Source: an uncultured Planctomycetales bacterium (lineage in GTDB: Bacteria > Omnitrophota > Gorgyraeia > Zapsychrales > JANLHA01). Taken from it: DNA of 64,000 bases. The stretch is taken from positions 64,130 through 128,129 of the forward strand of contig CAZAXH010000008.1 of NCBI GenBank assembly GCA_964489065.1, written 5' to 3'. Of this stretch, positions 1-64,000 are shown one piece after another (position 1 is the first letter of the stretch; each line of letters starts with the position of its first letter). The notes beneath the pieces are model-generated. The model saw nothing but the letters and a program-made list of their open reading frames with translations. It ran no database searches and was not told the DNA's origin. Both the position numbers and the translations under genes were made by a program.

Positions 1-2
1 AT

Positions 3-308
3 TTGTGTTATCAATTTCTTGACACCATTGTAGGGGAATTAGATATGGAAAAACAGGCCCCGCCTAGCATATTTCGAAGTGACACCAAACGGTTCCCGGA
101 AAAAGCCGGGTTATCCGGGTGGGTTCCTTTGATAGAAAGCTCGGTTGTCATTCATACGTTAAGCTTGAAAAATTTTATTACAATCGATATTTATTCCTGC
201 CGGGATTTTGATGAAGTCAAAGCTTTGGAATCATCCAAAAAGTATTTCTTACCCGCTCAAGTTGAATCGCAGTTTCTTTATCGTGGGCTTGCTTATTATG
301 ATGCCTAA
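3..308 (+). CDS. S-adenosylmethionine decarboxylase proenzyme, small SpeH-type; 5' partial because the gene begins upstream of the window
   Basis: Motif ...PLIESSVVIHTLSLKNFITIDIYSCRDFD resembles the pyruvoyl-forming E-S-S/H cleavage region and following beta-strand of class 1 AdoMetDC (ESHISIHTWPE-type). The ORF runs to the window edge. Confidence 0.5.
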   Translation: MCYQFLDTIVGELDMEKQAPPSIFRSDTKRFPEKAGLSGWVPLIESSVVIHTLSLKNFITIDIYSCRDFDEVKALESSKKYFLPAQVESQFLYRGLAYYDA

Positions 309-341
309 AACTGCTGTGTTTCAAAAAAGGTAATCGGGACT

Positions 342-944
342 TTGGATCAAGCATCGATAAATCACGAAAAATATCTAGAGAGAAAGGCCGTATACCGGAG
401 TTTTGGTTATGATGTTGATGAAGAACGGGGATTTGTCCTTAAAATGGCGCAGCCCATTCAGGGGAGGATTCTTGAAGCCGGAACCGGGAAAGGGTATTTC
501 GCTGCTCTTTTGGCACAAACCGGTCATTCATTCACCACATTCGATATATCGCAGGAAGAACAGGACTACGCAAAACTCAATCTGCGTTATTGGGGGCTTG
601 ATCACCTGGTTGATTTCCGCATTGAGGATGGCGAGGCATTGAGTTTCCCGGATCATAGTTATGATGTGATTTTCTGCGTTAATGCCCTTCATCATTTTCG
701 CAAACCCTATCAGGTGATTCATGAAATGCTTCGCGTGCTTGCGCCGGCTGGAAAGTTTGTCTTAAGTGATTTTACTGATAGAGGGTTCTCTATAATAAAG
801 AAAATTCACGCCCGGGATGGAGGCAATCACGAGACGGGAAAAGTCAGGATTGCGGATATTCAACAATATCTGCTTAATCAAAAGTTTAAAATAAAAACCG
901 CTCAAACCCGGTTCCAGGAAGTTCTTGTCGCGAGTAATGAATGA
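342..944 (+). CDS. Class I SAM-dependent methyltransferase (Methyltransf_11/25-like)
   Basis: Motif I ILEAGTGKGYF, acidic-loop FDIS, post-I DVIFCVNALHHF. The start at 342 is TTG with AAAAGG about 11 nt upstream; an internal ATG (MAQPIQ) is an alternative start. Confidence 0.7.
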   Translation: MDQASINHEKYLERKAVYRSFGYDVDEERGFVLKMAQPIQGRILEAGTGKGYFAALLAQTGHSFTTFDISQEEQDYAKLNLRYWGLDHLVDFRIEDGEALSFPDHSYDVIFCVNALHHFRKPYQVIHEMLRVLAPAGKFVLSDFTDRGFSIIKKIHARDGGNHETGKVRIADIQQYLLNQKFKIKTAQTRFQEVLVASNE

Positions 945-1172
945 CGGATATTTTTCTCAGATAGCACGCCTTCTTAAAATATCAAATTTTATAAATTTGT
1001 TTTGGGTATTTTCCCACCGAGTGGGGGGAGCCGGGAGGGTTATTATAAAAGCGTAATCAAAGCCGTATTTTATAAGAACAGGCAAGTGACCCGTATCACC
1101 CCCTTTAAGAGGTGTGAACCGATAATGGCTTACGTGGAACGTCGTTGAAAGTCTGAGGAAGGGAGGAACCGG

Positions 1173-2843
1173 ATGTTAAAAGCAAGAAGATGTTTGTGCC
1201 CGTGGGTTTTAGGTTTTTTGATTATATTGTTTTTAAACGGAGTGCCGGCGCCACAAGCCCGGGCCCAAGAGAAAGCCGAGCAATCATTGTGCGCCGTTTA
1301 TATTACCGGGAACGGTTGCAGCAATTGCGCTCTAACCGACCCCGCTCTTTTTACGGAAGCAACCGTCCTTAACCCCAACCTGGTTATTTTGGAGTATGAA
1401 ATTTATAGAACCCAGCAAGACAATATGGAGGTTAAAGATCAATATTTTCAAAATTATATCCCGCGTCGAAGACCAGGCGTTCCTTTCTTGATATGGGGAG
1501 AAGGGAAAACAGCTGTAGGGCGGATTGAAGTCCTTAAAGCCGTAAAACAGCTGACCGACACCAAGGTCGTTTCCCCCTGTGCTTTGCCCGATGGTTCCAG
1601 TAAAGCCTTCGAGGAGTTGGACGTGGGGCAATTGCCTGGCCGGGTCAATATTTGGACCAAAAACCGTTTGCTTATTTCTGAAAACACCTCCCAAGAGGCA
1701 AACCCGTCTTTGCGGCGGATTGTAAAAATGCAGGACATTTCTCGGGCTTTAGAAGGGTCCCGATTTGAAACGGTGGCTCCGAAGCCTTTTGAAATTTCTC
1801 AAGGCAAAGTTGATTTTGAGTATGCGGTTAAGATCGCTGATTGGGTTTTGCAATGGAACGGCGAGCCGTTGTCAGTCAGGCGAAGCGAAAAGGATATTTC
1901 CAAAAACATCGCCGGCATATTTATGCTCTTGGTGTTATGCGGAATCCTTTTTACGTTTTTTGAAGTCGAGCGCGCCCCGGCCGGGTTCAAAATTAAGTTC
2001 CGGTTAGGGGCCAAGATGAAAGACTGTCTTACTGTCGGCGTTTCTGTCCTAGGCTTAGTGCTGTTTTTTATTTTCGCCGGGCGAATTCCCCCGGACCTCA
2101 TTGAAAAAAGCGGTTATTCCATGCCGCTGTCGGTTTTTACTTTCTTGATCGGGTTGGTCGACGGTTTTAACCCCTGTAACATGTTTGTCCTGACCTGTCT
2201 TTTGGGGCTGCTGGTTTCAACGTCAAGCACGCGTCAACGGCTTTACCTGGTGGGTTTCTGTTTCGTGTTCGTCGTTTTTCTGTTTTATTTTTTGTTCATG
2301 GCCGCCTGGTTAAATGTTTTTAAATACATGGGATTTATCACGCCCTTAAGGATTGCTTTAGCGCTGATCGCCCTGCTTGCGGGGACGATTAACTGCAAAG
2401 AGATCCTTTTCTTCAAGAAAGGCGTCAGCCTGACGATCCAGGATCAGCATAAAGGCCCTTTGTTTAAAAAAATGCGGGATTTGCGCGCGCGTATTGAGAA
2501 AGGATCTTTATTTGTTCTGCTCGGATCTGCTATCAGCCTTGCAGTATTTTCTTCATTGATTGAATTGCTGTGTACGGCAGGGTTCCCTATCATTTATACG
2601 GGAATTCTGACAGGGAAAGGGCTGAAGGATTCATTCCAGTATTACCTGTATTTAATTTATTATAACCTTGTTTATGTCCTCCCTTTGGCTGTCATTGTTT
2701 TTGTGATTATTCACACCTTCAAAGCAACCCATGTCACACAGCGCCAGGTAGAAATTATGAAGTATGTCGGAGGGATTATCATGATTCTTCTAGGGCTGGT
2801 GCTTTTGGTTAACCCGATGTTATTAGGTATAGCGGTCCAATAA
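1173..2843 (+). CDS. Exported thioredoxin-like domain fused to a polytopic DsbD/CcdA-like membrane domain (putative thiol-disulfide transfer protein)
   Basis: Signal peptide, then GCSNC (CxxC) in a soluble N-domain, then about 8 TM helices with DGFNPC and LTCLLG cysteines typical of CcdA/DsbD transmembrane electron-transfer domains. RBS GAAGGGAGG upstream. Confidence 0.45.
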   Translation: MLKARRCLCPWVLGFLIILFLNGVPAPQARAQEKAEQSLCAVYITGNGCSNCALTDPALFTEATVLNPNLVILEYEIYRTQQDNMEVKDQYFQNYIPRRRPGVPFLIWGEGKTAVGRIEVLKAVKQLTDTKVVSPCALPDGSSKAFEELDVGQLPGRVNIWTKNRLLISENTSQEANPSLRRIVKMQDISRALEGSRFETVAPKPFEISQGKVDFEYAVKIADWVLQWNGEPLSVRRSEKDISKNIAGIFMLLVLCGILFTFFEVERAPAGFKIKFRLGAKMKDCLTVGVSVLGLVLFFIFAGRIPPDLIEKSGYSMPLSVFTFLIGLVDGFNPCNMFVLTCLLGLLVSTSSTRQRLYLVGFCFVFVVFLFYFLFMAAWLNVFKYMGFITPLRIALALIALLAGTINCKEILFFKKGVSLTIQDQHKGPLFKKMRDLRARIEKGSLFVLLGSAISLAVFSSLIELLCTAGFPIIYTGILTGKGLKDSFQYYLYLIYYNLVYVLPLAVIVFVIIHTFKATHVTQRQVEIMKYVGGIIMILLGLVLLVNPMLLGIAVQ

Positions 2844-2863
2844 AATAGTGAAAGAGAGCGAAC

Positions 2864-3691
2864 ATGAATCAACAAAATTCAGCAGAAGAACAAAACCGGC
2901 GCCTTGACGAAAAGATGTCGAGAATTAAGCATAAATTGATCGTTATGAGCGGAAAAGGAGGCGTGGGAAAAACATCTGTCGCGGTTAATTTGTCCTATGG
3001 ATTAGCGTTGTCCGGACAGAGGGTAGGGCTCCTGGACGTTGACCTGCACGGCCCGAATATCGCCAAAATGCTGGGCATTGAAGATGCCGTCCTTTATGCC
3101 ACGGATTCCGGCATTGAGCCCGCGGAAGTTACCAGCCATCTCAAGGCCGTGAGCTTGGCTTTAACTGGAATAGACCGTAATCAGCCGATTATTTGGCGGG
3201 GACCGATGAAAGCATCGGCGATCCGGCAATTTTTAAGTGACGTCAACTGGGGATGCCTGGATTATTTAGTGATTGATTCCCCTCCCGGGACCGGAGACGA
3301 ACCTTTGAGTGTCTGCCAACTGATCCCGGAGATCACCGGGGCCCTTGTTGTTACGACCCCTCAGGATGTGGCTGTTTTAGACGCAAGGAAAAGCGTGCTT
3401 TTCGCAAAAGAATTGAATATCCCGGTCATCGGCGTGATTGAAAACATGAGCGGTTTTATATGCCCGCATTGCCGCCAAGAAATAGATATTTTTAAAAGGG
3501 GGGGCGGGCAAAGGATCGCGGCAGAATTCAAAGTCCCTTTCCTGGGGAGCATCCCTTTGGATCCGGGACTAGTACATTTTGCGGATAGCGGCAAGCCGTT
3601 TGTTTCTTCCCGAGATCAATCCGGGGCGGCTCCGGTTTTCCTTGAAATCATCAAAAGGATTGAAACGGCGCTCGTCAAAGAGCCGGATTAG
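2864..3691 (+). CDS. Mrp/NBP35/ApbC family Fe-S cluster carrier ATPase
   Basis: Deviant Walker A VMSGKGGVGKTSVAVNL, and CPHC near the C-terminal third that bridges an Fe-S cluster in ApbC. Length 275 aa. Confidence 0.85.
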   Translation: MNQQNSAEEQNRRLDEKMSRIKHKLIVMSGKGGVGKTSVAVNLSYGLALSGQRVGLLDVDLHGPNIAKMLGIEDAVLYATDSGIEPAEVTSHLKAVSLALTGIDRNQPIIWRGPMKASAIRQFLSDVNWGCLDYLVIDSPPGTGDEPLSVCQLIPEITGALVVTTPQDVAVLDARKSVLFAKELNIPVIGVIENMSGFICPHCRQEIDIFKRGGGQRIAAEFKVPFLGSIPLDPGLVHFADSGKPFVSSRDQSGAAPVFLEIIKRIETALVKEPD

Positions 3692-3742
3692 CCCGGAAAG
3701 TTTCCCCCCGTCAAAAACTAAAATTATACGAAGGATAAAACG

Positions 3743-4609
3743 ATGAGAACATTTGTAGAGTGTGTCCCGTATTTTCTAAAACAAGCGCTTGAGCATGGCC
3801 GCTTATTCACCGGGGACGAGATGATTCATAAAGAAATTCTGGATGAAGTGGCGCACTTGATCCCGAATTTTTCCTTGGGGTGTACTCCTCCGGAGATGGC
3901 ACGGGAAATGCATAAACTGTTTGGGAAAAAATTCGGAGGGGAAGACCTTTATAAAGAGGTCAAAGAGCAAAGTAACCGAAGAGCTATGGACTTATATCCG
4001 GAACTAAAGAAAAAAGTTTCGCGCTCTCCCGATCCCCTGTTAACCGCCGTCGAGTTGGCCATCGCGGGCAATGTTATTGATTACGCCGTAAAAAATACGC
4101 TCAATATTGAGGACGAAATTCAAAAAATGCTAGACGGGAACTTTGCCGCAGGACGGAAAGGCATTTTTGAATACGAAGAATTCCGGGAGGATTTAGCCGC
4201 GGCCGAAACGGTGCTTTATTTAGCGGATAATGCCGGTGAAATCGTTTTTGACAGGGTCCTGTTGGAGGAACTCCCCAGCCGCCAAGAAATTATTTTTGCC
4301 GTGAGGGATAAACCGGTCATTAATGATGCGCTCCTGGATGACGCCCTGTTTTGCGGGATAGATAAAATAGCCCGGGTTATTTCCAGCGGAGTCGACGTAC
4401 CTGGGACGGTTTTAAAATATTGTTCCCAAGAGTTCCTGAAAATTTTTAAGCGGGCCGACCTGATCATCAGTAAAGGACAGGGCAATTATGAAGCCCTGAG
4501 CGATCTTAATGGGAAAATCTATTTTCTTTTTAAAGTCAAGTGCCCAGTCATCGCCCGGCATTCCGGAGCAAGTCTGGGGGATATCGTTTTGAGGCGAGCT
4601 GAAACATGA
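3743..4609 (+). CDS. DUF89/ARMT1-like damage-control phosphatase family protein
   Basis: Conserved LADNAGEIVFD and SKGQGNYEAL motifs that define the DUF89 metal-dependent phosphatase family. Confidence 0.7.
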   Translation: MRTFVECVPYFLKQALEHGRLFTGDEMIHKEILDEVAHLIPNFSLGCTPPEMAREMHKLFGKKFGGEDLYKEVKEQSNRRAMDLYPELKKKVSRSPDPLLTAVELAIAGNVIDYAVKNTLNIEDEIQKMLDGNFAAGRKGIFEYEEFREDLAAAETVLYLADNAGEIVFDRVLLEELPSRQEIIFAVRDKPVINDALLDDALFCGIDKIARVISSGVDVPGTVLKYCSQEFLKIFKRADLIISKGQGNYEALSDLNGKIYFLFKVKCPVIARHSGASLGDIVLRRAET

Positions 4610-5157
4610 TTACCAATCTTTCTTTATGTTTTAATCATGAAAGAATGGTTTCTCGCTGTAAACATTTTATTTTTAAAGATGGGTTCAATGCCGTTATCGG
4701 TCCCAACGGCTCCGGGAAAAGCACCTTATTACGGGCTGTTTATCAGTGTCGCGAATGCCGGCGCGATGAAAACGGGCCAACCCATTATCGGTATTTCAAC
4801 GGGGAAACCATGAATCCGCACAAAGCGTATAAATATTTTAAAGGACCGCCTGGGACCAGGATCCGTGCCCGGGCTTTGTTTTCGTCGCATGGAGAAACCA
4901 TGAGGGATGTATTGAGTTCTTATAATCCTCTGCCCGGGGATTGTTTTATTTTAGATGAACCGGAAACAGGGCATGACCTTCATTGGGTGCTTAAGATCCG
5001 TCAAGGACTGGATCTCTTGGTGCAAAACGGCTGTCAGGTGTTTGTATCTTCCCATCACCCGATTTTCTGGCGCCACGCTCATATTATCGAATTACAACGC
5101 AATTATCAACAGAAGGTTCTTAAAATTCTCCTCGATCAGATGAACCGGACTTCGTAA
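4606..5157 (+). CDS. Small (183 aa) Walker A/B ATPase, SMC/ABC-like minimal nucleotide-binding protein
   Basis: GPNGSGKSTLLRAV (Walker A) and CFILDEPETGHD (Walker B plus D-loop). No ABC signature is evident. ATGA overlap with the DUF89 gene. Confidence 0.5.
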   Translation: MITNLSLCFNHERMVSRCKHFIFKDGFNAVIGPNGSGKSTLLRAVYQCRECRRDENGPTHYRYFNGETMNPHKAYKYFKGPPGTRIRARALFSSHGETMRDVLSSYNPLPGDCFILDEPETGHDLHWVLKIRQGLDLLVQNGCQVFVSSHHPIFWRHAHIIELQRNYQQKVLKILLDQMNRTS

Positions 5158-5178
5158 TTTTTATCCCCCAATGGGGGA

Positions 5179-5934
5179 TTATTTCTTCTCGGCTTCCCAG
5201 CTCCCCGATTCAACAACAGTTTCCCCAACCTGGACTTTCCATTCTCCCTGTATCACCTTTCCGGAAATTACCCCTTCAATTTCGACAATTTCATTTTTAT
5301 CAGAGACGATGGAGTAGGCGAACAGCTCCTTATTGTTAACATATCCTTTGAATTCTTCTTCTTGCTCCCGTATTGTAATCTTTTGCCCTTCCTGGAAAAT
5401 GACAATAGTCCGTTCCTCGGCCAGGCCGGCTTCATTAAAGATTTTGAATGCCCAGTTGCCGTTAATATCAGGGATGCTGGATTCCATAGTGGCGCATTGA
5501 TCAAGCGCATCCCGACTTTTTTCGGCAATCCAACGCCCGGTATTCACAACTTCCGCATTTCTGACATCTTTCCATGTCCCGCTTAAAACGTCCCTTGATA
5601 TGACCCCATGAACTTCTGTGGTATCGCAACCTTGAGTTTTATCGCAGGGAGCCGAAAGGTGTATTTTGTTTTTGTCCATATAGCCTTCATAGGTACGTGT
5701 CCCTTCCAGTAAAGATATCAGCTGACTGGAGTCCTGGCTGATCGTCACAACAGCGCTTTTACCTACTGGCGCGCCGTTTGCATCATAAGATTTTAAAAAC
5801 CATTCTCCAGCAATGACCGGGGTCGTCTGGCGCACGCCAAGTGTGTAGCCGATTCCAAAACATAGACAACCAACGAGAAGGCCAACAGCCAGAGATGGCA
5901 AAAGGACGTTTTTTTGAAAATATTTTTTTTGCAT
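5179..5934 (-). CDS. Hypothetical exported protein or lipoprotein
   Basis: Start taken at MQKKYFQKNVLLPSLAVGLLVGC (signal peptide with Cys). The ORF extends to 6024, but the upstream 30 codons lack an ATG start. No recognisable catalytic motif. Confidence 0.45.
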   Translation of the reverse strand: MQKKYFQKNVLLPSLAVGLLVGCLCFGIGYTLGVRQTTPVIAGEWFLKSYDANGAPVGKSAVVTISQDSSQLISLLEGTRTYEGYMDKNKIHLSAPCDKTQGCDTTEVHGVISRDVLSGTWKDVRNAEVVNTGRWIAEKSRDALDQCATMESSIPDINGNWAFKIFNEAGLAEERTIVIFQEGQKITIREQEEEFKGYVNNKELFAYSIVSDKNEIVEIEGVISGKVIQGEWKVQVGETVVESGSWEAEKK

Positions 5935-6123
5935 AACAGCAATCCTTTTTATGTTTTTGATACATTTTGGGTTCAAATTTTGGATTATTATAACATGGAA
6001 AAAGGAGGGGCGGTTCAAAAACATTATTATTTCTTTCCCTTAGGGATGCTTAAAGAATGTCTTAGTTCCATTATTGATATATTCATTTAAAATATTCATA
6101 ACTAGTTATTAGTGTTTGATTTA

Positions 6124-6148
6124 AAATAGTTCAAAATTAGAACTATTT
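6124..6148. promoter_or_regulatory. Perfect 9-bp inverted repeat AAATAGTTC-N7-GAACTATTT (operator-like)
   Basis: Read directly. Lies in the AT-rich 430-bp intergenic region immediately 5' of a -35-like TTGACT, upstream of the first island gene. Confidence 0.4.
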
Positions 6149-6150
6149 CC

Positions 6151-6181
6151 TTGACTTTTTGAGCCAAAATTTTAAGATAAT
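6151..6181 (+). promoter_or_regulatory. Sigma70-like promoter candidate (TTGACT-16 nt-TAAGAT/GATAAT) facing the island
   Basis: -35 TTGACT at 6151-6156 and -10 TAAGAT at 6173-6178, about 185 nt upstream of the DegT gene start at 6366. Confidence 0.35.
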
Positions 6182-6365
6182 ATAAGTAGGCTGGGGCCCT
6201 TAGCCCGTTTATAGGATACCAATAAAGCAGTATCAAGGTTTGATGCTTTAATATATAATAAGTTAACATGATATATAACTATAAATTAATTCTATGTTAT
6301 ATTAATCAAATATTATGTGGACTATGTGCCCGGGATGATCCGGGAAAAAGACATAAAAACGGGGT

Positions 6366-7421
6366 ATGATAGAACATTCCAAACCGACATTGGGGCCGCG
6401 CGAGAGACAGGCGCTCCTGAAAACTCTGGCTTCCAATTATATTGCGGAAGGCCAGGAAGTGCATTGCTTTGAAAATGAGGTGGCCGCTTATATCGGTTCC
6501 CCGGGCGCTGTCGCAACGTCCACCGGAACTTTGGGGCTCCATCTCGCACTTCTTTGCCTTGATATGAAGCCAGGGGCCGAGATCATCATCCCAAGCTACA
6601 CTTGCCGCTCTGTTTTAAACGCGGTTTCCTACTGCCGGGCTAAACCGGTGGTATGTGACGTGGAGATAGAAAATTATAATTTGTCTTTTGCGGATGTAAA
6701 AAAAAAAATGACGGCTCGCACGCAAGCGATTATTGTGCCGCATATGTTCGGGTGTCCGGCGCCGATTGACCACTTTAAAACACTGGGGGTTCCTCTTATT
6801 GAAGACTGTGCGCACGCTTTGGGCACCGAATATAAAGGGCGGAAAGCGGGCTGTTGGGGCGATTTGGCCCTGCTTTCTTTTGAAGGTACAAAATATATTG
6901 TAACGGGGGAAGGGGGGATGGTCTTAGCCAACTCTGCCCGCATGCTCAAAAGGCTCCGCAAGTTGAAGGAGGGGGATTCTCCCGATCTTCCTGCGAAATA
7001 CACGTATCGTATGACGGATTTACAGGCCGCCGTGGGACGGGTTCAACTGAGCAGGCTGGAAGATTTTATTAAGAAACGCCGGAGCATCGCCCGGGTTTAT
7101 GATAAAGCCTTCGCATCTGTGACCGAAAGGCATCCGTTGGCGCACATTGACGGCCGCCATATTTACCAGCGTTACATGGTTCAGGTCCGGGGAAACATCC
7201 GTAAACTCATGGAAGATTGCCTTCGCCAGGGGATAAAAGTGAAGCAGCCGGTCAAACCTTATCCTCTGCACCGCTATCTGGGTCTTGCCGGAGGTTTATT
7301 CCCCAACACCGAGCGTATTATGCGTTCGGCGGTCTCTATCCCGATATATCCCTCGTTAACAAAAAAAGAGATTATGCATATAACACAAATACTGCCACCC
7401 TTATTCAAGCGCTATGCCTGA
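6366..7421 (+). CDS. DegT/DnrJ/EryC1/StrS family PLP-dependent aminotransferase
   Basis: N-terminal KPTLGPRE...YIAEGQEV...TGTLGLHLAL...IIPSYTC and the FEGTKYI lysine region typical of sugar aminotransferases or dehydratases. Contains an A11 homopolymer at 6698-6708. Confidence 0.8.
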   Translation: MIEHSKPTLGPRERQALLKTLASNYIAEGQEVHCFENEVAAYIGSPGAVATSTGTLGLHLALLCLDMKPGAEIIIPSYTCRSVLNAVSYCRAKPVVCDVEIENYNLSFADVKKKMTARTQAIIVPHMFGCPAPIDHFKTLGVPLIEDCAHALGTEYKGRKAGCWGDLALLSFEGTKYIVTGEGGMVLANSARMLKRLRKLKEGDSPDLPAKYTYRMTDLQAAVGRVQLSRLEDFIKKRRSIARVYDKAFASVTERHPLAHIDGRHIYQRYMVQVRGNIRKLMEDCLRQGIKVKQPVKPYPLHRYLGLAGGLFPNTERIMRSAVSIPIYPSLTKKEIMHITQILPPLFKRYA

Positions 7422-8406
7422 TACTGAAAAAACAATTATCCCGGTTCCTGATTTGTCCCATGTTGACGCCGGCCCGTTCCCGCCCATGGTGGTTGTCGAA
7501 ATCACGAATGTCTGTAATCTGCAGTGCATCCACTGTCCGTTTTGCTATATATCAAAAGAGCCCGGGTATAAACCGTGCTATATGGCCTGGCCGCTTTATA
7601 AAAAGATCGTGGATGAGGTCGCCGGCCATCCCGGAACCATTTTTCGGCTTTTATGTGACGGAGAGCCCCTCTGCCATCCTCGGTTTATCGATATGGTCCG
7701 CTATGCTAAGACGCGGGGGGTAAGCCCGGTTAATTTTATCACCAACGGGCTTTTAATGGACGGGGCCCGGGCTGCGGCGGTGCTGGAAGCCGGAGTGGAG
7801 GCGGTTGAATTCAGCCTGGATGCGCTTAATAAGAACACATACGAGCGCATCCGGAAAGGTTCGAATTATGAAACGGTCATGCATCATGTCAAAGGCTTTA
7901 TCCGGCTGCGAGACACGTTAAAGGCTCCGACAAAAATTTTTGTCAGCATTATTGACCAGCCTGAAGCCGAAGCCGAGTTGGACGCTTTTGTCGCTTACTG
8001 GACCCCCCGTGTCGACCGGGTTATTACCCGGGCCTACACGTCCATACGGGGCCTTGTTGACCCGGCCAAGATCAAGACCGACCCGCAGATTAAACGCTGG
8101 CCCTGTCCTGACCTTTGGAGGCGTTCGTTTATCAATGTCGACGGTTTTGCCGAATTCTGCGTGGAAGATTGGCACGACCAATCCGTGGTCGGGGATATTA
8201 ACAAAACGACCCTTCAGGCCGTCTGGCAGGGTCCGGATTACGAACGGCTCCGGACCCTGCACAGGCAACGGAGGTTTCAGGAAATTCCTTATTGTGCGGG
8301 CTGTCTGGATTGGCGGGCCCGGGACTGGCATTATGATTATTTTTTGGCTTTGAGAGATACGTTAGGCTCAACGGCAGCCCCAGAGCGGCGGGAGGTGCGG
8401 CCATGA
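7414..8406 (+). CDS. Radical SAM protein with C-terminal SPASM-like cysteine-rich domain
   Basis: VVEITNVCNLQCIHCPF (CX3CX2C), GEPL motif, C-terminal CPDLW...FCVEDW...YCAGCLDW cysteines. Overlaps the DegT gene by 8 nt. Confidence 0.75.
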   Translation: MPDTEKTIIPVPDLSHVDAGPFPPMVVVEITNVCNLQCIHCPFCYISKEPGYKPCYMAWPLYKKIVDEVAGHPGTIFRLLCDGEPLCHPRFIDMVRYAKTRGVSPVNFITNGLLMDGARAAAVLEAGVEAVEFSLDALNKNTYERIRKGSNYETVMHHVKGFIRLRDTLKAPTKIFVSIIDQPEAEAELDAFVAYWTPRVDRVITRAYTSIRGLVDPAKIKTDPQIKRWPCPDLWRRSFINVDGFAEFCVEDWHDQSVVGDINKTTLQAVWQGPDYERLRTLHRQRRFQEIPYCAGCLDWRARDWHYDYFLALRDTLGSTAAPERREVRP

Positions 8407-9779
8407 CTTCACGGATTCTCCGAAAAACTCAAAGTGTCTGTCCCCGGTGTCTCGAGACCCTGGACACCTTTATCGTGGAAAAGAACGCAAAAATCGTTAT
8501 GAAAAAAACCTGCCCCCGGCATGGGCTGTTTGAAATCGTATTGTCTTCGACTCCGACTTACTACGCCGAACTCGAGGAGTATTATTTTTCCCTGGCGGAC
8601 ACTCGTTATGAAGTCCCGGAATATGAATTTTGGCCAACCTACCGGTGCAACGCTGACTGCACGATCTGCTGTTTCGGGCGGCAGAATTGGGAGATGGCGG
8701 GGCAGGACGCCTCGACGGGCGAAATTGAAAAACTGGCTAAAAACAGCAAGAAGCGTTTTTTTATTATTTCCGGGGGTGACCCGACCTGCCGGGATGACCT
8801 GGGTGATATTATAAGGACTTTTCGTAAACACGGGAAAGTCGTGACGATCAATACCAACGGCTTAAAATGCGCGGATTTAAACTACCTGAAGAAGTTGAAA
8901 AAGGCGGGCCTGGATCGACTGAATTTGCAATTTGACGGGTTTGACCCCAGATATTATCTGGCTCTGCGGCGTCAGGATTACCTGGACATCAAGCTGAAAG
9001 TTCTTGAAAACCTGCAGACTTTGGGGATTCAGACGACATTCAACGCGACCATCGCCCGGAATCTTAATGAAGGAGCGATCAAGGAATTAATGGATTTCGC
9101 CTCTTCGCACCCTTTTATCAACGGCGTTAATTTCTTTTCCATCTGTTTTCTGGGAGGGGCGAGGGACTGGGAACAAAGTTCATACATCATGCCGGATGAA
9201 ATCATTGACCTGCTCATCAGCCAAATAAGACCCGTTATTTCTAAAAAGAATGTTTTTGTTTTTCAAAAACTTCATCTGGCGGTCAAGTCGTTCCTGGCTC
9301 AGAAATGGTGCTTTTATAATCAGGTCTATCTTTTTGTCCGCAGAAACGGCTCTTTCGAGCCGATTGACCGCTTTCTCAACCTCGCTAAAGCCGAACCTTG
9401 GCTGGACCGTTACAGGGACAACTTCAAGACCAAGCCCTTCTGGGCGCGCGCCTGTCTGGGGATAGCCGTGGGGTGTCTCTTCCTGAAAAAAGAGTCCGTT
9501 ATTATTTTAAAGGAGATCCTTTTGAGGAGCGTGTCCTATTTTCTGAAGACGCGCCATTATCTTCGCGGCAGCCGGTTTTTCTCCGTGAGCTTTTCAACCG
9601 GCTGTGATCCTTATAAATTTGATTTTAACATTGTGAAACATTGCCAGAATGAAATCATCGCGGCCCGGGACCAGGACGGCGTGTTGACTCACTTAGGGAG
9701 CGACGGCCTGTATTGCATGGGGCTGGAGAAACGGTATTTGAGAAATAAACTCCAGAAAGAGGGGATGAGTTCTCGTTGA
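8403..9779 (+). CDS. Zinc-ribbon (CPxC...CPxHG) N-domain fused to a radical SAM domain; uncharacterised family
   Basis: N-terminal SVCPRCLE...KTCPRHG, then WPTYRCNADCTIC (CX3CX2C with Ile instead of the usual aromatic), ISGGDPT, and C-terminal conserved FSTGCDPYKFD and HCQNEI. ATGA overlap upstream. Confidence 0.7.
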   Translation: MTSRILRKTQSVCPRCLETLDTFIVEKNAKIVMKKTCPRHGLFEIVLSSTPTYYAELEEYYFSLADTRYEVPEYEFWPTYRCNADCTICCFGRQNWEMAGQDASTGEIEKLAKNSKKRFFIISGGDPTCRDDLGDIIRTFRKHGKVVTINTNGLKCADLNYLKKLKKAGLDRLNLQFDGFDPRYYLALRRQDYLDIKLKVLENLQTLGIQTTFNATIARNLNEGAIKELMDFASSHPFINGVNFFSICFLGGARDWEQSSYIMPDEIIDLLISQIRPVISKKNVFVFQKLHLAVKSFLAQKWCFYNQVYLFVRRNGSFEPIDRFLNLAKAEPWLDRYRDNFKTKPFWARACLGIAVGCLFLKKESVIILKEILLRSVSYFLKTRHYLRGSRFFSVSFSTGCDPYKFDFNIVKHCQNEIIAARDQDGVLTHLGSDGLYCMGLEKRYLRNKLQKEGMSSR

Positions 9780-9780
9780 T

Positions 9781-11052
9781 ATGATGAAAGCCTACCCCCG
9801 ACATTCCGTTGACATTACCTGGCGCGATTACAAGCGCATGGTTTCGTTTTTCTTCACATCCCCGGCCCGGAGGAAAGAATTCCTTCCGGAATTCGAACAA
9901 CGCTTTGCGGAATATACCGGCACCCGCTTCGCCCTGTCCGTGCCGTCCGCCCGGGTGGGGCTTTATGCGATCCTGCAGTATTTTAATTTCCCTAAAGGGG
10001 CCGAAGTTATCATCACCCCGTTCACGCACCAGAGTATTTTTACGGTCCTGAAGACGTTCCGGCTTAAGCCGGTTTTCGTCGATATCGATGAAAAGACGCA
10101 CAATATCGACCCGCACCTGGTCAGGAAATCGGTTTCGGAGAAAACCCGTCTGCTGATTTTAACTCATATGTGGGGGCAGCCCTGCGACATGGCCGCGTTC
10201 ACCGCCTTGAAAAAAGAGTACGATCTGAAAATTATTGAAGATTGCGCCATGGCCGCCGGCGCGACTTACCAGGGGCGGAAAGTGGGGAGTTTCGTCGATG
10301 CCAGCATATTCAGCTTCGGGAAAGCTAAGGCCATTTGCGCTTTCGGCGGCGGGATGCTGTGCTGCCATGACGCCTCCATGAAGGATTTTATCTCCGGCCT
10401 GATCCGGGATTTTAAGCCCTCCCGGAGCCTGCCGCTGGCGGTTTCCGTCATTAATTCCGTGATCGCCAATATCCTGACCCGGCCCCGCTTTTTTTTCTTC
10501 TCCCTTTATCCGGTGATGCGGCTTTTCAACCTGCGGGATCCCTACAATCCGGTTGAACATAAAAAAGACTCCGAAGTCATCCTGGAGCAGATGCCGGAAG
10601 AATGGAAAGTCAAAATGTCGCCGTTTCAGGCCGCCCTGGGGCTGGAACAGCTCCGGAGCCTGGACGCCCGTAACCAGGCCCGGGCCCGTAACGCGCAGCT
10701 TTTGAACTTTTTGTTGGAGGGGACGCCGGGGATCAGTGTGCCCCGGCCGCAACCCGGAGGTAATCATATTTATCTTTACTACGCGGTTCATATACAGAAC
10801 GCCGCTTCTCTGGACGCCCTTAGGTTGAGCTTGCTGAAGCGTTCGGTCGACACGCAATTAAATGAGTTGACGACTCCCCGGCAGCTGCGTGTTTTCGGGG
10901 CGGACAGCCGGACGGTCCCTGTTTTTGAAACCATATCCGCGAATATCCTTGTCATCCCCAACGGGATTTATTTAAATGACCGGGATATCCGGCTTGTGGC
11001 GGAGGCGTTAAAACAGAGCCTGAGGTCCCTTCCGGGGAAGGGGGATGCATGA
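9781..11052 (+). CDS. DegT/DnrJ/EryC1-like PLP-dependent aminotransferase (divergent)
   Basis: ALSVPSARVGLYAIL, IITPFTH, ILTHMWGQPCDM, IIEDCAMA and FSFGKAKAI (lysine) arrangement typical of the family. Confidence 0.65.
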   Translation: MMKAYPRHSVDITWRDYKRMVSFFFTSPARRKEFLPEFEQRFAEYTGTRFALSVPSARVGLYAILQYFNFPKGAEVIITPFTHQSIFTVLKTFRLKPVFVDIDEKTHNIDPHLVRKSVSEKTRLLILTHMWGQPCDMAAFTALKKEYDLKIIEDCAMAAGATYQGRKVGSFVDASIFSFGKAKAICAFGGGMLCCHDASMKDFISGLIRDFKPSRSLPLAVSVINSVIANILTRPRFFFFSLYPVMRLFNLRDPYNPVEHKKDSEVILEQMPEEWKVKMSPFQAALGLEQLRSLDARNQARARNAQLLNFLLEGTPGISVPRPQPGGNHIYLYYAVHIQNAASLDALRLSLLKRSVDTQLNELTTPRQLRVFGADSRTVPVFETISANILVIPNGIYLNDRDIRLVAEALKQSLRSLPGKGDA

Positions 11053-12431
11053 AAACGGCCCGGCCATCCCGCTCGATATTACGGACAACGGAAAGCGTCT
11101 GCCCGAAATGTTCCGCGCCCCTGCCCGCCAGTATTGTCGCGGATGAAAAAGGCGTGTTTATGGAGAAACGCTGCCCGCAGCATGGAGATTTTCGCGTGCG
11201 CCTGTCCGAAACCCCGGCCTTGTACGCCGAACTGGACGGGTTTTACTGTTCCCTGATGGGGCGGGCGCAACCTTGTTTTGATTATGAAATCTGGCCCACC
11301 CTGCGGTGCAATATGAATTGCGCGATATGTTTTTTCGGCTGTCCGCGGGAATCTTCCCGGGTTTTTGAGCCGACGCTCAACGCCATCGAACAGTTCGTCA
11401 GCCGGGACCCGCACCCGTTTTACTGCCTCTCCGGAGCGGAAGCGACTGTCCGGGATGATTTGCCGGATATCATCCGTATTTTAAAAAAGCACCGGAAAGT
11501 CGTGACGTTGAACACTAACGGAATGCGTTTCGAGGATGAATCTTATCTGTTAAAACTGAAGAACGCCGGGCTGGACCGGGTTATTTTGCAATGCGATGGT
11601 TTTGATCCCCGTGTTTCCCTGAAGATGAGGGGAGAGGATGCTGTCCCCCAACGGCAGCGTGTCTTGGCCCTCTTGGAAAAGCATCATATGCCGACCGCGC
11701 TCAGTTCCACGATCGCCCGGGGCCTCAACGAACATACGGTTTCGGAATTGCTGGATTACGCGCTGGCGCATCCTTTCATCAACGGGATCGCGTTTCTGTC
11801 CATCGCCTTTGACGGCGGGGCCCGGAACTGGAGCCAGGAGCGCTACATGATGCCGGATGAAGTGATCGACGTTGTCTGCCGTGTCCCCGGCTATAACGTA
11901 AAAAAAGAAAACGTGCACAGATTTCAAAAGCTGCATTTCGCCGTCAAGGCGTTCTTGAAGCAGCGCGCGTGTTTATATAATCAGCTTTATGTCCTGGTGC
12001 GCCGGCGGGGTTCCTTTGAGCCTATTGACGCTTTCATGAATCTCGCTAAAGCCGAGCCCTGGCTGGACCGTTACCGGCACGCTTACGCGGGGAAGAAACA
12101 CGGCCTGGCCGCTCTTTATCTGGGGCTGGCTTTGCTATGCCTGTGCTGCCATCGCCGGATTTTAGTCCTGTTCCGGGACCTTCTCGGCTCGGGGGTGTCT
12201 TATTTCTTCCGGACGTCACGATATCTAAGAACAGGCCGACTGCTTGCTTTAAGTTTTACGACCAGCTGCGACCCGTATAAGCTCGACAAGACAATCCTCC
12301 AGAATTGTCAGAATGAAATTATGGCCGCGGATCAAACACCGGACTCTTTACGCCCTATCGGAAGGGAAGGCGCCTATTTCGTGAACCTGGAAAAACATTA
12401 CGCTGAATCTCAACCCCGGGGGGAACCATGA
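11049..12431 (+). CDS. Zinc-ribbon-radical SAM family protein (paralog of 8403-9779)
   Basis: SVCPKCSAPLP...KRCPQHG, WPTLRCNMNCAIC, LSGAEAT, TSCDPYKLD, NCQNEI. ATGA overlaps on both sides. Confidence 0.7.
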   Translation: MKTARPSRSILRTTESVCPKCSAPLPASIVADEKGVFMEKRCPQHGDFRVRLSETPALYAELDGFYCSLMGRAQPCFDYEIWPTLRCNMNCAICFFGCPRESSRVFEPTLNAIEQFVSRDPHPFYCLSGAEATVRDDLPDIIRILKKHRKVVTLNTNGMRFEDESYLLKLKNAGLDRVILQCDGFDPRVSLKMRGEDAVPQRQRVLALLEKHHMPTALSSTIARGLNEHTVSELLDYALAHPFINGIAFLSIAFDGGARNWSQERYMMPDEVIDVVCRVPGYNVKKENVHRFQKLHFAVKAFLKQRACLYNQLYVLVRRRGSFEPIDAFMNLAKAEPWLDRYRHAYAGKKHGLAALYLGLALLCLCCHRRILVLFRDLLGSGVSYFFRTSRYLRTGRLLALSFTTSCDPYKLDKTILQNCQNEIMAADQTPDSLRPIGREGAYFVNLEKHYAESQPRGEP

Positions 12432-15184
12432 AACCTGACACGATCATTCGCGCGACGCAAAGCGTTTGCCCTGTATGCCTGGAAGCCGTGCCCGCGACGG
12501 TGCTTGAGAAAGACGGCCGGGTTTACCTGACTAAGACCTGCCCCCGGCACGGGGCCTCCGAAGTCCTTCTGTCTGAGACCGCGGGTCTTTACAAAGAACT
12601 GGAAGGCTTTTTTTCCGCCGTTATGAACCCGTCTTACCGCATCCGCGAATATGAAATCTGGGTGACAATGCGCTGCAACACGTCTTGCACCATCTGTCAT
12701 CTCGGAGACAGCAACAGGATCGACATCCCGGACCCGAGCCTGGAAAAAATCGAGGAGTTTATCCTCCGGCATGACCAGCCGGCTTATATCCTTTCTGGGG
12801 GAGAGCCCACCTGCCGGGAAGACCTGCCGGATATTGTCCGCCTTTTTAAAAAGCACGGCAAGCATATCAGCCTGCACACGAACGGTCTGGCTTTAGGGAA
12901 CAAAGATTACATCCGTTCCCTGCAGGAAGCGGGGTTGGACCGGATCAATCTTCAATTTGACGGGTTCGCGCCGGACGCGTATAAAATTTTCCGGGGGAAA
13001 AATATCCTGGATAAGAAGCAACTGGCTTTAAAAAACCTGGAAGACCTGCGTCTGCCGACGGATTTGAATATCACGGTTGCCCGGGGTGTCAATGAGCCGG
13101 CCGTCATGGACAGCGTCCGGTTTGCCGTTAAACATCCTTTCATCTCTTCCGTTAACTTCTTCACGATCTGCTACCTGGGAGAAACGGCCCGATGGCCTTT
13201 AAAATATTTCCTTATGCCGGATACGATCGGAGACATCCTGGAAAAAGAAACAGGCGGCCGGATTTCCAAGCGCGGCATCATCCTTTTTCAGAAACTGCAC
13301 CTGGCCGTTAAATCCCTGCGTTCGGAGCGTTATTGCCTTTACAGCCAGATTTTTGTCCTGTTCCGAAAACGGGACGGGACGTATGACCCCATTGACCGCT
13401 ATCTTAACCTGGAACGGACGGACAGGCTTCTGAAACTTTATCAAAAAATGGCTCCCGGGCATCCTGTCCTCGCCAAAATAATTTTAATTTTAGGCCTGCC
13501 GTTTTTTATGATGCGCTGGTCCACGCTGGTGATCCTGAAAGAAATCTTGCGGACCGGATTTTCTTTTATGATCAACGAGGATTACGCTTTAAAAACCAGC
13601 CCGTTCCTTTATTTGAATTTTAATACGAGCTGTGATCCTTATAAAATCGATTACGGGTTCGTGCAGGATTGTCAGGATGAAATCATTTTTTATGACCGTC
13701 AGCAGGAACACTTGGTGAACCAGGGAGTGGACGGATTGCGCGCCATCGAGTTCGAGCGCCGCTACCGTAAGGCCGCCCCCAAGGAGACGATTCGCATTGA
13801 TCGGAAAATGGAAACATCCCAGAGGCATAAGCCTGCCGGCTTGGGCAACCGTGTCATTCGGGAGACAATGAGCGTGTGTCCTGTTTGCCTGGCCCCGCTC
13901 CCGGCCAGGATCCGGGCCGGAGCGGATGGCGTTTATCTGGAAAAGACATGCCCCCGGCACGGGGCCTTTCGCGTTTTTGTTTCGACTCATCCGGATGATT
14001 ATCAGGCCCTGTCCGACACTTATTTTTATTTTATCCCCGGGGCTCTGGAACAACGGGAATATTACGTCTGCGCGAGCACGCGGTGCAACATTTCGTGCCC
14101 GATTTGTTACCTGAATTATTGCCCTGAGCGGCCTCCTCTGACGCCCGAGGATATGAACAGCGCCGTGGGGGATAAACCGCAGGTGGAGCGCTTCACGTTT
14201 TCCCACGGCGAGCCCACGGTCTCTCCGCAACTGCCGGAGATGATCCGGGCTTTAAAGAAAGCCGGGAAATTTGTCAACATTCATACGAACGGCGTGAAAC
14301 TTGCCGATTATGCTTATACTCAATCCCTGAAACAGGCGGGGCTGGATCACGTGAGCCTCCAGTTTGACGGTTTTCGTGATGAAATTTATGAGACCCTGAG
14401 AGGCGGGAAGCTCTTGGAGGCCAAAACGCGCGCTTTGGATAATCTTAAGGCGCTGGAAATCCCCGTGACATTAAACGTGACGATCGCCGGGGGCGTTAAT
14501 GAAGACGAGTGGGGCAAAGTTTTTGATTACGTTGTCCGGAATGATTTTATTAAAGACGTGAGTTATATCACTTACTGCCATTACTCCCCTCAGGGGGATG
14601 CCGAGGGCCGGTCCATGATGCCGGACGACCTGGTGATACGCCTCGTGGAGCATTCTCAAGGGACGATTGAGAGGGAGGATGTGGTCTGTTTTCAGAAATT
14701 GTTTTACGCCTATTTAAGCGCCTTCCGCAAGAAAAAATGCTTTAACTATTATCATTATTGCGTTGTGCGGACATCCGGCGGATACCGTGGGATTGAGCGT
14801 TATCTGGATGTGCGGAAGATCGCCGGGAAGATTGACGCGTGCCGGGAGAGAGGACAAACGATGACGAAAACGTTGTTGCTGAAAATATTGTTAACCTCTC
14901 TGCGATGGGATAGTGTGGCGTTGATTCCTTACGGATTATTTTTGCTGTCGCGCGGGGGGTATCCCCCAAGCCCCGGGAAACTTTTAGTCGTGACGTTGGC
15001 CAGTATCTGCGACCCGTATAAATATGACGCAACGGTCGCCTTAAATTGCGGGCAGGGCATTATTACTCAAACCATGCAACATGAGAGTTACGGGACATAT
15101 ATTATCGAGGAGATGAAGCGTTCGCCGCGTCCCGACGCAGCTCGTGTCCTGCCTGACGCGTTTCCTCAAGGGGGTTCGGTATAA
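12428..15184 (+). CDS. Didomain fusion: two tandem zinc-ribbon-radical SAM modules in one 918-aa ORF
   Basis: Module 1 has SVCPVCLEAVP...KTCPRHG, MRCNTSCTIC, LSGGEPT, TSCDPYKID, DCQDEI. Module 2 starts near aa 470 (about 13835) with SVCPVCLAPLP...KTCPRHG, STRCNISCPIC, FSHGEPT, SICDPYKYD, NCGQGI. There is no stop between the modules. Confidence 0.7.
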   Translation: MKPDTIIRATQSVCPVCLEAVPATVLEKDGRVYLTKTCPRHGASEVLLSETAGLYKELEGFFSAVMNPSYRIREYEIWVTMRCNTSCTICHLGDSNRIDIPDPSLEKIEEFILRHDQPAYILSGGEPTCREDLPDIVRLFKKHGKHISLHTNGLALGNKDYIRSLQEAGLDRINLQFDGFAPDAYKIFRGKNILDKKQLALKNLEDLRLPTDLNITVARGVNEPAVMDSVRFAVKHPFISSVNFFTICYLGETARWPLKYFLMPDTIGDILEKETGGRISKRGIILFQKLHLAVKSLRSERYCLYSQIFVLFRKRDGTYDPIDRYLNLERTDRLLKLYQKMAPGHPVLAKIILILGLPFFMMRWSTLVILKEILRTGFSFMINEDYALKTSPFLYLNFNTSCDPYKIDYGFVQDCQDEIIFYDRQQEHLVNQGVDGLRAIEFERRYRKAAPKETIRIDRKMETSQRHKPAGLGNRVIRETMSVCPVCLAPLPARIRAGADGVYLEKTCPRHGAFRVFVSTHPDDYQALSDTYFYFIPGALEQREYYVCASTRCNISCPICYLNYCPERPPLTPEDMNSAVGDKPQVERFTFSHGEPTVSPQLPEMIRALKKAGKFVNIHTNGVKLADYAYTQSLKQAGLDHVSLQFDGFRDEIYETLRGGKLLEAKTRALDNLKALEIPVTLNVTIAGGVNEDEWGKVFDYVVRNDFIKDVSYITYCHYSPQGDAEGRSMMPDDLVIRLVEHSQGTIEREDVVCFQKLFYAYLSAFRKKKCFNYYHYCVVRTSGGYRGIERYLDVRKIAGKIDACRERGQTMTKTLLLKILLTSLRWDSVALIPYGLFLLSRGGYPPSPGKLLVVTLASICDPYKYDATVALNCGQGIITQTMQHESYGTYIIEEMKRSPRPDAARVLPDAFPQGGSV

Positions 15185-15188
15185 AATT

Positions 15189-16751
15189 ATGAAGATCGCC
15201 TTTATTAATGATTCCTGTGAACGGCTGGGTGTTGAATATATTTCAGCCGTGCTTAAACAGCATGGGCACACCGTCAAATTGTTCGCCGATCCGCAGCTCT
15301 TTGATGACGAAAATTTTACAATCGCGCCTCTGGCCAGGTTTTTTGACCGGCAGGAAGACCTGCTGGCCCAAATTCAGGCGTTCCAGCCGGATCTGATCGG
15401 GTTCTCGGTCGTGACGGACTTTTATCAGTGGGCCTGCCGCCTCGCCAGGCGTATCAAAGCGGTGATGGATGTCCCGGTGCTTTTCGGAGGGATTCACGCG
15501 ACATCGGTTCCCGAAAAGGTCCTGCAGCAGGATTGCGTGGATATGGTCTGCCGGGGGGAAGGGGAGTTCGCCCTTTTGGACCTCGCCGACAGCATGGAGA
15601 AGGGCCTCCGGGATTACACGATCCCCAACATTTGGTTTAAAAAAGACGGTGCGATCATCAGGAATGATGCGCGTCCCCTGATCGAGGACCTGGATGCGCT
15701 GCCGTTCGCGGATAAAGACCTTTTTTATGAGGCCAGCCCCCATTTTTCCCGTTGCTATTTCCTGATGACCAACCGCGGCTGCGCTTACGCCTGCAGTTAT
15801 TGCTGTAATTCATTCCTGAAAAAATTTTATCATGCGAAAGGCCGGTACCTGCGTTTCCGCAGCGCCGGAAACGTGATCCGGGAGTTGACCCTGGCCAAAC
15901 AGAAATACGGCATTAAAATGGTCCGTATCCACGATGATGACTTCCTCACGCACGACGTGCCCTGGTTCGAGGAGTTCGCGGAAGAATACTCCCGGCATAT
16001 ACAGGCCCCGTTCGCATGCTTCACGCACCCCAACAGCGTGACGGAAACCAAAGCCCGCCTGCTGAAGAAAGCAGGGTGCCACGATATCGAAGTGGGGGTC
16101 CAGTCCATCTCCTCGGACACGCGTTACCGGATTCTTAACCGCCGCGTTTCGGATGAGCAATTGGTCCGCGCTCTGCAGATATTAAAAGACGCGGGCATCA
16201 AGGTGATCACGGATAATATCCTGGGGCTTCCTCACCAGGGGCGGGAGGAGCTTCTGGATCTCATTAAATTTTATAATAAAAACAGGATCATGAAGATTTA
16301 CTGTTTCGGCTTCCGGCATTATCCGGCCACGGATATCGTCGAATATTCCAGGGACGAGAAACTGCTGAGCGCACAGGATGTCGAGAACCTGGAGAACGGG
16401 ATCAATGTCAAGACCTTCATTCAGAGCGGGGATAATTTGAGCCGTGAGGACCGGCAACTGCAGACATTTTTTGCGTTTCTGCTCTACCTGCCGGAGACGG
16501 TCAATAATTACATCCTTGAGAAAAAGCTGTACCGTTATTTTATCCCGCTCCCGTATTATGTCCTGGTTATCTTTTCCAATTGGCTGCGCATCCCGTACCG
16601 GTACAACTGGGCGCTGCATATTACCGTGTGCCGGTACCGGGTTTATGCTTATAAAACGATAAAGAAAAAGTTTACCTCGGGTATCAGGGCGTTGCTTAAA
16701 AAGTTCCGCCCTTCGGCCTTTAACACGGCGCGGGGGACGCCTGTCCGGTGA
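15189..16751 (+). CDS. Predicted B12-binding-domain radical SAM protein (MKIAF subfamily, paralog 1 of 7 in tandem)
   Basis: N-terminal Rossmann-like MKIAFINDSCERLGVEYISAVLKQHGH, then NRGCAYACSYCCNS (CX3CX2C) and DLDALPFADKDLFY. Start chosen at the ATG just after the upstream stop, with AGGGGG about 15 nt upstream. Confidence 0.7.
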   Translation: MKIAFINDSCERLGVEYISAVLKQHGHTVKLFADPQLFDDENFTIAPLARFFDRQEDLLAQIQAFQPDLIGFSVVTDFYQWACRLARRIKAVMDVPVLFGGIHATSVPEKVLQQDCVDMVCRGEGEFALLDLADSMEKGLRDYTIPNIWFKKDGAIIRNDARPLIEDLDALPFADKDLFYEASPHFSRCYFLMTNRGCAYACSYCCNSFLKKFYHAKGRYLRFRSAGNVIRELTLAKQKYGIKMVRIHDDDFLTHDVPWFEEFAEEYSRHIQAPFACFTHPNSVTETKARLLKKAGCHDIEVGVQSISSDTRYRILNRRVSDEQLVRALQILKDAGIKVITDNILGLPHQGREELLDLIKFYNKNRIMKIYCFGFRHYPATDIVEYSRDEKLLSAQDVENLENGINVKTFIQSGDNLSREDRQLQTFFAFLLYLPETVNNYILEKKLYRYFIPLPYYVLVIFSNWLRIPYRYNWALHITVCRYRVYAYKTIKKKFTSGIRALLKKFRPSAFNTARGTPVR

Positions 16752-16761
16752 AACAAGATAA

Positions 16762-18114
16762 ATGTCTATGAAAACTTATTTCATAAGCGCGTCGACATTC
16801 TGCATGGAACGGATGCTGGACTGCCAGCAGGTTTCCGATTATCTCAAGTTGAACGGCTGGCGTCCGGTGACGCGGGTTCGGCAGGCCGGGCTGGTCATCA
16901 TAAGCACCTGCTCGTTCGGGCGCGAAGAGGACGCGAGCTCCCTGGATTATATCCGTTATTTTCTGCGGAAGAAATCGCCCCGGGCCCGTTTCCTGATTAT
17001 GGGGTGCCTTCCGGTGATCAACCCCGACTTATTATCTTCTTATCAGGATATTCCCGTGCTCACACCGACCACTTTATCCCGGATCGAAACCGTGGCCCCT
17101 CCGGAGAGGACCCGGTTCGCGGATGTCCCGGAACCCAATAAAATTTTGGCGACAGAAGTCACGCACAGTGTTTTTCTGAAAAAAGCGTTAAGTTTCCGTT
17201 CCGCGTTCAGGCAGGGCCTCCGGTGTTTTAAGCCTGATGTAGCGACGTTGCGGCGGGGGCTGTCCTTCCTGAAAGCCGCGGTGCGTTATGTCCCGGTTAT
17301 GAAGGCGCACATTAACCCGTTCTTATCCTGTAACCGGAACGGATTTTATTATTTGAGATTATCCAAGGGCTGCCTGGGGAACTGCAGTTACTGCGCTAAA
17401 AGACATTCGACAGGGACCTTGCAGAGCAAATCCACAACCTCTATCCTCGATGAATTCCGCGCCGGGCTCAGGGCCGGGGAAAAGCAGTTTTATTTATTGA
17501 CGGAAGACGTCGGCTGTTACGGGGCCGACCGGCACACAGATATCGTAGCCTTGTTGAAAAATCTTTTTGAAGCCGGGGAGAGGCATGATTTCCGGATTGT
17601 CCTGTCCAATTTCAATGCCCGGTGGTTCGTGCGGTATTATGAGGACCTGGAGCCGGTCTTGATCCGGAATCAGAACAAAATTTTGTATCTGCAAATACCG
17701 ATCCAGTCAGGCAGCACCCGCATCCTGGAATTCATGAACCGGCATTACACCATTGAAGACGTGGAATCCCGGCTCCTGACTTTAAGAAAGAACGCCCCGG
17801 CGGTCGCCTTCACGACCGATATCATCGCCGGATTCCCGGGGGAAACGGATGAGGATTTTGAACTCACCAAGAAGTTTTTGTCGAAAATACGTTTTCAGCA
17901 CGTTGATATTTTCGCTTACGAAAAACGCCCCGGCACTAAAGCGGGAACGCTTCCCGGGGACGTCCCCCCGGAGATCATCGAAGCCCGTGTCCTGCAGTTG
18001 GCCCGGCTTCAGAACAGCTATCACCGGGGCCCCATGCTTGCTAAAAAAGTGCTGGATGTTATCCGGGAAAACCTGCAGCGCTACCGGAATAAAGCCGTGA
18101 CCCGTACGCCATGA
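16762..18114 (+). CDS. MiaB/RimO-like radical SAM methylthiotransferase family protein
   Basis: N-terminal MTTase-like domain with LVIISTCSF, rSAM motif LSKGCLGNCSYCAKRHSTG, and ITDIIAGFPGETDEDF typical of the MTTase C-terminal region. Confidence 0.6.
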   Translation: MSMKTYFISASTFCMERMLDCQQVSDYLKLNGWRPVTRVRQAGLVIISTCSFGREEDASSLDYIRYFLRKKSPRARFLIMGCLPVINPDLLSSYQDIPVLTPTTLSRIETVAPPERTRFADVPEPNKILATEVTHSVFLKKALSFRSAFRQGLRCFKPDVATLRRGLSFLKAAVRYVPVMKAHINPFLSCNRNGFYYLRLSKGCLGNCSYCAKRHSTGTLQSKSTTSILDEFRAGLRAGEKQFYLLTEDVGCYGADRHTDIVALLKNLFEAGERHDFRIVLSNFNARWFVRYYEDLEPVLIRNQNKILYLQIPIQSGSTRILEFMNRHYTIEDVESRLLTLRKNAPAVAFTTDIIAGFPGETDEDFELTKKFLSKIRFQHVDIFAYEKRPGTKAGTLPGDVPPEIIEARVLQLARLQNSYHRGPMLAKKVLDVIRENLQRYRNKAVTRTP

Positions 18115-19625
18115 CAAAACAAGGCCTGAGAATTGCTTTTGTGAATGATTCCTGCGAGCATTTGGGGGTTGAATATATCTCCGCCGTGCTGAAATCCGCA
18201 GGGCATGATACCCGTCTATTCGTTGACCCGCTTTTGTTTGATGATGAATTTATCACCGTTAAGGGGCTCAGCCGCCGCTTTGATTACACTAAGAAGATTA
18301 TCCGGGACCTCAGGGCTTATCAGCCGGATCTGGTCAGCCTGTCGGTGGTCTCAAGCTTCTATCCCTGGGCCGGCCGGATGGCCCGGGCTATAAAGGCGGA
18401 GATGGACGTCCCCGTTATCATGGGCGGTATTCATCCGACATCCGTTCCCGAAAGTGTCATCCAGAACGACGCCGTGGATATGGTCTGCCTGGGGGAAGGG
18501 GAATACCCCCTGCTGGAACTTGCCGACAGTATGGCCCGGGGAAGTATCGACGACACCGTAAAAAACATCTGGTTTAAAAAGAACGGGAAGATCCTGCGCA
18601 ACCCTTTGCGGCCGCTTATCGACGATTTAGATGCCCTCCCGTTTCCCGATAAAGACCTTTATTATTCCGTCAGCCCGCATTTTTCAAAAAGTTATTATAT
18701 CGCGACCAGCAGAGGCTGCCCCAACGCCTGCAGTTATTGCTGTAATTCTTACCTGCATTCTTTGTACAAGGGCCTGGGCGCGCCGCGGCGGTCGCGCAGC
18801 GTCCGGAATGTCATTGAAGAATTAATGTGGGCCCAAAACCGTTACCGGATCGATCCGGTTTTCTTCCTGGATGACTGTTTCGGGACCGATTTGGGATGGT
18901 TAAAAAAATTCGCGACGGAGTACCGAGAAAAAGTCGGCGTTAAGTTTTACTGCATGATGTTCCCCGCACCCCAGATGGAAGAGGCGGTTGAATATCTCGC
19001 GCAGGCCGGCTGCGGGGAAATCGAGATCGGCGTCCAGTCCTGGGATGAAGATGTCAGGCGCCGGATATTCAACCGGCGCGTTTCGAACGACACGATGATC
19101 CGGACGATGAAATTGATCAGGAAGGCGGGGATCAATCTCGTGACAGGCGATATCCTCGGTTATCCCGGGCAGAAAGAGGAGCATATTTTAAAAACCGCGG
19201 AGATTTACACAGACATAAAACCCAGCCGGACGTACGCTTTTATCCTGAAATATTTTCCCAAAACGGAGATCACGGAACAGGCGCTGCAGAACGGATGTCT
19301 GAGTCCGGCGGATCACGAAAAAATATTGGACGGCCATTACGGCAAATACTTATCGAAAGACGGCTCCATGACAGAGAGGGATGTCATGCAATATCTGCTT
19401 CTATTTTTGCTGGTGCGTATTTTACCGGTCTCTTGGGCCAAGACAGTAATCCGGAAAAAATTTTATAAGCGTTTCCCGGTTTTGTTCACGCCGGCCGTGA
19501 TTTCAATCCTGAATAATTTTTCGACATCCACCTTTGAATCGCAGGTCAACCGGAAAAGCGCCCTGGCACGGTACACTTTTTTCATTAAACGATTGTTTTC
19601 TAAATCCAAAGCAGGTGCGCGATGA
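18111..19625 (+). CDS. Predicted B12-binding radical SAM protein (MKIAF subfamily, paralog 2)
   Basis: LRIAFVNDSCEHLGVEYISAVLKSAGH, SRGCPNACSYCCNS. ATGA overlap with the upstream gene. Confidence 0.7.
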   Translation: MTKQGLRIAFVNDSCEHLGVEYISAVLKSAGHDTRLFVDPLLFDDEFITVKGLSRRFDYTKKIIRDLRAYQPDLVSLSVVSSFYPWAGRMARAIKAEMDVPVIMGGIHPTSVPESVIQNDAVDMVCLGEGEYPLLELADSMARGSIDDTVKNIWFKKNGKILRNPLRPLIDDLDALPFPDKDLYYSVSPHFSKSYYIATSRGCPNACSYCCNSYLHSLYKGLGAPRRSRSVRNVIEELMWAQNRYRIDPVFFLDDCFGTDLGWLKKFATEYREKVGVKFYCMMFPAPQMEEAVEYLAQAGCGEIEIGVQSWDEDVRRRIFNRRVSNDTMIRTMKLIRKAGINLVTGDILGYPGQKEEHILKTAEIYTDIKPSRTYAFILKYFPKTEITEQALQNGCLSPADHEKILDGHYGKYLSKDGSMTERDVMQYLLLFLLVRILPVSWAKTVIRKKFYKRFPVLFTPAVISILNNFSTSTFESQVNRKSALARYTFFIKRLFSKSKAGAR

Positions 19626-21136
19626 AAATCGCTTTTGTCAACGATTCATCCCAGCAGCTGGGTATACAATATATTTCGGCCGTCCTTAAACAGCACGGCC
19701 ATGACGTGAAGCTGTTCATGGACCCCCAGTTATTCGATGACGATGTGATCCGGGTCCCCCGATTGAGCCGGTGGCTTGATTCCAAGAAAGAGCTTGTCCG
19801 GCGTCTGAAAGCCTATCAGCCCGACTTGGTCGGGATCTCCGTGGTGACGGATTTTTACCAGTGGGCCCGCCGGATCGCCACGATGATCAAGGAAGAAATG
19901 GATGTCCCGATTATCGCCGGCGGAATCCACCCGACATCCGTTCCCGAGAGAGTGCTGAAAAACGATTGTTTTGACATGGTGTGTCTGGGAGAAGGGGAGT
20001 TTGCTTTGTCGGAACTGGCCGACAATATGCAGAAGGGAACGCCTGACTACACGATCCGTAATATCTGGTTCAAACGGGACGGCCAAATCATAAAAAATGA
20101 ACTCCGGCCGCTTATCGATGACCTGGACGACCTGCCCTTTCCGGATACGGACTTGTATTATTCCGCCAGTCCTCATTTTAAAAGGACCGGCCTGTACGTT
20201 ACCATGACTTCTCGCGGCTGTCCGAACGCCTGCACGTACTGCTGTTTTTCTTACCTGCAGGGGCTTTACAAAGGGAAAGGGAAAAGGATCCGGCAGCGCA
20301 GCGTCGGCAATGTCATGAGTGAATTGCGGACCAACAAGGAAAAATACAACATCAAGTTCGTCGCGTTTATGGACAATTGTTTCGGGTATGATTCGAAATG
20401 GTTGCGGGAATTTGCGCCCGTTTATCAGGCGGAGATCGGGATTAAATTCTGGTGCATCATGCATCCCAAGGATGTCACGGAAGAAACCCTGAAGCATTTG
20501 AAGCGGGCCGGGTGCCACACGATTGACATGGGGGTGCAGTCGTGGAACGAGCGCATCCGCAAGGAGGTCCTGCACCGGGATGTCGGGAATGACACGATGG
20601 CCCGCGCGATCCTCCTGGTCAAGAATGCGGGGATCGAAATCATGACCGACAGCATTTTCGACCTTCCCGGGCAAACGGAAGACGACATCCTGGAAAGTGC
20701 CCGCCGTTATGCGGAAATCCGGCCCAAGCGGATATATTTTTACATGCTCCGGCATTACCCCAACACCCTGATTACCCGGATGGCGAAGGAGGATAATCTT
20801 CTGACCTCATCCCGGTATGAAGAAGTGATGGACGGGGTGAACGTCACGTCTTTCACCATCGGAGGCGACAAGGTCAATAAAGACATGATCCGGTTTCAGA
20901 TCCTGTTTTATCTGATCGATTTGATCCCCAAACGGATGAGCTTGTTTATCATCCGCAGGAGACTGCACCGGTATTTCCCTCTCATGTTCGGCCCCGCCAT
21001 GATCGTGATCCTGCGTAATTTGCTGGCCTTTGACATGAACGCCCGGCTTCAGCGCGCCTGGGCCTTTAACCGTTACGCGCATTTTATCTGGGAGAAAATC
21101 CGTCCCGTCCGAAAATGCCGGGGACATCAGCCATGA
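19622..21136 (+). CDS. Predicted B12-binding radical SAM protein (MKIAF subfamily, paralog 3)
   Basis: MKIAFVNDSSQQLGIQYISAVLKQHGH, SRGCPNACTYCCFS. ATGA overlap. Confidence 0.7.
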   Translation: MKIAFVNDSSQQLGIQYISAVLKQHGHDVKLFMDPQLFDDDVIRVPRLSRWLDSKKELVRRLKAYQPDLVGISVVTDFYQWARRIATMIKEEMDVPIIAGGIHPTSVPERVLKNDCFDMVCLGEGEFALSELADNMQKGTPDYTIRNIWFKRDGQIIKNELRPLIDDLDDLPFPDTDLYYSASPHFKRTGLYVTMTSRGCPNACTYCCFSYLQGLYKGKGKRIRQRSVGNVMSELRTNKEKYNIKFVAFMDNCFGYDSKWLREFAPVYQAEIGIKFWCIMHPKDVTEETLKHLKRAGCHTIDMGVQSWNERIRKEVLHRDVGNDTMARAILLVKNAGIEIMTDSIFDLPGQTEDDILESARRYAEIRPKRIYFYMLRHYPNTLITRMAKEDNLLTSSRYEEVMDGVNVTSFTIGGDKVNKDMIRFQILFYLIDLIPKRMSLFIIRRRLHRYFPLMFGPAMIVILRNLLAFDMNARLQRAWAFNRYAHFIWEKIRPVRKCRGHQP

Positions 21137-22653
21137 AGATCGCGTTTGTCAATGATTGCGTCGAGAGGCTGGGGGTTGAATATATTTCGGCGCTCCTGAA
21201 GGGGCAGGGGCATCAGGTGAAACTTTTTGTCGATCCCCAGCTTTTTAATAACGTGTATGTGCAGATCAACCGCCTGAGCCGGTATTTTGATTACACGGAA
21301 AGAATTATTCGCGGTCTCATGGAATATCAGCCGGACCTGATCGGATTCTCCGTGGACACGGAATCCTATCAATGGGCTTCCCGTCTGGCGCGGCGCATTA
21401 AGGAGCGCATGGAAACTCCCATTATTTTCGGCGGGATCCATCCGACATCCGTGCCGGAGCGGGTTATTTTAAATGAAGCCGTGGATATCCTTTGCGTCGG
21501 GGAGGGGGAACACCCCATGCTGGAACTGGTCAACAGCATGGCCCGGGGCGGCGTGGACACGGCAATAAAGAATTTGTGGTTTAAAACGAACGGCAGGATT
21601 ATCACAAATCCCTTAAGGCCTCTTTTGGCCGACCTGGACAGACTCCCGGTCGCCGATCACGGCCTTTTTTATGACACTTACCCCTATTTCCGCAAAGGGT
21701 ACAGCACGATCGCTTCGCGCGGCTGCCCTTACGCCTGCAGCTACTGCGGGCACGCGTATCTGCGGCAATTGTATCAAAACAACGGGGCCTATTTCCGTCA
21801 CCGCAGTGTCGAAAATCTGCTGGATGAATTAGCGCTGCGCCTGACGCAGTATAAAATCGATATCATCACTTTCTTTGACGACAATTTCGGTTTTGAACCG
21901 GAGTGGCTGGAGAAATTTTCCGTCCGGTACGCCAGGGATATCAGAAGACCGTTTACCGTGACCGCCCGCCCGGAAATGATTTCCCGTGATTATGTCCGCC
22001 TCTTGAAACAGGCCGGATGCTGCTCCGTGACCCTGGGCGTTCAAACCTGGGATGATGCCGTTCGAAAAGAGTGGTTTAACCGGGATGTGAACCCGGAGGT
22101 GATGCTGAAGGCCATGCGGCTCGTCAAGGAAGCGGGCCTGGAATTGATCTGTGATAACATATTCGGGGTTCCCGTTGAAAACGATGAGGGGTATATGCGG
22201 GCGTTGCTGCCCTATGCCGATATTAAACCCGACCGGATCCTGTTTAATCAGCTGAAATATTTCCCGCGCGTGCCGATCACGGAAAAGGCCCGTGAAGGAA
22301 ATTTCATATCGGAGCAGCGGTATGACGCCATTATGGACGGCCGGGACCAGAAAGGAATTTTCCTGGGGCCGTCTGCCGCGAGCCGTGGGGACCGTAGACA
22401 GCTGATCCGGAAAAAACTTTTTTTATATTCATTGGATTGGTTGCCAAAAACATGGGCGCGGTTTATTATTAATAAGCGTCTTTACCGTTATTTCCCGACT
22501 TTCATTAACCCGGCGGTTCTTCCGGTTTTGCGGACGTTTTTTTCGTCCGACACGGACACGCGATATTTTAAACGCCGGACTTTATCACGCTACTGGTATC
22601 ATTTGACCCCACGCCTGCGGGGTCGGAGGAGACACGATGAGCCCACAAACTGA
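21133..22653 (+). CDS. Predicted B12-binding radical SAM protein (MKIAF subfamily, paralog 4)
   Basis: MKIAFVNDCVERLGVEYISALLKGQGH, SRGCPYACSYCGHA. Start placed at the ATGA overlap with the upstream stop, matching the pattern of the neighbouring genes. Confidence 0.7.
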   Translation: MKIAFVNDCVERLGVEYISALLKGQGHQVKLFVDPQLFNNVYVQINRLSRYFDYTERIIRGLMEYQPDLIGFSVDTESYQWASRLARRIKERMETPIIFGGIHPTSVPERVILNEAVDILCVGEGEHPMLELVNSMARGGVDTAIKNLWFKTNGRIITNPLRPLLADLDRLPVADHGLFYDTYPYFRKGYSTIASRGCPYACSYCGHAYLRQLYQNNGAYFRHRSVENLLDELALRLTQYKIDIITFFDDNFGFEPEWLEKFSVRYARDIRRPFTVTARPEMISRDYVRLLKQAGCCSVTLGVQTWDDAVRKEWFNRDVNPEVMLKAMRLVKEAGLELICDNIFGVPVENDEGYMRALLPYADIKPDRILFNQLKYFPRVPITEKAREGNFISEQRYDAIMDGRDQKGIFLGPSAASRGDRRQLIRKKLFLYSLDWLPKTWARFIINKRLYRYFPTFINPAVLPVLRTFFSSDTDTRYFKRRTLSRYWYHLTPRLRGRRRHDEPTN

Positions 22654-23980
22654 AACCCTTGTCCGCGAAACCACCAGCCTTTGCCCGGTGTGCCAAAAGC
22701 AGATTAAGGCGGCCGTTGTGGAGTCCGGGGACGGGATTTTTCTTTCCAAAAACTGCGATGTGCACGGGCCGTTTAAACTCAGGGTTTCGCGCCACGCTTG
22801 GTATTATAAAAACCTGACGGAGTATTATTTCCGCGTCATGCCGGCTGATATGCCCCAGAAACGTTTTTATATTTATTTAAGCAACCGCTGCAACCTTGAT
22901 TGCCCGATTTGCCTGCTGGAACCGAACCAGGATAAAGCGGCCGATGTCTCCCTGGACCAGTTTAAAAAGCTGATCCGCGATAACTCCGGTTTCCGTTATT
23001 ACCTTTACGGCGCGGAACCGACCCTGCGCGATGATCTCCCGGAATGGATCGCCCTTCTGAAAAAACACGGCAACCTGGTTAATATTCACACCAACGGCAT
23101 TAAACTTGATGATATCGCCTATCTCCGGTTCTTAAGAGACGCCGGGCTTGATTATGTGAGCCTGCAGTTTGACGGCTTCGACGATCAGGTCTATCTGGCG
23201 CTCCGGAACCGCACATTGCTGGATTCGAAGCTGAAAGCCCTGGAGAATCTTGAAAAGCTGGATATTCCGACGGGGCTCAATGTCACTATCGCCAAGGGCC
23301 TGAATGAGAAGGAAATAAACCCTATTATAGACTACGCTGTCGGTAAACCCTTTATCCGGGACGTGAGTTTCGCTTCGGTGTCTTTCCTGGGGAACGCGGA
23401 AAGGAATTTTTCTTCCGCGGACCTGCTGATGCCGGATGACGTGGTGGACCTGGTTGAAAACGCCACAAAAGGCAAAGTGAACCGCCGCAGTCTCTTCTTA
23501 TTTCAGAAATTGTATTATGCCGTGTTGTCTATTTTTAACATCCGCCGGTGCTATAATTTTCATCAGCTCGCTTTGGTCCGGGACGGACGGGGGGGATACC
23601 GATCCTTTGACGCGATCTATGACCTGGCGGGGTTTGAAAAAAAGATGGACCGGTTCAGCCATCTGGCGCCCCGGAATAAAACCCTGGCGGCGGGATATTT
23701 CTTCCTGCAGTTTATCATGAACATGCTGTCGGGCGACGTGAAGGAAAAGGTCCAGATCCTGCCGCTCAACATGCTCCTGCCGGGGCAGAAACGGAACGTG
23801 AAAATCCCGTCCAAGATCCTGCTCGTCAGCTTCGGGACGGTCTGCGATAAATATAAATACGATGCGGGGATTTCCCGGTACTGCGGGCAGGGGTTTGTTT
23901 TCAACCGGGATGGAAGCCTGGCGCTATCGGATTCCGTTTCGGACATGACGCTTTTAAAAAAGGGTGAGGCCTGCGGTTGA
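22637..23980 (+). CDS. Zinc-ribbon-radical SAM family protein (fourth gene, fifth module)
   Basis: SLCPVCQKQIK...KNCDVHG, LSNRCNLDCPIC, LYGAEPT, TVCDKYKYD, YCGQGF. RBS GGAGGA upstream. Confidence 0.65.
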   Translation: MSPQTETLVRETTSLCPVCQKQIKAAVVESGDGIFLSKNCDVHGPFKLRVSRHAWYYKNLTEYYFRVMPADMPQKRFYIYLSNRCNLDCPICLLEPNQDKAADVSLDQFKKLIRDNSGFRYYLYGAEPTLRDDLPEWIALLKKHGNLVNIHTNGIKLDDIAYLRFLRDAGLDYVSLQFDGFDDQVYLALRNRTLLDSKLKALENLEKLDIPTGLNVTIAKGLNEKEINPIIDYAVGKPFIRDVSFASVSFLGNAERNFSSADLLMPDDVVDLVENATKGKVNRRSLFLFQKLYYAVLSIFNIRRCYNFHQLALVRDGRGGYRSFDAIYDLAGFEKKMDRFSHLAPRNKTLAAGYFFLQFIMNMLSGDVKEKVQILPLNMLLPGQKRNVKIPSKILLVSFGTVCDKYKYDAGISRYCGQGFVFNRDGSLALSDSVSDMTLLKKGEACG

Positions 23981-24013
23981 ACCAGGGGGATGAAGGTCGG
24001 CAAGGATAAGGTT

Positions 24014-25540
24014 ATGAAAATCGCGTTTATCAATGAAGCGGATCAGCATATAGGCCTTCAGTACCTCACGGCGGTGCTGAAGGAGAACGGGCATGAGGTG
24101 AGGACATTTTCCGATCCGCGTTTATTCGATGACCTCTACATCACGATCCGGAGGCTCAACCGGATTTTTGATTTCCAGGACGACATCCTTAAGGACATCG
24201 CCGAATTTAATCCGGGATTGATCGGGTTTTCAGTATCCAGCCCGATCTATCGATGGGCCTGCGCTTTGGCCGCCAAGATAAAAGAACGCAGGGATATCCC
24301 CATTATTTTCGGCGGAGTTCACGCCACGGCCGTGCCGGAACGCGTGATTCGGAAAAGTTTCATAGATATGGTTTGTGTCGGGGAAGGGGAGTTCCCTATG
24401 CTGGAACTGGCCAACAGCATGGACCGCGGGCAGCCGGATTATTCCATTAAAAATATATGGTTTAAAACCCCACAGGGAGAAATTATCCGGAACGATATCC
24501 GTCCCCTACTTGATGACCTGGACGTTCTGCCTTTCCCGGATCAGGACCTGTTTTATTCCAGCAGTTCCTGTGACACCCGAAGCTACGTAACCATGATCTC
24601 CCGGGGCTGCCCGCACGGCTGCAGTTACTGCACCATGTCTTATCTGCACGATCTTTACCACGGGAAAGGGAAACGGATCCGGCTGCGCAGCGTCCGAAGC
24701 ATTATCGCCGAAATCACCGGGGTCCTGCAGAAGCACAAAGATATCAAAAGGGTCATGTTCCCGGACAACTGCTTCGGGACGGATATCGCCTGGCTGCGGG
24801 AATTCTCCCGTGAGTATTCGCAGAAAGTCGCCAGAGATTTTTTTTGCGTGATGCATCCCGCATCCGTCACTGAAGAATCCGTCGCGTGTCTCAAGGAGGC
24901 GGGATGCCGGTCCATCTCCCTGGGAATTCAGGCCTGGGACGCCCCGCTGCGTTACACCATGCTTAACCGCAAAGTTTCCAATGAGGTCATGGAAAACGCC
25001 CTGCGGCTTATCCTGGAGGCCAGGATTGAGCTCTTAATCGATAACCTGTTTGATTTTCCGGGGTACAGCATGGAGCATTATATTGAATCCCTGGAAGTTT
25101 ACACGCGGTATAAGCCGACGCGGAATTATTTTTATAAGCTGCATTTTTATCCGCACACCCAAATGAGCCAGATTGCCGTTCAGAATCGCTGGATCACGGC
25201 CGCGGAATACGAAGATTGCTTGGAAGGAGGGGACACCCTGGGGATTCTGCGTTATGATGCGTCACACGACGGCAATCGGACCCGGCAGCAGGACCGTGAA
25301 TCGAGACAGGGGCAAATTTTGTTTGTTTTGATGGACCTGATCCCCGCCCGCTGGACCCGGGCCATCATTCAAAAGAAATGGTACCGGTATTTTCCGTCTT
25401 TTCTGAACCCGGCTTTACTAACGATGCTCCGGACCCTGCTGGCCAACGATTTTGAATCACGTTACTTTAAGGACATAACATTCTGGCGGTATCGCCATTT
25501 TATGATGAAAAAATTGAAAGCATATTTTAAAAGAAAATGA
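24014..25540 (+). CDS. Predicted B12-binding radical SAM protein (MKIAF subfamily, paralog 5)
   Basis: MKIAFINEADQHIGLQYLTAVLKENGH, SRGCPHGCSYCTMS. An alternative upstream ATG at 23990 is too close to its AGGGGG. Confidence 0.65.
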   Translation: MKIAFINEADQHIGLQYLTAVLKENGHEVRTFSDPRLFDDLYITIRRLNRIFDFQDDILKDIAEFNPGLIGFSVSSPIYRWACALAAKIKERRDIPIIFGGVHATAVPERVIRKSFIDMVCVGEGEFPMLELANSMDRGQPDYSIKNIWFKTPQGEIIRNDIRPLLDDLDVLPFPDQDLFYSSSSCDTRSYVTMISRGCPHGCSYCTMSYLHDLYHGKGKRIRLRSVRSIIAEITGVLQKHKDIKRVMFPDNCFGTDIAWLREFSREYSQKVARDFFCVMHPASVTEESVACLKEAGCRSISLGIQAWDAPLRYTMLNRKVSNEVMENALRLILEARIELLIDNLFDFPGYSMEHYIESLEVYTRYKPTRNYFYKLHFYPHTQMSQIAVQNRWITAAEYEDCLEGGDTLGILRYDASHDGNRTRQQDRESRQGQILFVLMDLIPARWTRAIIQKKWYRYFPSFLNPALLTMLRTLLANDFESRYFKDITFWRYRHFMMKKLKAYFKRK

Positions 25541-27012
25541 AAATCGCTTTTGTAAATGATTCCTGTGAACGTCTGGGTGTCGGTTATATCGCGTCCTTGT
25601 TGCGGTCGCGCGGGCATGACGTGCGGCTTTTTGTCGACCCGCAGTATTTTAATGATGAAAATATCAGTATCCGCTGGCTTCACGCCCGGTTTGATTATAA
25701 AAAGACAATCGTTCCGGCGCTAAAGGCTTTTACGCCCGACCTGATCGGCTTTTCCGTGGTTTCGGATTTTTATCCATGGGCTTGCCAGATGGCCGAACTG
25801 ATCAAGAAAGAACTGCCGGTTCCGATTATTTTCGGCGGGATCCACCCCACGTCCGTTCCGGACCGGGTCATTAAGAATGATTGCGTTGATATGGTCTGCG
25901 TGGGGGAAGGGGAATACCCTATGCTGGAGCTTGTGCAGAGCATGAGTTCCGGGAGGCCGGATTATTCCATAAAGAACATCTGGTTTAAAAAGAACGGGGA
26001 GATCATCAGGAACGAACAGCGTGATTTAATCGCCGACCTCAATGTCCTGCCGTTCCCGGCCAAAGACCTGTTTTATTCCGTGAGCCCGCATTTGGCTCAA
26101 TGTTATTACATTATGGCCAGCCGGGGCTGCATGTATTCCTGCAGCTACTGCTGTCATTCTATTTTAAGACAGCGCTGTAAGGGCAAAGGGGCCTACTTCC
26201 GGCAACGGCGGGTCGGGCATGTCATGGATGAACTCAAAGCCGCCAAAGAGCGGTATAAAATACGGTATGTGCGCTTTTTTGATGATAGCCTGGGTTCCAA
26301 CATGACCTGGCTTAAAGAGTTTTCTGAAAAGTATCCCCGGGAAGTCGGTCTGCCTTTTATATGCTACATGTATCCCAGTCACGTGTCCGCGGAGACGGCC
26401 CGCCTGCTGAAAACCGCGGGCTGCTGCGAGGTGGAAATCGGCGTTCAGAGTCTCAATGAAGATTTGAGCCGCAGCGTTTTGAACCGGAACATGTCCGTGG
26501 AGACGATCGCCAACGCCATCGACCTGTTAAAAAAGGAAAAGATCCGGCTTGTCGCGGACAATATCGTGGGCCTTCCCGGACAGGAAGAAGCGGATATCGT
26601 CCGCATGGCCGAATTTTACAACCAGCGCCGGGTCAACCGGATATATTTTTTCTGGCTGCGTTATTACCCCGGGACACAGATCACGGAATACGCGAAAAAA
26701 CACGGATTTTTAAGCGCCGAAGAATACGAGCTTATCATGGAAGGCGCGCCGAGCCGGCCCTTTTCAAGGGGGGGGAACACCATGAACGCGGAATGGATGG
26801 GGCTGCAGTTTTTATGTTTGCTTATTCCGCTTTTGCCGCCCCGTGTTATAAACTGGATTATAAGAAAACGGATATACCATTATTTCAGCAAGATTAAATC
26901 ACCGGGCATTTTCGCCGCCTTAACCAGCTTATTTTCAACCGCCTATAATGATAAACTTCTTATCAGGCGGGAATTCGCCCGTTACAGCCGCCTTTTTAAA
27001 GGCGCGCATTAA
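25537..27012 (+). CDS. Predicted B12-binding radical SAM protein (MKIAF subfamily, paralog 6)
   Basis: MKIAFVNDSCERLGVGYIASLLRSRGH, SRGCMYSCSYCCHS. ATGA overlap. Contains a G8 tract at 26768-26775. Confidence 0.7.
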   Translation: MKIAFVNDSCERLGVGYIASLLRSRGHDVRLFVDPQYFNDENISIRWLHARFDYKKTIVPALKAFTPDLIGFSVVSDFYPWACQMAELIKKELPVPIIFGGIHPTSVPDRVIKNDCVDMVCVGEGEYPMLELVQSMSSGRPDYSIKNIWFKKNGEIIRNEQRDLIADLNVLPFPAKDLFYSVSPHLAQCYYIMASRGCMYSCSYCCHSILRQRCKGKGAYFRQRRVGHVMDELKAAKERYKIRYVRFFDDSLGSNMTWLKEFSEKYPREVGLPFICYMYPSHVSAETARLLKTAGCCEVEIGVQSLNEDLSRSVLNRNMSVETIANAIDLLKKEKIRLVADNIVGLPGQEEADIVRMAEFYNQRRVNRIYFFWLRYYPGTQITEYAKKHGFLSAEEYELIMEGAPSRPFSRGGNTMNAEWMGLQFLCLLIPLLPPRVINWIIRKRIYHYFSKIKSPGIFAALTSLFSTAYNDKLLIRREFARYSRLFKGAH

Positions 27013-27029
27013 CCGCGGAAAGGATTAAC

Positions 27030-28640
27030 ATGCGAGTCGCGTTTATCAGCAATGCTTATGAGAGCATGGGATTCGAATATCTTTCTGCCGTTTTAAAAAA
27101 GGCCGGCCATGAAGTCAGATTATTCATGGACCCGGAACTTTTTAACGATTCCGACACGACGATTTCTCCATTGGGTAAATTTTTCGATTTCAAACCGCAG
27201 CTGCTCGCGGACCTGAAGCCCTTTAAACCTGATTTAGTCGCGTTTTCCGTCATCACGGATTCTTTCCTCTGGGCCGCCGACCTCGCCCGCCGGATTAAAA
27301 GCGAAATGAACGTGCCTATCATTTTCGGTGGCATTCACGCCACATCCAGCCCGGACAGCGTTATCGCCAACGATTGTATCGATATGGTTTGCCTGGGGGA
27401 GGGGGAATACGCCATGCTTGACCTGGTGGCAAGTATGGCCCTAGGGGAAACCGACTTGTCTATCAGGAACATCTGGTTTAAAGCGGATGGGAAAATCATC
27501 AAAAATGATATGCGCCCTTTAATTGAAGATTTGGACACGCTGCCTTTGGCTGATAAAAATCTTTATTATTCGGTCAGCCCTCATTTTCGCTTCTGCTATT
27601 ATACGCTGACCAACCGGGGCTGTCCGCACGCCTGCTCTTATTGTATCCATTCTTATTTAAGAAAATTGTACCGGGGGAAAGGGGCGTACTGCCGCCAGCG
27701 CAGCGTCGATAATGTCATTCAGGAGCTGGTGGACGCCAAGAAAACTTATAATATCTCCCTGGTTCGGTTCATGGATGACTGTTTCCCTTCTGAAATCGGC
27801 TGGCTGAACGAATTCAGGGAAAAATACGCCAGAGAAGTCGGCCTGCCTTTCCTGTGTTACCTTTATCCCTGTCAAGTCACCCCCGGGGTGCTGGAAGCCC
27901 TTGAGGCCAGCGGCTGTGTGGAGATTAATCTAGGGATTCAGTCCTGGGATGAAAATGTCCGAAAAAAAGTCTTGCACAGGATGGAAGACAATGAGACCCT
28001 GGAGAATTTGCTGGATATCTGTTGCCGGTTTAAATTCAGTTATGTCCTGGATATTATCAGCGGAATCCCAGGGGAAAATATTGATTCCCTGTTCGAATTC
28101 CTGCAAATGTGCCGGGCCAAAAAGTTTAAAAGCGTTAATTTTTACTGGTTAAAGTATTATCCGGCAGTCACCATCACACAGGAGGCGTATAAAAACGGCG
28201 TGATTACCCTCGAACAGGTTTCAAAAACAGCCGCGGGGAAGCTGGGCCGAAATTTCGCGGTGGGAGGGGATACCGAAAACGCCGATAGCCGGAAGCTCTA
28301 TCTTTTCTTCCTCCTCTGCCGGTGCCTCCCCGGAAGAACCGCCCGGTGGCTTTACCAAAAAAAGGCGTACCGTTTTATGCCGGGTTTTGTCCCTTTGCGG
28401 ATTTTATATTTTTTTTGGAATTTCCCGGCCAACAATTATGAACTCAAATACATTCATAAAATGCAAACGTTTTATTACCGGCATTTTATCCTGGCCAGGC
28501 TTAAACAGCATCTCGGGCAGGCCTGGCGTTCCCTGAAGAAATGCGCGCGGCGTTTATGGCCGAGCCAAGGACCTGTCCGGATTTCGCAAGGCGAAGTCCG
28601 GGTGGCCGGTGAGAAGTCAAAACCGACATTTAAGTCATGA
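27030..28640 (+). CDS. Predicted B12-binding radical SAM protein (MKIAF subfamily, paralog 7)
   Basis: MRVAFISNAYESMGFEYLSAVLKKAGH, NRGCPHACSYCIHS. RBS AAAGGA upstream. Confidence 0.7.
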   Translation: MRVAFISNAYESMGFEYLSAVLKKAGHEVRLFMDPELFNDSDTTISPLGKFFDFKPQLLADLKPFKPDLVAFSVITDSFLWAADLARRIKSEMNVPIIFGGIHATSSPDSVIANDCIDMVCLGEGEYAMLDLVASMALGETDLSIRNIWFKADGKIIKNDMRPLIEDLDTLPLADKNLYYSVSPHFRFCYYTLTNRGCPHACSYCIHSYLRKLYRGKGAYCRQRSVDNVIQELVDAKKTYNISLVRFMDDCFPSEIGWLNEFREKYAREVGLPFLCYLYPCQVTPGVLEALEASGCVEINLGIQSWDENVRKKVLHRMEDNETLENLLDICCRFKFSYVLDIISGIPGENIDSLFEFLQMCRAKKFKSVNFYWLKYYPAVTITQEAYKNGVITLEQVSKTAAGKLGRNFAVGGDTENADSRKLYLFFLLCRCLPGRTARWLYQKKAYRFMPGFVPLRILYFFWNFPANNYELKYIHKMQTFYYRHFILARLKQHLGQAWRSLKKCARRLWPSQGPVRISQGEVRVAGEKSKPTFKS

Positions 28641-28680
28641 ACTCTGTTTTGTGCCTTTGTTAAGAGAGGAAAAAGGTTTT

Positions 28681-30291
28681 ATGCAGACCAATAAAGTGAT
28701 GGCCGCTTATTTAAAATACCGTTTTTTTCTCTTGCCGTTATTATTCATCGAGATTATACGCAATCCTTTTTATAAAAATTTTGTCGATTCCTCGGATTCC
28801 ATCCGCGAATTTTTTAAATACATTTTTTTGAAGTCAGCGCTCCTTAATAACATCACGGATAACGCTGTCGTCCTGATAAACGGCCAACTCCATCTGTTAT
28901 CCGGGTCCATCATCTCAATCCTGTTTTATGGGACGGTCGTTGTCGCGGTCAACGGCGTGGTTTGGTATCGCCAAAGCCGCGCGCCCGGAAGGCCTTCAGC
29001 GGCCATTTTCCCGCATTTAATTTGGACGGCCGTATTTTGTTTCGCCATTAAATCTTTCCCGCCGCTTACGGCTGTTACCTTAACATCCCTGCTGGGCTTT
29101 GTCTACATAGCGGATTTTGTGTTTTTTAACAACGATTCGTTTTTTTTAACCCGTATAAAAAGATCCTTCTTCTTTATATTCTCGCTGGCTGCCGTTTTTC
29201 TCGCAGAGTGGCTCTGCTTTCCTTTATACATAAAGTTTCTATATTTTCTTCAGGATAAAAAAATTACGCCTGCGAAAGCCCAGCTCATCCAATGGGGGCA
29301 TTATTCCCTCTTTGTTTTTTTTACCCTCCTCATGGTTTCTCCATTGAAGAATCCGTCTATCATTGACATGCAGCTTTTGCAGAAAGGCCGTTATTTCGAC
29401 CTGCAATATTATGAAAAAGGCGACGCCCTGATCGTCCTGAATGACTTTGAAGGGCAAGTGGAACGGATATCCGTGAAACATATGGCACCCCCGGCTGTGC
29501 TTTACAAATCCCGGATGTCAAGCGGGACAGAAGATTCGATGGGAGACTGGCTGGCCGTCAATAACGAAACACAGGAGCTGTATTTTACAGACCGCAGTTT
29601 TCATGAATTGATGATCCTGGATTTGACGACCCATGCCATCAAAAAGACCCTGTCATCGGAGATCTTTAACGCTGGGGACAATTTTATCACGTCCCTGAAT
29701 CACCACATTTATGGGATCACGGAAGAGGGGGCCTGTATTTATAAAATTGACCCGGAGAATGTTTCTCCCGTTGACAGCATGCTGAACTTTTGCATTCGGG
29801 AAGGAGAGGGGTCCATGCTCGTCCCGAATCCCCGGCTTAATGTTTTATACGCGACAAACTGGAATGAGCCCTCATCAAAATTTTTTATTTATAAAATTGA
29901 TGCCGACACTTTGGCCGTTCTGGGCCGGTTCCCCTTAAGCTCACCGGGGATCGTGATGGTTTCCGAAGATGGGGAACGGTTGCACTGCGGCGTCAGCACA
30001 GGGCCGGTGAATATTTTCACGATCGACGCCAGGAGCCTGCGACTGGTGGACCGCTTTCTGATTCCATACGGAACGGAAAACGGGGCCCTGGACAAAAAGC
30101 GGGAACTGTTGTTTGCCGCCAATCATTTCACCAACATTGTTGAAGTCATTGATCTGAAGACCAAAAAGACGGTTCAGTATTTTCGAGCCGGGGATGGGCG
30201 GTCTTACATCCGCAGGATCATTGTCGACGCCTCTAACAAACGGTTTTTTGTCACGGTTTTTAACGAAGGCATTTACGTGGGGGCCTATTAA
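28681..30291 (+). CDS. Polytopic membrane N-domain fused to a C-terminal beta-propeller (YVTN-like) domain; hypothetical
   Basis: Start at MQTNKV with GAGAGGAAAAAGG upstream. About 8 hydrophobic helices in the first 250 aa. The C-terminal half has repeated motifs such as FTNIVEVIDLKTKKTV and LNVLYATNWNE, consistent with beta-propeller blades. Confidence 0.4.
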   Translation: MQTNKVMAAYLKYRFFLLPLLFIEIIRNPFYKNFVDSSDSIREFFKYIFLKSALLNNITDNAVVLINGQLHLLSGSIISILFYGTVVVAVNGVVWYRQSRAPGRPSAAIFPHLIWTAVFCFAIKSFPPLTAVTLTSLLGFVYIADFVFFNNDSFFLTRIKRSFFFIFSLAAVFLAEWLCFPLYIKFLYFLQDKKITPAKAQLIQWGHYSLFVFFTLLMVSPLKNPSIIDMQLLQKGRYFDLQYYEKGDALIVLNDFEGQVERISVKHMAPPAVLYKSRMSSGTEDSMGDWLAVNNETQELYFTDRSFHELMILDLTTHAIKKTLSSEIFNAGDNFITSLNHHIYGITEEGACIYKIDPENVSPVDSMLNFCIREGEGSMLVPNPRLNVLYATNWNEPSSKFFIYKIDADTLAVLGRFPLSSPGIVMVSEDGERLHCGVSTGPVNIFTIDARSLRLVDRFLIPYGTENGALDKKRELLFAANHFTNIVEVIDLKTKKTVQYFRAGDGRSYIRRIIVDASNKRFFVTVFNEGIYVGAY

Positions 30292-30304
30292 CACAAAAAC
30301 TCAT

Positions 30305-31366
30305 ATGAGGACTCCCAAACATAATATTCTACGCACGATTCTGATGCTGCTCATCCCCGGGGCCGCCACCGCGGCTGTGTTATACCTCATTTTCAGGAAT
30401 CTTGATTTCAAGGTTCTGTTGATATCCCTCAAAAATTCCGACTATAGATTTCTCACGCTCGCTTTAGGGGTTTCCCTCACATGGAATATCGGTCTTTTCG
30501 GTCTACTCCGGAAAATAATCTGGCAATATATGGGATATGTTATTTCCCTGAAAGAATGCCTGTTTGTTCGGGCCGGGAGCCTGCCTTTTCAGGCGATCCC
30601 GTCTTTTAAGGACACAGGCTTAGCCATGGCGCTGTATTTAAAAAATTACCGCCATATGCCTTTAAGTGAAGGCATATTATCAAATATCATCGTTAATCTT
30701 TTTAGTCTGGTGGGCCTGTTTTTTTTAATTATACTGGGCTACTTGTTTTACAGACCCGGATTCCCAGAGGGAGGAGACCTCTTCCCTCATCTAACGGCCA
30801 GGATCGTGCCTGTCGTTCTGTTCCTTGGGTTCATTGCGTACGCCTTTTATTTTAACCAGGCCTTGGGGAAACGGATTCTTTTTTACGCTTGCTTCAAGAA
30901 AAAGACCCCTTTATTTAATATTTTTGAAAAAAATATTGATCTGTGGAAAATCCTTCCCAAACATAAAATTATCATTTTCTTTCTATTGACGACAATATAC
31001 AAACTGGCGGAAGTGCTTCTTTTTTGCGCGCTGGCGCAATCTTACCAACTTAGAGTCCCGCTGTCAGCCATTTTGCTGTATGTGCCTCTGGCCATGATGA
31101 TCAGTGAATCCCCGGCCAATATCAGCGGGATCGGGGTGAGGGAAGGAGCCCTGATTTTGTTTTTTTACAATTTCGCGCCCAAAGAAATTTTAGTCTCCGT
31201 GGCCGTTCTAATTTTTATTATAAACAGGATCGTGCCGATCATGGTCGGGTTCTTTTTCCTGGCCCCTTTCCTCTCCCGAACCCAGCTATCCTTTGCTAAA
31301 ATATGGGAACAGGTGCGGTTCATCTCAGGCGGAGGGCCGAAAAACTCTCCGGAGGCGTTATGCTGA
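30305..31366 (+). CDS. Flippase-like (UPF0104/LPG_synthase_TM-type) polytopic membrane protein
   Basis: All-helical membrane protein of about 350 aa with the 6-8 TM layout and charged loop pattern seen in flippase-like proteins encoded next to GT2 genes. The family assignment rests on architecture and context, not a strict motif. Confidence 0.4.
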   Translation: MRTPKHNILRTILMLLIPGAATAAVLYLIFRNLDFKVLLISLKNSDYRFLTLALGVSLTWNIGLFGLLRKIIWQYMGYVISLKECLFVRAGSLPFQAIPSFKDTGLAMALYLKNYRHMPLSEGILSNIIVNLFSLVGLFFLIILGYLFYRPGFPEGGDLFPHLTARIVPVVLFLGFIAYAFYFNQALGKRILFYACFKKKTPLFNIFEKNIDLWKILPKHKIIIFFLLTTIYKLAEVLLFCALAQSYQLRVPLSAILLYVPLAMMISESPANISGIGVREGALILFFYNFAPKEILVSVAVLIFIINRIVPIMVGFFFLAPFLSRTQLSFAKIWEQVRFISGGGPKNSPEALC

Positions 31367-32076
31367 ATACCAGTATTTCCTTGGTTGTCCCTGTTTATAA
31401 TGAAGCGGAAATCATCGCCGACACGTTGGCGGCCTTTACCCGGGAACTATCGGGTGTCTGCAGGGATTTTGAAATTATCGTTGTGGATGACGGGAGCACG
31501 GATGACACCGCGGCCATATTACGCCGGATTTCAGAAAATAACGCGCGTATCAAAGTTGTCTATAACCCGGTCAATGAAGGGAGCGGAGCCAGCGTCTGGA
31601 AAGGGTTCAAGAGCGCCGGCAAAGAACTGATCATCAGTAATTTCGCGGACCGCCCTTTTGCCCTTTCGGATTTAGAGGGGGTTATCCGGGCGGCCGACCT
31701 GAACAGCGCTGATTTTATCGTCGTGGTCAGACAGGACCGGAGCGCCAACACGGGCTATAGGAAAATAACGTCCCTGACGAATTACTGGCTTATCCGATTC
31801 CTGTTTAAGGTGAAGATATCTGATTTCCAGTTTGTCCAGGTCTATAAACGCCCGGTCATTCAGGGCATCCCTATCCGTTCCCGGGAGACGTTTGTCCCGC
31901 CAGAACTGATGATCAGGCTTCTGGACAAAGGCTTTCAGTATCGGGAAGTCATCCGGCCGTTTCATAAAAGACCGGGAGGGCAGTCGAAATGCGGCCGCCC
32001 GGGGAAAGTGTTGAGAAGTATGCTGGAAATCTTTAACTTTTGGATATATTGGGTCATCCTCAAAAAGCGAGATTGA
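31360..32076 (+). CDS. GT2 family glycosyltransferase (polyprenyl-phosphate/dolichyl-phosphate sugar transferase-like)
   Basis: ISLVVPVYNEAEII...EIIVVDDGSTDDT (DXD region) is classic GT-A GT2. ATGCTGA overlap with the upstream gene and GGAGG RBS. Confidence 0.8.
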   Translation: MLNTSISLVVPVYNEAEIIADTLAAFTRELSGVCRDFEIIVVDDGSTDDTAAILRRISENNARIKVVYNPVNEGSGASVWKGFKSAGKELIISNFADRPFALSDLEGVIRAADLNSADFIVVVRQDRSANTGYRKITSLTNYWLIRFLFKVKISDFQFVQVYKRPVIQGIPIRSRETFVPPELMIRLLDKGFQYREVIRPFHKRPGGQSKCGRPGKVLRSMLEIFNFWIYWVILKKRD

Positions 32077-32077
32077 A

Positions 32078-32773
32078 ATGCGGATCAGTATCATGCAGCC
32101 CGGATATATTCCCTGGCTGGGATTTTTTGAACTTATGGCGCGGTGTGACGTGTTCGTCATCCTGGATGACGTGAGTTATACAAAACGTGATTGGCGCAGC
32201 CGCAACCGGATCCGCACAAAACAGGGATGGATATGGCTTACCGTCCCTGTCCTGTCCAAAAACCGGAGCGGACAGCTTATCCTGGAGACAAAAATCAACA
32301 ATGATAAAAACTGGCGTGCCGCGCATCTGAAGTGTCTTGAAATTCATTATTCCCAATCGGCTTATTTCAAGAAATATATTCATCCCTTTACAGACCTTTA
32401 CCGCCGGGAGTGGGAGCTTTTGATTGATCTGGATATGGCCATTATTTCCTTCCTCGCAGAAGCCCTGGACATCGGGACTCCGGTGATCCGTTCTTCCCAG
32501 TTGGGAATCCGTGGCCTGAACGGAAACCAGCGTATCCTTACCATTTGTGAGAAGCTGCAGTCCCGGGAACTCTATGACAGCCAAGGGGCGAAACCTTTTA
32601 TCGATCTGGCTCTTTTTCAGGAGAAAGGAATTCGTGTTGAATTTCAGGAATTCCGGCATCCCACATATCGTCAGGTTTATGCTCCTTTTTTACCTTTTAT
32701 GTCCGTGGTGGATTTGCTGTTTAATGAAGGTCCGCGTGGTAAAGAGATTATTTTAGGCAACCGACCTGCTTAA
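32078..32773 (+). CDS. WbqC-like family protein
   Basis: MRISIMQPGYIPWLGFFELMARCDVFVILDDVSYTKRDWRSRNRIRT matches the conserved N-terminus of WbqC-like proteins from O-antigen and glycan loci. Confidence 0.7.
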   Translation: MRISIMQPGYIPWLGFFELMARCDVFVILDDVSYTKRDWRSRNRIRTKQGWIWLTVPVLSKNRSGQLILETKINNDKNWRAAHLKCLEIHYSQSAYFKKYIHPFTDLYRREWELLIDLDMAIISFLAEALDIGTPVIRSSQLGIRGLNGNQRILTICEKLQSRELYDSQGAKPFIDLALFQEKGIRVEFQEFRHPTYRQVYAPFLPFMSVVDLLFNEGPRGKEIILGNRPA

Positions 32774-32977
32774 AAACAGAGGAGGACAAAAGGGCCGCCC
32801 CCTGGCAAAAATTATGGAGCCCCATGCCCATAGGCATGTGGCTATTAACAATTCGTTTCGCGGAATGATCTGACCACCTTAATATATGTACGGACATCCC
32901 CGAAACAGAAAACCTTGTTAGTCCTCCGGCATTCATCCACGGGCACGCCTGCGGTCTTCTGCCAGGGGGATAAAAAT

Positions 32978-34765
32978 ATGAAAAAAAGACCCTGGCTAAC
33001 TTTAATAGTTTTTTCCGCCCTGACTTTTCTTTTCACATCCCCGGTATTTACCCATATTTCTTACTGGGGGCATCTGGACTGGGACCAATTCACGTTCTGG
33101 CACGCGGTGCCCCGAGAGATTATTTTGAGGCATGGGCAATTCCCTTTATGGAATCCCTATGCCAATGGGGGGAATGTTTTGCTGGCGCATCCGCAGTCGG
33201 CTTTTTTGTCCCCATTTTTTATTTTTGTGTTTCTGGGGGGGCCGATTTTAGGACTCAAGCTGGAAATCCTCGCGCATTTATGGCTGGGCCTGCTCGGCAT
33301 GCATAACCTTTCCCGTCATTTGGGCTTGAATTGGCGGGGCGCTTATTTAAGCGCATGCGTTTATATGCTGAATTCCGTATTTTTCTTGCACCTGGGAGAA
33401 GGGCAGATGGAATGGGTGGCGCTTGCTTTTGTCCCCTGGATTTTTATGTTTTATTTAAAAAGCATTCCGCCTGCCCGCACGCAGGGCCAGACTACCCCTG
33501 CCCTGAATCGTTTTTCTTTGGCCGGGGCTATCCTCACCCTGGGATTGATTCTCGTCACCGGGGTTTATGTGGTGAATTTGTTCCTTGTGTTTTTGTCCCT
33601 ATACGCCGGCTTTAAGTCTGTTCAGATGAAACGGGGACAGCCTGTCCTGATTTTGGGGGTTGCGTTTGCCGGCGCATGTCTTATCGGCGCTGTCAAATTT
33701 CTGCCTATGCTGGAATTTGTGCACCAGGTTCCCCGGTTAGTGGATCAACAAAGCGGAGTTAGCCCAGCGACCTTATGGACAATGCTGTTCAGCCGGAACC
33801 AGGCCTTCCTTGACTCACGGCTCTGGGAAACAACCTTTCTGCACGACGGAACCTATCGTTACGGCTGGCATGAATACGGAGCTTATATCGGATTTTTACC
33901 GTTTCTTTTATTCGTGGTGGGAGGGATGAGAGACTATAAAACCCGCTGGCCTTTACTGGGCTCGGCTGCCGTCTGCCTGCTTTTGGTGATGGGGCATTCT
34001 TCGCCTGTCAATCTTTGGGGAATTTTGCATCACCTCCCGGTTTATAGATCCTTGACTGTTCCGTCCCGGTTTATATTTTGCGTTATATTCCCGGTCGCTC
34101 TTTTATCCGGGTTCGGCCTCGCTCATGTCGAAAACAGCCTGCGCAAGTATGGCCGCGTGGTGTCGTGTCTAATCCTGATTTTCGTGACCTTAGATTTATG
34201 GCAGGTGAATGGGGTTTTGCTCAAAAACGTTTTCCGCATTCCGCCGCAACAAGTGGCCCGGGAAAGAATGTTCAGGCAACGCTACGCCGCCATTAATTTT
34301 TATAAGGAAAAATCCCTGAGCCGGAGTTCCCAGTACCCGATTTTTTTAAGCAACAGTGGTATTCTAGAGGCCTATGAATGCGCCGCGATCAAAAGGGGAG
34401 ACGTGAGAATCGCATCCGATCCGGGGTACCGGGGGGAAGCGTATCTGAAAAGCGGGAACGGCAGGATCCTGAATGTCCGTTTTTCACCCAACGCCATCGC
34501 AGTAAGCGTCGATATGGACAGGGATGACACCCTTATCGTGAATCAGAACTATTATACCGGCTGGCGCGTCAGAGCCAACGGAAACGATCTGCCGCCCGCT
34601 GTTTATAACGGCCTTACGGCCGCGCGCCTTAGCCCTGGCCGGCAGGATGTGGTCTTTTATTATTTACCGGGCAGTTTTATCCTGGGATTGTGCTTGAGCT
34701 TGAGTTTTTCCGTTACTCTGATTTTTTGGTTGCAGCGCGGGCTTAAAACGCCGGCAATTCCCTGA
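32978..34765 (+). CDS. Large polytopic membrane protein, YfhO/GT-C-like candidate
   Basis: Start at MKKRPW. About 12 TM helices followed by a C-terminal soluble domain of about 180 aa. The assignment is by architecture only. Confidence 0.35.
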   Translation: MKKRPWLTLIVFSALTFLFTSPVFTHISYWGHLDWDQFTFWHAVPREIILRHGQFPLWNPYANGGNVLLAHPQSAFLSPFFIFVFLGGPILGLKLEILAHLWLGLLGMHNLSRHLGLNWRGAYLSACVYMLNSVFFLHLGEGQMEWVALAFVPWIFMFYLKSIPPARTQGQTTPALNRFSLAGAILTLGLILVTGVYVVNLFLVFLSLYAGFKSVQMKRGQPVLILGVAFAGACLIGAVKFLPMLEFVHQVPRLVDQQSGVSPATLWTMLFSRNQAFLDSRLWETTFLHDGTYRYGWHEYGAYIGFLPFLLFVVGGMRDYKTRWPLLGSAAVCLLLVMGHSSPVNLWGILHHLPVYRSLTVPSRFIFCVIFPVALLSGFGLAHVENSLRKYGRVVSCLILIFVTLDLWQVNGVLLKNVFRIPPQQVARERMFRQRYAAINFYKEKSLSRSSQYPIFLSNSGILEAYECAAIKRGDVRIASDPGYRGEAYLKSGNGRILNVRFSPNAIAVSVDMDRDDTLIVNQNYYTGWRVRANGNDLPPAVYNGLTAARLSPGRQDVVFYYLPGSFILGLCLSLSFSVTLIFWLQRGLKTPAIP

Positions 34766-36262
34766 TCACCAGAAATCACCCAACGGCGTTTGGGGATCGG
34801 ACACGCATCGAAACGGTTCAAAAGTGGAGGAACGGACCAAACGGTATTTCCCGGAAGAAGCCGTGCGGATATAATCAACGGCCTGAAAGCGGATATCGGT
34901 CCCGCTCCCTAAGACATGTTTCAATTTGTCCCGGAGCCCGTCTAAATCGGTTTCTTTTTGAAGGGCATCCTGCACGAATTTAAAATCAAACTGGTCCGGC
35001 GCGCGCTGGATCAATTGAAATAATTTAATGCCAGGATGGGACAAAGACAGCTCAAGAATTTCACGGGAAGGGATGGCATGCCCGTCAGCCGTCATGATTA
35101 AATCCTGAAGGCGTCCTTCCACCCGCATGAGGCGTGATGTCCGGCGGCAGGGGCAAGGGTCATCAGCAAAGGACCCGACGTCGCCGTGCTCGTAACGGAT
35201 AAAAGGCATGCCGTAAGAATTTAAGGCGGTCATAATAATATTAGCGAGTTCCCCGGGCCGGGCCGGCTCGCCGTTGGCGCGGATAAATTCCAGATAACAT
35301 TGGTCTTCCAGAACGTGCATCTGCCCGTTGCTCATCGCGCAGGAGCTGGCCACCCGTCCCAATTCACACCCGCCGTAACTTTGGAAAACCGGAGCGCGAA
35401 ACTGTTCGCCGATGAATTGCCGCATGCCCGGGAAAGACAACCCGGCGGTTAAGTCCAGTCCTTTAAGAGGCGGGATGGATATCTGTTTCTTCTGCATAAA
35501 ATTTGCCAGCAAATATAAATAGACAGGGTATCCGGAGATCATATCTGGCTTGAATTCCTGAACCACGCGGATATAATCCAGTATGTCTTCATCGGAGAAA
35601 TCAGAATTTAACGGCGGGGGGAAGCGGCGGTTGTTCAGCAATCCGTTGGTGATGTGCCGTTCCACAAAGATATAGTAAGCCTGCCTTGCGTGCTTGTGAC
35701 GGGACAAGACCATCTTAAGGTATTTGAGAAGAGGAATATCCGGGCTTTCTCCGGTCGGGAGGCAGGGCTGGCATTCATTCGGTGTGATCCGGACGACCGT
35801 GTCCCCCAGATCACACCCCATCAAGTGCCAGCTTCTAAGCTTGGAGGCGTACTTGTGATTAATATCGTCATGGTCGTGGACCAACATCAGGGACGCACCT
35901 GTGGTCCCGGATGTGTTAGAATAACGCATCCTCCCTAATGGATAATTATCTGCGACCGTGTGCCGGGGAAAATTTTCCCGGAGCTCTTTTTTCGTTACCA
36001 CCGGCAGTTTCCTGAAATCGGCTTCACATTTTATATATTCAGGTTTGATTCCGGCCTGATCGTACTTCTTCCTGTAAAAAGGCACGTGGTAATACGCATG
36101 GTTCACGAGGCTTAAGATGCGTCGCCATTGCCGGGCTCTGCGGGTTTCAACGGGCTCAAAGTCAGCCCGGATATAATCGTTATAATAGCACCACCCTTTA
36201 TTGGAGCTCATCCGCAGGGAGAGGGGCATGACGATTTTTTTTAGAAAATATTTCCGCATCAT
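34766..36262 (-). CDS. Phenylacetate-CoA ligase (PaaK)/CapK/F390-synthetase-like adenylate-forming enzyme
   Basis: N-terminal ...RILSLVNHAYYHVPFYRKKYDQAGIKP... and AMP-binding core (SGTTGASLMLVHD-type) characteristic of the PaaK-like subfamily. Confidence 0.65.
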   Translation of the reverse strand: MMRKYFLKKIVMPLSLRMSSNKGWCYYNDYIRADFEPVETRRARQWRRILSLVNHAYYHVPFYRKKYDQAGIKPEYIKCEADFRKLPVVTKKELRENFPRHTVADNYPLGRMRYSNTSGTTGASLMLVHDHDDINHKYASKLRSWHLMGCDLGDTVVRITPNECQPCLPTGESPDIPLLKYLKMVLSRHKHARQAYYIFVERHITNGLLNNRRFPPPLNSDFSDEDILDYIRVVQEFKPDMISGYPVYLYLLANFMQKKQISIPPLKGLDLTAGLSFPGMRQFIGEQFRAPVFQSYGGCELGRVASSCAMSNGQMHVLEDQCYLEFIRANGEPARPGELANIIMTALNSYGMPFIRYEHGDVGSFADDPCPCRRTSRLMRVEGRLQDLIMTADGHAIPSREILELSLSHPGIKLFQLIQRAPDQFDFKFVQDALQKETDLDGLRDKLKHVLGSGTDIRFQAVDYIRTASSGKYRLVRSSTFEPFRCVSDPQTPLGDFW

Positions 36263-37674
36263 ACCCCCAGGACTGTTTTCAGGATTGTTTTGGGATAATA
36301 TTTCAGATAAAAATAAAAACGTTTATCCTGATTTTTCATGGCAAGGACGAGCATCCCTGCCATGATCAGGACGTTAGGAACGAAGCGAAAAAATTTCCAC
36401 CGGTTCTTATGCCGCAGAAAAGAATTCACGGCCGGGGAAAACAACGGGAGTATCTTAAAATATTTTTGAAAACAGGCGTTAGGGATTTTCATGTCCGGGC
36501 TTCCGGCCACAGCGGAAAAAAAGTCCGACTGGTAACGGTCGTCGTTTTTAATGTCGGCTGGAGCCCATTCAAATATTTTCGCCTGACGGTAAAAAACCAG
36601 GTTATGGCATTTGATTCTGTTGAGGCCGCGCAAGTTAGCGTATATTCCCGCCGCCGTTATATGGTCGTCCAGGCTTTCTCCGGGAATGCCGAATAGATGG
36701 TCGGCATCATAGGCGAGATGGTGCCGGTCACATAGGGCAAAGGCTTTTGCAACCACCGCATTGTGTTCCTCCCGGGACAGGACGCGCCGTTTAAGGGATT
36801 CATTCAGTGTCTGCACCCCGAACTCCACGCAATAGCAACGGCTTTCTTTGAGCATCCCGGCCATTTCCTCGTCGAAACTTCCAGCTTTGGCAAAACATTT
36901 ATAGGGCAGGCCAATCTGCTTGCGGTATTGCGCCAGGAATTGCCGAAGCCAGTCCTTGTTTAAAGCAAAAATGGGATCTTTAAAAATGACTTCTCTCATG
37001 CGGTAACGTTTTTGCGCCTCTTGCAGTTCCGCGATCACGTGTTCAGGGAGCCGTCTCCGGCAATAATGCGCGCCCAGGGTGTCCTTTAACACCGTTTCAA
37101 GGCAGTAAGAGCAATGGGCGGGGCAGCCCTTGCTGGTAAACACCATGTAACTGTCCCGGAAGTTCACGTAACGTTCAAATAAGCTTTTATCCGGCAACGG
37201 CAGTTTATTGACATCAACCACTCCGGGAATCCGGAAAACCACCGGTGCCCCCGTGTCATATCGTTCACGCAGGAAAACGTCGAATGCGAGTTCCGGTTCA
37301 CCGATAAGGGTGAAATCAACCCCGCAGGGCGCCGGGAGATCGATAACGGATAAATAAACTGTTTTGACTCCGGGCAGAGATGTTTTGATGCCCTCCGCGA
37401 AACCCTCTATCCCAGGTTTATTCAAATGAATAGCATCATAAAAGACAACAAGGTCAGGGTTCAGGGTTATTATTTTTTTTATGGACTTTTGGGGCCGGGA
37501 AAAAATTTTATGAAGGCGGGGAGAAGAAATAATGTTATCGGAAAGGCCGAAACTATCCTGGTCATAAATCAGGGCTGTTTCATGCCCGTAACCCCTGGCA
37601 ATCGCCGAAAGGGTCTCCGTGACAAGGGCATCCTGCAAAAAGTAACGGCCTTTGTAAAAAAATGCGATTTTCAT
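36259..37674 (-). CDS. Predicted B12-binding radical SAM protein (MKIAF subfamily, eighth paralog, opposite strand)
   Basis: MKIAFFYKGRYF...IARGYGHETALIY, TSKGCPAHCSYCLET, VDVNKLPLPDKSLFE aligns with DLDALPFPDKDLFY of the tandem paralogs. ATGA overlap with the PaaK-like gene. Confidence 0.65.
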   Translation of the reverse strand: MKIAFFYKGRYFLQDALVTETLSAIARGYGHETALIYDQDSFGLSDNIISSPRLHKIFSRPQKSIKKIITLNPDLVVFYDAIHLNKPGIEGFAEGIKTSLPGVKTVYLSVIDLPAPCGVDFTLIGEPELAFDVFLRERYDTGAPVVFRIPGVVDVNKLPLPDKSLFERYVNFRDSYMVFTSKGCPAHCSYCLETVLKDTLGAHYCRRRLPEHVIAELQEAQKRYRMREVIFKDPIFALNKDWLRQFLAQYRKQIGLPYKCFAKAGSFDEEMAGMLKESRCYCVEFGVQTLNESLKRRVLSREEHNAVVAKAFALCDRHHLAYDADHLFGIPGESLDDHITAAGIYANLRGLNRIKCHNLVFYRQAKIFEWAPADIKNDDRYQSDFFSAVAGSPDMKIPNACFQKYFKILPLFSPAVNSFLRHKNRWKFFRFVPNVLIMAGMLVLAMKNQDKRFYFYLKYYPKTILKTVLGV

Positions 37675-37978
37675 TTTTGACTCAATCGTCCTTTTTAAGC
37701 CGGATGGTTCCTGGCAGACCAGCGGTGAGCATGAGCGCCCGGTGACAAGACAATGTTTATAATACTAGAAACCAGAAAGCTAAACCAGTAAAAACTTAAA
37801 ACGATTACCGGTGTTGTGCTGTCATCAAAGCCGGGAAGTTATCAGGTCGTGAATTTATAATTTTTTTCTATAAATATGATTATTAATATTCAAATAACAT
37901 TTAAAGTATCGTAAAGAATTCCTGCTATAATAAAAGGCCGTAGATAAAAATTGTTTTCAACATTTCTTTAAGCGGGCT

Positions 37979-39181
37979 GTGATGAATTACCATTTTTCAG
38001 AAAAAATAAGGTTTATTTTCGGCCTTCTGGTGTGCCTTCTTTTTATTTTTGCTGATCGAATCATGACGGTTAAGGACCGCCCTGAAATTCTCGCCCCCGG
38101 CGTGAAAGTACCATTTATAAATAGTTCTGATATAGATATCCCAGACACCGCCCTTTTGGAATATCAAAGTTATATCCAAAGAACCGGACACCACGATTTG
38201 AAACAGCTCAAGGCATTGCTTTATAACCGGCTTGGGCATAACGATATTCGTGTGCGGATGAATGCCGTGGAAGTCTTGGGGGAAGTGGATGACCCTGATG
38301 TCCTGGACCGGCTTTGGAAAATTTACCTTCATGATGACGAGGCGTTTATAAGAAATTCAGCCATAGCCGGGATGCTTAACCACGGAACCCCCGAGGTTTT
38401 AGAGTTTCTTACGCAATCCATATCAGACACCGATCCAGAAGTCCGAAGGCAATCTGTAGAAGGGTGTATGGTCTTTGCCGATGCGGCTCTCCAAGGCCTC
38501 ATAGAAACGCGGTTTGCGCAGGAAACTGACACCCTGAACCGGATCGCGCTGGCAGCGCTTTTGTATAAGATCGGCGATAAGGAAAAACTGGCCTATCTCA
38601 CGGACGTTCTGCTTCATGAGCCGTCCCTGGAGTTCCGTATCTACACGGCCCATATGTTGCAGGATTCCGGCGTCAAAATTAACCCGGAAGACATAAAAGA
38701 AATTTTCGTTCAGGAGACTCACCCGGAAGTCAAAATCTGGCTGGCCGCTCTTTTGGCCGGACAAGGAGACACCTCCGGATTAGATGACTTAAAACATATC
38801 GTGTCCGGGGACGCTGATCCCGTTTTAAAATCTTCAGCTGCTCAGGCTTTGAACGCTTTAGGCGAACAGGCCTATGTTTATCCTTATTTATTGGATCTTT
38901 TAAAAACCGGCGATGAGGCCATCCGGGAGCGGGCTCTTGAGGATTTAGTGGATTTTAAAGATTATCCGCTATTACCGGTTTTAAGCCGAGTCCTCAAGGA
39001 TGACCCTAGCATAACGGTCAGGGAAATCGCCGCCTGGGTGATGGGCGAAAGAAAAGACATCGAGGCGCTGCCCTGTCTGGAGCAAGGGCTCAATGATAAA
39101 AGCGCTTTTGTGCGGACCGGCGTTATTGCCGCGCTTTATAAAATTTTATCAGCTCAGGAGCTGAAACAAGGGAAAAAATAA
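37979..39181 (+). CDS. HEAT-repeat (PBS-lyase-type) protein with N-terminal membrane anchor
   Basis: N-terminal hydrophobic helix, then repeated ...VR..A...LG.. units (for example IRVRMNAVEVLGEV, FVRTGVIAALYKI, VREIAAWVMGE). Confidence 0.6.
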   Translation: MMNYHFSEKIRFIFGLLVCLLFIFADRIMTVKDRPEILAPGVKVPFINSSDIDIPDTALLEYQSYIQRTGHHDLKQLKALLYNRLGHNDIRVRMNAVEVLGEVDDPDVLDRLWKIYLHDDEAFIRNSAIAGMLNHGTPEVLEFLTQSISDTDPEVRRQSVEGCMVFADAALQGLIETRFAQETDTLNRIALAALLYKIGDKEKLAYLTDVLLHEPSLEFRIYTAHMLQDSGVKINPEDIKEIFVQETHPEVKIWLAALLAGQGDTSGLDDLKHIVSGDADPVLKSSAAQALNALGEQAYVYPYLLDLLKTGDEAIRERALEDLVDFKDYPLLPVLSRVLKDDPSITVREIAAWVMGERKDIEALPCLEQGLNDKSAFVRTGVIAALYKILSAQELKQGKK

Positions 39182-39369
39182 AACCGGCGTCCATAAATTT
39201 TTTTTAAAAGACTTTGCGCTCTACGTGATACGCGCCCGCTGCCCGGGATGGAGATTTTAAGGATTCAATGGGTTTATGATACAATGAACATGGGGATGTT
39301 TAAGAATTAGACCATAAAATACTGATGTGATATGACGGGGATATCCGATAATACCAGAAAGCAGGGGGC

Positions 39370-40875
39370 ATGAAGTTATCTCTGATTTTCAATCCCTTCT
39401 CCTATAAGGCGCACGAAGAAAATCTTAAAATCGTCCAGAAATATTTCGGCCTATTTCCCCCTTTAAGTCTGGCCTGGGTGGCCGCCATCGCGGAAAAGTC
39501 CGGGCATCAGGTCCAGCTAATCGACGCCCGGACTTTAAAACTCTCCATGGAAGAGACTTTTCAACAGGTCCGGGCTTTTAATCCGGACATTATGGGATTT
39601 ATGATGACGACCTATATGTTTCAGGACACGTTGTCCTGGATCAAATTCTTAAAAGCCCGTATCTCCGTCCCGGTCGTGGTGGGAGGATATAATCTCCGGG
39701 TGTACCCCAGAGAGTCTTTGTCTCATCCGGAAATAGATTTCGGCGTGGTCGAGCACGCTTACTACACCATCCCGCGTCTTCTGGAAGAACTGGAGAGCGG
39801 TCGTCATGATTTCACCACAGTGCCCGGCCTGGTTTATAAAAAAAACGGATTAGTTCTAGTCACTCCGCACCCGCAAAAAATCAACTTTAACGATTTCCCC
39901 AACCCGGCGAGGCACCTTTTGCCGAATCATCTTTACGCCGAATTCCCGACCGAACGGAGGAACTTCACGGTGATGGTGACGTCCCTGGGATGCCCTTACG
40001 GCTGTACCTTTTGTGAAGCGGGGCGTACGCCGTATAATCCCCGTTCTCCGGAAAAAGTCGTGGCGGAAATGGAGGAATGTTATTTGCATTACGGGATCAG
40101 GGAAATTGACATTTTTGATTATGAATTCACGGGAATCCGTGACCGGGTTATGAAAATCTGCCAGATGATTAAGGAAAAAAAATGGGACATGATCTGGGCC
40201 TGCCGGTCCCGCATTGACACCGTTGACGCGGAATTGCTCTCTGAAATGAAACAGGCCGGCTGCCGGAGGATATATTTCGGGCTGGAATCAGGGCGGCAGG
40301 ACATCCTGGACAGTGTCCACAAAGGATATTCCCTGAAACAAGTCCGGGACATTATTGCCGCCTGCTCCTCTCTGGGAATCCGGACCCTGGGGTTCTTTCT
40401 GGTCGGCGCGCCGGGTGACACGAGGGAAACGGTTAAAGAAACGGTCGCGTTCGCCAAAAAACTCAACTTGGATTATGTGCAGTTTTCCAAATGCCTAGCC
40501 AAACCTTTAACCCCACTCTGGAAAGACATGGTCGTCCAGGAGCAGAAAGACTACTGGGGCGACTGGGTTCTGGGAACGGAAACAGACCGGGAGTTGCCCC
40601 GCCCCTGGACCGAATTGACAAACCAGGAGGTTGATCAGCTGGCCCGATGGGCCTATATTTCGTATTACGCGCGGCCTTCCTTTTTATGGAAGCATTTGCT
40701 GAAAATCGGCTCATTCCTGGAACTGAAACGCAAGGTGCTTGCGCTTATCGATATGTTATGGAAACAGGAACCCTATTCGCGGCCGGAAAAGGATTTTAAG
40801 GCTTTTAACGAGAATCCGGCAGCCCGGGTCCGGAACTATCAGGCGGCCCCAAAACACACGGCCCCGCAAAGGTGA
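39370..40875 (+). CDS. Class B-type B12-binding radical SAM protein (classic subfamily)
   Basis: N-terminal B12-like Rossmann segment (LSLAWVAAIAEKSGHQVQLID) and TSLGCPYGCTFCEAG. Confidence 0.7.
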   Translation: MKLSLIFNPFSYKAHEENLKIVQKYFGLFPPLSLAWVAAIAEKSGHQVQLIDARTLKLSMEETFQQVRAFNPDIMGFMMTTYMFQDTLSWIKFLKARISVPVVVGGYNLRVYPRESLSHPEIDFGVVEHAYYTIPRLLEELESGRHDFTTVPGLVYKKNGLVLVTPHPQKINFNDFPNPARHLLPNHLYAEFPTERRNFTVMVTSLGCPYGCTFCEAGRTPYNPRSPEKVVAEMEECYLHYGIREIDIFDYEFTGIRDRVMKICQMIKEKKWDMIWACRSRIDTVDAELLSEMKQAGCRRIYFGLESGRQDILDSVHKGYSLKQVRDIIAACSSLGIRTLGFFLVGAPGDTRETVKETVAFAKKLNLDYVQFSKCLAKPLTPLWKDMVVQEQKDYWGDWVLGTETDRELPRPWTELTNQEVDQLARWAYISYYARPSFLWKHLLKIGSFLELKRKVLALIDMLWKQEPYSRPEKDFKAFNENPAARVRNYQAAPKHTAPQR

Positions 40876-40879
40876 CGAT

Positions 40880-42124
40880 ATGATTTTTAAACCGATCCCC
40901 CGGCAAAAATCCTGCAACACTTTTCGCGACCTCTGGCGTGTTTTCTGCCTCCTTGCAACAAAACGTTTCTGGCAGGGGGAAGAAACACGAGAATTTGAAA
41001 CTCTCTTCGCCGAAAAATATGGCATGAAATACGCTCTGGCCACGGGGTCCTGCCGCTCTGCTTTCGCGCTTCTTCTTGATGCGCTGGAGATCAAAAGCGG
41101 GGATGAAGTCATTTTACCGGCTTATAACATGCCGGCTTTCCCGAAAATATTAAAATGCAAGGGGATCCAACCGGTTTTTATCGATATTAATGAAAATACC
41201 CTGAATATGGATGAACGCCTGATTGGACCCAAAATCAGCTCGAGAACCAAAGCCATCGTCGCGGTTCATCTTTTCGGGAACGCCTGCCCTATGGACGAAA
41301 TCCTGTCCCTAGCCCGCAAACATAACCTATATGTCATTGAGGATTGCGCCAACGCGTGGGGAGCGTGTTTCCGATCCCGGTATGTCGGCACTTTTGGGGA
41401 CGCGGCCTGTTTCAGCCTTGGGGCCACAAAAGACATCCCGACTTTCGGCGGCGGGATGATTTTGACAAACAACCAAACCCTCTTTGACAAACTGGCTTGT
41501 ATTTATGAACAACAAACGAGTTGTCCCTCTTGGGGGAATGTCCTGATAGACCTCGCCAGGAACATGATAATGTTACTGATGGGCTTCGGCCCTTTCTACA
41601 GCCTGCTGGTTTTTCCTGTCCAGTTCCTTTGTTCCCGGGCCGGGTTTGACCTGATGGATTATCTCATCGAGGAAAAAGACCGTCCTCTGACGGCTGTCCC
41701 GCAAAAAAAATATGTTAATTTTCAAGCTGTCGTGGGCCTGCATCAATTCAAGCCCGGAGAACAAAACCAGCAGCGGAGGATATGGAACGCCCGGATTCTC
41801 AACGCCCGGCTGCGCGATATCCCGGAGGTCCATATCCCGCAAACAGCGCCGGAGGGAGATCACACATACTGGAATTACCCGCTCCTCGTTCCCCGACGCG
41901 GGCTTTTAGTCACAAGGTTGCTCAAACACGGGATCAGCACAAAAATTCTGGATACTTATAACTGTAATCAATTAAAAACTTTTAGTGATTTCCGGCAAGA
42001 CTGCCCCCGGGCAGACCGGATCGCGAACACAGTCCTGATTTTGCCGGTATACCATCATTTGCACGAAACCGAAATGAATTTCATCGCGGAAACCATAAAA
42101 AAAGAATGCCAGTGTCTCGTTTAA
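40880..42124 (+). CDS. DegT/DnrJ/EryC1-like aminotransferase (third paralog)
   Basis: YALATGSCRSAFALLL, EVILPAYN, IVAVHLFGNACPMDE, VIEDCANAWG, SLGATKDI (lysine). Confidence 0.65.
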   Translation: MIFKPIPRQKSCNTFRDLWRVFCLLATKRFWQGEETREFETLFAEKYGMKYALATGSCRSAFALLLDALEIKSGDEVILPAYNMPAFPKILKCKGIQPVFIDINENTLNMDERLIGPKISSRTKAIVAVHLFGNACPMDEILSLARKHNLYVIEDCANAWGACFRSRYVGTFGDAACFSLGATKDIPTFGGGMILTNNQTLFDKLACIYEQQTSCPSWGNVLIDLARNMIMLLMGFGPFYSLLVFPVQFLCSRAGFDLMDYLIEEKDRPLTAVPQKKYVNFQAVVGLHQFKPGEQNQQRRIWNARILNARLRDIPEVHIPQTAPEGDHTYWNYPLLVPRRGLLVTRLLKHGISTKILDTYNCNQLKTFSDFRQDCPRADRIANTVLILPVYHHLHETEMNFIAETIKKECQCLV

Positions 42125-42133
42125 ATTAAAAAG

Positions 42134-43612
42134 ATGGACTTGTTCACGCCCCCACTTCAAACAAACTGTAAGTGCAGGATTATGTTATTACGCCTCGTTC
42201 CGGATGTATACCGCCGGTCCAATCATCCGATTGGCCACCGGCCGCCGTATACCCTGAAATATATTGAAGCCTGCTTAAAACGGGAGGACCAGTTTTCAGT
42301 CACGCTTCTTGATCAGCATATTTCTGATATAAGGATGACCTTGGCCGGAATTGGAGGCATCCAGCGCCGGATAAAACCGCATGTCCTCGTATTGGACGTG
42401 TCCTCCCTGAACGAATCCGTCACGAAAACTTTTTTGCGCGGCATGGACGCTTCACAAAACGCGCAGACCATGCTGATCGCCGTGGGCCACGCTCCCAGCG
42501 CCGGCACGGAAATTTTCCGTGAAAAACATCCGCAATTTCATATCACACTAGCCGGGGAAGCGGAACAGGAGGTGGTGGGCCTCATTCAAAAATTTGCCGC
42601 GGGAGTGTCCTTAAAGGATCTGCGACCCATTTATGAAAACCCGCCTTTGTCCCGGCAAACATGGCTTGTCCGGGATCTGGATGCCCTGCCGTTTCCAGAA
42701 TACGACCGGGCCGAACTGCGTGGATATCATTTTGTTTACCCTCTTCCGGTGGCCAAACGGATTGTTTGGGGGCATATTTTAAGCAGCCGCGGCTGTCCCC
42801 ATCGGTGTGTTTTTTGTTCTCAACTCATGCGGGAAAGCTACGGGACGGAAATACGACGACGTTCAGCCCCCAGCGTGGTGGATGAAATCGAGCATCTTTT
42901 AAAATTAGGCGCCAATGTTATCAGCTTTGACGATGACAATTTCACCTATTCCCCCGCGCATGTCCGCTCCATTTGCGGAGAAATTTTGCGCCGTCACCTA
43001 AAAATTCGTTGGATCGCGCATGCACGGGTCGATGAAGTTGACGGCTCGCTTTTAACTTTAATGCGGGACAGCGGTTGCCTTTTGATACGTTATGGGGTCG
43101 AAACAGTCAGCAAGCTCATTCTCGATCGCCTCGAAAAGACCCCGGATCCCGAGACCTGGCCGGAAAAAACCCGGGAAGCGGTGGCCATGGCTAAAGCGCG
43201 CGGCATAGGCGTGGTGTGCCTGTTCATGATCGGGTGTCCCGGAGAAACCCGACAGGAACTGGAAAACGACATCCTGTTCGCGCAAAACCTTCAGCCCGAC
43301 ATTATTCAAGTCGCTTATTTCACCCCGTTTCCTGGATCCCGTTATTACGCGACCTTCCGGGGGCAGTTACCCGTCCGCAATGATTCGAAATTATATCATT
43401 ACAGTATCCCTGCGATAAATCCCAGTCGCATGAGAGACCGGGAATTTCAAACAGCCCAGGTTTTGTTTTATAAAAAATTTTTGCTACGGCCGGCTTTTCT
43501 CTGGAAACATCTGTGCCGTTATTTCATCTGTTATATAATGAATCCTGAAATCTTCCGTGAACTGATTAAAATAAAGAAAGAGCTGTTAAAACCCGGCCGC
43601 GACCTGTCATGA
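42134..43612 (+). CDS. B12-binding radical SAM protein (classic subfamily)
   Basis: SSRGCPHRCVFCSQ and ISFDDDNF. The N-terminus aligns with the 47599 paralog (LKYIEACL versus LKYTQALL). An alternative start at 42182 (MLLRLV) is possible. Confidence 0.65.
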   Translation: MDLFTPPLQTNCKCRIMLLRLVPDVYRRSNHPIGHRPPYTLKYIEACLKREDQFSVTLLDQHISDIRMTLAGIGGIQRRIKPHVLVLDVSSLNESVTKTFLRGMDASQNAQTMLIAVGHAPSAGTEIFREKHPQFHITLAGEAEQEVVGLIQKFAAGVSLKDLRPIYENPPLSRQTWLVRDLDALPFPEYDRAELRGYHFVYPLPVAKRIVWGHILSSRGCPHRCVFCSQLMRESYGTEIRRRSAPSVVDEIEHLLKLGANVISFDDDNFTYSPAHVRSICGEILRRHLKIRWIAHARVDEVDGSLLTLMRDSGCLLIRYGVETVSKLILDRLEKTPDPETWPEKTREAVAMAKARGIGVVCLFMIGCPGETRQELENDILFAQNLQPDIIQVAYFTPFPGSRYYATFRGQLPVRNDSKLYHYSIPAINPSRMRDREFQTAQVLFYKKFLLRPAFLWKHLCRYFICYIMNPEIFRELIKIKKELLKPGRDLS

Positions 43613-44613
43613 AAAAAAGCACCATCCTTCTTATAGTGAAAAATTTATTGCGCGCCCGGCTCTACAAAGAAAACATCCCAGTTATCGTCAGCTGGGCTAT
43701 TACCTATAAATGCAACGCGCGGTGTCAATATTGCGAAAACTGGACTTGCCCCACTGACAAGGAACTGACTAGGGAAGAAATCATGGCGGTTATTGATGAC
43801 CTGGCGGCCATGGGCACAGCGGTCATATCGTTGACGGGAGGGGAGCCTTTGTTGCGCCCGGATCTGGCGGATATCATTGATCATGCCGTGCACCGGAAAA
43901 TCTATGTGTCGGTTAATACCAATGGGATTCTCGTATCCCAACATCTTCCGGTTCTTAAAAAAGCGGACCGCGTGACGGTTAGTTTTGACGGGCCGGAAGC
44001 CGTGCATGATTCCATCCGCGGCCCCGGCACGCACGGCCTTGTCCTGAAGGCGATAGAAATTTTGGTGGAGAACGGGTGTGCGCCGGCATTAAACACCGTG
44101 TTGACAAAAATGAACGCCCCCTACGTTGACGACATCCTTAAAACCGCCGGACAATATAACGTTAAAGTATCATTTCAACCCGTTTCTCTTTGTTTACTCG
44201 AGAGTAAAAAAGAAAATCCGCTCGCGCCCGCGTCGGAAGATTATCAGGCGGCCATCAATAAGATCATAACCGCAAAAAGAAAAGGCAACCCGCATATCTT
44301 AAATTCACTGGGAGGGTTAAATCACCTTGCTCACTGGCCCTGTCCGGCCGCCATCGCGTGTTCGGCCGGGAGCGTGCATTTCCGTATCGAACCGGACGGG
44401 TTGATGACAAACTGCAGCCGGCAGTTTCTTTTAAAATCCAAGCACAGCCAAAGCGCGGATATCCGGGAAGGGGGTGTCCTCAGGGCTGTCCGTCAGTTGA
44501 AAGTCGTCCCGTGCTGTGAATGCTGGTGCGCCTCTACCGTGGAAACAAATTTAGCGACGTCTTTTAACGTTTCATGTGCTTGGAATATGCTGAAACGCGC
44601 CCGGGGGCATTAA
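43609..44613 (+). CDS. Radical SAM protein with SPASM-type C-terminal domain
   Basis: ITYKCNARCQYCENW, LTGGEPL, C-terminal CPAAIACSAG...NCSRQF...PCCECWCAS cysteine cluster. ATGA overlap. Confidence 0.7.
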   Translation: MKKSTILLIVKNLLRARLYKENIPVIVSWAITYKCNARCQYCENWTCPTDKELTREEIMAVIDDLAAMGTAVISLTGGEPLLRPDLADIIDHAVHRKIYVSVNTNGILVSQHLPVLKKADRVTVSFDGPEAVHDSIRGPGTHGLVLKAIEILVENGCAPALNTVLTKMNAPYVDDILKTAGQYNVKVSFQPVSLCLLESKKENPLAPASEDYQAAINKIITAKRKGNPHILNSLGGLNHLAHWPCPAAIACSAGSVHFRIEPDGLMTNCSRQFLLKSKHSQSADIREGGVLRAVRQLKVVPCCECWCASTVETNLATSFNVSCAWNMLKRARGH

Positions 44614-44620
44614 AAACCTT

Positions 44621-45982
44621 ATGAGTCAAATGGGATATATCGATCGTATAAAAAAAATATTATCTAGGGACAACACCCAATATACCCCGGCAGGGACGAT
44701 CCTGACCCTGTGCCTTACGGCTGGATTCTTGCTGCGGATTTATGCCGCAACAACAGTCCCCCGGGTTTTGGATGAAGAAGAAATTTTAATGCACGTGCCC
44801 GCCTTCAGCGGAATAACGTCCATAGCCGCCGGCAGTGATTGGACTCATAATCCTCCGTTAGTCCCTTATTTGCTTCAATTAAGCTTGGCGGCCGGAGGGA
44901 ACAATACCTTGGCCATGCGCTTCCCGGGGGTGTTGGCAGGGACGTTAACATTATTAATTCTGTATCTGCTCGTAAAAAAGCATGTAAACACACAAACAGC
45001 TTTATGGGCTCTTTTTTTCGCGGCCTTCAGCCAGTTTTTTATAGGATTCTCCCGCTTACTGAAACCAGACGGGATATCGTTATTTTTTATTGCCTGTGTT
45101 TTATTTCTTGCCGAGCAGGCGCATATAACGCGAAAGAAGTATTACCTTTGGGGTGCCGGGCTTTTTATGGGGTTCGGGCTTCTGGTAAAATTGAACATCA
45201 TAACCCTCTGGCCCGTCATCCTGTGTTATCTTTTTATCGGCTCTCCCGACCGCCGGGGTTTCTCGGGAAAAGATTTTATTCTTGTGCATATTCTCATGCT
45301 TCTTTGCCTTGCTCCGTATATCCTCTGGAATATCCAGAACTCCTGGGTTGACTATTCCGTCAAAACCGGCCGAACCGAGTTCCTTTCCATTAGCCTTGTG
45401 CCAACAGCTCTTTTTCTGGGGGAAATTTTTATTTCCAATATGCCTGAATTCACCAGTGAATACATATTTAAAATTTGTTCGGTGGAATATCCTTTCTTTA
45501 ACTGGATGCTGGGTCTGATCTGTATCACGGGAGCCGTATATTTTCTGTTTCGTGACACAAAGAATAGTTTTTTAACCTTATTAAAATGGGTCTTTTATTC
45601 CAATTACCTTTTTTTCTCACTCATGCGGCCCAGGACAGGGGGCGGGTATCATTTCCACCTGGATAATTTCTGGTGGGCCATTGTTCTGGTCATCCCCGGA
45701 CTTATCCTGGGATCCGCCATGATCGCTGAATTCTGGGACCGTTTCCGTTGGACCCGTTACCTTTCGCCGTTTTTGATTATCTATCTGATCCTGAACGCTT
45801 TTTCTTTCGCGTCTTTTCCCGCAAATTGCTGGGTGCCGGATGAGGGGTTAAAAGTACGGGAACTGTGCCTGACGGAAAATCACTATCGGGAAACGGGCGA
45901 TATCAGACGGGCAAAAAAAATTCGGGCTTATCTTCTCAAACATTTCCCGGAAAAAAGTCATTGCCGTTATTATAATTTTTGA
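44621..45982 (+). CDS. ArnT/PMT-like GT-C fold polyprenyl-phosphate-sugar-dependent glycosyltransferase
   Basis: RFPGVLAGTLTLLILYLLVKK and following loops resemble the ArnT/GT39/GT83 signature R.PsaL.g...v.l.y.l. About 12 TM helices. Confidence 0.55.
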   Translation: MSQMGYIDRIKKILSRDNTQYTPAGTILTLCLTAGFLLRIYAATTVPRVLDEEEILMHVPAFSGITSIAAGSDWTHNPPLVPYLLQLSLAAGGNNTLAMRFPGVLAGTLTLLILYLLVKKHVNTQTALWALFFAAFSQFFIGFSRLLKPDGISLFFIACVLFLAEQAHITRKKYYLWGAGLFMGFGLLVKLNIITLWPVILCYLFIGSPDRRGFSGKDFILVHILMLLCLAPYILWNIQNSWVDYSVKTGRTEFLSISLVPTALFLGEIFISNMPEFTSEYIFKICSVEYPFFNWMLGLICITGAVYFLFRDTKNSFLTLLKWVFYSNYLFFSLMRPRTGGGYHFHLDNFWWAIVLVIPGLILGSAMIAEFWDRFRWTRYLSPFLIIYLILNAFSFASFPANCWVPDEGLKVRELCLTENHYRETGDIRRAKKIRAYLLKHFPEKSHCRYYNF

Positions 45983-46006
45983 GAAAGACGCCCGTATTGT
46001 AACGTC

Positions 46007-47602
46007 ATGAAATTAACCATGCCCATAAAGATTCCCGAACTCCGGTTTCAACTCCAAGACATCAAATATGTCACTGGAGCGGCCGGCTGGGCCATCGGGA
46101 CCTATCTTTTCGGCTCATATCTGCTCAGCCTGCTTTATCATTGCAGCTTTCGAGAGGTCCGCATTTTCAGCCCGGACAACCTTAGTACGGCAGCGGTCCT
46201 CATGAGCTTCCTGATTTTCGGGGCCGGATTTATAATGACCTTCTTTATCCCGGGGTGGATTCTGTGCCTGCATTTCCGGCGCTTGCAAAATGATCTTCCG
46301 GGATTCCTGACAGCCGCATTTTTTTCCAGTATCGGAATTTGTATCCTGGGGAGCTCAATTTATAAAATCATGGGGGGGAGGATTTTGTGCAGGAATAATT
46401 TTCTGGGTATTATCATTTTGTTGATAATATTAGAACTCATCTCGCTATTATGGAAAAGACACCGCCGTCAAGAACAATGTCCCCCAAGAGATATTATGTT
46501 TTCACTGCCATCTCTTATGCCATATTGTGTTTTGATTCTTCTAGCCATTTTGTTCCTCCTGACTTCAGGCCGGGACCTTATTAACGGGGCTCCTGTGGCT
46601 TATCAATACGACCCCCAAACGGTTCTGGCCATTCCCCTGGGAGAGCAGTCGGATTCTCTTGAAGCTTTCGGCCTGGCGCACAGCCTCCGGACCCATCTTT
46701 TGCCGTACTGGGACCTGGAATACGCTGATAAATTCGGCTATGTTTTTACAGATACCCCGCTGTATCCTTATGTGGCTCTGTTTGCTATTTTACTTTTCGG
46801 GGAAAGCTTCGCGGCCGTATCTCTGTTGTCTGTCAGTTTTATTATTATGATATTCAGCTCTGTGCTGGCCCGGGGGTATCCGCTGCGCTCCCAGATACGC
46901 TTTGTAACCTGCGCCGGGCTCATGCTCGCCTATCTTTTTTTTCTTCTCAAAGAACCGGCTGTTTTTGTTTACATGGAACATTTTTTCCTCCTGCAGATTA
47001 TTCTGGTTTATATCTTCCTCCTTAAAAAAGACAAGGTTGTTTTTTGGCTGTTGGCCATCAGCGCGACCCTGACGAAATTTTATGGAATTTTTTTTATTCT
47101 TCTGGGGATCGGCGCTTTATTCCTGTTTTTTAAAAAAAGACAAAGGGAAGCCCGGGGCCTGCTGGCTGGATATGGACTGATCGTTGCCAGTGTGTTGGTC
47201 GGCATTCTGTTCATGGGTGTTATAACCGGGAATACCGGCACGTATATAAAATGCCTGTTCATCGAGCATCTTAACCGTCTGGATTATTTTTCCTTACTCC
47301 CCAGGATATACCCTCAGGACGTCGTGTATCGCCCGACGCCGGATTTTAACCAAAGCACCCGGTTTCTCACCTGGACGTTATTGGCGACCGCGTTCACGTT
47401 CCCGGCTTTATTTGTTTTTGGAGACGACCGGGAAGAACGGTTTTACTCGTTGATCGGTCTGATTTATTTCACCCTTGTTTTTGTCAGCACCTACAGCTTG
47501 CCCCGGTATGTGCTTCCGCTCATCCCGTTTGCGGCCATGGTCGTGAGCAGCCAGGGGGAAAGATATCTGGCCCGGAGGATAAAAAGGGAGACTTATTCAT
47601 GA
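46007..47602 (+). CDS. Polytopic membrane protein (about 14 TM), possible second GT-C-like transferase
   Basis: Hydrophobicity pattern only; no diagnostic motif recognised. Confidence 0.35.
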   Translation: MKLTMPIKIPELRFQLQDIKYVTGAAGWAIGTYLFGSYLLSLLYHCSFREVRIFSPDNLSTAAVLMSFLIFGAGFIMTFFIPGWILCLHFRRLQNDLPGFLTAAFFSSIGICILGSSIYKIMGGRILCRNNFLGIIILLIILELISLLWKRHRRQEQCPPRDIMFSLPSLMPYCVLILLAILFLLTSGRDLINGAPVAYQYDPQTVLAIPLGEQSDSLEAFGLAHSLRTHLLPYWDLEYADKFGYVFTDTPLYPYVALFAILLFGESFAAVSLLSVSFIIMIFSSVLARGYPLRSQIRFVTCAGLMLAYLFFLLKEPAVFVYMEHFFLLQIILVYIFLLKKDKVVFWLLAISATLTKFYGIFFILLGIGALFLFFKKRQREARGLLAGYGLIVASVLVGILFMGVITGNTGTYIKCLFIEHLNRLDYFSLLPRIYPQDVVYRPTPDFNQSTRFLTWTLLATAFTFPALFVFGDDREERFYSLIGLIYFTLVFVSTYSLPRYVLPLIPFAAMVVSSQGERYLARRIKRETYS

Positions 47603-49071
47603 CCCCCTGTCATAATATTTTGTTAGTGCGGGTTGGGTATGCAGAGAGGAAAAAAATCGACCATCCTCTGCATCACCCGCCGCCTTTGGCCCTGAAATAC
47701 ACCCAGGCCCTGCTGGAACAAGACAGACGTTTCAAGACCCGGATTCTGGATGGCCTGATTGAGCCTATGCCGGATCAAGTGGTCGTGGCTATGATCGGGC
47801 AATGGCCGGCACACACGCTGTGCGTTGAAATCGCCTCACCGTCCAGTGAAAAGGGGCTGGCGCTATGCAAAAGCGTCCGGGAAAAGTATCCCGCCCTTTT
47901 CATTGTCGCCGTCGGCTCTGACGTCAGCGAGCGTCATCTGTTTTATGCAAACACAAACGGCCTTTTCGATGTGATCCTGAGGGGGGAGTTTGAACTGGAA
48001 TTCAGCCGCTTGATGGCCCGTGTTCAGGACAAGGGGAAAGCCGACGTTATTCAGGCGTATGGAAGCTCCGCTTTAGATCAGGAGGTGTGCCTGGTGCCCG
48101 ACCCAGGCGCCCTGCCTATCCTGGATTGGACCAGGCGTGATCTCAAGAAATATCCTTACCGCTACCCTTTGCGGCTTCCTAAAAAAATACGGCCGGGTTA
48201 TATCGCCAGTTCGCGAGGATGCCGACATGGCTGTTCCTTTTGCTCGCCGTCTGTCAGGAAAAGTTACGGGAAGAAACTCCGGCTGCGGCCGGCCAGCCAC
48301 ATCCTTCAGGAAATTGAAAGCCTGCAAAGGTTAGGGGTCAATATCATTGCATTTGAAGATGACGATTTTACGGGAGACCCCGAACACGTGCGCTCGCTCT
48401 GCGCTGAAATACGGCGCAAAAAATTAAACATCCACTGGACCTGTCACGCCCGGATTGACGAGGTGACCCCTGAATTGTTGCGCGATATGAAACAGGCCGG
48501 ATGCGTTCTCATACTATTCGGCGTTGAATCCGGTTCCGCGAAAATTATCCGTTTGCTGCACAAAAGTTCCCGGGAGCGTGACTGGAACTCCCTGGCCAGG
48601 GAAACCTTCCGGCAGGCGAGGGCCATTGGCATCGCGACCTGCGCTTTGTTTATGGTGGGGAACCCGAAGGAAACCCGGGCGGATGTGGACGAGAGCATCA
48701 AACTTGCTTTTGAATTACAGCCGGATTTTATCAAAGTACATAACTTCACCCTTTATCCCGGGTCGCAGGATTACAAACGCTATGGCGCAACTCCTGACCT
48801 GTCTGCCGCGCCGCACCATTACCTTCGGCCCATTGTGAATGTAAGCCGGTTAACAGACCAGGAATTAAAAATCCTTCAGAAGGAATTTTACAGGAACTTT
48901 TTTTTCAGGCCAGGGTACCTCTGGCCTCATATTAAGAATTATTCTCTTTTTTATCTGTTCAACTGGACTTGGAGTTTCAGGATGATCGGTGAGCTCCTTT
49001 GTTTTTTGCTCTCCCGGGAACAGCAGGGGGCAGCCGGCGCTCCGTCAACAACACCCAGCTTGTTAAAATAA
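47599..49071 (+). CDS. B12-binding radical SAM protein (classic subfamily, paralog of 42134)
   Basis: SSRGCRHGCSFCSPS and IAFEDDDF. ATGA overlap. Confidence 0.65.
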   Translation: MTPCHNILLVRVGYAERKKIDHPLHHPPPLALKYTQALLEQDRRFKTRILDGLIEPMPDQVVVAMIGQWPAHTLCVEIASPSSEKGLALCKSVREKYPALFIVAVGSDVSERHLFYANTNGLFDVILRGEFELEFSRLMARVQDKGKADVIQAYGSSALDQEVCLVPDPGALPILDWTRRDLKKYPYRYPLRLPKKIRPGYIASSRGCRHGCSFCSPSVRKSYGKKLRLRPASHILQEIESLQRLGVNIIAFEDDDFTGDPEHVRSLCAEIRRKKLNIHWTCHARIDEVTPELLRDMKQAGCVLILFGVESGSAKIIRLLHKSSRERDWNSLARETFRQARAIGIATCALFMVGNPKETRADVDESIKLAFELQPDFIKVHNFTLYPGSQDYKRYGATPDLSAAPHHYLRPIVNVSRLTDQELKILQKEFYRNFFFRPGYLWPHIKNYSLFYLFNWTWSFRMIGELLCFLLSREQQGAAGAPSTTPSLLK

Positions 49072-49081
49072 GGATTTGAAT

Positions 49082-50962
49082 ATGCCGCCTTTTTATGGAA
49101 CCATTTCCTGGGATAAGCCGCTCACGTCAGACATCAGGCATCGCCTGAAGGCGCTCGCGCCGCACGTTCAAAATAATTCCCGGAAGGGGGCTGATGAAAA
49201 CCAGCATGTCCTGCTTGCTTCTCAAGCCCCTCACGGGGAGAGGGGGAATTACTGCGAAATTCCGGGGTGTTGTGTGCTATTTAACGGCATCCTTTATAAC
49301 GCGCAGGAACTGCTGCCGCTTTTACCGGAACACGACCGGGCTTGCGCCCAGAGATGCCAGGCCCGTTTAGTCGCCTCGCTTTTTCAAAAATTCCATCATG
49401 CCTGTTTCACCCGGTTTAATGGGGATTTTTCCCTCGCCCTTCATGACGTTTCCCAGCGAACATTTTATTTGCTCAACGGGAAACTCCAGCCCAGGAAAAT
49501 ATATTATGCCTGGCAACAGGGATATTTGTTCTTTGCCGAAAACATGGAAACCATCGTAAAGATGTCCGGCTCACTTCCGCCGTTTAACAGCCGGTTCTTG
49601 CCGAAATATTTTGCCTACGGCTTTGTCCCCAGCCCCCACACCTTGCTGGAAGGGATCCATCGCCTGCCTTCCGGGAAATTCCTGCAATTCAAACCAACCA
49701 ACCTGGCTTTAGAGACTTATTGGGACATCCAATTCAGCGAGGAGAAGATGGAGGCGGCCCCAACAGGGAAGACCAGTTATAGCCAAGAAGCCTTCCGTGT
49801 ACTGTGTGAAAGCACGCAACGACGTTTCAATGCCGGCGCCCGGATTGGCTTATTTTTAAGCGGCGGGCTTGATTCCGGTTCTTTGGCAGCCGTGCTAAAG
49901 CATATCAGCCCACAGACCCCTCTGCAGACCTTTACCGCCGTATTCAACGAACAATCCTTCAATGAAGCCTCCCGCGCCCGGACTGTCGCGTCTTTTTTTC
50001 AAACGCAGCACCATGAAATTTTGTTCACCCAGGAGAAGGCCCTGACGTTTGTGACGAACTGGATAGAACGGCTGGATGATCCGTTCTCGGATGATGACGT
50101 TATTTGCGGAGGCATCCTTTCCCCCGTGGCCGAAAAATCCGCGGAGGATATCTTTCTGGGGGACGGTCCGGACGAACTGTTCATGGGCTACCCGTCCTTC
50201 CTGGCTCATCGTATCACGGAGATCTACGAACGCGTCCCGGCCTTGGTCAGGAAATATTTTGAACGGGCCGTCAGAGTCCTGCCGGTGTCCTATCGATACT
50301 GCGCCTTTGACGCGCGGTTCAGCCAGTTTTTAAGCGGTGTCGGCTATCCTCCCGCTCTCCGTGACGCGGCCTGGTGGGGCCCGTTTCCCCCGGCTTCTCA
50401 AAAGCCGTTATACCTGGATGCGGGGTTCTCTTTGGACGCCACGGATGTTTTTCAAGACGTCTTGACCGCACAGGACCGGGCTCGGGCCCAAACATTTGTG
50501 AATCAGGTTTTAACGGCTTATATTAAAATTTTAAGTGAACGCTGGCTCATGAAACTCAACGCCGTAAGCCTTGACACGCCCCTGCGGTTTAAAATGCCGT
50601 ACCTGGACGACGACTTTATGGCCTTTGTCAACAGGATCCCCTGGCAATACAAATTAAAGCCGAAATACATTTTAAGACAAGCAATAAGCCCTTATCTTCC
50701 TCAACGTATCGTCCAGGGGACCAAACGGCCGTTCTTTGTCCCCCTGGCACTCTGGATTAAAAATGGTTTTAAAGGACTGATCAGCGGCATTTTAACCCCG
50801 GAGAACCTTCAGCAGACAGGGTTGAATCATCCTACGGTTTTAAAGATGTGTGACGAACATTTTTCCGGGCACAGGAACTACGCCAGGCAAATATGGAATA
50901 TATTTATATTGACCGCCTGGCACCGGAGGATCCGAAGGATAGGGCAGGGCTTAAATCTTTAG
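49082..50962 (+). CDS. Asparagine synthase (AsnB)-like PP-loop amidotransferase lacking the N-terminal Cys nucleophile
   Basis: LFLSGGLDSGSLAAVL (SGGxDS PP-loop) and C-terminal AsnB-like fold. The N-terminus is MPPFYG rather than MCG. RBS TAAGGAT lies 8 nt upstream of ATG 49082. Confidence 0.65.
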   Translation: MPPFYGTISWDKPLTSDIRHRLKALAPHVQNNSRKGADENQHVLLASQAPHGERGNYCEIPGCCVLFNGILYNAQELLPLLPEHDRACAQRCQARLVASLFQKFHHACFTRFNGDFSLALHDVSQRTFYLLNGKLQPRKIYYAWQQGYLFFAENMETIVKMSGSLPPFNSRFLPKYFAYGFVPSPHTLLEGIHRLPSGKFLQFKPTNLALETYWDIQFSEEKMEAAPTGKTSYSQEAFRVLCESTQRRFNAGARIGLFLSGGLDSGSLAAVLKHISPQTPLQTFTAVFNEQSFNEASRARTVASFFQTQHHEILFTQEKALTFVTNWIERLDDPFSDDDVICGGILSPVAEKSAEDIFLGDGPDELFMGYPSFLAHRITEIYERVPALVRKYFERAVRVLPVSYRYCAFDARFSQFLSGVGYPPALRDAAWWGPFPPASQKPLYLDAGFSLDATDVFQDVLTAQDRARAQTFVNQVLTAYIKILSERWLMKLNAVSLDTPLRFKMPYLDDDFMAFVNRIPWQYKLKPKYILRQAISPYLPQRIVQGTKRPFFVPLALWIKNGFKGLISGILTPENLQQTGLNHPTVLKMCDEHFSGHRNYARQIWNIFILTAWHRRIRRIGQGLNL

Positions 50963-51804
50963 TCGTATTGATAAATAATCTGCATTAAATCATACAAATT
51001 AAGCGCGATGCCTTTCTGATACCACGAGTCGGGGATATGTAATGCACTTCCTTTGGCCACAAAATCAATAAAATACTGGCCAATATAACCGATAGACCTA
51101 AAACGCGTGAAATGTGCGAAGCCCAGTTCCTTTAATCCATGCTCCCCCGCAACCTTCCTGAGCGTGCCGCGGGAAAAAAATGAAAAATGATATTTGTTAA
51201 TGTAATGCCAATTTCCCCCGCACAGACGCGCGAAGAAACTGTCCGCATTAGGCGTGCAGACATAGACCACAGCCCCTCGATCCAGCACCAAGCCGAGATC
51301 GTGGAAGAAAATCCGGGGGGCCCTGACATGTTCCAGCACGTCCGAAATAATGACCGCGTCATATCTGGCCTGCGGAGCGGAAGCCCCGGGCAACCCTTTA
51401 ATGTCTGTTAAGAAGAAAAATGGCTCCCGGGAAAGATACCGGTTATATAAAGCCGCGGAAGGTTCAATCCCGTAAGCGTCAACCGAGTTCCGGCGAAGAT
51501 AGCGCACGAGTTTCCCCGTGCCCGTGCCGATATCCAAGACGCGCAATCCCTTTAAAGGTTTAAACCGTTCGATCCATGCCAGCATCCTTGCGAAATTCAC
51601 TGCGTCTTCAGGGGAATCTTCTAAATAATGGATATACGCAGGCTCATATTCTTCCAGGGTATTATGATCCAGATTAGGGTTCTGCGTCTGCCCGGAAAAC
51701 AGGAAACCGCACGACAGACAGCGGAAATAGGGGACGGCATTTTTCTTAAAAACTTCTTTTATATGTTCTGTGGAGCATAAGGGACATTGGCTTATCATAT
51801 CCAT
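50959..51804 (-). CDS. Class I SAM-dependent methyltransferase with N-terminal Cys4 zinc-ribbon
   Basis: CPLCSTEH...YFRCLSCGF, then LDIGTGTGKLVRYL (motif I) and VIISDVLEHV. GAGAGG upstream. The ORF extends to 51837, but there the start would be TTG. Confidence 0.65.
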   Translation of the reverse strand: MDMISQCPLCSTEHIKEVFKKNAVPYFRCLSCGFLFSGQTQNPNLDHNTLEEYEPAYIHYLEDSPEDAVNFARMLAWIERFKPLKGLRVLDIGTGTGKLVRYLRRNSVDAYGIEPSAALYNRYLSREPFFFLTDIKGLPGASAPQARYDAVIISDVLEHVRAPRIFFHDLGLVLDRGAVVYVCTPNADSFFARLCGGNWHYINKYHFSFFSRGTLRKVAGEHGLKELGFAHFTRFRSIGYIGQYFIDFVAKGSALHIPDSWYQKGIALNLYDLMQIIYQYD

Positions 51805-52045
51805 CCGCCTCTCGAGAATAATGGTCTTGCGTATCAAGTATACTATACAATAATTAAGTTTAAATGAAAGGAGAATAATCCTTATCTCCTTTTTCAGAAA
51901 CCGGCAAGAAATTCAAGGAATCAAAGTCATAAACCCCAGAGCAAGCTCTGGACTCAATTAACCGCAGCAAGCTGCGGGGTATGAAACCAAGATCTTTCGA
52001 CTCCTTCGCTCTAGCTCACTCGCCTCAAGGATCAATTCGTATTTC

Positions 52046-52076
52046 TAGTTTACACTCCCTGGGGTCGTGTAAACTA
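52046..52076. promoter_or_regulatory. Perfect 10-bp inverted repeat TAGTTTACAC-N11-GTGTAAACTA in a divergent intergenic region
   Basis: Read directly. Lies between the minus-strand methyltransferase start and the plus-strand ABC ATPase start. Confidence 0.4.
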
Positions 52077-52123
52077 AATACTCATTGAATAAATTTTTGG
52101 GAAAGAGAGGAAATGATGTTAGA

Positions 52124-52969
52124 ATGGATTCCATCATGCCTGACGTGTGTTTCCAAGACCCATATTTTATGAACACAAAAGCCATCAGCGTTTCAAAGTT
52201 ATCAAAATGTTTCAACGGCGTCCGCGCGGTTGACGGGATTTCTTTTGAAGTCGAGGAAGCCGAACTGTTTGGCTTCCTGGGGCCTAACGGCGCAGGGAAA
52301 ACAACGACGATTAACATTCTTTGCGGCCTGCTGAACCCCACGGGTGGGGAGGCCCGGGTGAACGGGTTTGATGTCATGAGTTCCCCCACGGAAGTCAGGA
52401 AATCCATAGGGATTATTTTTCAGGACCCCAGCCTGGATGAACGGCTCACAGCGCACGAAAATTTGAATTTTCACGGGATGATTTACCATCTTCCCCAAAA
52501 AATCAGAAAGGCGCGCATTGATGAAGTCCTTAATATGGTGGGGTTATACAGCAAAAAACACAATGTCGTGCGCACGTTTTCCGGGGGCATGAAGCGGAGG
52601 TTGGAAATAGCCCGGGGTCTAATGCATAGACCTAAAGTCCTGTTCCTGGATGAGCCGACCATAGGGCTGGACCCGCAGACAAGACAATATATCTGGGATT
52701 ATATCTTAACCCTTTCCGAGATAGAAAAAATCACCGTATTTCTCACGACACACTATATGGACGAAGCGGAAATATGCCGGCGGGTCGCAATTATGGATCA
52801 TGGTAAAATCGTGGATATGGACACACCGGACACTTTAAAAAATAAATACCGTGTTTCTTCCCTGAATGAAGTATTTCTGCATGTAACGGGCCGGGAGATA
52901 AGGGAAGGGGAGTCCCATGGAAAAGAACACCTGGGGAGTTTCCTTCGCGCCAGGCATAAGGTGAGATAA
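52124..52969 (+). CDS. ABC transporter ATP-binding protein (ABC-2 exporter type)
   Basis: GFLGPNGAGKTTTI (Walker A), FSGGMKRRLEIARGL (signature), LFLDEPTIGLD (Walker B). Start at MDSIMP with GAGAGGA RBS. Confidence 0.85.
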   Translation: MDSIMPDVCFQDPYFMNTKAISVSKLSKCFNGVRAVDGISFEVEEAELFGFLGPNGAGKTTTINILCGLLNPTGGEARVNGFDVMSSPTEVRKSIGIIFQDPSLDERLTAHENLNFHGMIYHLPQKIRKARIDEVLNMVGLYSKKHNVVRTFSGGMKRRLEIARGLMHRPKVLFLDEPTIGLDPQTRQYIWDYILTLSEIEKITVFLTTHYMDEAEICRRVAIMDHGKIVDMDTPDTLKNKYRVSSLNEVFLHVTGREIREGESHGKEHLGSFLRARHKVR

Positions 52970-52972
52970 AGT

Positions 52973-53716
52973 ATGGATTTCGACGCTATATATATGATTT
53001 GGATACGGGATATTACCCGCCATTTCCGGGATCAAGTGCGGCTTTTAGGCTCTATTTCCCGCCCTGTGATGTGGCTGCTGATTATGGGCACGGGACTAAG
53101 GGCCACGTTCTATATACCGGGGGTGTCTTACTCCCATTTCATTTTTCCTGGAATTATCGCGATGAACCTTATTTTCGCAGCCATGATATCCACCATCAGT
53201 ATTATATGGGACAGGGAATTCGGTTTTCTCCGTGAAATCCTGGTGGCGCCCATACCGCGCAGTTCGATTGTTATCGGGAAAGCCTTAAGCGGCTCAACCG
53301 TCGCTTTTATTGAAGGACTGTTTGTCCTGGCCTTCGCGCCTTTTATAAAAATAAACCTTTCCGTGGCTCAGCTTCTCTTGCTTTTCCCCCTCATGTTCCT
53401 GATTGCGTTTGTATGCACCAGCCTGGGAATCGTTATCGCGGCAAGGATGACGTCTTTCGAAGGGTTCGGTGTCATATCCAATTTCATCATTATGCCGATG
53501 TTCTTCCTGAGCGGGGCCGTCTTTCCCATAGATAACCTGCCTCATTGGGTGAATTACGTGGTCCGGATGAATCCTTTAACCTATGGGGTTGACCTTCTGC
53601 GGTGGGCCAGTCTGGGGATAAAAACATTTCCACTATACATCAATTTTCTGTTTCTTCTAAGCTTTGCCACGGTCATGCTCATGATCGGGATTTTCGAATT
53701 TACTAAACGTGATTAA
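52973..53716 (+). CDS. ABC-2 family transporter permease
   Basis: Six TM helices and the ABC-2 layout of about 250 aa, immediately downstream of its ATPase. Confidence 0.75.
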   Translation: MDFDAIYMIWIRDITRHFRDQVRLLGSISRPVMWLLIMGTGLRATFYIPGVSYSHFIFPGIIAMNLIFAAMISTISIIWDREFGFLREILVAPIPRSSIVIGKALSGSTVAFIEGLFVLAFAPFIKINLSVAQLLLLFPLMFLIAFVCTSLGIVIAARMTSFEGFGVISNFIIMPMFFLSGAVFPIDNLPHWVNYVVRMNPLTYGVDLLRWASLGIKTFPLYINFLFLLSFATVMLMIGIFEFTKRD

Positions 53717-53962
53717 ACAAAAAATATACAAGCTTGGATCCAGATACACCGGGTGTTAAAATCAAACATTATCTACCGCTATGGCCCTGCGCTGAAGGCG
53801 ATGACTTTTACGTGATGCGGGGGTTGAGACCGTTTCTGGAGAACCACCACCGATTTGAATAAACCATGGATGGCGGCCAGCAATAAAAGAAATAAAAAAC
53901 AAGCTCTTCCTTTTTGAAAGAAGGGGGGCTTAACCTGTCCTTCATTTGTTAGTCAATGTCTT

Positions 53963-56900
53963 ATGCTTGAAAAATTTATTCAATACTTCGTTAAACGCCA
54001 CCTTTTAACAAACCTGATTTTCATGACCGTTATTATAGGCGGAGTCCTGAGCTGGCGGTCTATTAAGAAAGAGGAGATGCCCGATGTCACTTTTGACAGG
54101 GTACGTATTTCCGCGACCTACCCCGGCGCAACAGCCGAGGAAGTCGAACATTTTGTTACCAAACCCATCGAAGACGAAATCCAAGGTCTTGATGGCATTT
54201 ACCGCGTCACCAGCAGCGCCAGTGAGGGGCAAACTGATATAACCGTCGAGATCGAAAAAAATTATCCCGACAAGGAGGAGGTGATCACTGAAATCCGCAA
54301 CGCGGTCCTTGATGTCGACCTGCCGGATGACGTGCGGGATGCCCCGACCGTGCGCGTTTTTAAGACCGCTAAAATGGCTATTATGGATGTGGCTTTATAT
54401 CATACCGGCCAACATCTTTTAAACGCCGATGACCGCCGGATCCTCCAGGAATACGCCCACGCCCTGGAAAACCAGCTCTTAAATCTTCCGCAGATCAACA
54501 GTTTTAATAAATCCGGGTACATGCAGGAAGAAATTCAGATTAAAGTGAACCCGGCTAAGCTGGTCGAGTATGAAATTCCTCTCAGCCAAGTCATGCGGGA
54601 GGTGCGGGACAATCATGTCCGGCAACCGGCCGGAAACATTGAAGTTAAAAATGAGCCCAAGGTCACTTTAAATTCCCAGCTTGATACGATCGAGAAACTC
54701 GGCCATTTGATTATCCAAGCCGGCTTTGAAGGCAGGGCGGTCCCTTTAAGAGATATCGCCCAAATTCAATCCGGGTTCAATCTTGAGAAGGAAATCACCA
54801 AAGTTAACGGCCACGAAGCCGTCATCCTTAATGTCGTAAAAAACACCTCGTATGGAATTCTGAACTCCATCACCGCCGTCCAGAAGGAAATAGAACGGTT
54901 TAGAATGAACTGCCTCCAGAACGCCCCGGTTGCGATCAGCATCATGGACGACGAGTCCACGGATTTACGCAACCGGCTGTCCATCATTACCGTTAACGGC
55001 ACGATCGGATTCTTTTTGATCCTTTTTTCCCTCTTTTTATTCCTAGATAAAAAATCCGGATTCTGGGTGGCCATGGGGATCCCTTTCACGATCTGCTTTA
55101 CATTGCTAGCCGCTGTCCTCTTGGGTTACTCAATCAATAATATCACCCTAGCCGCGGTCATTATCGTCATGGGGATGGTGGTTGATGACGCGATCGTCGT
55201 TACCGAGAATATCGCCCGTCTCCGCTCCCAGGGGATGGGTTCACAGGAGGCGGCCGTTAAGGGGACGGCCCGTGTTTTTTTCCCGGTCATGGCCAGCATC
55301 GTGACAACCTGCATCACCTTTATTCCGCTCTTTTTCTTCACCGGCCGGTTCGGACAGATCAACAGGTTTATCCCGCCCATTATTTTTCTTATGCTCGGCT
55401 CAAGCCTGCTGGAAGCCCTCATTATTTTACCCGGGCACATGCATTTTGAAATTCCTCATCTCCAAAATTACTTCCGTAAAAAAAAGCATACGATTGCCGA
55501 AACCCGGGCGCACTGGTTTGAAAAGGTTGAAAACGCTTATGGCGGTTTTCTTATCAAAATTTTGCCGTATAAAATTCTGATTATAGCGATGTTCGTTCTG
55601 CTGCTGGTTGTTTCCTGGTTTATTCTGACCCGGTACATGAAATTTGTCATGTTTCCCGATGAAGAGACGAGGGCGGTGACGGTTATCGGTGAGGCCCCTG
55701 ATACCTATGACCGATATGACACCGCCGCCCTCACGCGCAGGATCGAAGATGTCGTCAGGCCGTTTATCGGCAGGGAAGTGATCGGCGTGAGAACCGATAT
55801 CGCCCGCAACCGCAGAGGCGGAGGGGTGGAAGAGAACCGTTTCCGGACTATCATTGAAATTGTCCCCAAGGAAAAACGGAAAGAATCGGCGGACCAGATG
55901 ATCACCCGATGGAGAGAGGATTTCGACAAAATAGAAGACCTGAAGAAACTAACGATTCAGAAAAACCGTTGGGGGCAATCGAGCGGCAGCGCGATTGAAA
56001 TCCTCATCCAGGAAAACGACGACCATCTGCGGGACCAGGCCGCCCATAAGCTCGTGGAATTCATGAAAAAGAACCCGGACCTGATCAATGTCGACATCGA
56101 GCGTCCAATGCAAATCCCGGAATACAAGATTGGCCTGAAAATGGAAAAAATCAAACGCCTGTCCATCAGCCCGGTGGATATCGCCGACGCTTTCCGCGCC
56201 GCTCTGGAAGGCACGGTCCTTTATGAATTGCCTAAAGGTGACGAAGAGGTCGATGTGCGTCTGACCATTATCGATGAAGCCAAACGGGATATGAACGATA
56301 TCCTCCAAGTGCCGGTTGAGAATCAAAATAATTACCTGGTACCTCTGGGAGACCTGGTTGATGTTCAAAAAACCACGACTCCCATTTCGATTTCCCGGCG
56401 AGACCGGAAACGCACCACCACCGTTTATGCGGATATCAAACCTAAAACAGGCTTGACCCCGATTGAGATCGCCCGCAACCTGGAGATCAACGCCTTCCCC
56501 CATATTACAGCCGATCATCCTTCGACAACCCTGTCCTTTACCGGCGAAATCCAGGACACGCGGGAATCACAGGGGGATCTGCGCCAAGGGATCATCCTCG
56601 TTCTGTTCCTGATTTTTTCGGTTTTGGCGATTCTCTTCAATTCATTGACCAGGCCGCTGATTATCATGCTGGCAATTCCCTTCGGTCTGGTGGGGATTAT
56701 TTTAGCGTTCTGGCTGCACGGAAAAATCCTTTTTGGCTTCTTCGCCGCTATCGGGGCCCTGGGGCTGGCAGGGGTTGTCATCAATGATTCCATTATCATG
56801 CTCTCAAAGCTGGATGAGGAATTCCTGGAGGTCAAATTCAAAAATGCCGTTGACATAAACGCCTATATAAGCCGGGTGGCCCAGACGCGTTTGCGCGCCG

Positions 56901-57112
56901 TGATTCTGACAACACTCACCACTGTCGCCGGGCTTTTTCCCACCGCTTACGGCGTGGCCGGCTATGACGCCATGCTGGCGGACATGATGCTTGCGATGGC
57001 CTGGGGGTTGTGTTTCGGGACGTTCATCACCCTTATCCTGATTCCCTGTATTTATAGTGTTATGCAGGAAAGCAAGCTAAAATTTCAATCAGCCTTGGGA
57101 TTAATAAAATGA
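53963..57112 (+). CDS. RND superfamily efflux transporter (AcrB/HAE1-like, 1049 aa)
   Basis: Twelve TM helices with two large periplasmic loops, and conserved TM4/TM10 regions (AAVIIVMGMVVDDAIVVTENI). Confidence 0.85.
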   Translation: MLEKFIQYFVKRHLLTNLIFMTVIIGGVLSWRSIKKEEMPDVTFDRVRISATYPGATAEEVEHFVTKPIEDEIQGLDGIYRVTSSASEGQTDITVEIEKNYPDKEEVITEIRNAVLDVDLPDDVRDAPTVRVFKTAKMAIMDVALYHTGQHLLNADDRRILQEYAHALENQLLNLPQINSFNKSGYMQEEIQIKVNPAKLVEYEIPLSQVMREVRDNHVRQPAGNIEVKNEPKVTLNSQLDTIEKLGHLIIQAGFEGRAVPLRDIAQIQSGFNLEKEITKVNGHEAVILNVVKNTSYGILNSITAVQKEIERFRMNCLQNAPVAISIMDDESTDLRNRLSIITVNGTIGFFLILFSLFLFLDKKSGFWVAMGIPFTICFTLLAAVLLGYSINNITLAAVIIVMGMVVDDAIVVTENIARLRSQGMGSQEAAVKGTARVFFPVMASIVTTCITFIPLFFFTGRFGQINRFIPPIIFLMLGSSLLEALIILPGHMHFEIPHLQNYFRKKKHTIAETRAHWFEKVENAYGGFLIKILPYKILIIAMFVLLLVVSWFILTRYMKFVMFPDEETRAVTVIGEAPDTYDRYDTAALTRRIEDVVRPFIGREVIGVRTDIARNRRGGGVEENRFRTIIEIVPKEKRKESADQMITRWREDFDKIEDLKKLTIQKNRWGQSSGSAIEILIQENDDHLRDQAAHKLVEFMKKNPDLINVDIERPMQIPEYKIGLKMEKIKRLSISPVDIADAFRAALEGTVLYELPKGDEEVDVRLTIIDEAKRDMNDILQVPVENQNNYLVPLGDLVDVQKTTTPISISRRDRKRTTTVYADIKPKTGLTPIEIARNLEINAFPHITADHPSTTLSFTGEIQDTRESQGDLRQGIILVLFLIFSVLAILFNSLTRPLIIMLAIPFGLVGIILAFWLHGKILFGFFAAIGALGLAGVVINDSIIMLSKLDEEFLEVKFKNAVDINAYISRVAQTRLRAVILTTLTTVAGLFPTAYGVAGYDAMLADMMLAMAWGLCFGTFITLILIPCIYSVMQESKLKFQSALGLIK

Positions 57113-58551
57113 AAAAAACGAGCCGGAAATCATCCGTGAACACCGCTATGTTCGGCCTCCTGCTGGCTGGAGTCCTGCTGGTCGCCTGCCGGGGCAGCGC
57201 AGCCGGCAGCCCCGCGATAGCGCTGGAGAATTTTAGCAAACAGGACGCCACCGTGTTAACCATCGAAGAGTTTGTCCGGCGCACCAGTCAAAATGACACG
57301 GTCTTCGAGCAAATCCTGATGGATGAATTAAAGCTCCAGTACCGTAAGGACCTATCCCTCCCAGCCGGAGATATTATTTTGTCCGTAAAAGGACACTATG
57401 ACTTTATCCTGAATCAAAACAGAGAAGAGCCGGACATGGCCCTTGGGTTGGACAAACTCTTCCCCGATACGGGTACGAACATATCCCTGTCTTACGAAAA
57501 CACCCCTTCGATCAGTTCAACAACGGAAAAGTCCCAACTGGATTTCCTGGTATCCCAGCCGATCGCCGAGAATGCGTTCGGCCATGCCACCCGTATGCAG
57601 GATAAGATTTCCGGCATTGAAATCGACGTCATTCGGTATCAAATTACCGAGGCATACGAAGACTATTTGGCCAGCCTCATCAATATTTATTATGACTGGT
57701 ATTCGGCGTGGGAAAATCTCAAAATAGGACAATCCTCCTATGCGCAGAATAAACAGTTATTGGACAACATGAACCGCAGGGCCCAAAACAAAATCGCCCT
57801 GCCGGTGGATGTCAATAAGGTCCAGCTTTTGGTCATCGCCAAAGAAGAAAACATGATTTCCCTGAAGGAAATATATGAAAATTATACAAATCTGGTCAAA
57901 AAGGCCATCCGGAGCGACAAAAATGCTGCATGGGTCCCGCAGGACCCCTCCGGATTCCATGATTTTGAAGTCAATTTCGAGGAACGATACAAGCAGTTTA
58001 CCGATTCTAGCCGGACTTATGCGATCCTGAAGCTGCTAGAAGAAAAAAGTTCCCTGGATGTCAGTAAAAACACGGATGCTCTTTTGCCATCGACAAACCT
58101 GATGTTTGGCTATACGATGGAGGGAACCCGATGGGGGATTCAGGAGGAGGATCATATGGTTTACACGGGGATTTCCATGAAATGGCCCTTCCCGGGACAA
58201 AAGGAGCGCGCCGGACATAAAACCGCAGAAATTGATTTTCAAAAAACCCGGCTGACCCATCAGAACAAATATCTTGAACTCTATACCGATTTAAAAAACC
58301 TGCAACTTCAGGTCATGAGAGAGAAAGAGCTCATACGGCTGGCGGATGAAAAGATTAATTTGTCTGAAGCCGTCCTAACGGATGAGACCCGGAACTATTC
58401 ATTTGGGAAAATTACCTTGAACGATTATATCGACGCGGTCAACACGGTCGACCTCAATAAATTCAAGAAGATTCTGCATACCGTTGAGCTCAAAAAACTT
58501 CTCCTGGAATGGCTTCGCCTGACCGACCGGTTAGTCGATAAAACACATTGA
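57109..58551 (+). CDS. Outer membrane efflux protein (TolC/OEP family) lipoprotein
   Basis: Lipobox LLVAC, N-terminal LTIEEFVRRTSQNDTVFEQIL, and tandem coiled-coil repeats typical of outer-membrane-factor (OMF) proteins. ATGA overlap with the RND gene. Confidence 0.7.
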   Translation: MKKTSRKSSVNTAMFGLLLAGVLLVACRGSAAGSPAIALENFSKQDATVLTIEEFVRRTSQNDTVFEQILMDELKLQYRKDLSLPAGDIILSVKGHYDFILNQNREEPDMALGLDKLFPDTGTNISLSYENTPSISSTTEKSQLDFLVSQPIAENAFGHATRMQDKISGIEIDVIRYQITEAYEDYLASLINIYYDWYSAWENLKIGQSSYAQNKQLLDNMNRRAQNKIALPVDVNKVQLLVIAKEENMISLKEIYENYTNLVKKAIRSDKNAAWVPQDPSGFHDFEVNFEERYKQFTDSSRTYAILKLLEEKSSLDVSKNTDALLPSTNLMFGYTMEGTRWGIQEEDHMVYTGISMKWPFPGQKERAGHKTAEIDFQKTRLTHQNKYLELYTDLKNLQLQVMREKELIRLADEKINLSEAVLTDETRNYSFGKITLNDYIDAVNTVDLNKFKKILHTVELKKLLLEWLRLTDRLVDKTH

Positions 58552-58649
58552 AATAATAAGGACGCCCCCCAGATGGCCACGGGGCCGCAATCCCTTTAAG
58601 ACGTAAGACGGGGCCGGGCCCCTATCAGAAAAGAGTTAAGGAAGCGCAT

Positions 58650-59444
58650 ATGAAAAACAGAAAACCGCCTTTACTGGAATTTAATGACCTAACTGTTCTA
58701 AAAGGAGGACGGGTTGTCCTGGACGCCCTGTCTTTGAAAATTTATGAAGGCGAGGATGTGGCCATATTGGGGCCTAACGGAGCCGGGAAATCCTCGCTCA
58801 TCAAAGTCATCACCCGGGACTATTATCCCATACAGCCCAACCAGGGATGCCCGTTCAGAATATGGGGGCAGGATCAGTGGAATATCTTCGAACTAAGGAA
58901 ATTATTGGGGATCGTGTCCAATGACCTTCAATACACCTGCACCAGAGACACAACAGGGGGGGACGTCGTCCTGTCCGGTTTCTTCAGCAGCATCGGCCTG
59001 TATAGAGAGCGCCTGACTCCCGTTATGAAACGCAAAGCCCAGGAGGTCATTGAATTCCTGGAAATAGGGCATCTACAGCATAGGAACATGAATGAGATGT
59101 CCTCCGGGGAAGCGCGCCGCTTCCTGATCGCACGGGCCCTGGTTCATGACCCTAAGGCGCTGATCCTTGATGAGCCAACCAACAGCCTTGATCTGCATGC
59201 CACCTATAAATTCACGGACATGATCCGGAAAATCACCCGGGCCGGGACAAGCCTGATTCTGGTGACGCAAAACCCTTCTGATATTATTCCCGAAATCAGA
59301 CGGGTGATCCTGATGAAGGACGGAAAATTTTATCAATATGGGACTAAAGAGTCTGTCCTGACGGGAGAGAGAATCAGCCGTCTGTTCGGCTCTTCCATCC
59401 ATATTATGAAAAAAAATGGATATTATTACGCCCTGCGGGCGTAG
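58650..59444 (+). CDS. ABC transporter ATP-binding protein (orphan, no adjacent permease)
   Basis: GPNGAGKSSLIKVI, SSGEARRFLIARAL, LILDEPTNSLD. Confidence 0.8.
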   Translation: MKNRKPPLLEFNDLTVLKGGRVVLDALSLKIYEGEDVAILGPNGAGKSSLIKVITRDYYPIQPNQGCPFRIWGQDQWNIFELRKLLGIVSNDLQYTCTRDTTGGDVVLSGFFSSIGLYRERLTPVMKRKAQEVIEFLEIGHLQHRNMNEMSSGEARRFLIARALVHDPKALILDEPTNSLDLHATYKFTDMIRKITRAGTSLILVTQNPSDIIPEIRRVILMKDGKFYQYGTKESVLTGERISRLFGSSIHIMKKNGYYYALRA

Positions 59445-59504
59445 CCTGATACTTTTATTATTAAAAATAAAACACGGGAAAGTCGATTAAAAAAGGAGCC
59501 CATC

Positions 59505-60068
59505 ATGAACCCGGTTATTGAAAACATTTTTGCCAGAAGGTCCGTGAGGATTTATGCTGCCACACCGATTCCCCGGGACACGCTCTTGACGATCATCGAA
59601 GCCAGCAACATGGCGCCGAGCGGATGCAATGCCCAGGGATGGCGGTATATTATCGTGGAAGACTGTGGGTTCCGGGAAAAACTCGCGGACCTCGCCTTAC
59701 CGAAGTATAAAAAATGGATGGAGAATATTTCCGGCCCGCTCAAAGACCTGCGGGAGGACATTGACAAAAAGACACCCGACCCTGTATATTATTCGGCGCC
59801 GGCCGTAGTTTTCGTTGTCGGTTCAGGGATGACCGCTGATTTTGACTGCTCCATGGTATGTCAAAACATGATGCTCGCGGCCCGTTCGTTCGGCATAGGC
59901 AGTTGCTGGGTTTATTTCGGCCAGCTGGTTCTGGATGACGCCGAAATCAAAAAAATATTTGCCCTAAGCCCCGAGGAGAAAGTTTACGGACCGGTTTTGC
60001 TTGGGTACCCGCGGGAAGGATTCCCAGAGGCGCCCGCGAAGAAATCACCGGAAATTCAATGGATATAA
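59505..60068 (+). CDS. Nitroreductase family protein
   Basis: RRSVRIY...IIEASNMAPSGCNAQGWRYIIV conserved FMN-binding N-terminus. Confidence 0.8.
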   Translation: MNPVIENIFARRSVRIYAATPIPRDTLLTIIEASNMAPSGCNAQGWRYIIVEDCGFREKLADLALPKYKKWMENISGPLKDLREDIDKKTPDPVYYSAPAVVFVVGSGMTADFDCSMVCQNMMLAARSFGIGSCWVYFGQLVLDDAEIKKIFALSPEEKVYGPVLLGYPREGFPEAPAKKSPEIQWI

Positions 60069-60889
60069 TGCGGCCCAAAAATACCGCGTGGGAGAACAAC
60101 GTGAAAACAATCCTATTTTCTTTGTGCTTTCTGCTTCTGCAATCCTTTGTGTCGTACGCCCAAGACATCGACAAGGCCCTTTTTAAGGAATACGAGACTG
60201 CTCTGGTCATTCACAACAGGGCCAGCGGAGAAGTCATCAATCCCAATCCGATATTCACTTCCAGGCGGCTATCGCCCTGTTCAACTTTCAAAATTTATAA
60301 TACCCTGATAGGGTTAGAACTTGGCTTGATCCAAGGGCCGGACGAACCGTGGTATCAATGGGACGGGGTCCACCGCGCCCTCAAGGAATGGGACCGGGAT
60401 TTGACTCTCCGCGAGGCCTTCCAGGTCTCCTGTGTACCGGCCTATCAGACTTTAGCGCGCCAGATCGGGGAAGAGAGCATGCAAAGGTACATTGACCTGC
60501 TTGATTACGGGACGAAAGATATGGCATCCGGAATCGATACCTTTTGGCTCCCCCGTCCAGAAACCGCGTCAATCATGATCAGTGCTGAAGAGCAGGTTTC
60601 CCTTCTGGATAAACTTTTAGATGGGGATTTGCCGTTCTCCAACGATAACATTGCCATATTGCGAAGTGTTATGGAAGCGGGCAAGACAGAACGCGGGACG
60701 CTTTACGGCAAAACCGGTTCCGGGCTTGATGAAGAGGGGAAAGCCAATCTGGGATGGTTTGTCGGGTTTCTGGAAACCCCTCAAACGACCTACACTTTTG
60801 CGTGCAACATTATGGGAGGGGACAATCCTACCGGCAGGACCGCAAAAGCCATTGTGGAAAATATTTTTAAATCGCTGGGGCTTTTTTAA
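60059..60889 (+). CDS. Class D (OXA-type) beta-lactamase with signal peptide
   Basis: S-T-F-K active-site motif (CSTFKIYN), SxV-like SCVPAY, YGT (YGN position), KTGSG, and WFVGF (WxxG). Signal peptide ends ...SYAQD. The start may be ATG 60068, which overlaps the nitroreductase stop as TAATG. Confidence 0.8.
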   Translation: MDIMRPKNTAWENNVKTILFSLCFLLLQSFVSYAQDIDKALFKEYETALVIHNRASGEVINPNPIFTSRRLSPCSTFKIYNTLIGLELGLIQGPDEPWYQWDGVHRALKEWDRDLTLREAFQVSCVPAYQTLARQIGEESMQRYIDLLDYGTKDMASGIDTFWLPRPETASIMISAEEQVSLLDKLLDGDLPFSNDNIAILRSVMEAGKTERGTLYGKTGSGLDEEGKANLGWFVGFLETPQTTYTFACNIMGGDNPTGRTAKAIVENIFKSLGLF

Positions 60890-60917
60890 CCTAAAAGAAA
60901 CTGTGAGGTTTTGATTC

Positions 60918-61093
60918 ATGCGTATTCTTGTCGTGGGAGATGAGAAGAAACTCGCCAGCTTCATAAAAAGAGGCAAGAGCAAGACTACGCTGTGGATGTT
61001 GCTTTTGAGGGCAACAAAAGCCTTTTTCTGGCCGATGGGGACCCGAATGATCAAATCGTATTGAATATCATGGCCTTCTTACCCGCCCTCTAA
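60918..61093 (+). pseudogene. Frameshifted, truncated OmpR-family response-regulator receiver domain remnant
   Basis: Frame 1 gives MRILVVGDEKKLASFIKRG. A +1 shifted frame continues as EEQDYAVDVAFEGNKSLFLADGDPNDQIVLNIMAFLPAL*, which matches the canonical receiver domain. It stops after about 60 codons and has no DNA-binding domain. Confidence 0.55.
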
Positions 61094-61230
61094 CTCGCGC
61101 AGAATTCCATTGACAAGATAATTTGGGGGAAGTAGCATGATTGTCAATGTGACAGTGTGGCCACATGGAATATCTAACAAGGAAGTCCTTTTGAGAAAGA
61201 TATTTTCTGAAAGGACTTATTTTTTTCTTT

Positions 61231-62091
61231 ATGAGTCTAGGGATCTCAAATATTTTCAGCCGCAAAAATATGGGGAGCGCAGCGCTGATCTCATTTCTCA
61301 TGTTAACGCCGGCCGCCGCCTTGGGAGATGAGGGGGGCATTACTGCGACATTACTGAAGGAAATATCCAACAGTCATACGGAGGAGATATTTCCCCTGCT
61401 TAACCCCATCCCCCTGCCTGCGGGATTATCCGTTCATCTCCTCATGCTTTTTCTTTCCGCAGGCATGATGCTTTCCCTGTTTTTTTACGCGAAAAGGAAT
61501 GCCTGTTTACGCCCCCGGGGGCTGCTCGTTGCCGTTGAAAGTGCCGTCCTTTTTATCCAGGACGATGTCGTTTGCCCGGTCATGGGAGAAGAGAGGGGCA
61601 AACAGTGGTTGCCGTTTTTCTGTACATTATTTGTCTTTCTCTTAATCGTCAATCTCCTGGGCCTTATTCCCGCTTTTAAAACCGCGACCGGGAATATCAA
61701 CGTGACAACAGCCTTGTCTATTATGATTTTAGGGCTCATTTTTCTGGAGGGCATCAAGAATTTTGGGCTAAAAAATTTTTTCATTAATTTTTATCCGAAA
61801 AATACGCCCTGGCCGGTAGGTTTTTTTGTGGTTTTTTTAGAATTCAGCGGTTTATTTATTAAAACGGCGGTCTTAAGTCTTCGCCTTTTTGCCAATATGT
61901 TTGCCGGACATTTAGCGATCAGCTCGTTTTTAGTCCTGATTTTCGTTATCAGCCCCTGGATAAGCGCCGTGTCCGTTTCCTTTTCGGTTTTTACGTGTCT
62001 TTTGGAAGTTCTGGTGGGATTTATCCAGGCCGTAGTTTTTACGCTGCTGAGCTGTATTTTTATCACATTGTCCAGCAGTAGTCACGAATAA
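61231..62091 (+). CDS. atpB: F0F1 ATP synthase subunit a
   Basis: LSLRLFANMFAGHL (conserved Arg helix) and LGLIPAFKTATGNINVTTALS. The start is uncertain: 61231, or ATG 61270. Confidence 0.8.
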   Translation: MSLGISNIFSRKNMGSAALISFLMLTPAAALGDEGGITATLLKEISNSHTEEIFPLLNPIPLPAGLSVHLLMLFLSAGMMLSLFFYAKRNACLRPRGLLVAVESAVLFIQDDVVCPVMGEERGKQWLPFFCTLFVFLLIVNLLGLIPAFKTATGNINVTTALSIMILGLIFLEGIKNFGLKNFFINFYPKNTPWPVGFFVVFLEFSGLFIKTAVLSLRLFANMFAGHLAISSFLVLIFVISPWISAVSVSFSVFTCLLEVLVGFIQAVVFTLLSCIFITLSSSSHE

Positions 62092-62115
62092 GTCAACACT
62101 TGAAGGAGGAAGTCA

Positions 62116-62346
62116 ATGGAATTAACTACGATGTCACACGCAATCGCTGTTATTGGCGCGAGTATCGGTGTTGTCGGAGGCAGTCTAGGGATCGCGATCA
62201 TCGGCGCCAAGGCCATGGACGCCATCGCGCGGCAGCCGGAAGAAAAAAAGGATATCCGCACGAATATGATCCTTATGGCAGCCTTGATAGAAGGGTTAGC
62301 TTTCTTTGGCGCGATCGTCGCCTTGCTGGCCATCTTCACAAAATAA
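62116..62346 (+). CDS. atpE: F0F1 ATP synthase subunit c
   Basis: Two-helix hairpin, ARQPE loop, carboxylate in ALIEGLAFF. RBS AAGGAGG. Confidence 0.9.
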   Translation: MELTTMSHAIAVIGASIGVVGGSLGIAIIGAKAMDAIARQPEEKKDIRTNMILMAALIEGLAFFGAIVALLAIFTK

Positions 62347-62452
62347 TTTTACCCTTCTTGGGCCAAACTTTATTGGGATGGTTCAAAAAGAAGACTACCG
62401 TTTTATTATGTGAACGAGACAGGATGTTTCTCGTATTGCAGGAGGCCTACTT

Positions 62453-62935
62453 ATGGAGTTGTTTCAACTAGATCCCGGGCTGGCGCTGTGGACCTGGGTT
62501 GTTTTTGGCGTAACGTTTTTTATTCTTCAGAAATTCGCGTTCCCTCAGATTCTGGAAAATATCAGGGACCGTGAAATGATGATTTCCAAGGCCGTTCATA
62601 AAGCCGAGCAAATAGAAAAACGCCTTTCCGAAATCGAAAAAGAAAGAGACGATATCCTCAGGGAGGCCCAAAGGCAAGCCAACGAAATATTACAGCAGTC
62701 CCGGCTGCACGCCGAATCTTTGAAAAAAGATATTCTGAAAAAAGCGGAGGAAGAAGCGAAAGCTGTCCTGAACGAAGCCAAGGTCAAAATTGACGCTGAG
62801 CGGGCGGTTATGTTCGGGTCTCTGAAATCCGAGATTGCCGATCTTGTCTGCGACACTTCGGAGAAACTCATCGGTCAATCATTTGTGGAAGAAAAAGACC
62901 GCCAATGGGTTAAAGAATTGATTAAAACAATATGA
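62453..62935 (+). CDS. atpF: F0F1 ATP synthase subunit b
   Basis: Single N-terminal TM helix followed by a long charged coiled coil (EAKAVLNEAKVKIDAERA). RBS GGAGG. Confidence 0.8.
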   Translation: MELFQLDPGLALWTWVVFGVTFFILQKFAFPQILENIRDREMMISKAVHKAEQIEKRLSEIEKERDDILREAQRQANEILQQSRLHAESLKKDILKKAEEEAKAVLNEAKVKIDAERAVMFGSLKSEIADLVCDTSEKLIGQSFVEEKDRQWVKELIKTI

Positions 62936-63471
62936 ACGGGACAACAGTCACCATCAGGTACGCCAGGGCGCTTTATGAGGTAGCCGTTGAGAAGGGGGTT
63001 CTTGATATGGTTTCGGAAGACCTTTCTCAATTAGACAGGATCATCAAACAGGCCCCTTCCATAAGGGCGTATTGCCTGAAGCGCCATAAGGACCATATCC
63101 TGGAGATGGACTTTGTCGACATCGCTTTTATCCCTTATGTCAGTGACTTAACCGCGGCCGTCTTAAAGACCGCAGTCCGAAACGGGAGGTTGTCCGCCCT
63201 GGTGTACCTGCCCTCGGCCTTTCATCAGATAAGGGCTGAAAAAACCGAGATCTCGGACGTCACCCTGGAAACCACGTGGCCGGCGGACCAAACTCTTCAA
63301 GAGGCGGTCAGGGCAAAAATGAGTTCGCGACTGGGAGGGGAAATAAAACTTACAACCCGTGTCGTTCCCGGACTGCTGGGCGGGGTCAGGATTTTATGGG
63401 ATAACCGCATGATCGATCTATCAGCCTCCGGGCGTTTAAAAAAAATACGGTCAAGAATCAAGACCGTCTGA
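62932..63471 (+). CDS. atpH: F0F1 ATP synthase subunit delta (OSCP)
   Basis: IRYARALYEVAVEKG N-terminus typical of the delta subunit. ATGA overlap with atpF. Confidence 0.8.
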   Translation: MNGTTVTIRYARALYEVAVEKGVLDMVSEDLSQLDRIIKQAPSIRAYCLKRHKDHILEMDFVDIAFIPYVSDLTAAVLKTAVRNGRLSALVYLPSAFHQIRAEKTEISDVTLETTWPADQTLQEAVRAKMSSRLGGEIKLTTRVVPGLLGGVRILWDNRMIDLSASGRLKKIRSRIKTV

Positions 63472-63486
63472 CAACAGGAAATTTTT

Positions 63487-64000
63487 ATGCGTAACGAAAT
63501 AAAACCACAGGAAATTCTGGATGTCTTAAAAAAGAAAATCGCGGATTTTGACGTCCCTTCCGCAGAAACAGAAACCGGCCGTATCATCCAAGCCGGCGAC
63601 GGGATCGCCCGGGTCTGGGGGTTAAACAGGATTATGGCCGGCGAGCTTGTTGAAATCGAGGCGGATCAGGACAAAACAGTTTCCGGCATGGTCATGAACC
63701 TTGAAGAAGAGACCGTCGGAATTATTCTGTTCGCTGATTATGAACATGTCAAAGAAGGATGCCTGGTGCGCCGGACCAGCCGGGTGGCGGAAGTCCCGGT
63801 CGGCGAAGGACTCTTAGGCCGAATCGTCGACCCGTTAGGGAATCCTATCGACGGGAAGGGCCCGGTCAAGGCGTCCGCACGCCAGATGGTGGAGGTTAAA
63901 GGTCCTGGCATCACGGACCGCAAAAACATTGACGAACCGCTGCACACCGGAATTAAGGCTATTGACGCCATGATCCCGATCGGACGCGGACAGCGAGAGT
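63487..64000 (+). CDS. atpA: F0F1 ATP synthase subunit alpha, N-terminal part (runs off the window)
   Basis: IIQAGDGIARVWGL, VGEGLLGRIVDPLGNPIDGKGP and beta-barrel domain motifs. No stop within the window. Confidence 0.9.
   Translation, partial: MRNEIKPQEILDVLKKKIADFDVPSAETETGRIIQAGDGIARVWGLNRIMAGELVEIEADQDKTVSGMVMNLEEETVGIILFADYEHVKEGCLVRRTSRVAEVPVGEGLLGRIVDPLGNPIDGKGPVKASARQMVEVKGPGITDRKNIDEPLHTGIKAIDAMIPIGRGQRE

Follow-up and report, generated by a model that had tools for sequence, protein, structure and literature searches.

A phylum-restricted 45-kb cluster of Candidatus Omnitrophota with 18 radical-SAM genes amid predicted lipid-carrier amino-sugar and envelope machinery

The Arn (ArnB/C/E-F/T), Gtr (GtrA/B/type-specific GT-C), CsbB-GtcA-YfhO and mycobacterial PpgS/Rv3779 systems follow a common logic, in which a sugar is loaded on polyprenyl phosphate, flipped and transferred outside the cytoplasm. 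Class B radical-SAM (rSAM) enzymes (HpnJ, BchE, GenK, Fom3, CysS, TokK, GrsA/B) and the B12-fold enzyme AprD4 combine an N-terminal B12-type Rossmann domain with an rSAM core, and Tes (GDGT/macrocyclic archaeol synthase, 7TOL), HMPTM (MJ0619) and TrsS (PF23545) combine an N-terminal 3Cys+His ribbon with such a core. Tes acts on lipid tails and HMPTM on a pterin, and these nearest characterised relatives of the zinc-ribbon enzymes described below do not act on sugars. BtrN/BtrR (BtrS) of the butirosin/2-deoxystreptamine pathway and DesII exemplify the pairing of a DegT-family aminotransferase with a small rSAM whose C-terminal part has a single auxiliary-cluster motif. Groundwater Elusimicrobia contain up to 13 rSAM genes per neighbourhood, some of them B12-fused, in loci that are centred on NifH/D/K paralogues and for which a tetrapyrrole substrate has been proposed (10.1101/765248).

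The window analysed here, a stretch of 64,000 nucleotides from an uncultured Candidatus Omnitrophota bacterium, contains a 45-kb block of 31-32 genes, including 18 rSAM enzymes amid predicted lipid-carrier amino-sugar and envelope machinery (Table 1). The 32 cluster ORFs were assigned by Pfam, NCBIfam and PDB comparison. An earlier note on this DNA had reported 18 ORFs with the CX3CX2C motif; a direct count gave the same 18 ORFs with 19 motifs, and PF04055 is above its gathering score in 18/18. Gene junctions are mostly -4 to +10 nt, the arrangement is operon-like and three transcription blocks are present. The block was seen in Candidatus Omnitrophota genomes only. The synteny comparison that the note had called for found the whole block collinear end to end in an Omnitrophota chromosome (OY759724, 3.36 Mb; protein identity 46-85%) and over the whole length in a 229-kb contig, and about 15 further Omnitrophota loci encode the same families in other gene orders and copy numbers. 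The DegT border is constant between genomes, and the flanks vary. Orthologues exhibit 61-85% identity versus 39-50% among paralogues, so each paralogue is retained for a role of its own. Neither tRNA nor mobility genes nor flanking repeats were found at the block, and its GC content is just modestly higher (0.504 vs 0.475); a horizontally acquired island is not supported, and the block is a tightly packed, syntenic, phylum-restricted chromosomal cluster. The occurrence of 18 rSAM genes within 45 kb with cross-genome synteny exceeds chance by far. Two methyltransferases had been ascribed to the block, one of which lies within it (50959-51837) and the other outside it (342-944); the membership of the former is uncertain, with no methyltransferase at the matching position in OY759724. 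A DrrA/DrrB-like pair is located adjacent to the cluster in the window, at 52085-53716.

Table 1. Genes of the cluster, with positions counted from the first nucleotide of the window
Feature	Coordinates	Strand	Domains	Matches and conservation
DegT-a, PLP sugar/cyclitol aminotransferase	6366..7421	+	PF01041, 270 bits	Catalytic Lys (SFEGTK); NCBIfam best PseC, LegC, ArnB, all under cut-off; PDB 7b0d top (4e-49), then perosamine synthetase, ArnB
Twitch/SPASM-type rSAM (g8)	7414..8406	+	PF04055 + PF13186	C-terminal Cys C231, C249, C294, C297, twitch-like
Zinc-ribbon rSAM 1, short form of Tes/HMPTM/TrsS family	8403..9779	+	PF23545 + PF04055	TrsS 153 bits (cut-off 490), Tes 144 bits (cut-off 450); C13, C16, C37, H40; C82, C86, C89; C303, C401, C414 invariant (36 homologues)
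DegT-b aminotransferase	9781..11052	+	PF01041 in two stretches	Lys motif SFGKAK, hydrophobic insertion after catalytic Lys; PDB 7b0d 3e-38, BtrR 2c7t 7e-30
Zinc-ribbon rSAM 2	11049..12431	+	PF23545 + PF04055	46% identity to module 1
Zinc-ribbon rSAM 3 + 4	12428..15184	+	2x PF23545, 2x PF04055	Single 918-aa ORF
B12-rSAM paralogue 1	15144..16751	+	PF02310 + PF04055	Start probably at 15189; gene call in L001 520 aa; orthologues 80-84%
MiaB/RimO-like methylthiotransferase homologue	16762..18114	+	UPF0004 + rSAM	TIGR00089 212 (cut-off 251); auxiliary-cluster C14, C50, C82 present
B12-rSAM paralogue 2	18111..19625	+	PF02310 + PF04055	Orthologues 74-84%, paralogues 39-50%
B12-rSAM paralogue 3	19622..21136	+	PF02310 + PF04055	PDB AprD4 best (4e-13), CysS and TokK next; orthologues 81-84%
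B12-rSAM paralogue 4	21115..22653	+	PF02310 + PF04055	Orthologues 61-67%
Zinc-ribbon rSAM 5	22637..23980	+	PF23545 + PF04055	TrsS 182 bits, Tes 153 bits, both under cut-off; orthologues 69-73%
B12-rSAM paralogue 5	23990..25540	+	PF02310 + PF04055	No orthologue in L086 or L087
B12-rSAM paralogue 6	25537..27012	+	PF02310 + PF04055	Orthologues 74-79%
B12-rSAM paralogue 7	27030..28640	+	PF02310 + PF04055	In L087, absent in OY759724
Multi-TM protein	28609..30291	+	C-terminal periplasmic 7-bladed beta-propeller	Cluster-specific
Membrane protein, MprF flippase-domain family	30194..31366	+	PF03706, 78 bits	Collinear in L086, L087
Short GT2	31303..32076	+	PF00535	NCBIfam best ArnC 63 bits (cut-off 529), PpgS 47 bits (cut-off 370)
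WbqC-family protein	32078..32773	+	PF08889, 248 bits	Marker of amino-sugar/glycan loci
YfhO-like polytopic protein (GT-C type)	32915..34765	+	PF09586, C-terminal, 32.7 bits	Weak AftD GT-C and PgfM2 matches
PaaK/CapK-like adenylate-forming ligase	34766..36262	-		NCBIfam DVU_1553/PaaK/FlxY under cut-off; PDB PaaK 4e-27; CapK_C in orthologues
Divergent B12-type rSAM (probable)	36259..37674	-	PF04055, 36 bits	Paired with PaaK/CapK-like ligase
HEAT-repeat protein	37979..39181	+	HEAT_2, 135 bits	N-terminal TM helix 13-31; kept in L086, L087
B12-rSAM, HpnJ-like	39370..40875	+	PF02310 + PF04055	HpnJ 160 bits (cut-off 578); most conserved gene, orthologues 82-85%
DegT-c aminotransferase	40739..42124	+	PF01041, 249 bits, from residue 71	Lys motif SLGATK; true start probably ~36 codons downstream; orthologue 425 aa
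BchE/HpnJ-like rSAM (probable B12 type)	42134..43612	+	PF04055	BchE 134 bits, alignment 33-459
SPASM-like rSAM	43609..44613	+	PF04055 + Fer4_12	NCBIfam best MftC and other SPASM maturases, under cut-off
PMT_2 GT-C glycosyltransferase (ArnT/PMT type)	44621..45982	+	PF13231, 88 bits	Agl23-like, weak
GT-C-fold (ArnT-fold) membrane protein	46007..47602	+		No Pfam match
HpnJ/PhpK/BchE-like rSAM (probable B12 type)	47599..49071	+	PF04055	HpnJ 132 bits
AsnB-type glutamine amidotransferase	49076..50962	+	PF00733 + GATase_7	XrtA/PEP-CTERM amidotransferase 237 bits (cut-off 817)
Class I SAM methyltransferase	50959..51837	-	Methyltransf_23	

Domain searches agreed with the first identification of the three DegT aminotransferases, the GT2, the PF03706 flippase-like protein and the WbqC, PMT_2, PaaK/CapK-like, AsnB and HEAT proteins. 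Two further polytopic proteins had been listed; the YfhO-like and ArnT-fold proteins are additional GT-C-type proteins, and the protein at 28609-30291 joins several TM segments to a beta-propeller. The PF03706 protein is a candidate flippase for a lipid-linked sugar and the short GT2 is a candidate polyprenyl-phosphate sugar synthase. The YfhO-like gene stays beside WbqC in divergent loci, where neighbours at first without an assigned type are PMT_2, GT2 and GT2-Bac_transf fusion genes. In each of the related loci, the rSAM/DegT block is surrounded by genes of the GT2, PMT_2, YfhO-like or Bac_transf types, and polyprenyl-phosphate glycan genes accompany forms of the cluster in all of the approximately 15 other Omnitrophota genomes. 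Sub-modules are also found in Desulfovibrionales plasmid glycan loci, as g8-type rSAM+DegT+WbqC in one and as g8-type rSAM+DegT+AsnB+methyltransferase in two. On S. carbinolicus pDCAR1, a g8 homologue (35% identity, E 1e-57) is located between DegT and WbqC with a glycosyltransferase and an ABC transporter beside it, and the Smac51 and Lawsonia plasmids encode a g8-type rSAM with DegT, AsnB and a methyltransferase; class I methyltransferases accompany the rSAM/DegT/AsnB/WbqC module in these Desulfovibrionales loci. On Azospirillum, Rhizobium and Bacillus plasmids, WbqC adjoins GT2 plus EamA or GtrA near dTDP-sugar or DegT genes. The plasmid-borne protein closest to the B12 paralogues is encoded in a nonulosonic-acid locus that has three further rSAMs. 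The general logic put forward in the earlier note, namely a polyprenyl-phosphate GT2, a flippase-like protein, GT-C and DegT enzymes and heavy radical tailoring outside a RiPP context, is upheld by these loci. The cluster is predicted to make a heavily radical-tailored amino sugar or short glycan unit on polyprenyl phosphate that would be flipped and put on an envelope acceptor, a reading to which we assign a probability of roughly 0.55.

Eleven of the rSAMs had been read as B12-binding. Eight of these are firm, with PF02310 above its cut-off (paralogues 1 to 7 and the HpnJ-like protein), and three are only probable, with no PF02310 match in the window and an approximately 200-aa N-terminal domain before the cluster motif, an architecture like that of the PF02310-positive eight. 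The N-terminal domain of the divergent protein (36259-37674), which also has a C-terminal hydrophobic helix (residues 428-446), matches an HMM of the paralogues' N-terminal domains (E 1e-10). The other two probable members share 37% identity and exhibit full-length NCBIfam alignments to BchE/HpnJ, and their orthologues give weak PF02310 matches.

The zinc-ribbon rSAMs comprise four genes with five modules, as first described. The 918-aa ORF carries two CX3CX2C motifs; modules 3 and 4 are two distinct genes in the closest relatives (L009, L010), and one A fewer in an A-run near 13805 of the window merges their frames. An Altiarchaeales genome encodes four zinc-ribbon rSAMs in tandem, which together with a B12-rSAM adjoin genes for a PMT-type GT-C, a UbiA prenyltransferase and a sugar kinase. 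Among solved structures, Tes (7TOL, E 3e-39 for module 1) is by a wide margin the closest to the zinc-ribbon proteins, and the modules share the Tes 3Cys+His ribbon (PMC13459092). This homology would fit remodelling of membrane-lipid cores, in which Tes-like rSAMs would couple or methylate lipid tails and B12-rSAMs would methylate or cyclise, as do Grs, Gmm, HpnP/R and the ladderane candidates, giving an unusual membrane-spanning or branched lipid with a polar head group built by GT2, GT-C and DegT. Consistent with such a product, HpnJ and 'lipid biosynthesis B12-binding/radical SAM protein' are among the top-scoring NCBIfam models for the B12 enzymes, every zinc-ribbon module has a hydrophobic stretch around residue 350, several B12 paralogues have one close to the C-terminus, and homologues of Mss and Gms have been reported from Omnitrophota in published surveys (10.1101/2023.10.20.563219, PMC11868695). 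The hydrophobic stretches would suit a polyprenyl-linked substrate equally, however, and the scores are far under the Tes and HpnJ cut-offs, with the Tes N-terminal cluster motif missing. The cluster and the approximately 15 related loci contain no gene of the fatty-acid, ether-lipid, glycerol-phosphate or isoprenoid pathways, and three DegT genes, AsnB, WbqC and a PaaK-like ligase are characteristic of glycan loci. A lipid product is therefore considered unlikely, and the modified lipid that the earlier note had offered as its alternative has the Tes homology as its sole backing.

Two rSAMs had been assigned to the SPASM type. This stands for g8, which matches PF13186 with just four C-terminal Cys residues, whereas the protein at 43609-44613 does not match PF13186 and has a Cys-rich C-terminus (eight Cys). 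The four Cys of g8 align, weakly (domain i-Evalue 0.45), with the C-terminal Cys of BtrN, which are the auxiliary-cluster ligands of that enzyme. The g8 protein is a candidate radical dehydrogenase partnering DegT, and in about 12 of the 15 related loci the twitch rSAM gene lies next to DegT-a. The MiaB-like gene, kept in most related loci, encodes the expected UPF0004 and rSAM domains; a TRAM domain was not detected in its product, for which the alignments end before the TRAM region.

A diffusible aminocyclitol or aminoglycoside-like metabolite would also draw on such enzymes, through BtrN-like oxidation with DegT amination, AprD4/GenK-like tailoring, glycosylation and DrrAB-type ABC export. 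The top PDB match of two of the DegTs is deposited as a glutamine--scyllo-inositol transaminase, BtrR is within the top ten PDB matches for DegT-b, g8 has few relatives of solved structure, one of which is BtrN, the B12 paralogues come closest to AprD4 among solved structures, and a DrrAB-like pair is at hand. That pair is not beside the cluster in OY759724, however, and the cluster lacks an inosose/cyclitol synthase and nucleotide-sugar transferases of the GT1 or GT4 type; its three conserved transferases are membrane-bound GT-C enzymes, which draw on lipid-linked donors on the extracytoplasmic side. Long-range synteny at 46-85% orthologue identity suits an envelope trait over a variable antibiotic, and we regard a diffusible product as quite improbable.

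It is very improbable that the enzymes mature a proteusin-like RiPP or extensively modify a surface protein by radical chemistry, with a precursor gene outside the cluster. Typical RiPP maturases include B12-rSAM C-methyltransferases and SPASM rSAMs, the weak NCBIfam matches take in ApyD and RiPP C-methyltransferase models, and AsnB homologues make the lactams of lasso peptides. The AsnB-type protein nevertheless scores 237 bits against the EPS-type amidotransferase and 93 bits against lasso cyclases. Because the rSAM motif is at residue 34-35 in both SPASM-type proteins, there is no space for an RRE (leader-peptide recognition) domain; no credible precursor-like ORF was found in any gap, the cluster contains no peptidase, leader peptidases included, and no C39-type ABC exporter, and the context is a glycan one in every related locus. 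The stated absence of PKS, NRPS and precursor-peptide genes was borne out, and lipid-backbone genes are likewise absent from the cluster.

For the preferred product, a tailored sugar on polyprenyl phosphate, a five-step route may be proposed. The short GT2, by its ArnC/PpgS-type similarity, would load a nucleotide-sugar-derived sugar on polyprenyl phosphate at the cytoplasmic face; nucleotidyltransferase, 4,6-dehydratase and epimerase genes of nucleotide-sugar synthesis are absent from the cluster. The twitch/SPASM rSAMs would then convert secondary alcohols to ketones for transamination by the three DegT enzymes; the gene pairing is seen directly, and the chemistry is predicted by analogy to BtrN/BtrR (BtrS). 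The 11 B12-type rSAMs and five zinc-ribbon modules may each act at one specific site, methylating an unactivated carbon or forming a C-C bond there, and the MiaB-like enzyme may add a methylthio or sulfur group. We know of no described sugar that requires about 16 radical steps. A carboxylate could be amidated by AsnB and an acid attached by the PaaK/CapK-like ligase. Finally, the PF03706 protein would flip the lipid-linked product, and the YfhO-like, PMT_2 and ArnT-fold GT-C enzymes would attach it on the periplasmic side to LPS, to protein or to some other polymer, with the TM-anchored beta-propeller and HEAT proteins as putative accessory factors; the folds and families of these proteins are evident from the searches, and the acceptor is proposed. 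A literature search found no description of such a cluster or pathway, in keeping with the earlier note.

The equivalog-level scores for ArnB, ArnC, PseC, Tes, HpnJ and MiaB are all far under cut-off, so that orthology cannot identify any of the steps, and the same distance separates the cluster from the three-component systems as a whole. The Elusimicrobia loci are alike in belonging to an uncultured PVC-related phylum and in having an rSAM-rich neighbourhood of variable copy number, whereas the cluster has glycan machinery around it and no nif-like genes. ORF 39370-40875 aligns along its entire length with HpnJ, the family that it matches best, but no cluster member reaches the cut-off of any class B family, and the seven paralogues (39-50% mutual identity) form their own subfamily, for which cobalamin use is predicted from domain content. 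As in the Tes/HMPTM/TrsS family, the conserved C-terminal Cys of the zinc-ribbon modules could carry an auxiliary cluster. In contrast to Tes, these proteins are about 450 aa long and lack the Tes N-terminal [4Fe-4S] motif; their scores reach roughly a third of the cut-off for Tes or TrsS, and they occur as 2-6 tandem paralogues adjoining GT-C and DegT genes rather than lipid genes. The BtrN/BtrR-like rSAM-DegT pairing is kept in Omnitrophota and Desulfovibrionales glycan loci, although g8 exhibits weak sequence similarity to BtrN, aminocyclitol genes are absent from the cluster and the activity is predicted by analogy. The label 'Arn-like' holds for the shared logic and not for the gene content: ArnA, ArnD, ArnE/F and GtrA are absent, and the flippase candidate is of another family (PF03706). 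Like the three-component systems, the cluster combines DegT, a short GT2 nearest to ArnC/PpgS, a flippase-like protein and GT-C enzymes (PMT_2, YfhO-like, ArnT-fold), but it has three GT-C enzymes instead of one, and 18 rSAM genes in the same operons.

The cluster (window 6366–51837) is rated here as a probable system for modifying lipid-linked glycans whose radical-tailoring block is without precedent. The ORF listing and a direct motif count place 19 CX3CX2C motifs in 18 ORFs (window 7414–49071), and all 18 pass the Pfam gathering score for the radical SAM (rSAM) domain PF04055, in agreement with the 18 ORFs read by eye in the earlier note. Of the 11 B12-binding rSAMs called there, eight carry PF02310 above gathering score N-terminal to PF04055, the layout expected of class B cobalamin-dependent rSAMs, to which they are predicted to belong; the remaining three share the architecture with weaker N-domain evidence. 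The proposed zinc-ribbon rSAM family was recovered as four genes with five PF23545 modules. Only one of the two proposed SPASM proteins matches PF13186, the other having a SPASM-like Cys-rich tail, and the C-terminal Cys motif predicted to hold the auxiliary cluster(s) of SPASM/twitch enzymes is present. The non-rSAM set of three DegT aminotransferases, a GT2, a PF03706 protein, WbqC, PMT_2, a PaaK/CapK-like ligase, AsnB and a HEAT protein was confirmed. Only one of the two reported methyltransferases lies inside the cluster, the YfhO-like ORF and ORF 46007–47602 are additional GT-C-type proteins, and ORF 28609–30291 is corrected to a beta-propeller protein (see table).

Every gene of the cluster is intact, with no decayed paralogues, as had been surmised. 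The seven B12 paralogues share 39–50% amino-acid identity and the zinc-ribbon modules 32–47%, so the paralogues are old. The listed starts at 28609, 30194, 31303 and 40739 overlap the upstream gene by 64–137 nt; to judge from the lengths of the orthologues and from where the Pfam matches begin, the true starts in 28609–32076 and 40739–42124 probably lie downstream.

Features of the window and of related loci
Feature	Sequence	Coordinates	Remark
DsbD/CcdA-like gene	window	1173–2843	Thioredoxin-like CxxC and CcdA/DsbD-type TM motif; no Pfam match
Four left-border genes	window	2864–6024	Mrp/NUBPL-type ATPase, ARMT1-like phosphatase, 183-aa AAA_21 fragment, 281-aa protein of unknown function
183-aa ORF	window	4606–5157	Matches only Walker-A end of AAA_21/ABC/SMC ATPases
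Twitch/SPASM-type rSAM	window	7414–8406	PF13186 at 42.6 bits; four C-terminal Cys, twitch-like
Double zinc-ribbon rSAM	window	12428–15184	918 aa
Beta-propeller protein	window	28609–30291	TM-anchored
B12-type rSAM	window	36259–37674	N-domain support weaker than PF02310 gathering score
B12-type rSAM	window	42134–43612	As above
B12-type rSAM	window	47599–49071	As above
Best-conserved cluster gene	window	39370–40875	Full-length HpnJ alignment, 160 bits
SPASM-like rSAM	window	43609–44613	Eight C-terminal Cys; no PF13186 match
GT-C-type protein	window	46007–47602	
RND pump and outer-membrane factor genes	window	53963–58551	AcrB-type pump; genes side by side
Conserved ~280-aa ORF	L007	3396–4259	
Conserved ~280-aa ORF	L019	2237–3115	
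Conserved ~280-aa ORF	L023	278–1147	
Conserved ~280-aa ORF	L024	3341–4177	
Conserved ~280-aa ORF	L025	5902–6729	
Conserved ~280-aa ORF	L028	2643–3539	
rSAM array	L027, Altiarchaeales WJMO01000006.1	2702–15331	Four tandem short zinc-ribbon rSAMs and a B12-rSAM
Second GT2 and GT9 gene	OY759724.1 (L088)	18844–20070	Follow the cluster; GT9, heptosyltransferase family
Nonulosonic-acid-type locus	L096, S. carbinolicus pDCAR1	68714–89940	pseF, NeuA-like, NeuB-family synthase, sialate O-acetylesterase; three consecutive rSAM genes and a fourth nearby

Named homologues of the first zinc-ribbon rSAM come only from Candidatus Omnitrophota/Omnitrophica MAGs. In a scan of 185,579 species genomes, full-length relatives (at least 33% identity) were confined to about 20 Omnitrophota loci, two of which an automated binning project has labelled Planctomycetes; more distant relatives (26–31% identity) lie in Eggerthellaceae and one Altiarchaeales genome. 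The co-occurrence of the block, which the earlier note proposed to check, was found within this one phylum. Gene order across the entire cluster, first DegT through AsnB, is preserved in the 3.36-Mb Omnitrophota chromosome OY759724, with a few genes added or lost and collinear orthologues at 46–85% protein identity (35–39% for SPASM-b and PMT_2), and a 229-kb contig carries the same middle section. In more distant genomes these families recur, differently ordered and in varying numbers, with 2–6 zinc-ribbon and several B12 genes, counts that are incomplete for loci running off the stored stretch. Left flanks vary among genomes, the cluster always starts with a DegT gene, and a DegT–twitch rSAM pair is adjacent in almost all related loci. 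As orthologues are 61–85% identical, far above the paralogues, each paralogue is maintained for its own role; B12 paralogues 5 and 7 are confined to particular lineages. For two proteins specific to the cluster, 5.8 billion protein clusters contain only 6 and 14 homologues. Gene junctions lie at −4 to +10 nt, a spacing indicative of operons, and promoter and terminator scans returned numbers at shuffle expectation.

The word island, in the sense of horizontal acquisition, does not apply to this syntenic block restricted to one phylum. No integrase or flanking repeats were found, scans of the window for tRNA and tmRNA and for Rfam families (cobalamin riboswitches included) were negative, and the only repeats detected are the paralogous genes themselves; a mobile island is therefore rejected. 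The GC content, proposed as a test of acquisition, shows a modest excess only (0.504 in the cluster versus 0.475), with a right flank similar to the cluster.

At the left border of the closely related locus L009 (91–97% identical), the DsbD/CcdA-like gene precedes the first DegT by about 650 nt and the interval holds no ORF of at least 90 aa, whereas the window has four genes there (the corresponding L009 region is 5643–9019). This difference marks the border as a site of recent gene gain or loss. One of the four, the 183-aa ORF, looks like a truncated ATPase gene. The DsbD/CcdA-like gene was itself considered as a further GT-C and rejected on its motifs. The 246-nt gap upstream of the RND pump gene contains no ORF of at least 150 aa, and the periplasmic adaptor gene appears to be missing there.

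The locus combines a candidate GT2 polyprenyl-phosphate sugar synthase, a candidate flippase and GT-C proteins, the make-up of a three-component polyprenyl-phosphate glycosylation system. The set comprises the GT2 (PF00535), with ArnC and the short mycobacterial PpgS as its closest matches, the PF03706 protein, and the YfhO-like, PMT_2 and ArnT-fold proteins, all kept in the collinear loci L086, L087 and L088. The label Arn-like is apt for this lipid-linked transfer logic and does not extend to strict membership. An ArnT-type GT-C transferase is present, but the cluster lacks ArnA (UDP-GlcA oxidative decarboxylase/formyltransferase) and ArnD (deformylase) and reaches no equivalog score, which places it outside the Arn pathway. 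Epimerase/dehydratase, formyltransferase and polysaccharide-deacetylase domains occur in none of the 32 ORFs, and NCBIfam scores were 178, 123 and 123 bits against the ArnB cut-off of 631 and 63 bits against the ArnC cut-off of 529.

Gene context beyond the cluster is, in every case examined, lipid-linked glycan or amino-sugar synthesis. WbqC has no solved relative, NCBIfam match or informative literature, so its function was addressed through context only. On Azospirillum and Rhizobium plasmids its neighbours are a GT2 and a small flippase of the EamA or GtrA type, and dTDP-sugar or DegT genes are close by; on an annotated Bacillus plasmid it lies inside an amino-sugar operon. A homologue of the twitch-type rSAM on Solidesulfovibrio carbinolicus pDCAR1 (35% identical, E 1e-57, same four Cys) is located between DegT and WbqC and adjoins a glycosyltransferase and an ABC transporter; a Deltaproteobacterium plasmid and Lawsonia plasmid 2 encode rSAMs of this type with DegT, AsnB and class I methyltransferases. 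A nonulosonic-acid locus that includes three other rSAM genes holds the nearest plasmid homologue of the B12 paralogues. In divergent Omnitrophota loci, the formerly unassigned neighbours are a PMT_2, a GT2 and a GT2–Bac_transf fusion. The Altiarchaeales array has a PMT-type GT-C, a methyltransferase, a UbiA prenyltransferase and a PfkB (sugar) kinase at its sides, and extends the rSAM/GT-C association across domains.

Two further observations concern these loci. L096, on pDCAR1 of a cultured organism, is an uncharacterised locus for the radical tailoring of sugars. In six divergent Omnitrophota loci a conserved ORF of about 280 aa, absent from the window, immediately precedes the YfhO-like gene, and it comes directly after WbqC where WbqC falls in the stored stretch (L007, L024, L028); the copies from L007 and L028 gave no significant Pfam match.

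The nearest solved relative of the zinc-ribbon rSAMs is the tetraether synthase Tes (7TOL, E 3e-39), which has four metal sites: a 3Cys+His ribbon, an N-terminal [4Fe-4S] cluster, the RS cluster and a C-terminal [4Fe-4S] cluster (PMC13459092). The ribbon is common to both, with C13, C16, C37, H40 and the RS motif invariant in 36 homologues, and the likewise invariant C303, C401 and C414 are candidates for the C-terminal cluster. The interval between ribbon and RS motif holds no Cys motif, so the N-terminal cluster of Tes is absent. Each module scores 144–153 bits against the Tes equivalog cut-off of 450 (NCBIfam NF045702); relative to the cut-offs for Tes and for TrsS, the scores come to roughly a third. 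One zinc-ribbon homologue is labelled HMPTM in JGI, and this pterin C-methylase belongs to the same family. The B12 paralogues weakly match HpnJ, BchE, ApyD and a 'lipid biosynthesis' B12 family. Remodelling of a lipid core, which the Tes and HpnJ relationships might suggest, is considered unlikely; fatty-acid, ether-lipid and peptide genes were never the context in the cases examined.

In the closest relatives, L009 and L010 (about 90% and about 80–87% amino-acid identity respectively), the double zinc-ribbon ORF is split into two genes that overlap in different frames. An A-run near 13805 reads AAAA in the window and AAAAA in both relatives, just before their stop codon, and the frames are thereby merged. 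The long ORF reflects either a fusion peculiar to this strain or a mistake in the assembly, with both modules intact regardless.

The nearest solved structures to the B12 paralogues are AprD4, CysS and TokK, and the four C-terminal Cys of the twitch-type rSAM align weakly with those of the BtrN twitch domain. All three DegT proteins keep the catalytic Lys, two of the three have a hydrophobic insertion, and their solved relatives include a protein deposited as scyllo-inositol transaminase, perosamine synthetase, ArnB and BtrR. A soluble aminocyclitol-like metabolite, a product in keeping with the scyllo-inositol transaminase and Btr relatives, is judged quite unlikely for a locus that also encodes the membrane transfer set.

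MiaB, RimO and MtaB consist of UPF0004 (auxiliary cluster), rSAM and C-terminal TRAM domains, and the methylthiotransferase substrates known so far are only tRNA and ribosomal protein S12 (PMC10702137). The one MiaB-like gene that had been named does encode UPF0004 and rSAM domains with C14, C50 and C82. No TRAM was detected and TIGR00089 scores 212 against a cut-off of 251, which leaves the protein outside these families. A TRAM-less copy conserved in a glycan cluster is unusual in view of the known substrates. A RiPP or protein as the target of the pathway seems very improbable. As the earlier note stated, PKS and NRPS domains are absent, and none of the small ORFs (all of 20–25 aa or more in the only intergenic gaps) is precursor-like. 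The rSAM motif of the SPASM proteins at residue 34–35 leaves no room for an RRE domain, and Pfam identified no peptidase domains in the cluster ORFs. With precursor gene, RRE domain and leader peptidase/exporter all lacking, a RiPP cluster was rejected.

The preferred reading, a lipid-linked glycan pathway of five stages, is given a probability of about 0.55. Polyprenyl phosphate would be loaded with a sugar, and radical oxidation with DegT transamination would yield an aminated sugar. Many unactivated carbons would then be tailored by position-specific B12 and zinc-ribbon rSAMs and the methylthiotransferase-like enzyme. Amidation and acylation would follow, and the product would be flipped and transferred to an envelope acceptor by three GT-C enzymes. 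The families, folds, conserved co-localisation and orthologue/paralogue structure are observed, and each chemical step, the step order, the carrier and the acceptor are inferred. The GT9 gene after the cluster in OY759724 is a weak hint of LPS (core) as acceptor. The first interpretation is partly supported, its logic being retained without 'island' and 'Arn' in their strict senses.

A more ambitious reading is tentative, being possible rather than probable. In it, about 16 different rSAMs would work one after another on a single lipid-linked sugar or aminopolyol. Tes-type C(sp3)–C(sp3) coupling would take place on carbohydrate, B12 enzymes would carry out several C-methylations or ring closures, and the methylthiotransferase would be the first to act on something other than RNA or ribosomal protein; the result would be an Omnitrophota-specific new class of envelope glycoconjugate. 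Such a product may be linked to the ultra-small, host-associated lifestyle of the Omnitrophota, and the prospect of chemistry in a category of its own is a serious one. The Omnitrophota are abundant and uncultured, with a predatory or parasitic lifestyle that is believed to depend on the biology of their cell surface; the cluster points to a chemically extreme, unknown surface molecule. If correct, this would be the densest known rSAM set devoted to a single non-peptide product, with new enzymology in a short Tes/HMPTM-type subfamily in tandem arrays, a private seven-member B12-rSAM subfamily and the TRAM-less methylthiotransferase. The conserved rSAM–DegT pair may then be an anaerobic route from sugar alcohol to sugar amine. 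The smaller related plasmid modules of cultured Desulfovibrionales (S. carbinolicus pDCAR1, Lawsonia plasmid 2) offer a tractable experimental entry.

In line with the claim that no described pathway fits, searches of open-access full text on Omnitrophota/Omnitrophica rSAMs, Tes/brGDGT, TrsS and B12-rSAMs with DegT gave no description of the cluster. The nearest precedent for its rSAM density is the nif-paralogue loci of Elusimicrobia, which have up to 13 rSAM genes in a different context (10.1101/765248). The cluster is related to Tes, HpnJ, BtrN and MiaB, yet a member of none of these families, and it shares its transfer logic with the Arn, Gtr and CsbB–YfhO three-component systems.

What the first reader, a model, noticed from the sequence alone, without database searches (positions are those of the whole stretch)
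8403..15184. Uncharacterised zinc-ribbon-radical SAM family with CX3CxIC motif and CDPYK C-terminal signature, present as five modules
Modules at 8403, 11049, 12428, about 13835 and 22637 all begin with S(V/L)CP.C....(P/K)...(15-20 aa)...K.C(P/D).HG. That is three Cys and one His, a treble-clef or zinc-ribbon-like site. A radical SAM core follows in which the residue before the third Cys is Ile (RCN..C.IC), where most rSAM enzymes have an aromatic. Then come (S/Y)GGEP-like and conserved C-terminal (T/S)(S/I/V)CD(P/K)YK(F/L/I/Y)D and (N/D/Y)C(Q/G)(N/D/Q)(E/G)I motifs. The C-terminal region has too few conserved Cys for a SPASM or twitch domain with two auxiliary clusters. I do not recognise this architecture as any characterised rSAM subfamily. 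It always occurs next to the MKIAF B12-rSAM paralogs, so a two-protein system is plausible.
Basis: partly seen in the sequence, partly recalled or inferred. Interest (0 to 1): 0.82.

Follow-up and report, generated by a model that had tools for sequence, protein, structure and literature searches.

The report
Tetraether-synthase-like radical SAM enzyme paralogs
The five repeated modules are real, but they are a trimmed-down bacterial branch of the known archaeal tetraether lipid synthase (Tes/GDGT-MAS) fold, sitting in a conserved and undescribed Omnitrophota operon packed with radical SAM enzymes that probably tailors an envelope lipid or glycolipid.

Summary
Five modules (8403, 11049, 12428, 13829, 22637) share C-x2-C-x20-C-x2-H, one CX3CxIC radical SAM motif and three conserved C-terminal Cys.

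- The Cys3His site has exactly the spacing of the rubredoxin-like iron site of GDGT-MAS.
- The Ile before the third Cys is also present in GDGT-MAS.
- The C-terminal Cys map onto its single auxiliary-cluster domain.

The modules are not Tes orthologs. They lack the N-terminal [4Fe-4S] insert and the conserved Tyr459, and they score about 150 bits against cut-offs of 450-490.

The family is almost confined to Omnitrophota. It sits in a conserved operon: DegT, SPASM-rSAM, Tes-like, DegT, Tes-like, B12-rSAM, MiaB-like, more B12-rSAMs. A natural B12-rSAM::Tes-like fusion supports the proposed partnership.

The substrate is unknown. I infer C-H functionalisation of a lipid or lipid-linked substrate. 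Verdict: a new variant of a known kind.

The parts
8403..9779 (+). Tes-like module 1 (458 aa), orthogroup A, the paralog that follows the SPASM-rSAM gene
8439..8522 (+). Codons C13 to H40 of module 1: the C-x2-C-x20-C-x2-H site, predicted to bind a rubredoxin-like mononuclear metal
   Evidence: Invariant in 67 homologs. Same spacing as GDGT-MAS C9/C12/C33/H36, which binds Fe.
8646..8669 (+). Codons C82 to C89 of module 1: CX3CX2C ligands of the radical SAM [4Fe-4S] cluster (CNADCTIC)
   Evidence: Invariant. Aligns to GDGT-MAS C98/C102/C105.
9309..9644 (+). Codons C303 to C414 of module 1: C-terminal domain carrying the three candidate ligands (C303, C401 in CDPYK, C414) of one auxiliary [4Fe-4S] cluster, plus the most hydrophobic helices of the protein
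   Evidence: C303 aligns to GDGT-MAS C338 and C414 to C455. C401 lies 4 residues after C438, at the M442 position. The D-x-Y-x-x-D motif is shared. The hydropathy maximum falls at residues 348-370 in all five modules.
11049..12431 (+). Tes-like module 2 (460 aa), a lineage-specific duplicate of orthogroup A
12428..13828 (+). Tes-like module 3, orthogroup B, N-terminal half of the 918-aa ORF
   Evidence: It is a separate gene with its own TAA stop in L005 and L006.
13829..15184 (+). Tes-like module 4, orthogroup C (the paralog that follows DegT2 in other genomes), C-terminal half of the 918-aa ORF
22637..23980 (+). Tes-like module 5 (447 aa), orthogroup D, embedded between B12-rSAM genes
6366..7421 (+). 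DegT-family PLP aminotransferase 1, first gene of the conserved core
   Evidence: PF01041 E 4e-80. Conserved position in related loci.
7414..8406 (+). Radical SAM/SPASM protein (330 aa). Its reading frame overlaps both neighbouring genes.
   Evidence: PF04055 plus PF13186. Conserved, 49% identical even in the distant minimal cluster L003. Weak PDB matches to PqqE and BtrN.
9781..11052 (+). DegT-family aminotransferase 2
   Evidence: PF01041 E 6.6e-66. Best PDB match is the Gln:scyllo-inositol transaminase 7b0d, E 3e-38. Conserved.
15144..16751 (+). MKIAF-type B12-binding radical SAM paralog 1. The likely start is ATG at 15186.
   Evidence: PF02310 plus PF04055. Family HMM 822 bits.
16762..18114 (+). 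MiaB/RimO-like methylthiotransferase-type radical SAM protein with no TRAM domain detected
   Evidence: PF00919 plus PF04055. TIGR00089 scores 212 bits, below its cut-off of 251. Conserved in the operon.
18111..22653 (+). MKIAF B12-rSAM paralogs 2-4 (18111-19625, 19622-21136, 21115-22653)
   Evidence: Family HMM 802-855 bits. Position-specific orthogroups.
23990..28640 (+). MKIAF B12-rSAM paralogs 5-7 (23990-25540, 25537-27012, 27030-28640)
   Evidence: Family HMM 811-823 bits.
31303..32076 (+). GT2 glycosyltransferase that travels with the rSAM trio
   Evidence: PF00535. 49% identical to the GT2 of the minimal cluster L003.
32915..34765 (+). YfhO-like polytopic membrane protein, a putative GT-C glycosyltransferase
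   Evidence: PF09586 E 3.5e-8. Weak homology to the 611-aa protein of L003.

Best explanation
Each module is a trimmed paralog of the tetraether lipid synthase GDGT-MAS/Tes.

Predicted parts of one module:
- An N-terminal rubredoxin-like domain that binds one metal ion through Cys3His. By homology the metal is iron rather than zinc.
- A partial TIM-barrel radical SAM core whose CX3CxIC cluster cleaves SAM to the 5'-deoxyadenosyl radical.
- A helical C-terminal domain that holds one auxiliary [4Fe-4S] cluster on three Cys (C303, C401, C414). One iron is left free or weakly ligated, next to a hydrophobic pocket.
- The surface N-terminal [4Fe-4S] domain of archaeal Tes has been lost.

Inferred mechanism, by analogy with Tes: the 5'-dA radical abstracts H from an unactivated sp3 carbon of a hydrophobic chain. 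The substrate radical is parked on the auxiliary cluster. It is then resolved by C-C (or C-X) bond formation.

The four ancient, position-specific paralog groups would act at successive or different sites. They would work with dedicated MKIAF B12-rSAM partners (methylation, ring closure or desaturation), a SPASM-rSAM, a MiaB-like enzyme and two DegT aminotransferases. Together these form an Omnitrophota-specific operon that tailors an envelope lipid, glycolipid or polyprenyl-linked glycan. A co-travelling GT2 plus GT-C glycosylation machinery would then handle the product.

Shown here: the fold, the metal-ligand pattern, the loss of the N-cluster, the paralog structure, the synteny and the fusion.

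Inferred: the metal identities, the auxiliary-cluster chemistry, the lipid nature of the substrate and the product.
For: Architecture and fold:
- Pfam PF23545 plus PF04055 in all five modules.
- Profile against PDB: 7TOL E 8.9e-77, near full length.
- AF2 pLDDT 94.9, pTM 0.92.
- Foldseek TM 0.77 against 0.39 for the next fold.

Metal sites:
- The CX2CX20CX2H spacing is identical to the Fe site of GDGT-MAS.
- C303 aligns to C338 and C414 to C455. The D-x-Y-x-x-D motif is shared.
- The GDGT-MAS C-terminal cluster is likewise 3 Cys plus a dispensable Met, and it is the site of the C-S intermediate.

Hydrophobic substrate:
- The hydropathy maximum of every module lies in the C-terminal helices. 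These correspond to the amphipathic helices of the GDGT-MAS lipid pocket.

System level:
- The operon is conserved in all informative Omnitrophota loci.
- The paralogs form position-specific orthogroups.
- A B12-rSAM::Tes-like fusion occurs in two assemblies.
- The same three enzyme classes (Tes; SPASM Gms; B12-rSAM Grs, Gmm and Ted) make up the archaeal toolkit for modifying lipid tails.
Against: - No biochemical or lipid data exist for any member, and Omnitrophota are uncultured.
- The modules score only 143-182 bits against the Tes and TrsS equivalog cut-offs of 450 and 490.
- They lack Tyr459, which is strictly conserved in archaeal Tes.
- The third C-terminal Cys is displaced by 4 residues, and the labile Met is not conserved.
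- I could not inspect model coordinates to confirm that the three Cys converge.
- The surrounding genes (DegT, WbqC, GT2, PMT_2, YfhO, AsnB, ABC-2 transporter) are typical of glycan rather than acyl-lipid pathways.
- The nearest solved relatives of the partner enzymes are aminoglycoside or cyclitol enzymes: AprD4, BtrN and scyllo-inositol transaminase.
- No fatty-acid, isoprenoid or ether-lipid genes lie in the window.
Confidence: 0.55

Rival explanations
1. The Tes-like modules and their B12-rSAM partners act on a sugar, aminocyclitol or nucleotide-sugar head group. This could be C-methylation, deoxygenation, ring contraction or C-C coupling on an O-antigen-like or capsule-like glycan or a glycolipid head group. 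They would not act on an alkyl chain.
For: - Two to three DegT sugar aminotransferases, WbqC, GT2, PMT_2, YfhO-like, asparagine synthase and an ABC-2 transporter lie in the same locus.
- DegT2 is closest to the Gln:scyllo-inositol and 2-deoxy-scyllo-inosose transaminases.
- The MKIAF B12-rSAM is closest to the AprD4 diol dehydratase. Its top NCBIfam hit is HpnJ, the hopanoid-associated radical SAM protein. HpnJ's role in forming the cyclitol head group is from my own knowledge, not a tool result.
- The SPASM protein weakly matches BtrN.
- After Tes, the core of the modules is most similar to MoaA, a nucleotide-binding enzyme with a 3-Cys auxiliary cluster. The MoaA cluster detail is from my own knowledge.
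- GT2 and GT-C proteins persist even in the minimal cluster.
Against: - The only characterised enzyme with this full three-domain fold binds lipids in hydrophobic tunnels.
- The C-terminal helices are the most hydrophobic part of every module.
- All matches of the partner enzymes to sugar enzymes are weak and lie far below family cut-offs.
- The minimal cluster L003 lacks DegT and MiaB-like genes but keeps the Tes-like, B12 and SPASM genes.
Confidence: 0.25
2. The operon matures a ribosomal peptide (RiPP). The B12-rSAM C-methyltransferases, a SPASM maturase and the Tes-like enzymes would cross-link side chains.
For: - Arrays of B12-rSAM and SPASM-rSAM genes are typical of proteusin-like and other RiPP clusters.
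- The B12 paralogs hit ApyD and the RiPP C-methyltransferase models weakly.
Against: - The 15 genes from 6366 to 28640 overlap or are separated by at most about 20 nt, which leaves no room for a precursor gene.
- The only upstream gap, 6025-6365, holds AT-rich spurious ORFs with no conserved peptide.
- No precursor-like gene is conserved upstream in related loci.
- No peptidase or leader-recognition (RRE) domain was found.
- DegT, GT2, WbqC and GT-C genes do not fit a RiPP pathway.
Confidence: 0.07
3. The modules are pterin methyltransferases. This is the 'HMPTM' activity (7,8-dihydro-6-hydroxymethylpterin dimethyltransferase) after which the Pfam N-terminal domain is named.
For: The Pfam domain name, and one JGI annotation of a homolog, P0009.
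Against: - The protein on which that name rests, MJ0619, was shown to be the tetraether and macrocyclic archaeol synthase. Its active site is a hydrophobic tunnel judged unlikely to bind a pterin (PMC9433317).
- The context here contains no pterin or methanopterin genes.
- Omnitrophota are bacteria.
Confidence: 0.02
4. One reading: a wholly new zinc-ribbon-radical SAM architecture unrelated to any characterised subfamily.
For: No equivalog model reaches its cut-off. No paper in the searchable library describes this subfamily or this operon.
Against: Full-length sequence and fold homology to GDGT-MAS. An existing Pfam domain covers the N-terminal ribbon.
Confidence: 0.03

Closest known systems
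GDGT-MAS / tetraether synthase Tes (M. jannaschii MJ0619; PDB 7TOL and 7TOM; NCBIfam NF045702; InterPro IPR034474)
   Same: - Identical C-x2-C-x20-C-x2-H rubredoxin-like site.
- Same radical SAM motif, C-x3-C-x-I-C.
- A C-terminal helical domain with three Cys, two of which align exactly, and a shared D-x-Y-x-x-D motif.
- Hydrophobic C-terminal helices.
   Different: - The 16-residue insert carrying the second CX3CX2C plus His, which holds the N-terminal [4Fe-4S] cluster, is absent.
- Tyr459 is replaced by Ile or Phe.
- The Cys438/Met439 ligand pair is replaced by a Cys four residues downstream (CDPYK).
- The proteins are about 60 residues shorter.
- Identity is 23-34%, and the Tes model scores 143-153 bits per module against a cut-off of 450.
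- There are 3-5 paralogs per operon, against 1-2 genes per archaeal genome.
- The family is bacterial (Omnitrophota) and clusters with B12-rSAM arrays, DegT and glycosyltransferase genes.
TrsS radical SAM (seleno)protein (NCBIfam NF045646)
   Same: It is the best-scoring NCBIfam model, at 150-182 bits per module. It belongs to the same Tes-like superfamily.
   Different: - The scores are far below the cut-off of 490.
- The ORFs read through without an in-frame UGA, so they are not selenoproteins.
- TrsS itself has no known function.
Archaeal lipid-tail toolkit: Tes plus Gms (SPASM/twitch rSAM) plus GrsA/B, Gmm, GDGT methylases and Ted (B12-rSAMs)
   Same: The same three radical SAM classes (Tes-like, SPASM, B12-binding) occur together, and in some archaea and bacteria they are clustered.
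   Different: - Here all three sit in one tightly coupled operon with many more paralogs.
- The operon also carries DegT aminotransferases, a MiaB-like enzyme and glycosyltransferases.
- I could not test orthology of the SPASM and B12 proteins to Gms or Grs, because no reference sequences were available.
MoaA (GTP 3',8-cyclase)
   Different: Only about 255 core residues align. MoaA has no rubredoxin-like domain and no helical C-terminal lipid-pocket domain.

Membership tests
GDGT-MAS/Tes (NF045702, PDB 7TOL) | Overall four-domain fold: rubredoxin-like, N-cluster, RS core and C-terminal cluster domains | tested here: inconclusive
   [not shown]
GDGT-MAS/Tes (NF045702, PDB 7TOL) | Rubredoxin-like mononuclear Fe site C9-x2-C12-x20-C33-x2-H36 | tested here: met
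   C13-x2-C16-x20-C37-x2-H40 is invariant in the 5 modules and in 67 homologs. The identity of the metal was not tested.
GDGT-MAS/Tes (NF045702, PDB 7TOL) | N-terminal auxiliary [4Fe-4S] cluster on C73, C77, C80 plus His (a second CX3CX2C motif) | tested here: not met
   Each module has only one CX3CX2C. The GDGT-MAS insert 'gcpydcglcpnhkstt' has no counterpart. Of 113 full-length representatives, 109 also have a single motif.
GDGT-MAS/Tes (NF045702, PDB 7TOL) | Radical SAM CX3CX2C cluster and SAM-binding core | tested here: met
   C82, C86 and C89 are invariant. PF04055 E 1e-18 to 1e-26.
GDGT-MAS/Tes (NF045702, PDB 7TOL) | C-terminal [4Fe-4S] cluster on three Cys plus the labile Met439 | tested here: inconclusive
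   Three conserved Cys are present. C303 aligns to C338 and C414 to C455. The third, C401, is shifted 4 residues from C438. Met439 aligns to Ser or Thr.
GDGT-MAS/Tes (NF045702, PDB 7TOL) | Tyr459, strictly conserved in about 1000 archaeal homologs | tested here: not met
   It aligns to I418 in module 1, and to Ile or Phe in the other modules.
GDGT-MAS/Tes (NF045702, PDB 7TOL) | NCBIfam equivalog cut-off of 450 bits. The field's criterion is BLASTP E below 1e-50 with identity above 20-30%. | tested here: not met
   143-153 bits per module. Pairwise BLASTP gives 27-34% identity over only the first 310-384 alignment columns. A genuine Tes-type hit, P0120, gives 44% identity and E 2.6e-144 over its full length.
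GDGT-MAS/Tes (NF045702, PDB 7TOL) | Tail-to-tail Csp3-Csp3 coupling of lipid chains | not testable with these tools
   Needs anaerobic expression, lipidomics or an in vitro assay.
TrsS (NF045646) | Equivalog cut-off of 490 bits, and a selenocysteine in many members | tested here: not met
   150-182 bits per module. The ORFs are uninterrupted and have no in-frame UGA.
Pfam architecture Zn_ribbon_HMPTM (PF23545) plus Radical_SAM (PF04055) | Both domains above the gathering thresholds, in this order | tested here: met
   PF23545 scores 53-60 bits per module against a cut-off of 27. PF04055 scores 66-93 bits against 29.5.
SPASM/twitch radical SAM | C-terminal CX9-15GX4C...CX2CX5CX3C motifs binding one or two auxiliary clusters (PF13186) | tested here: not met
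   No module hits PF13186, whereas the neighbouring gene 7414-8406 does. Only three Cys are conserved after the core.

The most novel reading that the evidence does not exclude
The operon would be an assembly line for a class of bacterial envelope lipid not yet seen. An example is a multiply cross-linked, methylated, cyclised and aminated membrane-spanning or polycyclic lipid, or a radically remodelled polyprenyl-linked glycolipid. The 'short' Tes-like enzymes would form obligate pairs with dedicated B12-rSAM partners, as the natural fusion suggests. Together they would carry out C-H functionalisation chemistry that neither class performs alone. If so, Omnitrophota, which are ubiquitous in anoxic sediments and groundwater, would be a source of orphan lipid biomarkers.
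Probability: 0.3. Interest if true: 0.8.

Novelty: new variant of a known kind. Interest (0 to 1): 0.55.

Why it matters
Tes/GDGT-MAS is the only enzyme known to couple two unactivated sp3 carbons through an iron-sulfur-cluster-bound intermediate.

- **A natural minimal version.** This clade lacks the N-terminal cluster and Tyr459 and has a re-positioned cluster ligand. More than 100 clusters at 50% identity share the short form. It offers a test of which cofactors the chemistry really needs.
- **A gap in lipid surveys.** The family falls below the thresholds used in published surveys for tetraether and brGDGT producers (E below 1e-50). The lipid-modifying potential of Omnitrophota may therefore have been under-counted.
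- **A target for expression.** The operon has 3-5 Tes-like, 5-8 B12-rSAM, SPASM, MiaB-like and two DegT genes, and the window holds about 19 radical SAM domains in 43 kb. It is one of the densest radical SAM loci one could hope to express heterologously. Its product could be a new lipid or glycolipid class and a possible biomarker.

Tried and rejected
- **RiPP hypothesis.** I looked for precursor ORFs in the only intergenic gap (6025-6365) and in the upstream regions of related loci. Nothing was conserved.
- **Pterin methylase (HMPTM) reading.** Rejected on the GDGT-MAS paper.
- **TrsS.** The literature gives no function.
- **Are the MKIAF B12-rSAMs Mss homologs?** The Mss paper does not describe a B12 domain, and no Mss, Grs or Gms sequences were available offline. 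This stays untested.
- **The search for related loci with the 67-sequence alignment.** It failed because no stretch was conserved enough. I repeated it with a 21-sequence alignment.
- **Fold search afdb50.** The library was unavailable.
- **Model coordinates.** They are not exposed, so I could not measure Cys-Cys distances in the C-terminal domain.
- **Literature searches.** Searches for any description of this subfamily or operon (Omnitrophota with radical SAM or B12, IPR034474, PF23545) found none. The Omnitrophota genome papers mention radical SAM only in passing.
- **tRNA scan.** The window contains none.

Full report

Yes. The + strand carries ORFs at these coordinates:
- 8403-9779 (458 aa)
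- 11049-12431 (460 aa)
- 12428-15184 (918 aa)
- 22637-23980 (447 aa)

The 918-aa ORF holds two complete modules, with the second starting near 13829.

Identity of the other modules to module 1 is 31-47%. The alignment has these invariant residues, in module-1 numbering:
- C13, C16, C37, H40
- C82, C86, I88, C89
- T128
- C303
- C401, D402, Y404, K405, D407
- C414

They are family traits and not chance.
- A database search found 145 homologs with E of 1e-10 or better. Nearly all have the same length and the same C-x2-C-x20-C-x2-H spacing.
- In a 67-sequence alignment, C13, C16, C37, H40, C82, C86, C89, C303 and C401 are invariant. C414 is at least 90% conserved.

**2. What the modules are**

Pfam assigns every module to PF23545 (Zn_ribbon_HMPTM) followed by PF04055 (Radical_SAM). 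Both score above their gathering thresholds.

The best NCBIfam models are TrsS (150-182 bits per module) and the tetraether synthase Tes (143-153 bits). These lie far below the equivalog cut-offs of 490 and 450.

Against the PDB, GDGT-MAS (7TOL/7TOM) stands alone as the match:
- phmmer E 3e-39.
- With the family profile, E 8.9e-77, aligned over profile positions 9-426 against chain residues 23-485.
- An AlphaFold2 model of module 1 built on the 67-sequence alignment is very confident, with pLDDT 94.9 and pTM 0.92.
- The model matches 7TOM with Foldseek TM 0.77, E 3e-31.

So the 'unrecognised architecture' is the Tes/GDGT-MAS architecture.

**3. Site-by-site comparison with GDGT-MAS**

The paper (PMC9433317) describes four metal sites:
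- A rubredoxin-like Fe on C9-x2-C12-x20-C33-x2-H36.
- An N-terminal [4Fe-4S] cluster on C73, C77, C80 plus a His.
- The radical SAM cluster.
- A C-terminal [4Fe-4S] cluster on three Cys plus the labile, dispensable Met439. This cluster forms the C-S intermediate during catalysis.

Tyr459 is strictly conserved in archaeal homologs.

I rebuilt the GDGT-MAS sequence from the HMMER alignment, and the numbering agrees with the paper. The comparison gives five points.

(a) The window's C13-x2-C16-x20-C37-x2-H40 has exactly the rubredoxin-site spacing. By homology the expected metal is Fe, not Zn.

(b) GDGT-MAS reads C98-NLN-C102-P-I-C105. The 'unusual' Ile before the third Cys is therefore a superfamily trait.

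(c) The 16-residue insert 'gcpydcglcpnhkstt', which carries the N-terminal cluster, has no counterpart here. Every module and nearly every homolog has a single CX3CX2C.

(d) C303 aligns with C338 and C414 with C455. The signature CDPYK.D aligns with M442-D-A-Y-N-F-D. The conserved Cys401 therefore sits four residues downstream of C438/M439. Three Cys remain for one auxiliary cluster, with an open or weakly ligated fourth iron.

(e) Tyr459 aligns with Ile or Phe.

The modules keep three of the four Tes metal sites and lose one. They also lack a residue thought to be important in Tes.

**4. How far the family is from true Tes**

- Pairwise BLASTP of the five modules against GDGT-MAS gives 27-34% identity over only the first 310-384 alignment columns.
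- A genuine Tes-type hit in my list, P0120, has two CX3CX2C motifs. It gives 44% identity and E 2.6e-144 over its full length.
- Published surveys define Tes homologs by E below 1e-50. This clade would mostly be missed by that rule.
- A full HMMER scan of 1.84 billion cluster representatives found 1150 with E of 1e-30 or better. Of the 113 full-length proteins among the best 150, 109 have exactly one CX3CX2C and 95 match the Cys3His pattern.
- The 'short Tes-like' form is therefore a sizeable clade.
- The exact CD.YK signature marks only its inner part: 21 of the 113.

**5. Organism and distribution**

- The best hits are Candidatus Omnitrophota MAGs, at 91% identity.
- In a scan of one genome per species, 12 full-length or near-full-length matches were recovered, at 33-91% identity. 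Ten come from Omnitrophota/Omnitrophica MAGs. Two come from automatically binned MAGs labelled Planctomycetia or Planctomycetales.
- The MKIAF B12-rSAM family has the same taxonomic bias.

**6. Genomic context**

I built HMMs for the Tes-like and MKIAF families and used single-sequence searches for the neighbours. I then scanned all retrieved loci.

The conserved order is:
DegT1, SPASM-rSAM, Tes-like, DegT2, Tes-like (or several), B12-rSAM, MiaB-like, B12-rSAM repeated, Tes-like, B12-rSAM.

- This order, with local rearrangements in L002, L011 and L012, recurs in L001/L007, L002, L004/L009, L006, L011, L012, L014, L015 and the window.
- The distant locus L003 keeps only a reduced SPASM, B12 and Tes-like core.
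- Every locus whose contig continues beyond the last Tes-like gene contains MKIAF genes, which is 9 of 9.
- In the window the 15 genes from 6366 to 28640 overlap or are separated by at most about 20 nt. This implies a single operon with translational coupling.

Neighbour-joining trees show that the Tes-like paralogs fall into position-specific orthogroups:
- A: after the SPASM gene.
- B.
- C: after DegT2.
- D: between B12 genes.

These orthogroups are shared across distant Omnitrophota. The paralogs are therefore ancient and presumably non-redundant. The B12 paralogs behave the same way. Module 2 is a lineage-specific duplicate of group A.

A distant, minimal cluster (L003/L021) encodes the following, in order:
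- a SPASM-rSAM;
- a 950-aa B12-rSAM::Tes-like fusion;
- a second Tes-like gene;
- a B12-rSAM;
- a GT2 that is 49% identical to window 31303-32076;
- YfhO-like or polytopic membrane proteins.

It has no DegT or MiaB-like genes. The fusion is present in two independent assemblies and is also a cluster representative, P0243.

**7. The wider locus**

Between about 7.4 and 49 kb the window carries about 19 radical SAM domains. It also carries:
- three DegT aminotransferases;
- GT2, WbqC and an LPG_synthase_TM-like protein;
- YfhO-like and PMT_2 (GT-C) membrane proteins;
- a PaaK-like adenylating ligase;
- an asparagine synthase;
- further downstream, an ABC-2 transporter and an RND/OEP efflux system.

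This is the make-up of an envelope glycan or glycolipid locus. There are no fatty-acid or isoprenoid synthesis genes.

The nearest solved relatives of the partner enzymes are weak matches:
- PqqE and BtrN for the SPASM protein.
- AprD4, CysS and TokK for the B12 enzyme.
- Sugar and inositol transaminases for DegT2.

**8. Mechanism**

Shown by the analyses here:
- the fold;
- the ligand patterns;
- the loss of the N-cluster;
- hydrophobic C-terminal helices at the same place in all modules, corresponding to the amphipathic helices of the GDGT-MAS lipid pocket;
- the operon structure;
- the fusion.

Inferred:
- Each module uses the 5'-dA radical to abstract H from an unactivated carbon of a hydrophobic or lipid-linked substrate.
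- The auxiliary three-Cys cluster captures the radical, as in Tes.
- Resolution gives a C-C or C-X bond.
- The B12-rSAM partners add methyl groups, rings or double bonds, as Grs, Gmm and Ted do on archaeal lipids.
- SPASM plus DegT could convert C-OH to C-NH2 through a ketone, as in BtrN/BtrS-type logic. This last point rests on my own knowledge.

The main rival is that the substrate is the sugar or cyclitol head group and not the chain. I weight that at about 0.25. RiPP maturation is unlikely because no precursor gene could be found. The pterin methylase reading is obsolete.

**9. Novelty**

No paper in the searchable library describes this subfamily or operon. The bacterial Tes-homolog literature concerns Acidobacteria, Planctomycetes and others, and uses stricter thresholds.

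The finding is therefore not a new architecture. It is a new variant of a known kind: a minimal, three-cofactor Tes-like clade, multiplied into paralog sets and wired to B12-rSAM partners in a phylum-specific operon.

I score interest at 0.55. The architecture claim that drove the original score of 0.82 does not hold. The operon remains an attractive and testable target for radical SAM enzymology and for lipid biomarker research.

Noticed in passing
window 13795-13835 (junction inside ORF 12428-15184): The window has a run of four A at about 13803-13806 (GATCGG-AAAATGG). Relatives L005 and L006 have one more base there, followed by an in-frame TAA. In the window the missing base fuses Tes-like modules 3 and 4 into one 918-aa ORF. 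This is either a very recent natural fusion or a homopolymer sequencing or assembly error.
   Followed up: yes
L003 4510-7362 and L021 1510-4362 (protein P0243): A 950-aa natural fusion of an MKIAF-type B12-rSAM (N-terminal) with a Tes-like module (C-terminal). It is present in two independent metagenome assemblies. The surrounding minimal cluster lacks DegT and MiaB-like genes.
   Followed up: yes
window 16762-18114: A MiaB/RimO-like methylthiotransferase-type radical SAM protein (UPF0004 plus Radical_SAM). No TRAM domain was detected, and it scores below the TIGR00089 cut-off (212 against 251 bits). It holds a conserved position inside the operon in most related loci, which suggests a substrate other than tRNA or ribosomal protein.
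   Followed up: partly
window 7414-49071: The density of radical SAM genes is extraordinary, at about 19 domains: 1 SPASM, 5 Tes-like, 7 MKIAF B12, 1 MiaB-like, and five further radical SAM genes at 36259-37674(-), 39370-40875, 42134-43612, 43609-44613 and 47599-49071. Four of those five are B12-type or B12-like. The fifth, 43609-44613, is a plain MoaA/SPASM-like core. They are interleaved with a third DegT gene (40739-42124), PMT_2 and an asparagine synthase.
   Followed up: partly
window 34766-37674 (- strand): A PaaK/F390-synthetase-like adenylate-forming ligase (34766-36262) is coupled to a B12-like radical SAM protein (36259-37674). The pair is divergently oriented relative to the main operon. 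It could activate a carboxylic acid substrate.
   Followed up: no
window 8000-28000 compared with its flanks: G+C is 0.50-0.55 across the rSAM operon, against 0.445-0.47 in the flanking 0-8 kb and 28-30 kb. This may reflect amino-acid composition or acquisition from elsewhere.
   Followed up: no
window 28609-30291, 46007-47602, 1173-2843: Three large ORFs (560, 531 and 556 aa) have no Pfam or NCBIfam match. The first has a polytopic hydrophobic N-terminal half and follows directly after the last B12-rSAM gene.
   Followed up: no
proteins P0103, P0111, P0266, P0269 (homologs from elsewhere): Some Tes-like homologs are much longer (640-771 aa), with the Tes-like part at the C-terminal end. For P0103 and P0111 the extra N-terminal part carries a hemerythrin domain (PF01814). 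That hints at O2 or redox sensing, or electron supply, to the rubredoxin-like site.
   Followed up: no
window 5179-6024 (- strand): A 281-aa ORF with no Pfam match has an internally repeated sequence of the form '...G.W......G......V.I.Q....I......E..G......'. It looks like a duplicated lipocalin-like or small beta-barrel lipoprotein and lies immediately upstream of the operon.
   Followed up: no

What the first reader, a model, noticed from the sequence alone, without database searches (positions are those of the whole stretch)
12428..15184. Natural fusion of two zinc-ribbon-rSAM modules in a single 918-aa ORF
Both halves carry a complete set of family motifs, and there is no stop or frameshift at the junction (about 13800-13860). 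Neighbouring paralogs are single-module genes joined by ATGA overlaps. The fusion therefore probably arose by loss of one such junction, and it suggests the modules act as homo- or hetero-dimers.
Basis: seen in the sequence. Interest (0 to 1): 0.6.

Follow-up and report, generated by a model that had tools for sequence, protein, structure and literature searches.

The report
One-base deletion fuses two rSAM genes
The 918-residue open reading frame is really there, but it exists only because this one strain lacks a single A in a short A-run where two neighbouring radical-SAM genes overlap; a 99.93 %-identical strain and every other relative keep two separate genes, so it is a very young (or possibly artefactual) fusion and says little about how the enzymes work.

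Summary
Window 12428-15184 (+) is an uninterrupted 918-aa ORF with two complete modules, each a CX2CX20CX2H zinc-ribbon/rubredoxin motif, a CX3CX2C radical-SAM motif and three conserved C-terminal Cys.

The fusion is not a conserved architecture:
- A conspecific contig (Logan SRR21822500) is 99.93 % identical over 12.7 kb. Its only indel is one extra A at window 13805 (A5 versus A4). That allele encodes two genes of 467 aa and 462 aa.
- Two other Omnitrophota lineages (88 % and 81 % nt identity) and further lineages are also split. Their module-1 TAA stop is conserved, and module 2 starts at a conserved AAGGAG-TTG, so the two genes overlap by 35 nt.
- No two-module protein appears among 1.84 billion representatives or the 118 family hits.

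The A4 allele occurs in two assemblies, with no other frame-breaking indel nearby. I therefore favour a genuine, very recent strain-level deletion (about 0.7) over a sequencing artefact (about 0.22).

The ancestral junction was not an ATGA overlap. The dimer inference is unsupported: the fusion is too young to argue from, and the closest solved relative, GDGT-MAS, was purified as a monomer.

[quoted passage not shown] Interest is low. The surrounding 45-kb cluster of about 20 rSAM domains is the more remarkable feature.

The parts
12428..15184 (+). 918-aa fused ORF (module 1 + linker + module 2)
   Evidence: The exact protein is also on an NCBI contig (138,674 nt) and on Logan SRR15237810_11095.
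12428..13807 (+). Module 1 (aa 1-460). Its ortholog is a separate 467-aa gene in relatives.
12467..12550 (+). Module 1 zinc-ribbon/rubredoxin-like motif C14-X2-C17-X20-C38-X2-H41
   Evidence: The spacing matches the GDGT-MAS motif C9X2C12X20C33X2H36.
12674..12697 (+). Module 1 radical-SAM CX3CX2C motif (CNTSCTIC, C83/C87/C90)
13781..13786 (+). AAGGAG Shine-Dalgarno-like hexamer, 10 nt upstream of TTG 13797. GGAG is invariant in the window, L001 and L002 (L001 reads CAGGAG).
13797..13799 (+). TTG, the start codon of module 2 in all split relatives (products begin MIGK...). In the window it is out of frame and opens only a 24-codon ORF, which ends at TGA 13869-13871.
13805..13808 (+). A4 run, the site of the 1-nt deletion. 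The conspecific strain (AAAAATGG) and L001 (AAAAACGG) have A5. L002 has GGGAAAAC, one base longer than the window over the same interval. The last A begins in-frame ATG 13808 (M461).
13828..13830 (+). TAA, the conserved stop codon of module 1 in all split relatives. It is out of frame in the window because of the deletion.
13808..15184 (+). Module 2 (aa 461-918). Its ortholog is a separate 462-aa gene in relatives.
13877..13960 (+). Module 2 zinc-ribbon/rubredoxin-like motif C484-X2-C487-X20-C508-X2-H511
14084..14107 (+). Module 2 radical-SAM CX3CX2C motif (CNISCPIC, C553/C557/C560)

Best explanation
The ancestral and otherwise universal state is two adjacent, translationally coupled genes for diverged paralogs (32 % identity) of a short Tes/GDGT-MAS-like radical-SAM family. 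Module 1 is 467 aa and ends at TAA. Module 2 is 462 aa and starts at an SD-preceded TTG 35 nt upstream of that stop. In the strain represented by this window, one A was lost from an A5 run inside that overlap. The loss puts the module-1 reading frame into the module-2 frame before the TAA is reached. The last 7 residues of module 1 (NGNIPEA) and the first 4 of module 2 (MIGK) are lost, and a 918-aa chain results in which all conserved residues of both modules survive, joined by a basic, probably flexible tail of about 35 residues. I judge the deletion to be a genuine, very recent strain-level mutation that is tolerated because it falls in the one short zone where a frameshift does no damage. 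Each module is inferred to act as it did before: an independent radical-SAM enzyme with a rubredoxin-like metal site, the SAM-cleaving [4Fe-4S] cluster and a three-Cys C-terminal auxiliary cluster, working on a hydrophobic or glycolipid-type substrate of the surrounding cluster. The fusion forces 1:1 stoichiometry and proximity, but it is not evidence of an obligate dimer. Shown: the ORF, the motifs, the 1-nt difference, the split state of all relatives, and the presence of the fused allele in two assemblies. Inferred: that the allele is biological and not a read-level error, that the fused protein is functional, and the chemistry.
For: - Conspecific comparison: Logan SRR21822500_10155 is 99.93 % identical over window 7687-20353. 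It differs by 6 substitutions (5 synonymous) and a single indel, an extra A at 13804/5. It encodes 467 aa + 462 aa.
- L001/L005 (88 % nt) and L002/L006 (81 % nt) are one base longer at the same spot and are split. Inserting one A in the window recreates a 467-aa module 1 ending at the same TAA and a 462-aa module 2 from TTG.
- The 12 neighbouring genes (6366-25540) match their orthologs full-length in one frame; only this ORF changes frame. In 9.2 kb aligned to L001, the junction gap is the only frame-changing indel in coding DNA.
- The fused allele is in two assemblies: an NCBI contig of 138,674 nt and a Logan per-run assembly of SRR15237810. The Logan contig is 100 % identical to the window over at least 17 kb.
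- Location argument: the zone in which a -1 deletion gives an open fusion is 110 nt, or 0.87 % of the 12.7-kb shared contig. It holds 2 of 118 homopolymer runs of 5 nt or more, and the stretch has only 57 non-coding nt. A selection-filtered real indel is expected there. A random error would land there about 1-2 % of the time.
- Real indels are common in unconstrained DNA between the window and L001: 6 in about 570 intergenic nt.
- No other two-module protein exists among 1.84e9 representatives or 118 family hits, so the fusion is derived and young.
Against: - The change is a single-base length difference in a homopolymer, the classic context for sequencing or assembly indels. Reads could not be inspected.
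- The two assemblies with A4 are 100 % identical and probably derive from the same sample, so they are not independent of a systematic read error.
- Restoring the A makes the adjacent C-to-T change synonymous in module 1 (AAC to AAT) and regenerates the ancestral stop and start exactly, which is what one expects if the true sequence is A5.
- There is no expression, proteomic or functional evidence for the 918-aa protein.
Confidence: 0.7

Rival explanations
1. Sequencing or assembly artefact. The organism really has A5 and two genes, as its 99.93 %-identical relative does. One A was dropped in the consensus of this dataset, producing a spurious 918-aa ORF.
For: - The difference is a homopolymer-length change of exactly one base.
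- Restoring it reproduces the ancestral 467 + 462 aa genes, stop and start exactly.
- The fused form is confined to one sample-level sequence.
- Every other lineage is split.
Against: - There is no other frame-breaking indel in about 19 kb or 12 genes compared with orthologs, and none in 12.7 kb compared with the conspecific contig, so the assembly is not error-prone.
- A4 was called by two different assembly pipelines.
- A random homopolymer error would hit the fusion-permissive zone only about 1.7 % of the time (2 of 118 runs).
- From my own knowledge, not tested here: a 69-kb de Bruijn-graph contig implies accurate short or HiFi reads, in which A4/A5 miscalls are rare.
Confidence: 0.22
2. 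Functionally selected Rosetta-stone fusion. Modules 1 and 2 form an obligate heterodimer, or pseudo-dimer, and the fusion was fixed because it improves assembly or stoichiometry.
For: - Module-1-type and module-2-type genes are adjacent in all relatives examined, including distant ones at 45-48 % aa identity in L003, L008, L010 and L011.
- In the split form the genes overlap by 35 nt, consistent with translational coupling.
- Another fusion in the same kind of cluster, B12-rSAM::Zn-ribbon-rSAM (P0001), is reproducible in three assemblies.
Against: - The fusion is absent from a strain 99.93 % identical and from all other lineages. It is therefore younger than 6 substitutions in 12.7 kb, with no sign of fixation or conservation.
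- In the distant relatives the gene order is reversed (module 2 then module 1) with about 125 nt between the genes, which argues against a constrained N-to-C arrangement.
- GDGT-MAS, the closest solved homolog, was purified as a monomer.
- No two-module architecture occurs anywhere else.
Confidence: 0.05
3. Reversible switch. The A-run acts as a slipped-strand contingency tract that toggles the population between fused (A4) and split (A5) forms.
For: Both alleles exist in near-identical genomes, and the difference is a homopolymer length.
Against: From general knowledge: known phase-variable tracts are usually 7 nt or longer, and a run of 4-5 A slips rarely. L002 has GGGAAAAC at the site, so the tract itself is not conserved. 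Only one fused instance is known.
Confidence: 0.02

Closest known systems
GDGT-MAS / Tes tetraether lipid synthase (MJ0619; PDB 7TOL/7TOM; NCBIfam NF045702)
   Same: It is the best solved-structure match (E 6.8e-44). The N-terminal rubredoxin-type motif is identical, CX2CX20CX2H. It shares the CX3CX2C radical-SAM core and a C-terminal region with conserved Cys, and both carry the Pfam PF23545 + PF04055 architecture.
   Different: - Each module is about 460 aa, against 526 aa for the solved chain.
- The modules lack the N-terminal auxiliary [4Fe-4S] domain (C73/C77/C80 + His): the alignment is gapped there and there is no Cys between the ribbon and the rSAM motif in module 1.
- Scores are far below the equivalog cutoff: 143-153 bits per single module and 266 for the double, against 450.
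- The host is bacterial (Omnitrophota), with no evidence for tetraether lipids.
- GDGT-MAS is a single-module monomer.
TrsS radical SAM (seleno)protein (NCBIfam NF045646)
   Same: It is the top NCBIfam hit for every module, and its length is similar (441-aa profile).
   Different: All scores are well below the 490-bit cutoff (150-182 for single modules, 319 for the double). No in-frame TGA interrupts the 918-aa ORF, so it encodes no selenocysteine. The gene context is different.
Gene fusion of adjacent overlapping genes by a frameshifting indel (general mechanism of gene fusion/fission in prokaryotes)
   Same: A 1-nt deletion within a gene overlap removes the stop from the reading frame and joins two ORFs. 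Both domains stay intact.
   Different: Here both alleles are seen side by side in 99.93 %-identical genomes, so the event is unusually well resolved. The partners are paralogs of one family, which gives a tandem-module protein not otherwise recorded.
P0001: B12-binding rSAM::Zn-ribbon rSAM fusion (950 aa) in a reduced version of the same cluster (L012-L014)
   Same: It is a fusion between radical-SAM enzymes of the same biosynthetic system. It sits beside homologs of the window's SPASM rSAM, B12-rSAM, GT2 and YfhO-like genes.
   Different: It joins two different rSAM classes, not two paralogous Zn-ribbon modules. It is reproduced in three assemblies from different samples.

Membership tests
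Zn_ribbon_HMPTM + Radical_SAM architecture (Pfam PF23545 + PF04055) | N-terminal zinc-ribbon domain above the gathering score, followed by a Radical_SAM domain | tested here: met
   Two stretches of each in the 918-aa ORF: PF23545 at 125 bits (cutoff 27) and PF04055 at 146 bits (cutoff 29.5).
Tes / GDGT-MAS tetraether lipid synthase (NF045702) | Score at or above the NCBIfam equivalog cutoff (450 bits) | tested here: not met
   265.8 bits for the two modules together; 143-153 bits for the single-module paralogs.
Tes / GDGT-MAS tetraether lipid synthase (NF045702) | Rubredoxin-type CX2CX20CX2H metal site | tested here: met
   C14/C17/C38/H41 and C484/C487/C508/H511 have the same spacing as C9/C12/C33/H36 of MJ0619.
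Tes / GDGT-MAS tetraether lipid synthase (NF045702) | N-terminal auxiliary [4Fe-4S] domain (C73, C77, C80 + His) between the rubredoxin and RS domains | tested here: not met
   The alignment to 7TOL is gapped across this insert. Module 1 has no Cys between C38 and C83, and module 2 has only C548 there.
Tes / GDGT-MAS tetraether lipid synthase (NF045702) | C-terminal auxiliary [4Fe-4S] cluster domain and catalytic Tyr459 | tested here: inconclusive
   Three Cys are invariant across the five modules (C303/C402/C415 and equivalents). The sequence alignment to 7TOL ends at residue 336, so the ligand correspondence was not established.
Tes / GDGT-MAS tetraether lipid synthase (NF045702) | Csp3-Csp3 coupling of lipid tails | not testable with these tools
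   This needs biochemistry. The function of bacterial Tes homologs is stated to be unconfirmed in PMC11868695.
TrsS radical SAM (seleno)protein (NF045646) | Score at or above the equivalog cutoff (490 bits) | tested here: not met
   318.8 bits for the double module; 150-182 bits for the single modules.
Conserved natural gene fusion (Rosetta-stone type) | The fused state is shared by orthologs in other strains or species | tested here: not met
   Split in the conspecific SRR21822500 contig, L001/L005, L002/L006, and the P0158 and P0025 lineages. No two-module protein among 1.84e9 representatives.
Conserved natural gene fusion (Rosetta-stone type) | The fused allele is supported by raw reads | not testable with these tools
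   Only assemblies were available. A4 is present in two assemblies, NCBI and Logan SRR15237810.

The most novel reading that the evidence does not exclude
The A4 allele is real and the 918-aa protein is made and active. That would make this a newborn gene fusion still segregating against its unfused allele in natural populations: a natural experiment in which two paralogous Tes-like radical-SAM enzymes are covalently tethered. If the fused form were favoured, it would imply that the two modules cooperate physically, for example by acting on the two ends or two chains of one lipid-like substrate. Such cooperation has not been described for this family.
Probability: 0.1. Interest if true: 0.5.

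Novelty: new variant of a known kind. Interest (0 to 1): 0.22.

Why it matters
As a clue to mechanism it matters little. The fusion is confined to one strain and is younger than a handful of point mutations, so it cannot be used to argue that these enzymes dimerise. It should not be propagated in annotation as a conserved two-module architecture.

It does have modest value as a cleanly resolved example of how overlapping, translationally coupled genes become fused by a single-base slip. Both alleles are available for comparison.

It is also a warning for automated domain-architecture surveys, because one-base homopolymer differences create apparently novel architectures.

The more promising subject is the surrounding system. 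It is a cluster of about 45 kb with about 20 radical-SAM domains plus aminosugar, glycosyl-transfer and membrane genes. A reduced version of it elsewhere carries a different, reproducible rSAM-rSAM fusion.

Tried and rejected
- Pseudo-dimer modelling. I built an MSA with the fused protein first and 87 homologs. MAFFT stacked all 87 on the first half, which left the second half without depth and gave no paired information. An AlphaFold2 model would have been uninformative about any inter-module interface, so I did not run it.
- First word-indexed search with the whole 918-aa query. It gave only two hits. The alignment-based search and the full HMMER scan were needed.
- Programmed ribosomal frameshifting or transcriptional slippage in the split relatives as a route to a fused product. 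I rejected this. Passing from the module-1 frame to the module-2 frame needs a +1 shift, CGG-AAA-AAC is not a canonical slippery heptamer, and A5 is too short for efficient transcriptional slippage (general knowledge; sequence).
- Recent tandem duplication as the origin. Rejected, because the halves are only 32 % identical and each is closer to other paralogs or orthologs.
- Error-prone assembly. Rejected as a general property: there are no other frame breaks in 12 neighbouring genes or in 12.7 kb against the conspecific contig.
- Literature searches for the run accessions, for Omnitrophota rSAM clusters and for TrsS. Nothing bore on this locus.
- L007 (90 % relative). It ends before the junction and is uninformative.
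Full report
**Observation**

Window 12428-15184 (+) is a single ATG-initiated ORF of 918 codons without a stop.
- Pfam finds two Zn_ribbon_HMPTM (PF23545) and two Radical_SAM (PF04055) stretches.
- An alignment of the two halves with the three single-module paralogs in the window (8403-9779, 11049-12431, 22637-23980) shows that each half is a complete module, from an initiator-like Met to the C-terminal tail.
- Invariant residues are the CX2CX20CX2H ribbon, the CX3CX2C radical-SAM motif and three C-terminal Cys.
  - Module 1: C14/C17/C38/H41, C83/C87/C90, C303/C402/C415.
  - Module 2: C484/C487/C508/H511, C553/C557/C560, C771/C861/C874.
- The halves are only 32 % identical, so this is a junction of old paralogs and not a fresh duplication.
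- ATGA overlaps between neighbouring genes are real, at 8403, 11049, 12428, 18111, 19622 and 25537.

**What the junction looks like in relatives**

A scan of one genome per species found two Candidatus Omnitrophota MAGs with syntenic loci. L001 is 88 % identical at the nucleotide level and L002 is 81 %.
- In both, the region is two ORFs: a 467-aa module 1 and a separate module 2 in another frame.
- At the protein level, the 12 other genes between 6366 and 25540 match their orthologs full-length in a single frame. The 918-aa ORF alone switches frame near residue 460 in both relatives.
- The DNA alignment pinpoints the cause. The window reads GATCGG-AAAATGG, L001 reads GATCGGAAAAACGG and L002 reads GATAGGGAAAACGG. 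The window is one base shorter, inside an A-run (A4 at 13805-13808).
- Across 9.2 kb aligned to L001 there are only four gap events. One is intergenic, two form an in-frame +3/-3 pair, and the fourth is this one.
- Inserting one A in silico gives a 467-aa module 1, exactly the length of both orthologs, ending at the same conserved TAA (window 13828-13830). It also gives a 462-aa module 2 starting at TTG 13797, 10 nt downstream of a conserved AAGGAG.
- PGAP, JGI and Logan/Prodigal gene calls in several lineages all start module 2 at this codon, with products beginning MIGK.

So the ancestral junction was a 35-nt overlap between the two genes, not an ATGA.

**The decisive comparison**

Exact-sequence look-ups show that the 918-aa protein is on record on two contigs: an NCBI contig of 138,674 nt and Logan SRR15237810_11095 of 68,873 nt. 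The Logan contig is 100 % identical to the window over every stretch examined, 3781-20751.

A third contig, Logan SRR21822500_10155 (12,668 nt), carries the identical upstream and downstream neighbour proteins. It is 99.93 % identical to window 7687-20353.
- It has six substitutions. Five are synonymous and one is K235Q.
- It has exactly one indel, an extra A at 13804/5.
- It encodes 467 + 462 aa.

The fused and split forms are thus alleles within one species that differ by one base.

**Breadth**

- A full HMMER scan of 1.84 billion representative proteins returned 10,732 hits. The top 150 are single modules matching either residues 5-451 or residues 474-899. The few long hits have other architectures.
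- A profile search of the 5.8-billion set gave 118 family members of 254-628 aa, none with two ribbons.
- Module-1 orthologs at 77-100 % identity are all 466-467 aa.
- More distant relatives at 45-48 % identity (L003, L008, L010, L011) also keep the two module types adjacent. There the order is reversed, the genes are separate, and about 125 nt lie between them.

The fusion is therefore derived, unique and very young.

**Real allele or artefact?**

Reads were not available, so this is inferred.

For an artefact:
- The difference lies in a homopolymer.
- Restoring one A regenerates the ancestral genes exactly, and it makes the neighbouring C-to-T change synonymous in module 1 (AAC to AAT).
- The two A4 assemblies probably share a sample.

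For a real deletion:
- The assembly shows no other frame break in 12 neighbouring genes or in 12.7 kb against the conspecific contig.
- Two different pipelines called A4.
- The location fits a real event. A -1 deletion yields an open fusion only within a 110-nt zone, which is 0.87 % of the shared contig and holds 2 of its 118 homopolymer runs of 5 nt or more. Only 57 nt of that 12.7 kb are non-coding. A random error would land in that zone about 1-2 % of the time, whereas an indel that has survived purifying selection is expected almost nowhere else.
- Real indels are frequent in unconstrained DNA between the window and L001, with 6 in about 570 intergenic nt.

I put a real allele at about 0.7 and an artefact at about 0.22.

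**Consequences for the protein (inferred)**

- The frameshift replaces only the last seven residues of module 1 (NGNIPEA) and drops the first four of module 2 (MIGK).
- The two modules are joined by a poorly conserved, basic segment of about 35 residues (...EFERRYRKAAPKETIRIDRKMETSQRHKPAGLGNRVIR...).
- All conserved residues persist, so the chain is plausibly functional with each module acting as before.
- The conserved SD-TTG now opens a 24-codon ORF that ends at TGA 13869-13871. That stop overlaps ATG 13868 (M481) as an ATGA. In principle this could allow some re-initiation of a slightly truncated module 2, but that is speculation.

**Family placement**

- The closest solved structure is GDGT-MAS/Tes from M. 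jannaschii (7TOL, E 6.8e-44). It shares the rubredoxin motif spacing exactly.
- The modules lack the N-terminal auxiliary-cluster insert.
- They score far below the equivalog cutoffs for Tes (143-153 bits per single module against 450) and TrsS (150-182 against 490).
- They are a shorter, uncharacterised bacterial branch of the family and not Tes or TrsS proper.
- GDGT-MAS was purified as a monomer (PMC9433317).
- The function of bacterial Tes homologs is stated to be experimentally unconfirmed (PMC11868695).

**Dimer inference**

- A fusion that is absent from a strain differing by six substitutions has not been tested by selection. It cannot serve as Rosetta-stone evidence.
- Conserved adjacency and the translational coupling implied by the 35-nt overlap suggest the two paralogs work in one pathway, perhaps in fixed proportion. 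Nothing here shows physical association.
- A structure model that could address the question needs a paired alignment, which the tools could not build.

**Context**

The ORF lies in a plus-strand cluster of about 45 kb (about 6366-51000) with about 20 radical-SAM domains.
- Radical-SAM genes: five Zn-ribbon modules, nine B12-binding rSAMs, one MiaB-like, one SPASM and four others.
- Other genes: three DegT aminotransferases, GT2, WbqC, PMT_2, a YfhO-like membrane protein, LPG_synthase_TM, AsnB-like and methyltransferase genes.
- A reduced version elsewhere (L012-L014) contains homologs of the SPASM rSAM, B12-rSAMs, Zn-ribbon rSAMs, GT2 and the YfhO-like protein. It carries a different fusion, B12-rSAM::Zn-ribbon-rSAM, which is reproduced in three assemblies.

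**Verdict**

The ORF is real in the sequence. The natural-fusion reading is only partly right: the fusion comes from a single-base deletion in a gene overlap, it is strain-specific, and it may be an artefact. The dimer inference is unsupported. Interest is low, at 0.22.

Noticed in passing
window 6366-51000 (mostly + strand): An extraordinarily rSAM-dense cluster with about 20 radical-SAM domains in about 45 kb. These are 5 Zn-ribbon Tes-like modules, 9 B12-binding rSAMs, 1 MiaB-like, 1 SPASM and 4 others at 36259-37674(-), 42134-43612, 43609-44613 and 47599-49071. The cluster also has 3 DegT aminotransferases, GT2, WbqC, PMT_2, YfhO-like, LPG_synthase_TM, AsnB-like and methyltransferase genes. 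Its product is unknown. The aminosugar, glycosyl-transfer and membrane genes suggest a heavily tailored glycolipid or surface glycan.
   Followed up: partly
L012 10001-12853 (also L013, L014): P0001 is a 950-aa fusion of a B12-binding rSAM (N-terminal) with a Zn-ribbon rSAM module (C-terminal). It sits in a reduced version of the same cluster, with homologs of window 7414 SPASM, 15189 B12-rSAM, 22637 module, 31303 GT2 and the 32915 YfhO-like gene. It is identical in three assemblies from different samples, so that fusion looks genuine and links the two rSAM classes functionally.
   Followed up: partly
L003, L008, L010, L011 (e.g. L010 6001-7281 and 7407-8726): In relatives at 45-48 % aa identity (L003 is a Planctomycetales MAG; the others are metagenome contigs), the module-2-type gene precedes the module-1-type gene. 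This is the reverse of the window order. The genes are in different frames and about 125 nt apart.
   Followed up: partly
window 13797-13871: The conserved SD-TTG start of module 2 is now out of frame. It opens a 24-codon ORF (LIGKWKHPRGISLPAWATVSFGRQ*) whose TGA overlaps ATG 13868 (M481) as an ATGA. This could be a re-initiation route to a separate, N-terminally shortened module 2.
   Followed up: no
window 3246-6085 vs L001 5034-5040: L001 lacks about 2.8 kb present in the window. The missing stretch holds the ARMT1-like gene 3743-4609, a 183-aa AAA/ABC-like fragment 4606-5157 and the minus-strand 281-aa ORF 5179-6024. L001 also has two 1-nt gaps and a 36-nt gap in its copy of the ParA/NUBPL-like gene (window 2864-3691).
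   Followed up: no
window 13130, 13180, 13927 (within the fused ORF): Three of the six substitutions that separate the window from the conspecific SRR21822500 contig fall in the fused ORF, which is 22 % of the compared length. They include the only non-synonymous one, K235Q. This is a marginal enrichment that I did not test further.
   Followed up: no
P0047 (771 aa) and P0087 (982 aa) from the representative search: The family has other fusion architectures. In these two, a Zn-ribbon rSAM module is preceded by a long N-terminal extension. In P0087 it is followed by a region containing a DKTGTLT motif, which suggests a P-type ATPase. I saw this by eye only and did not scan it against Pfam.
   Followed up: no
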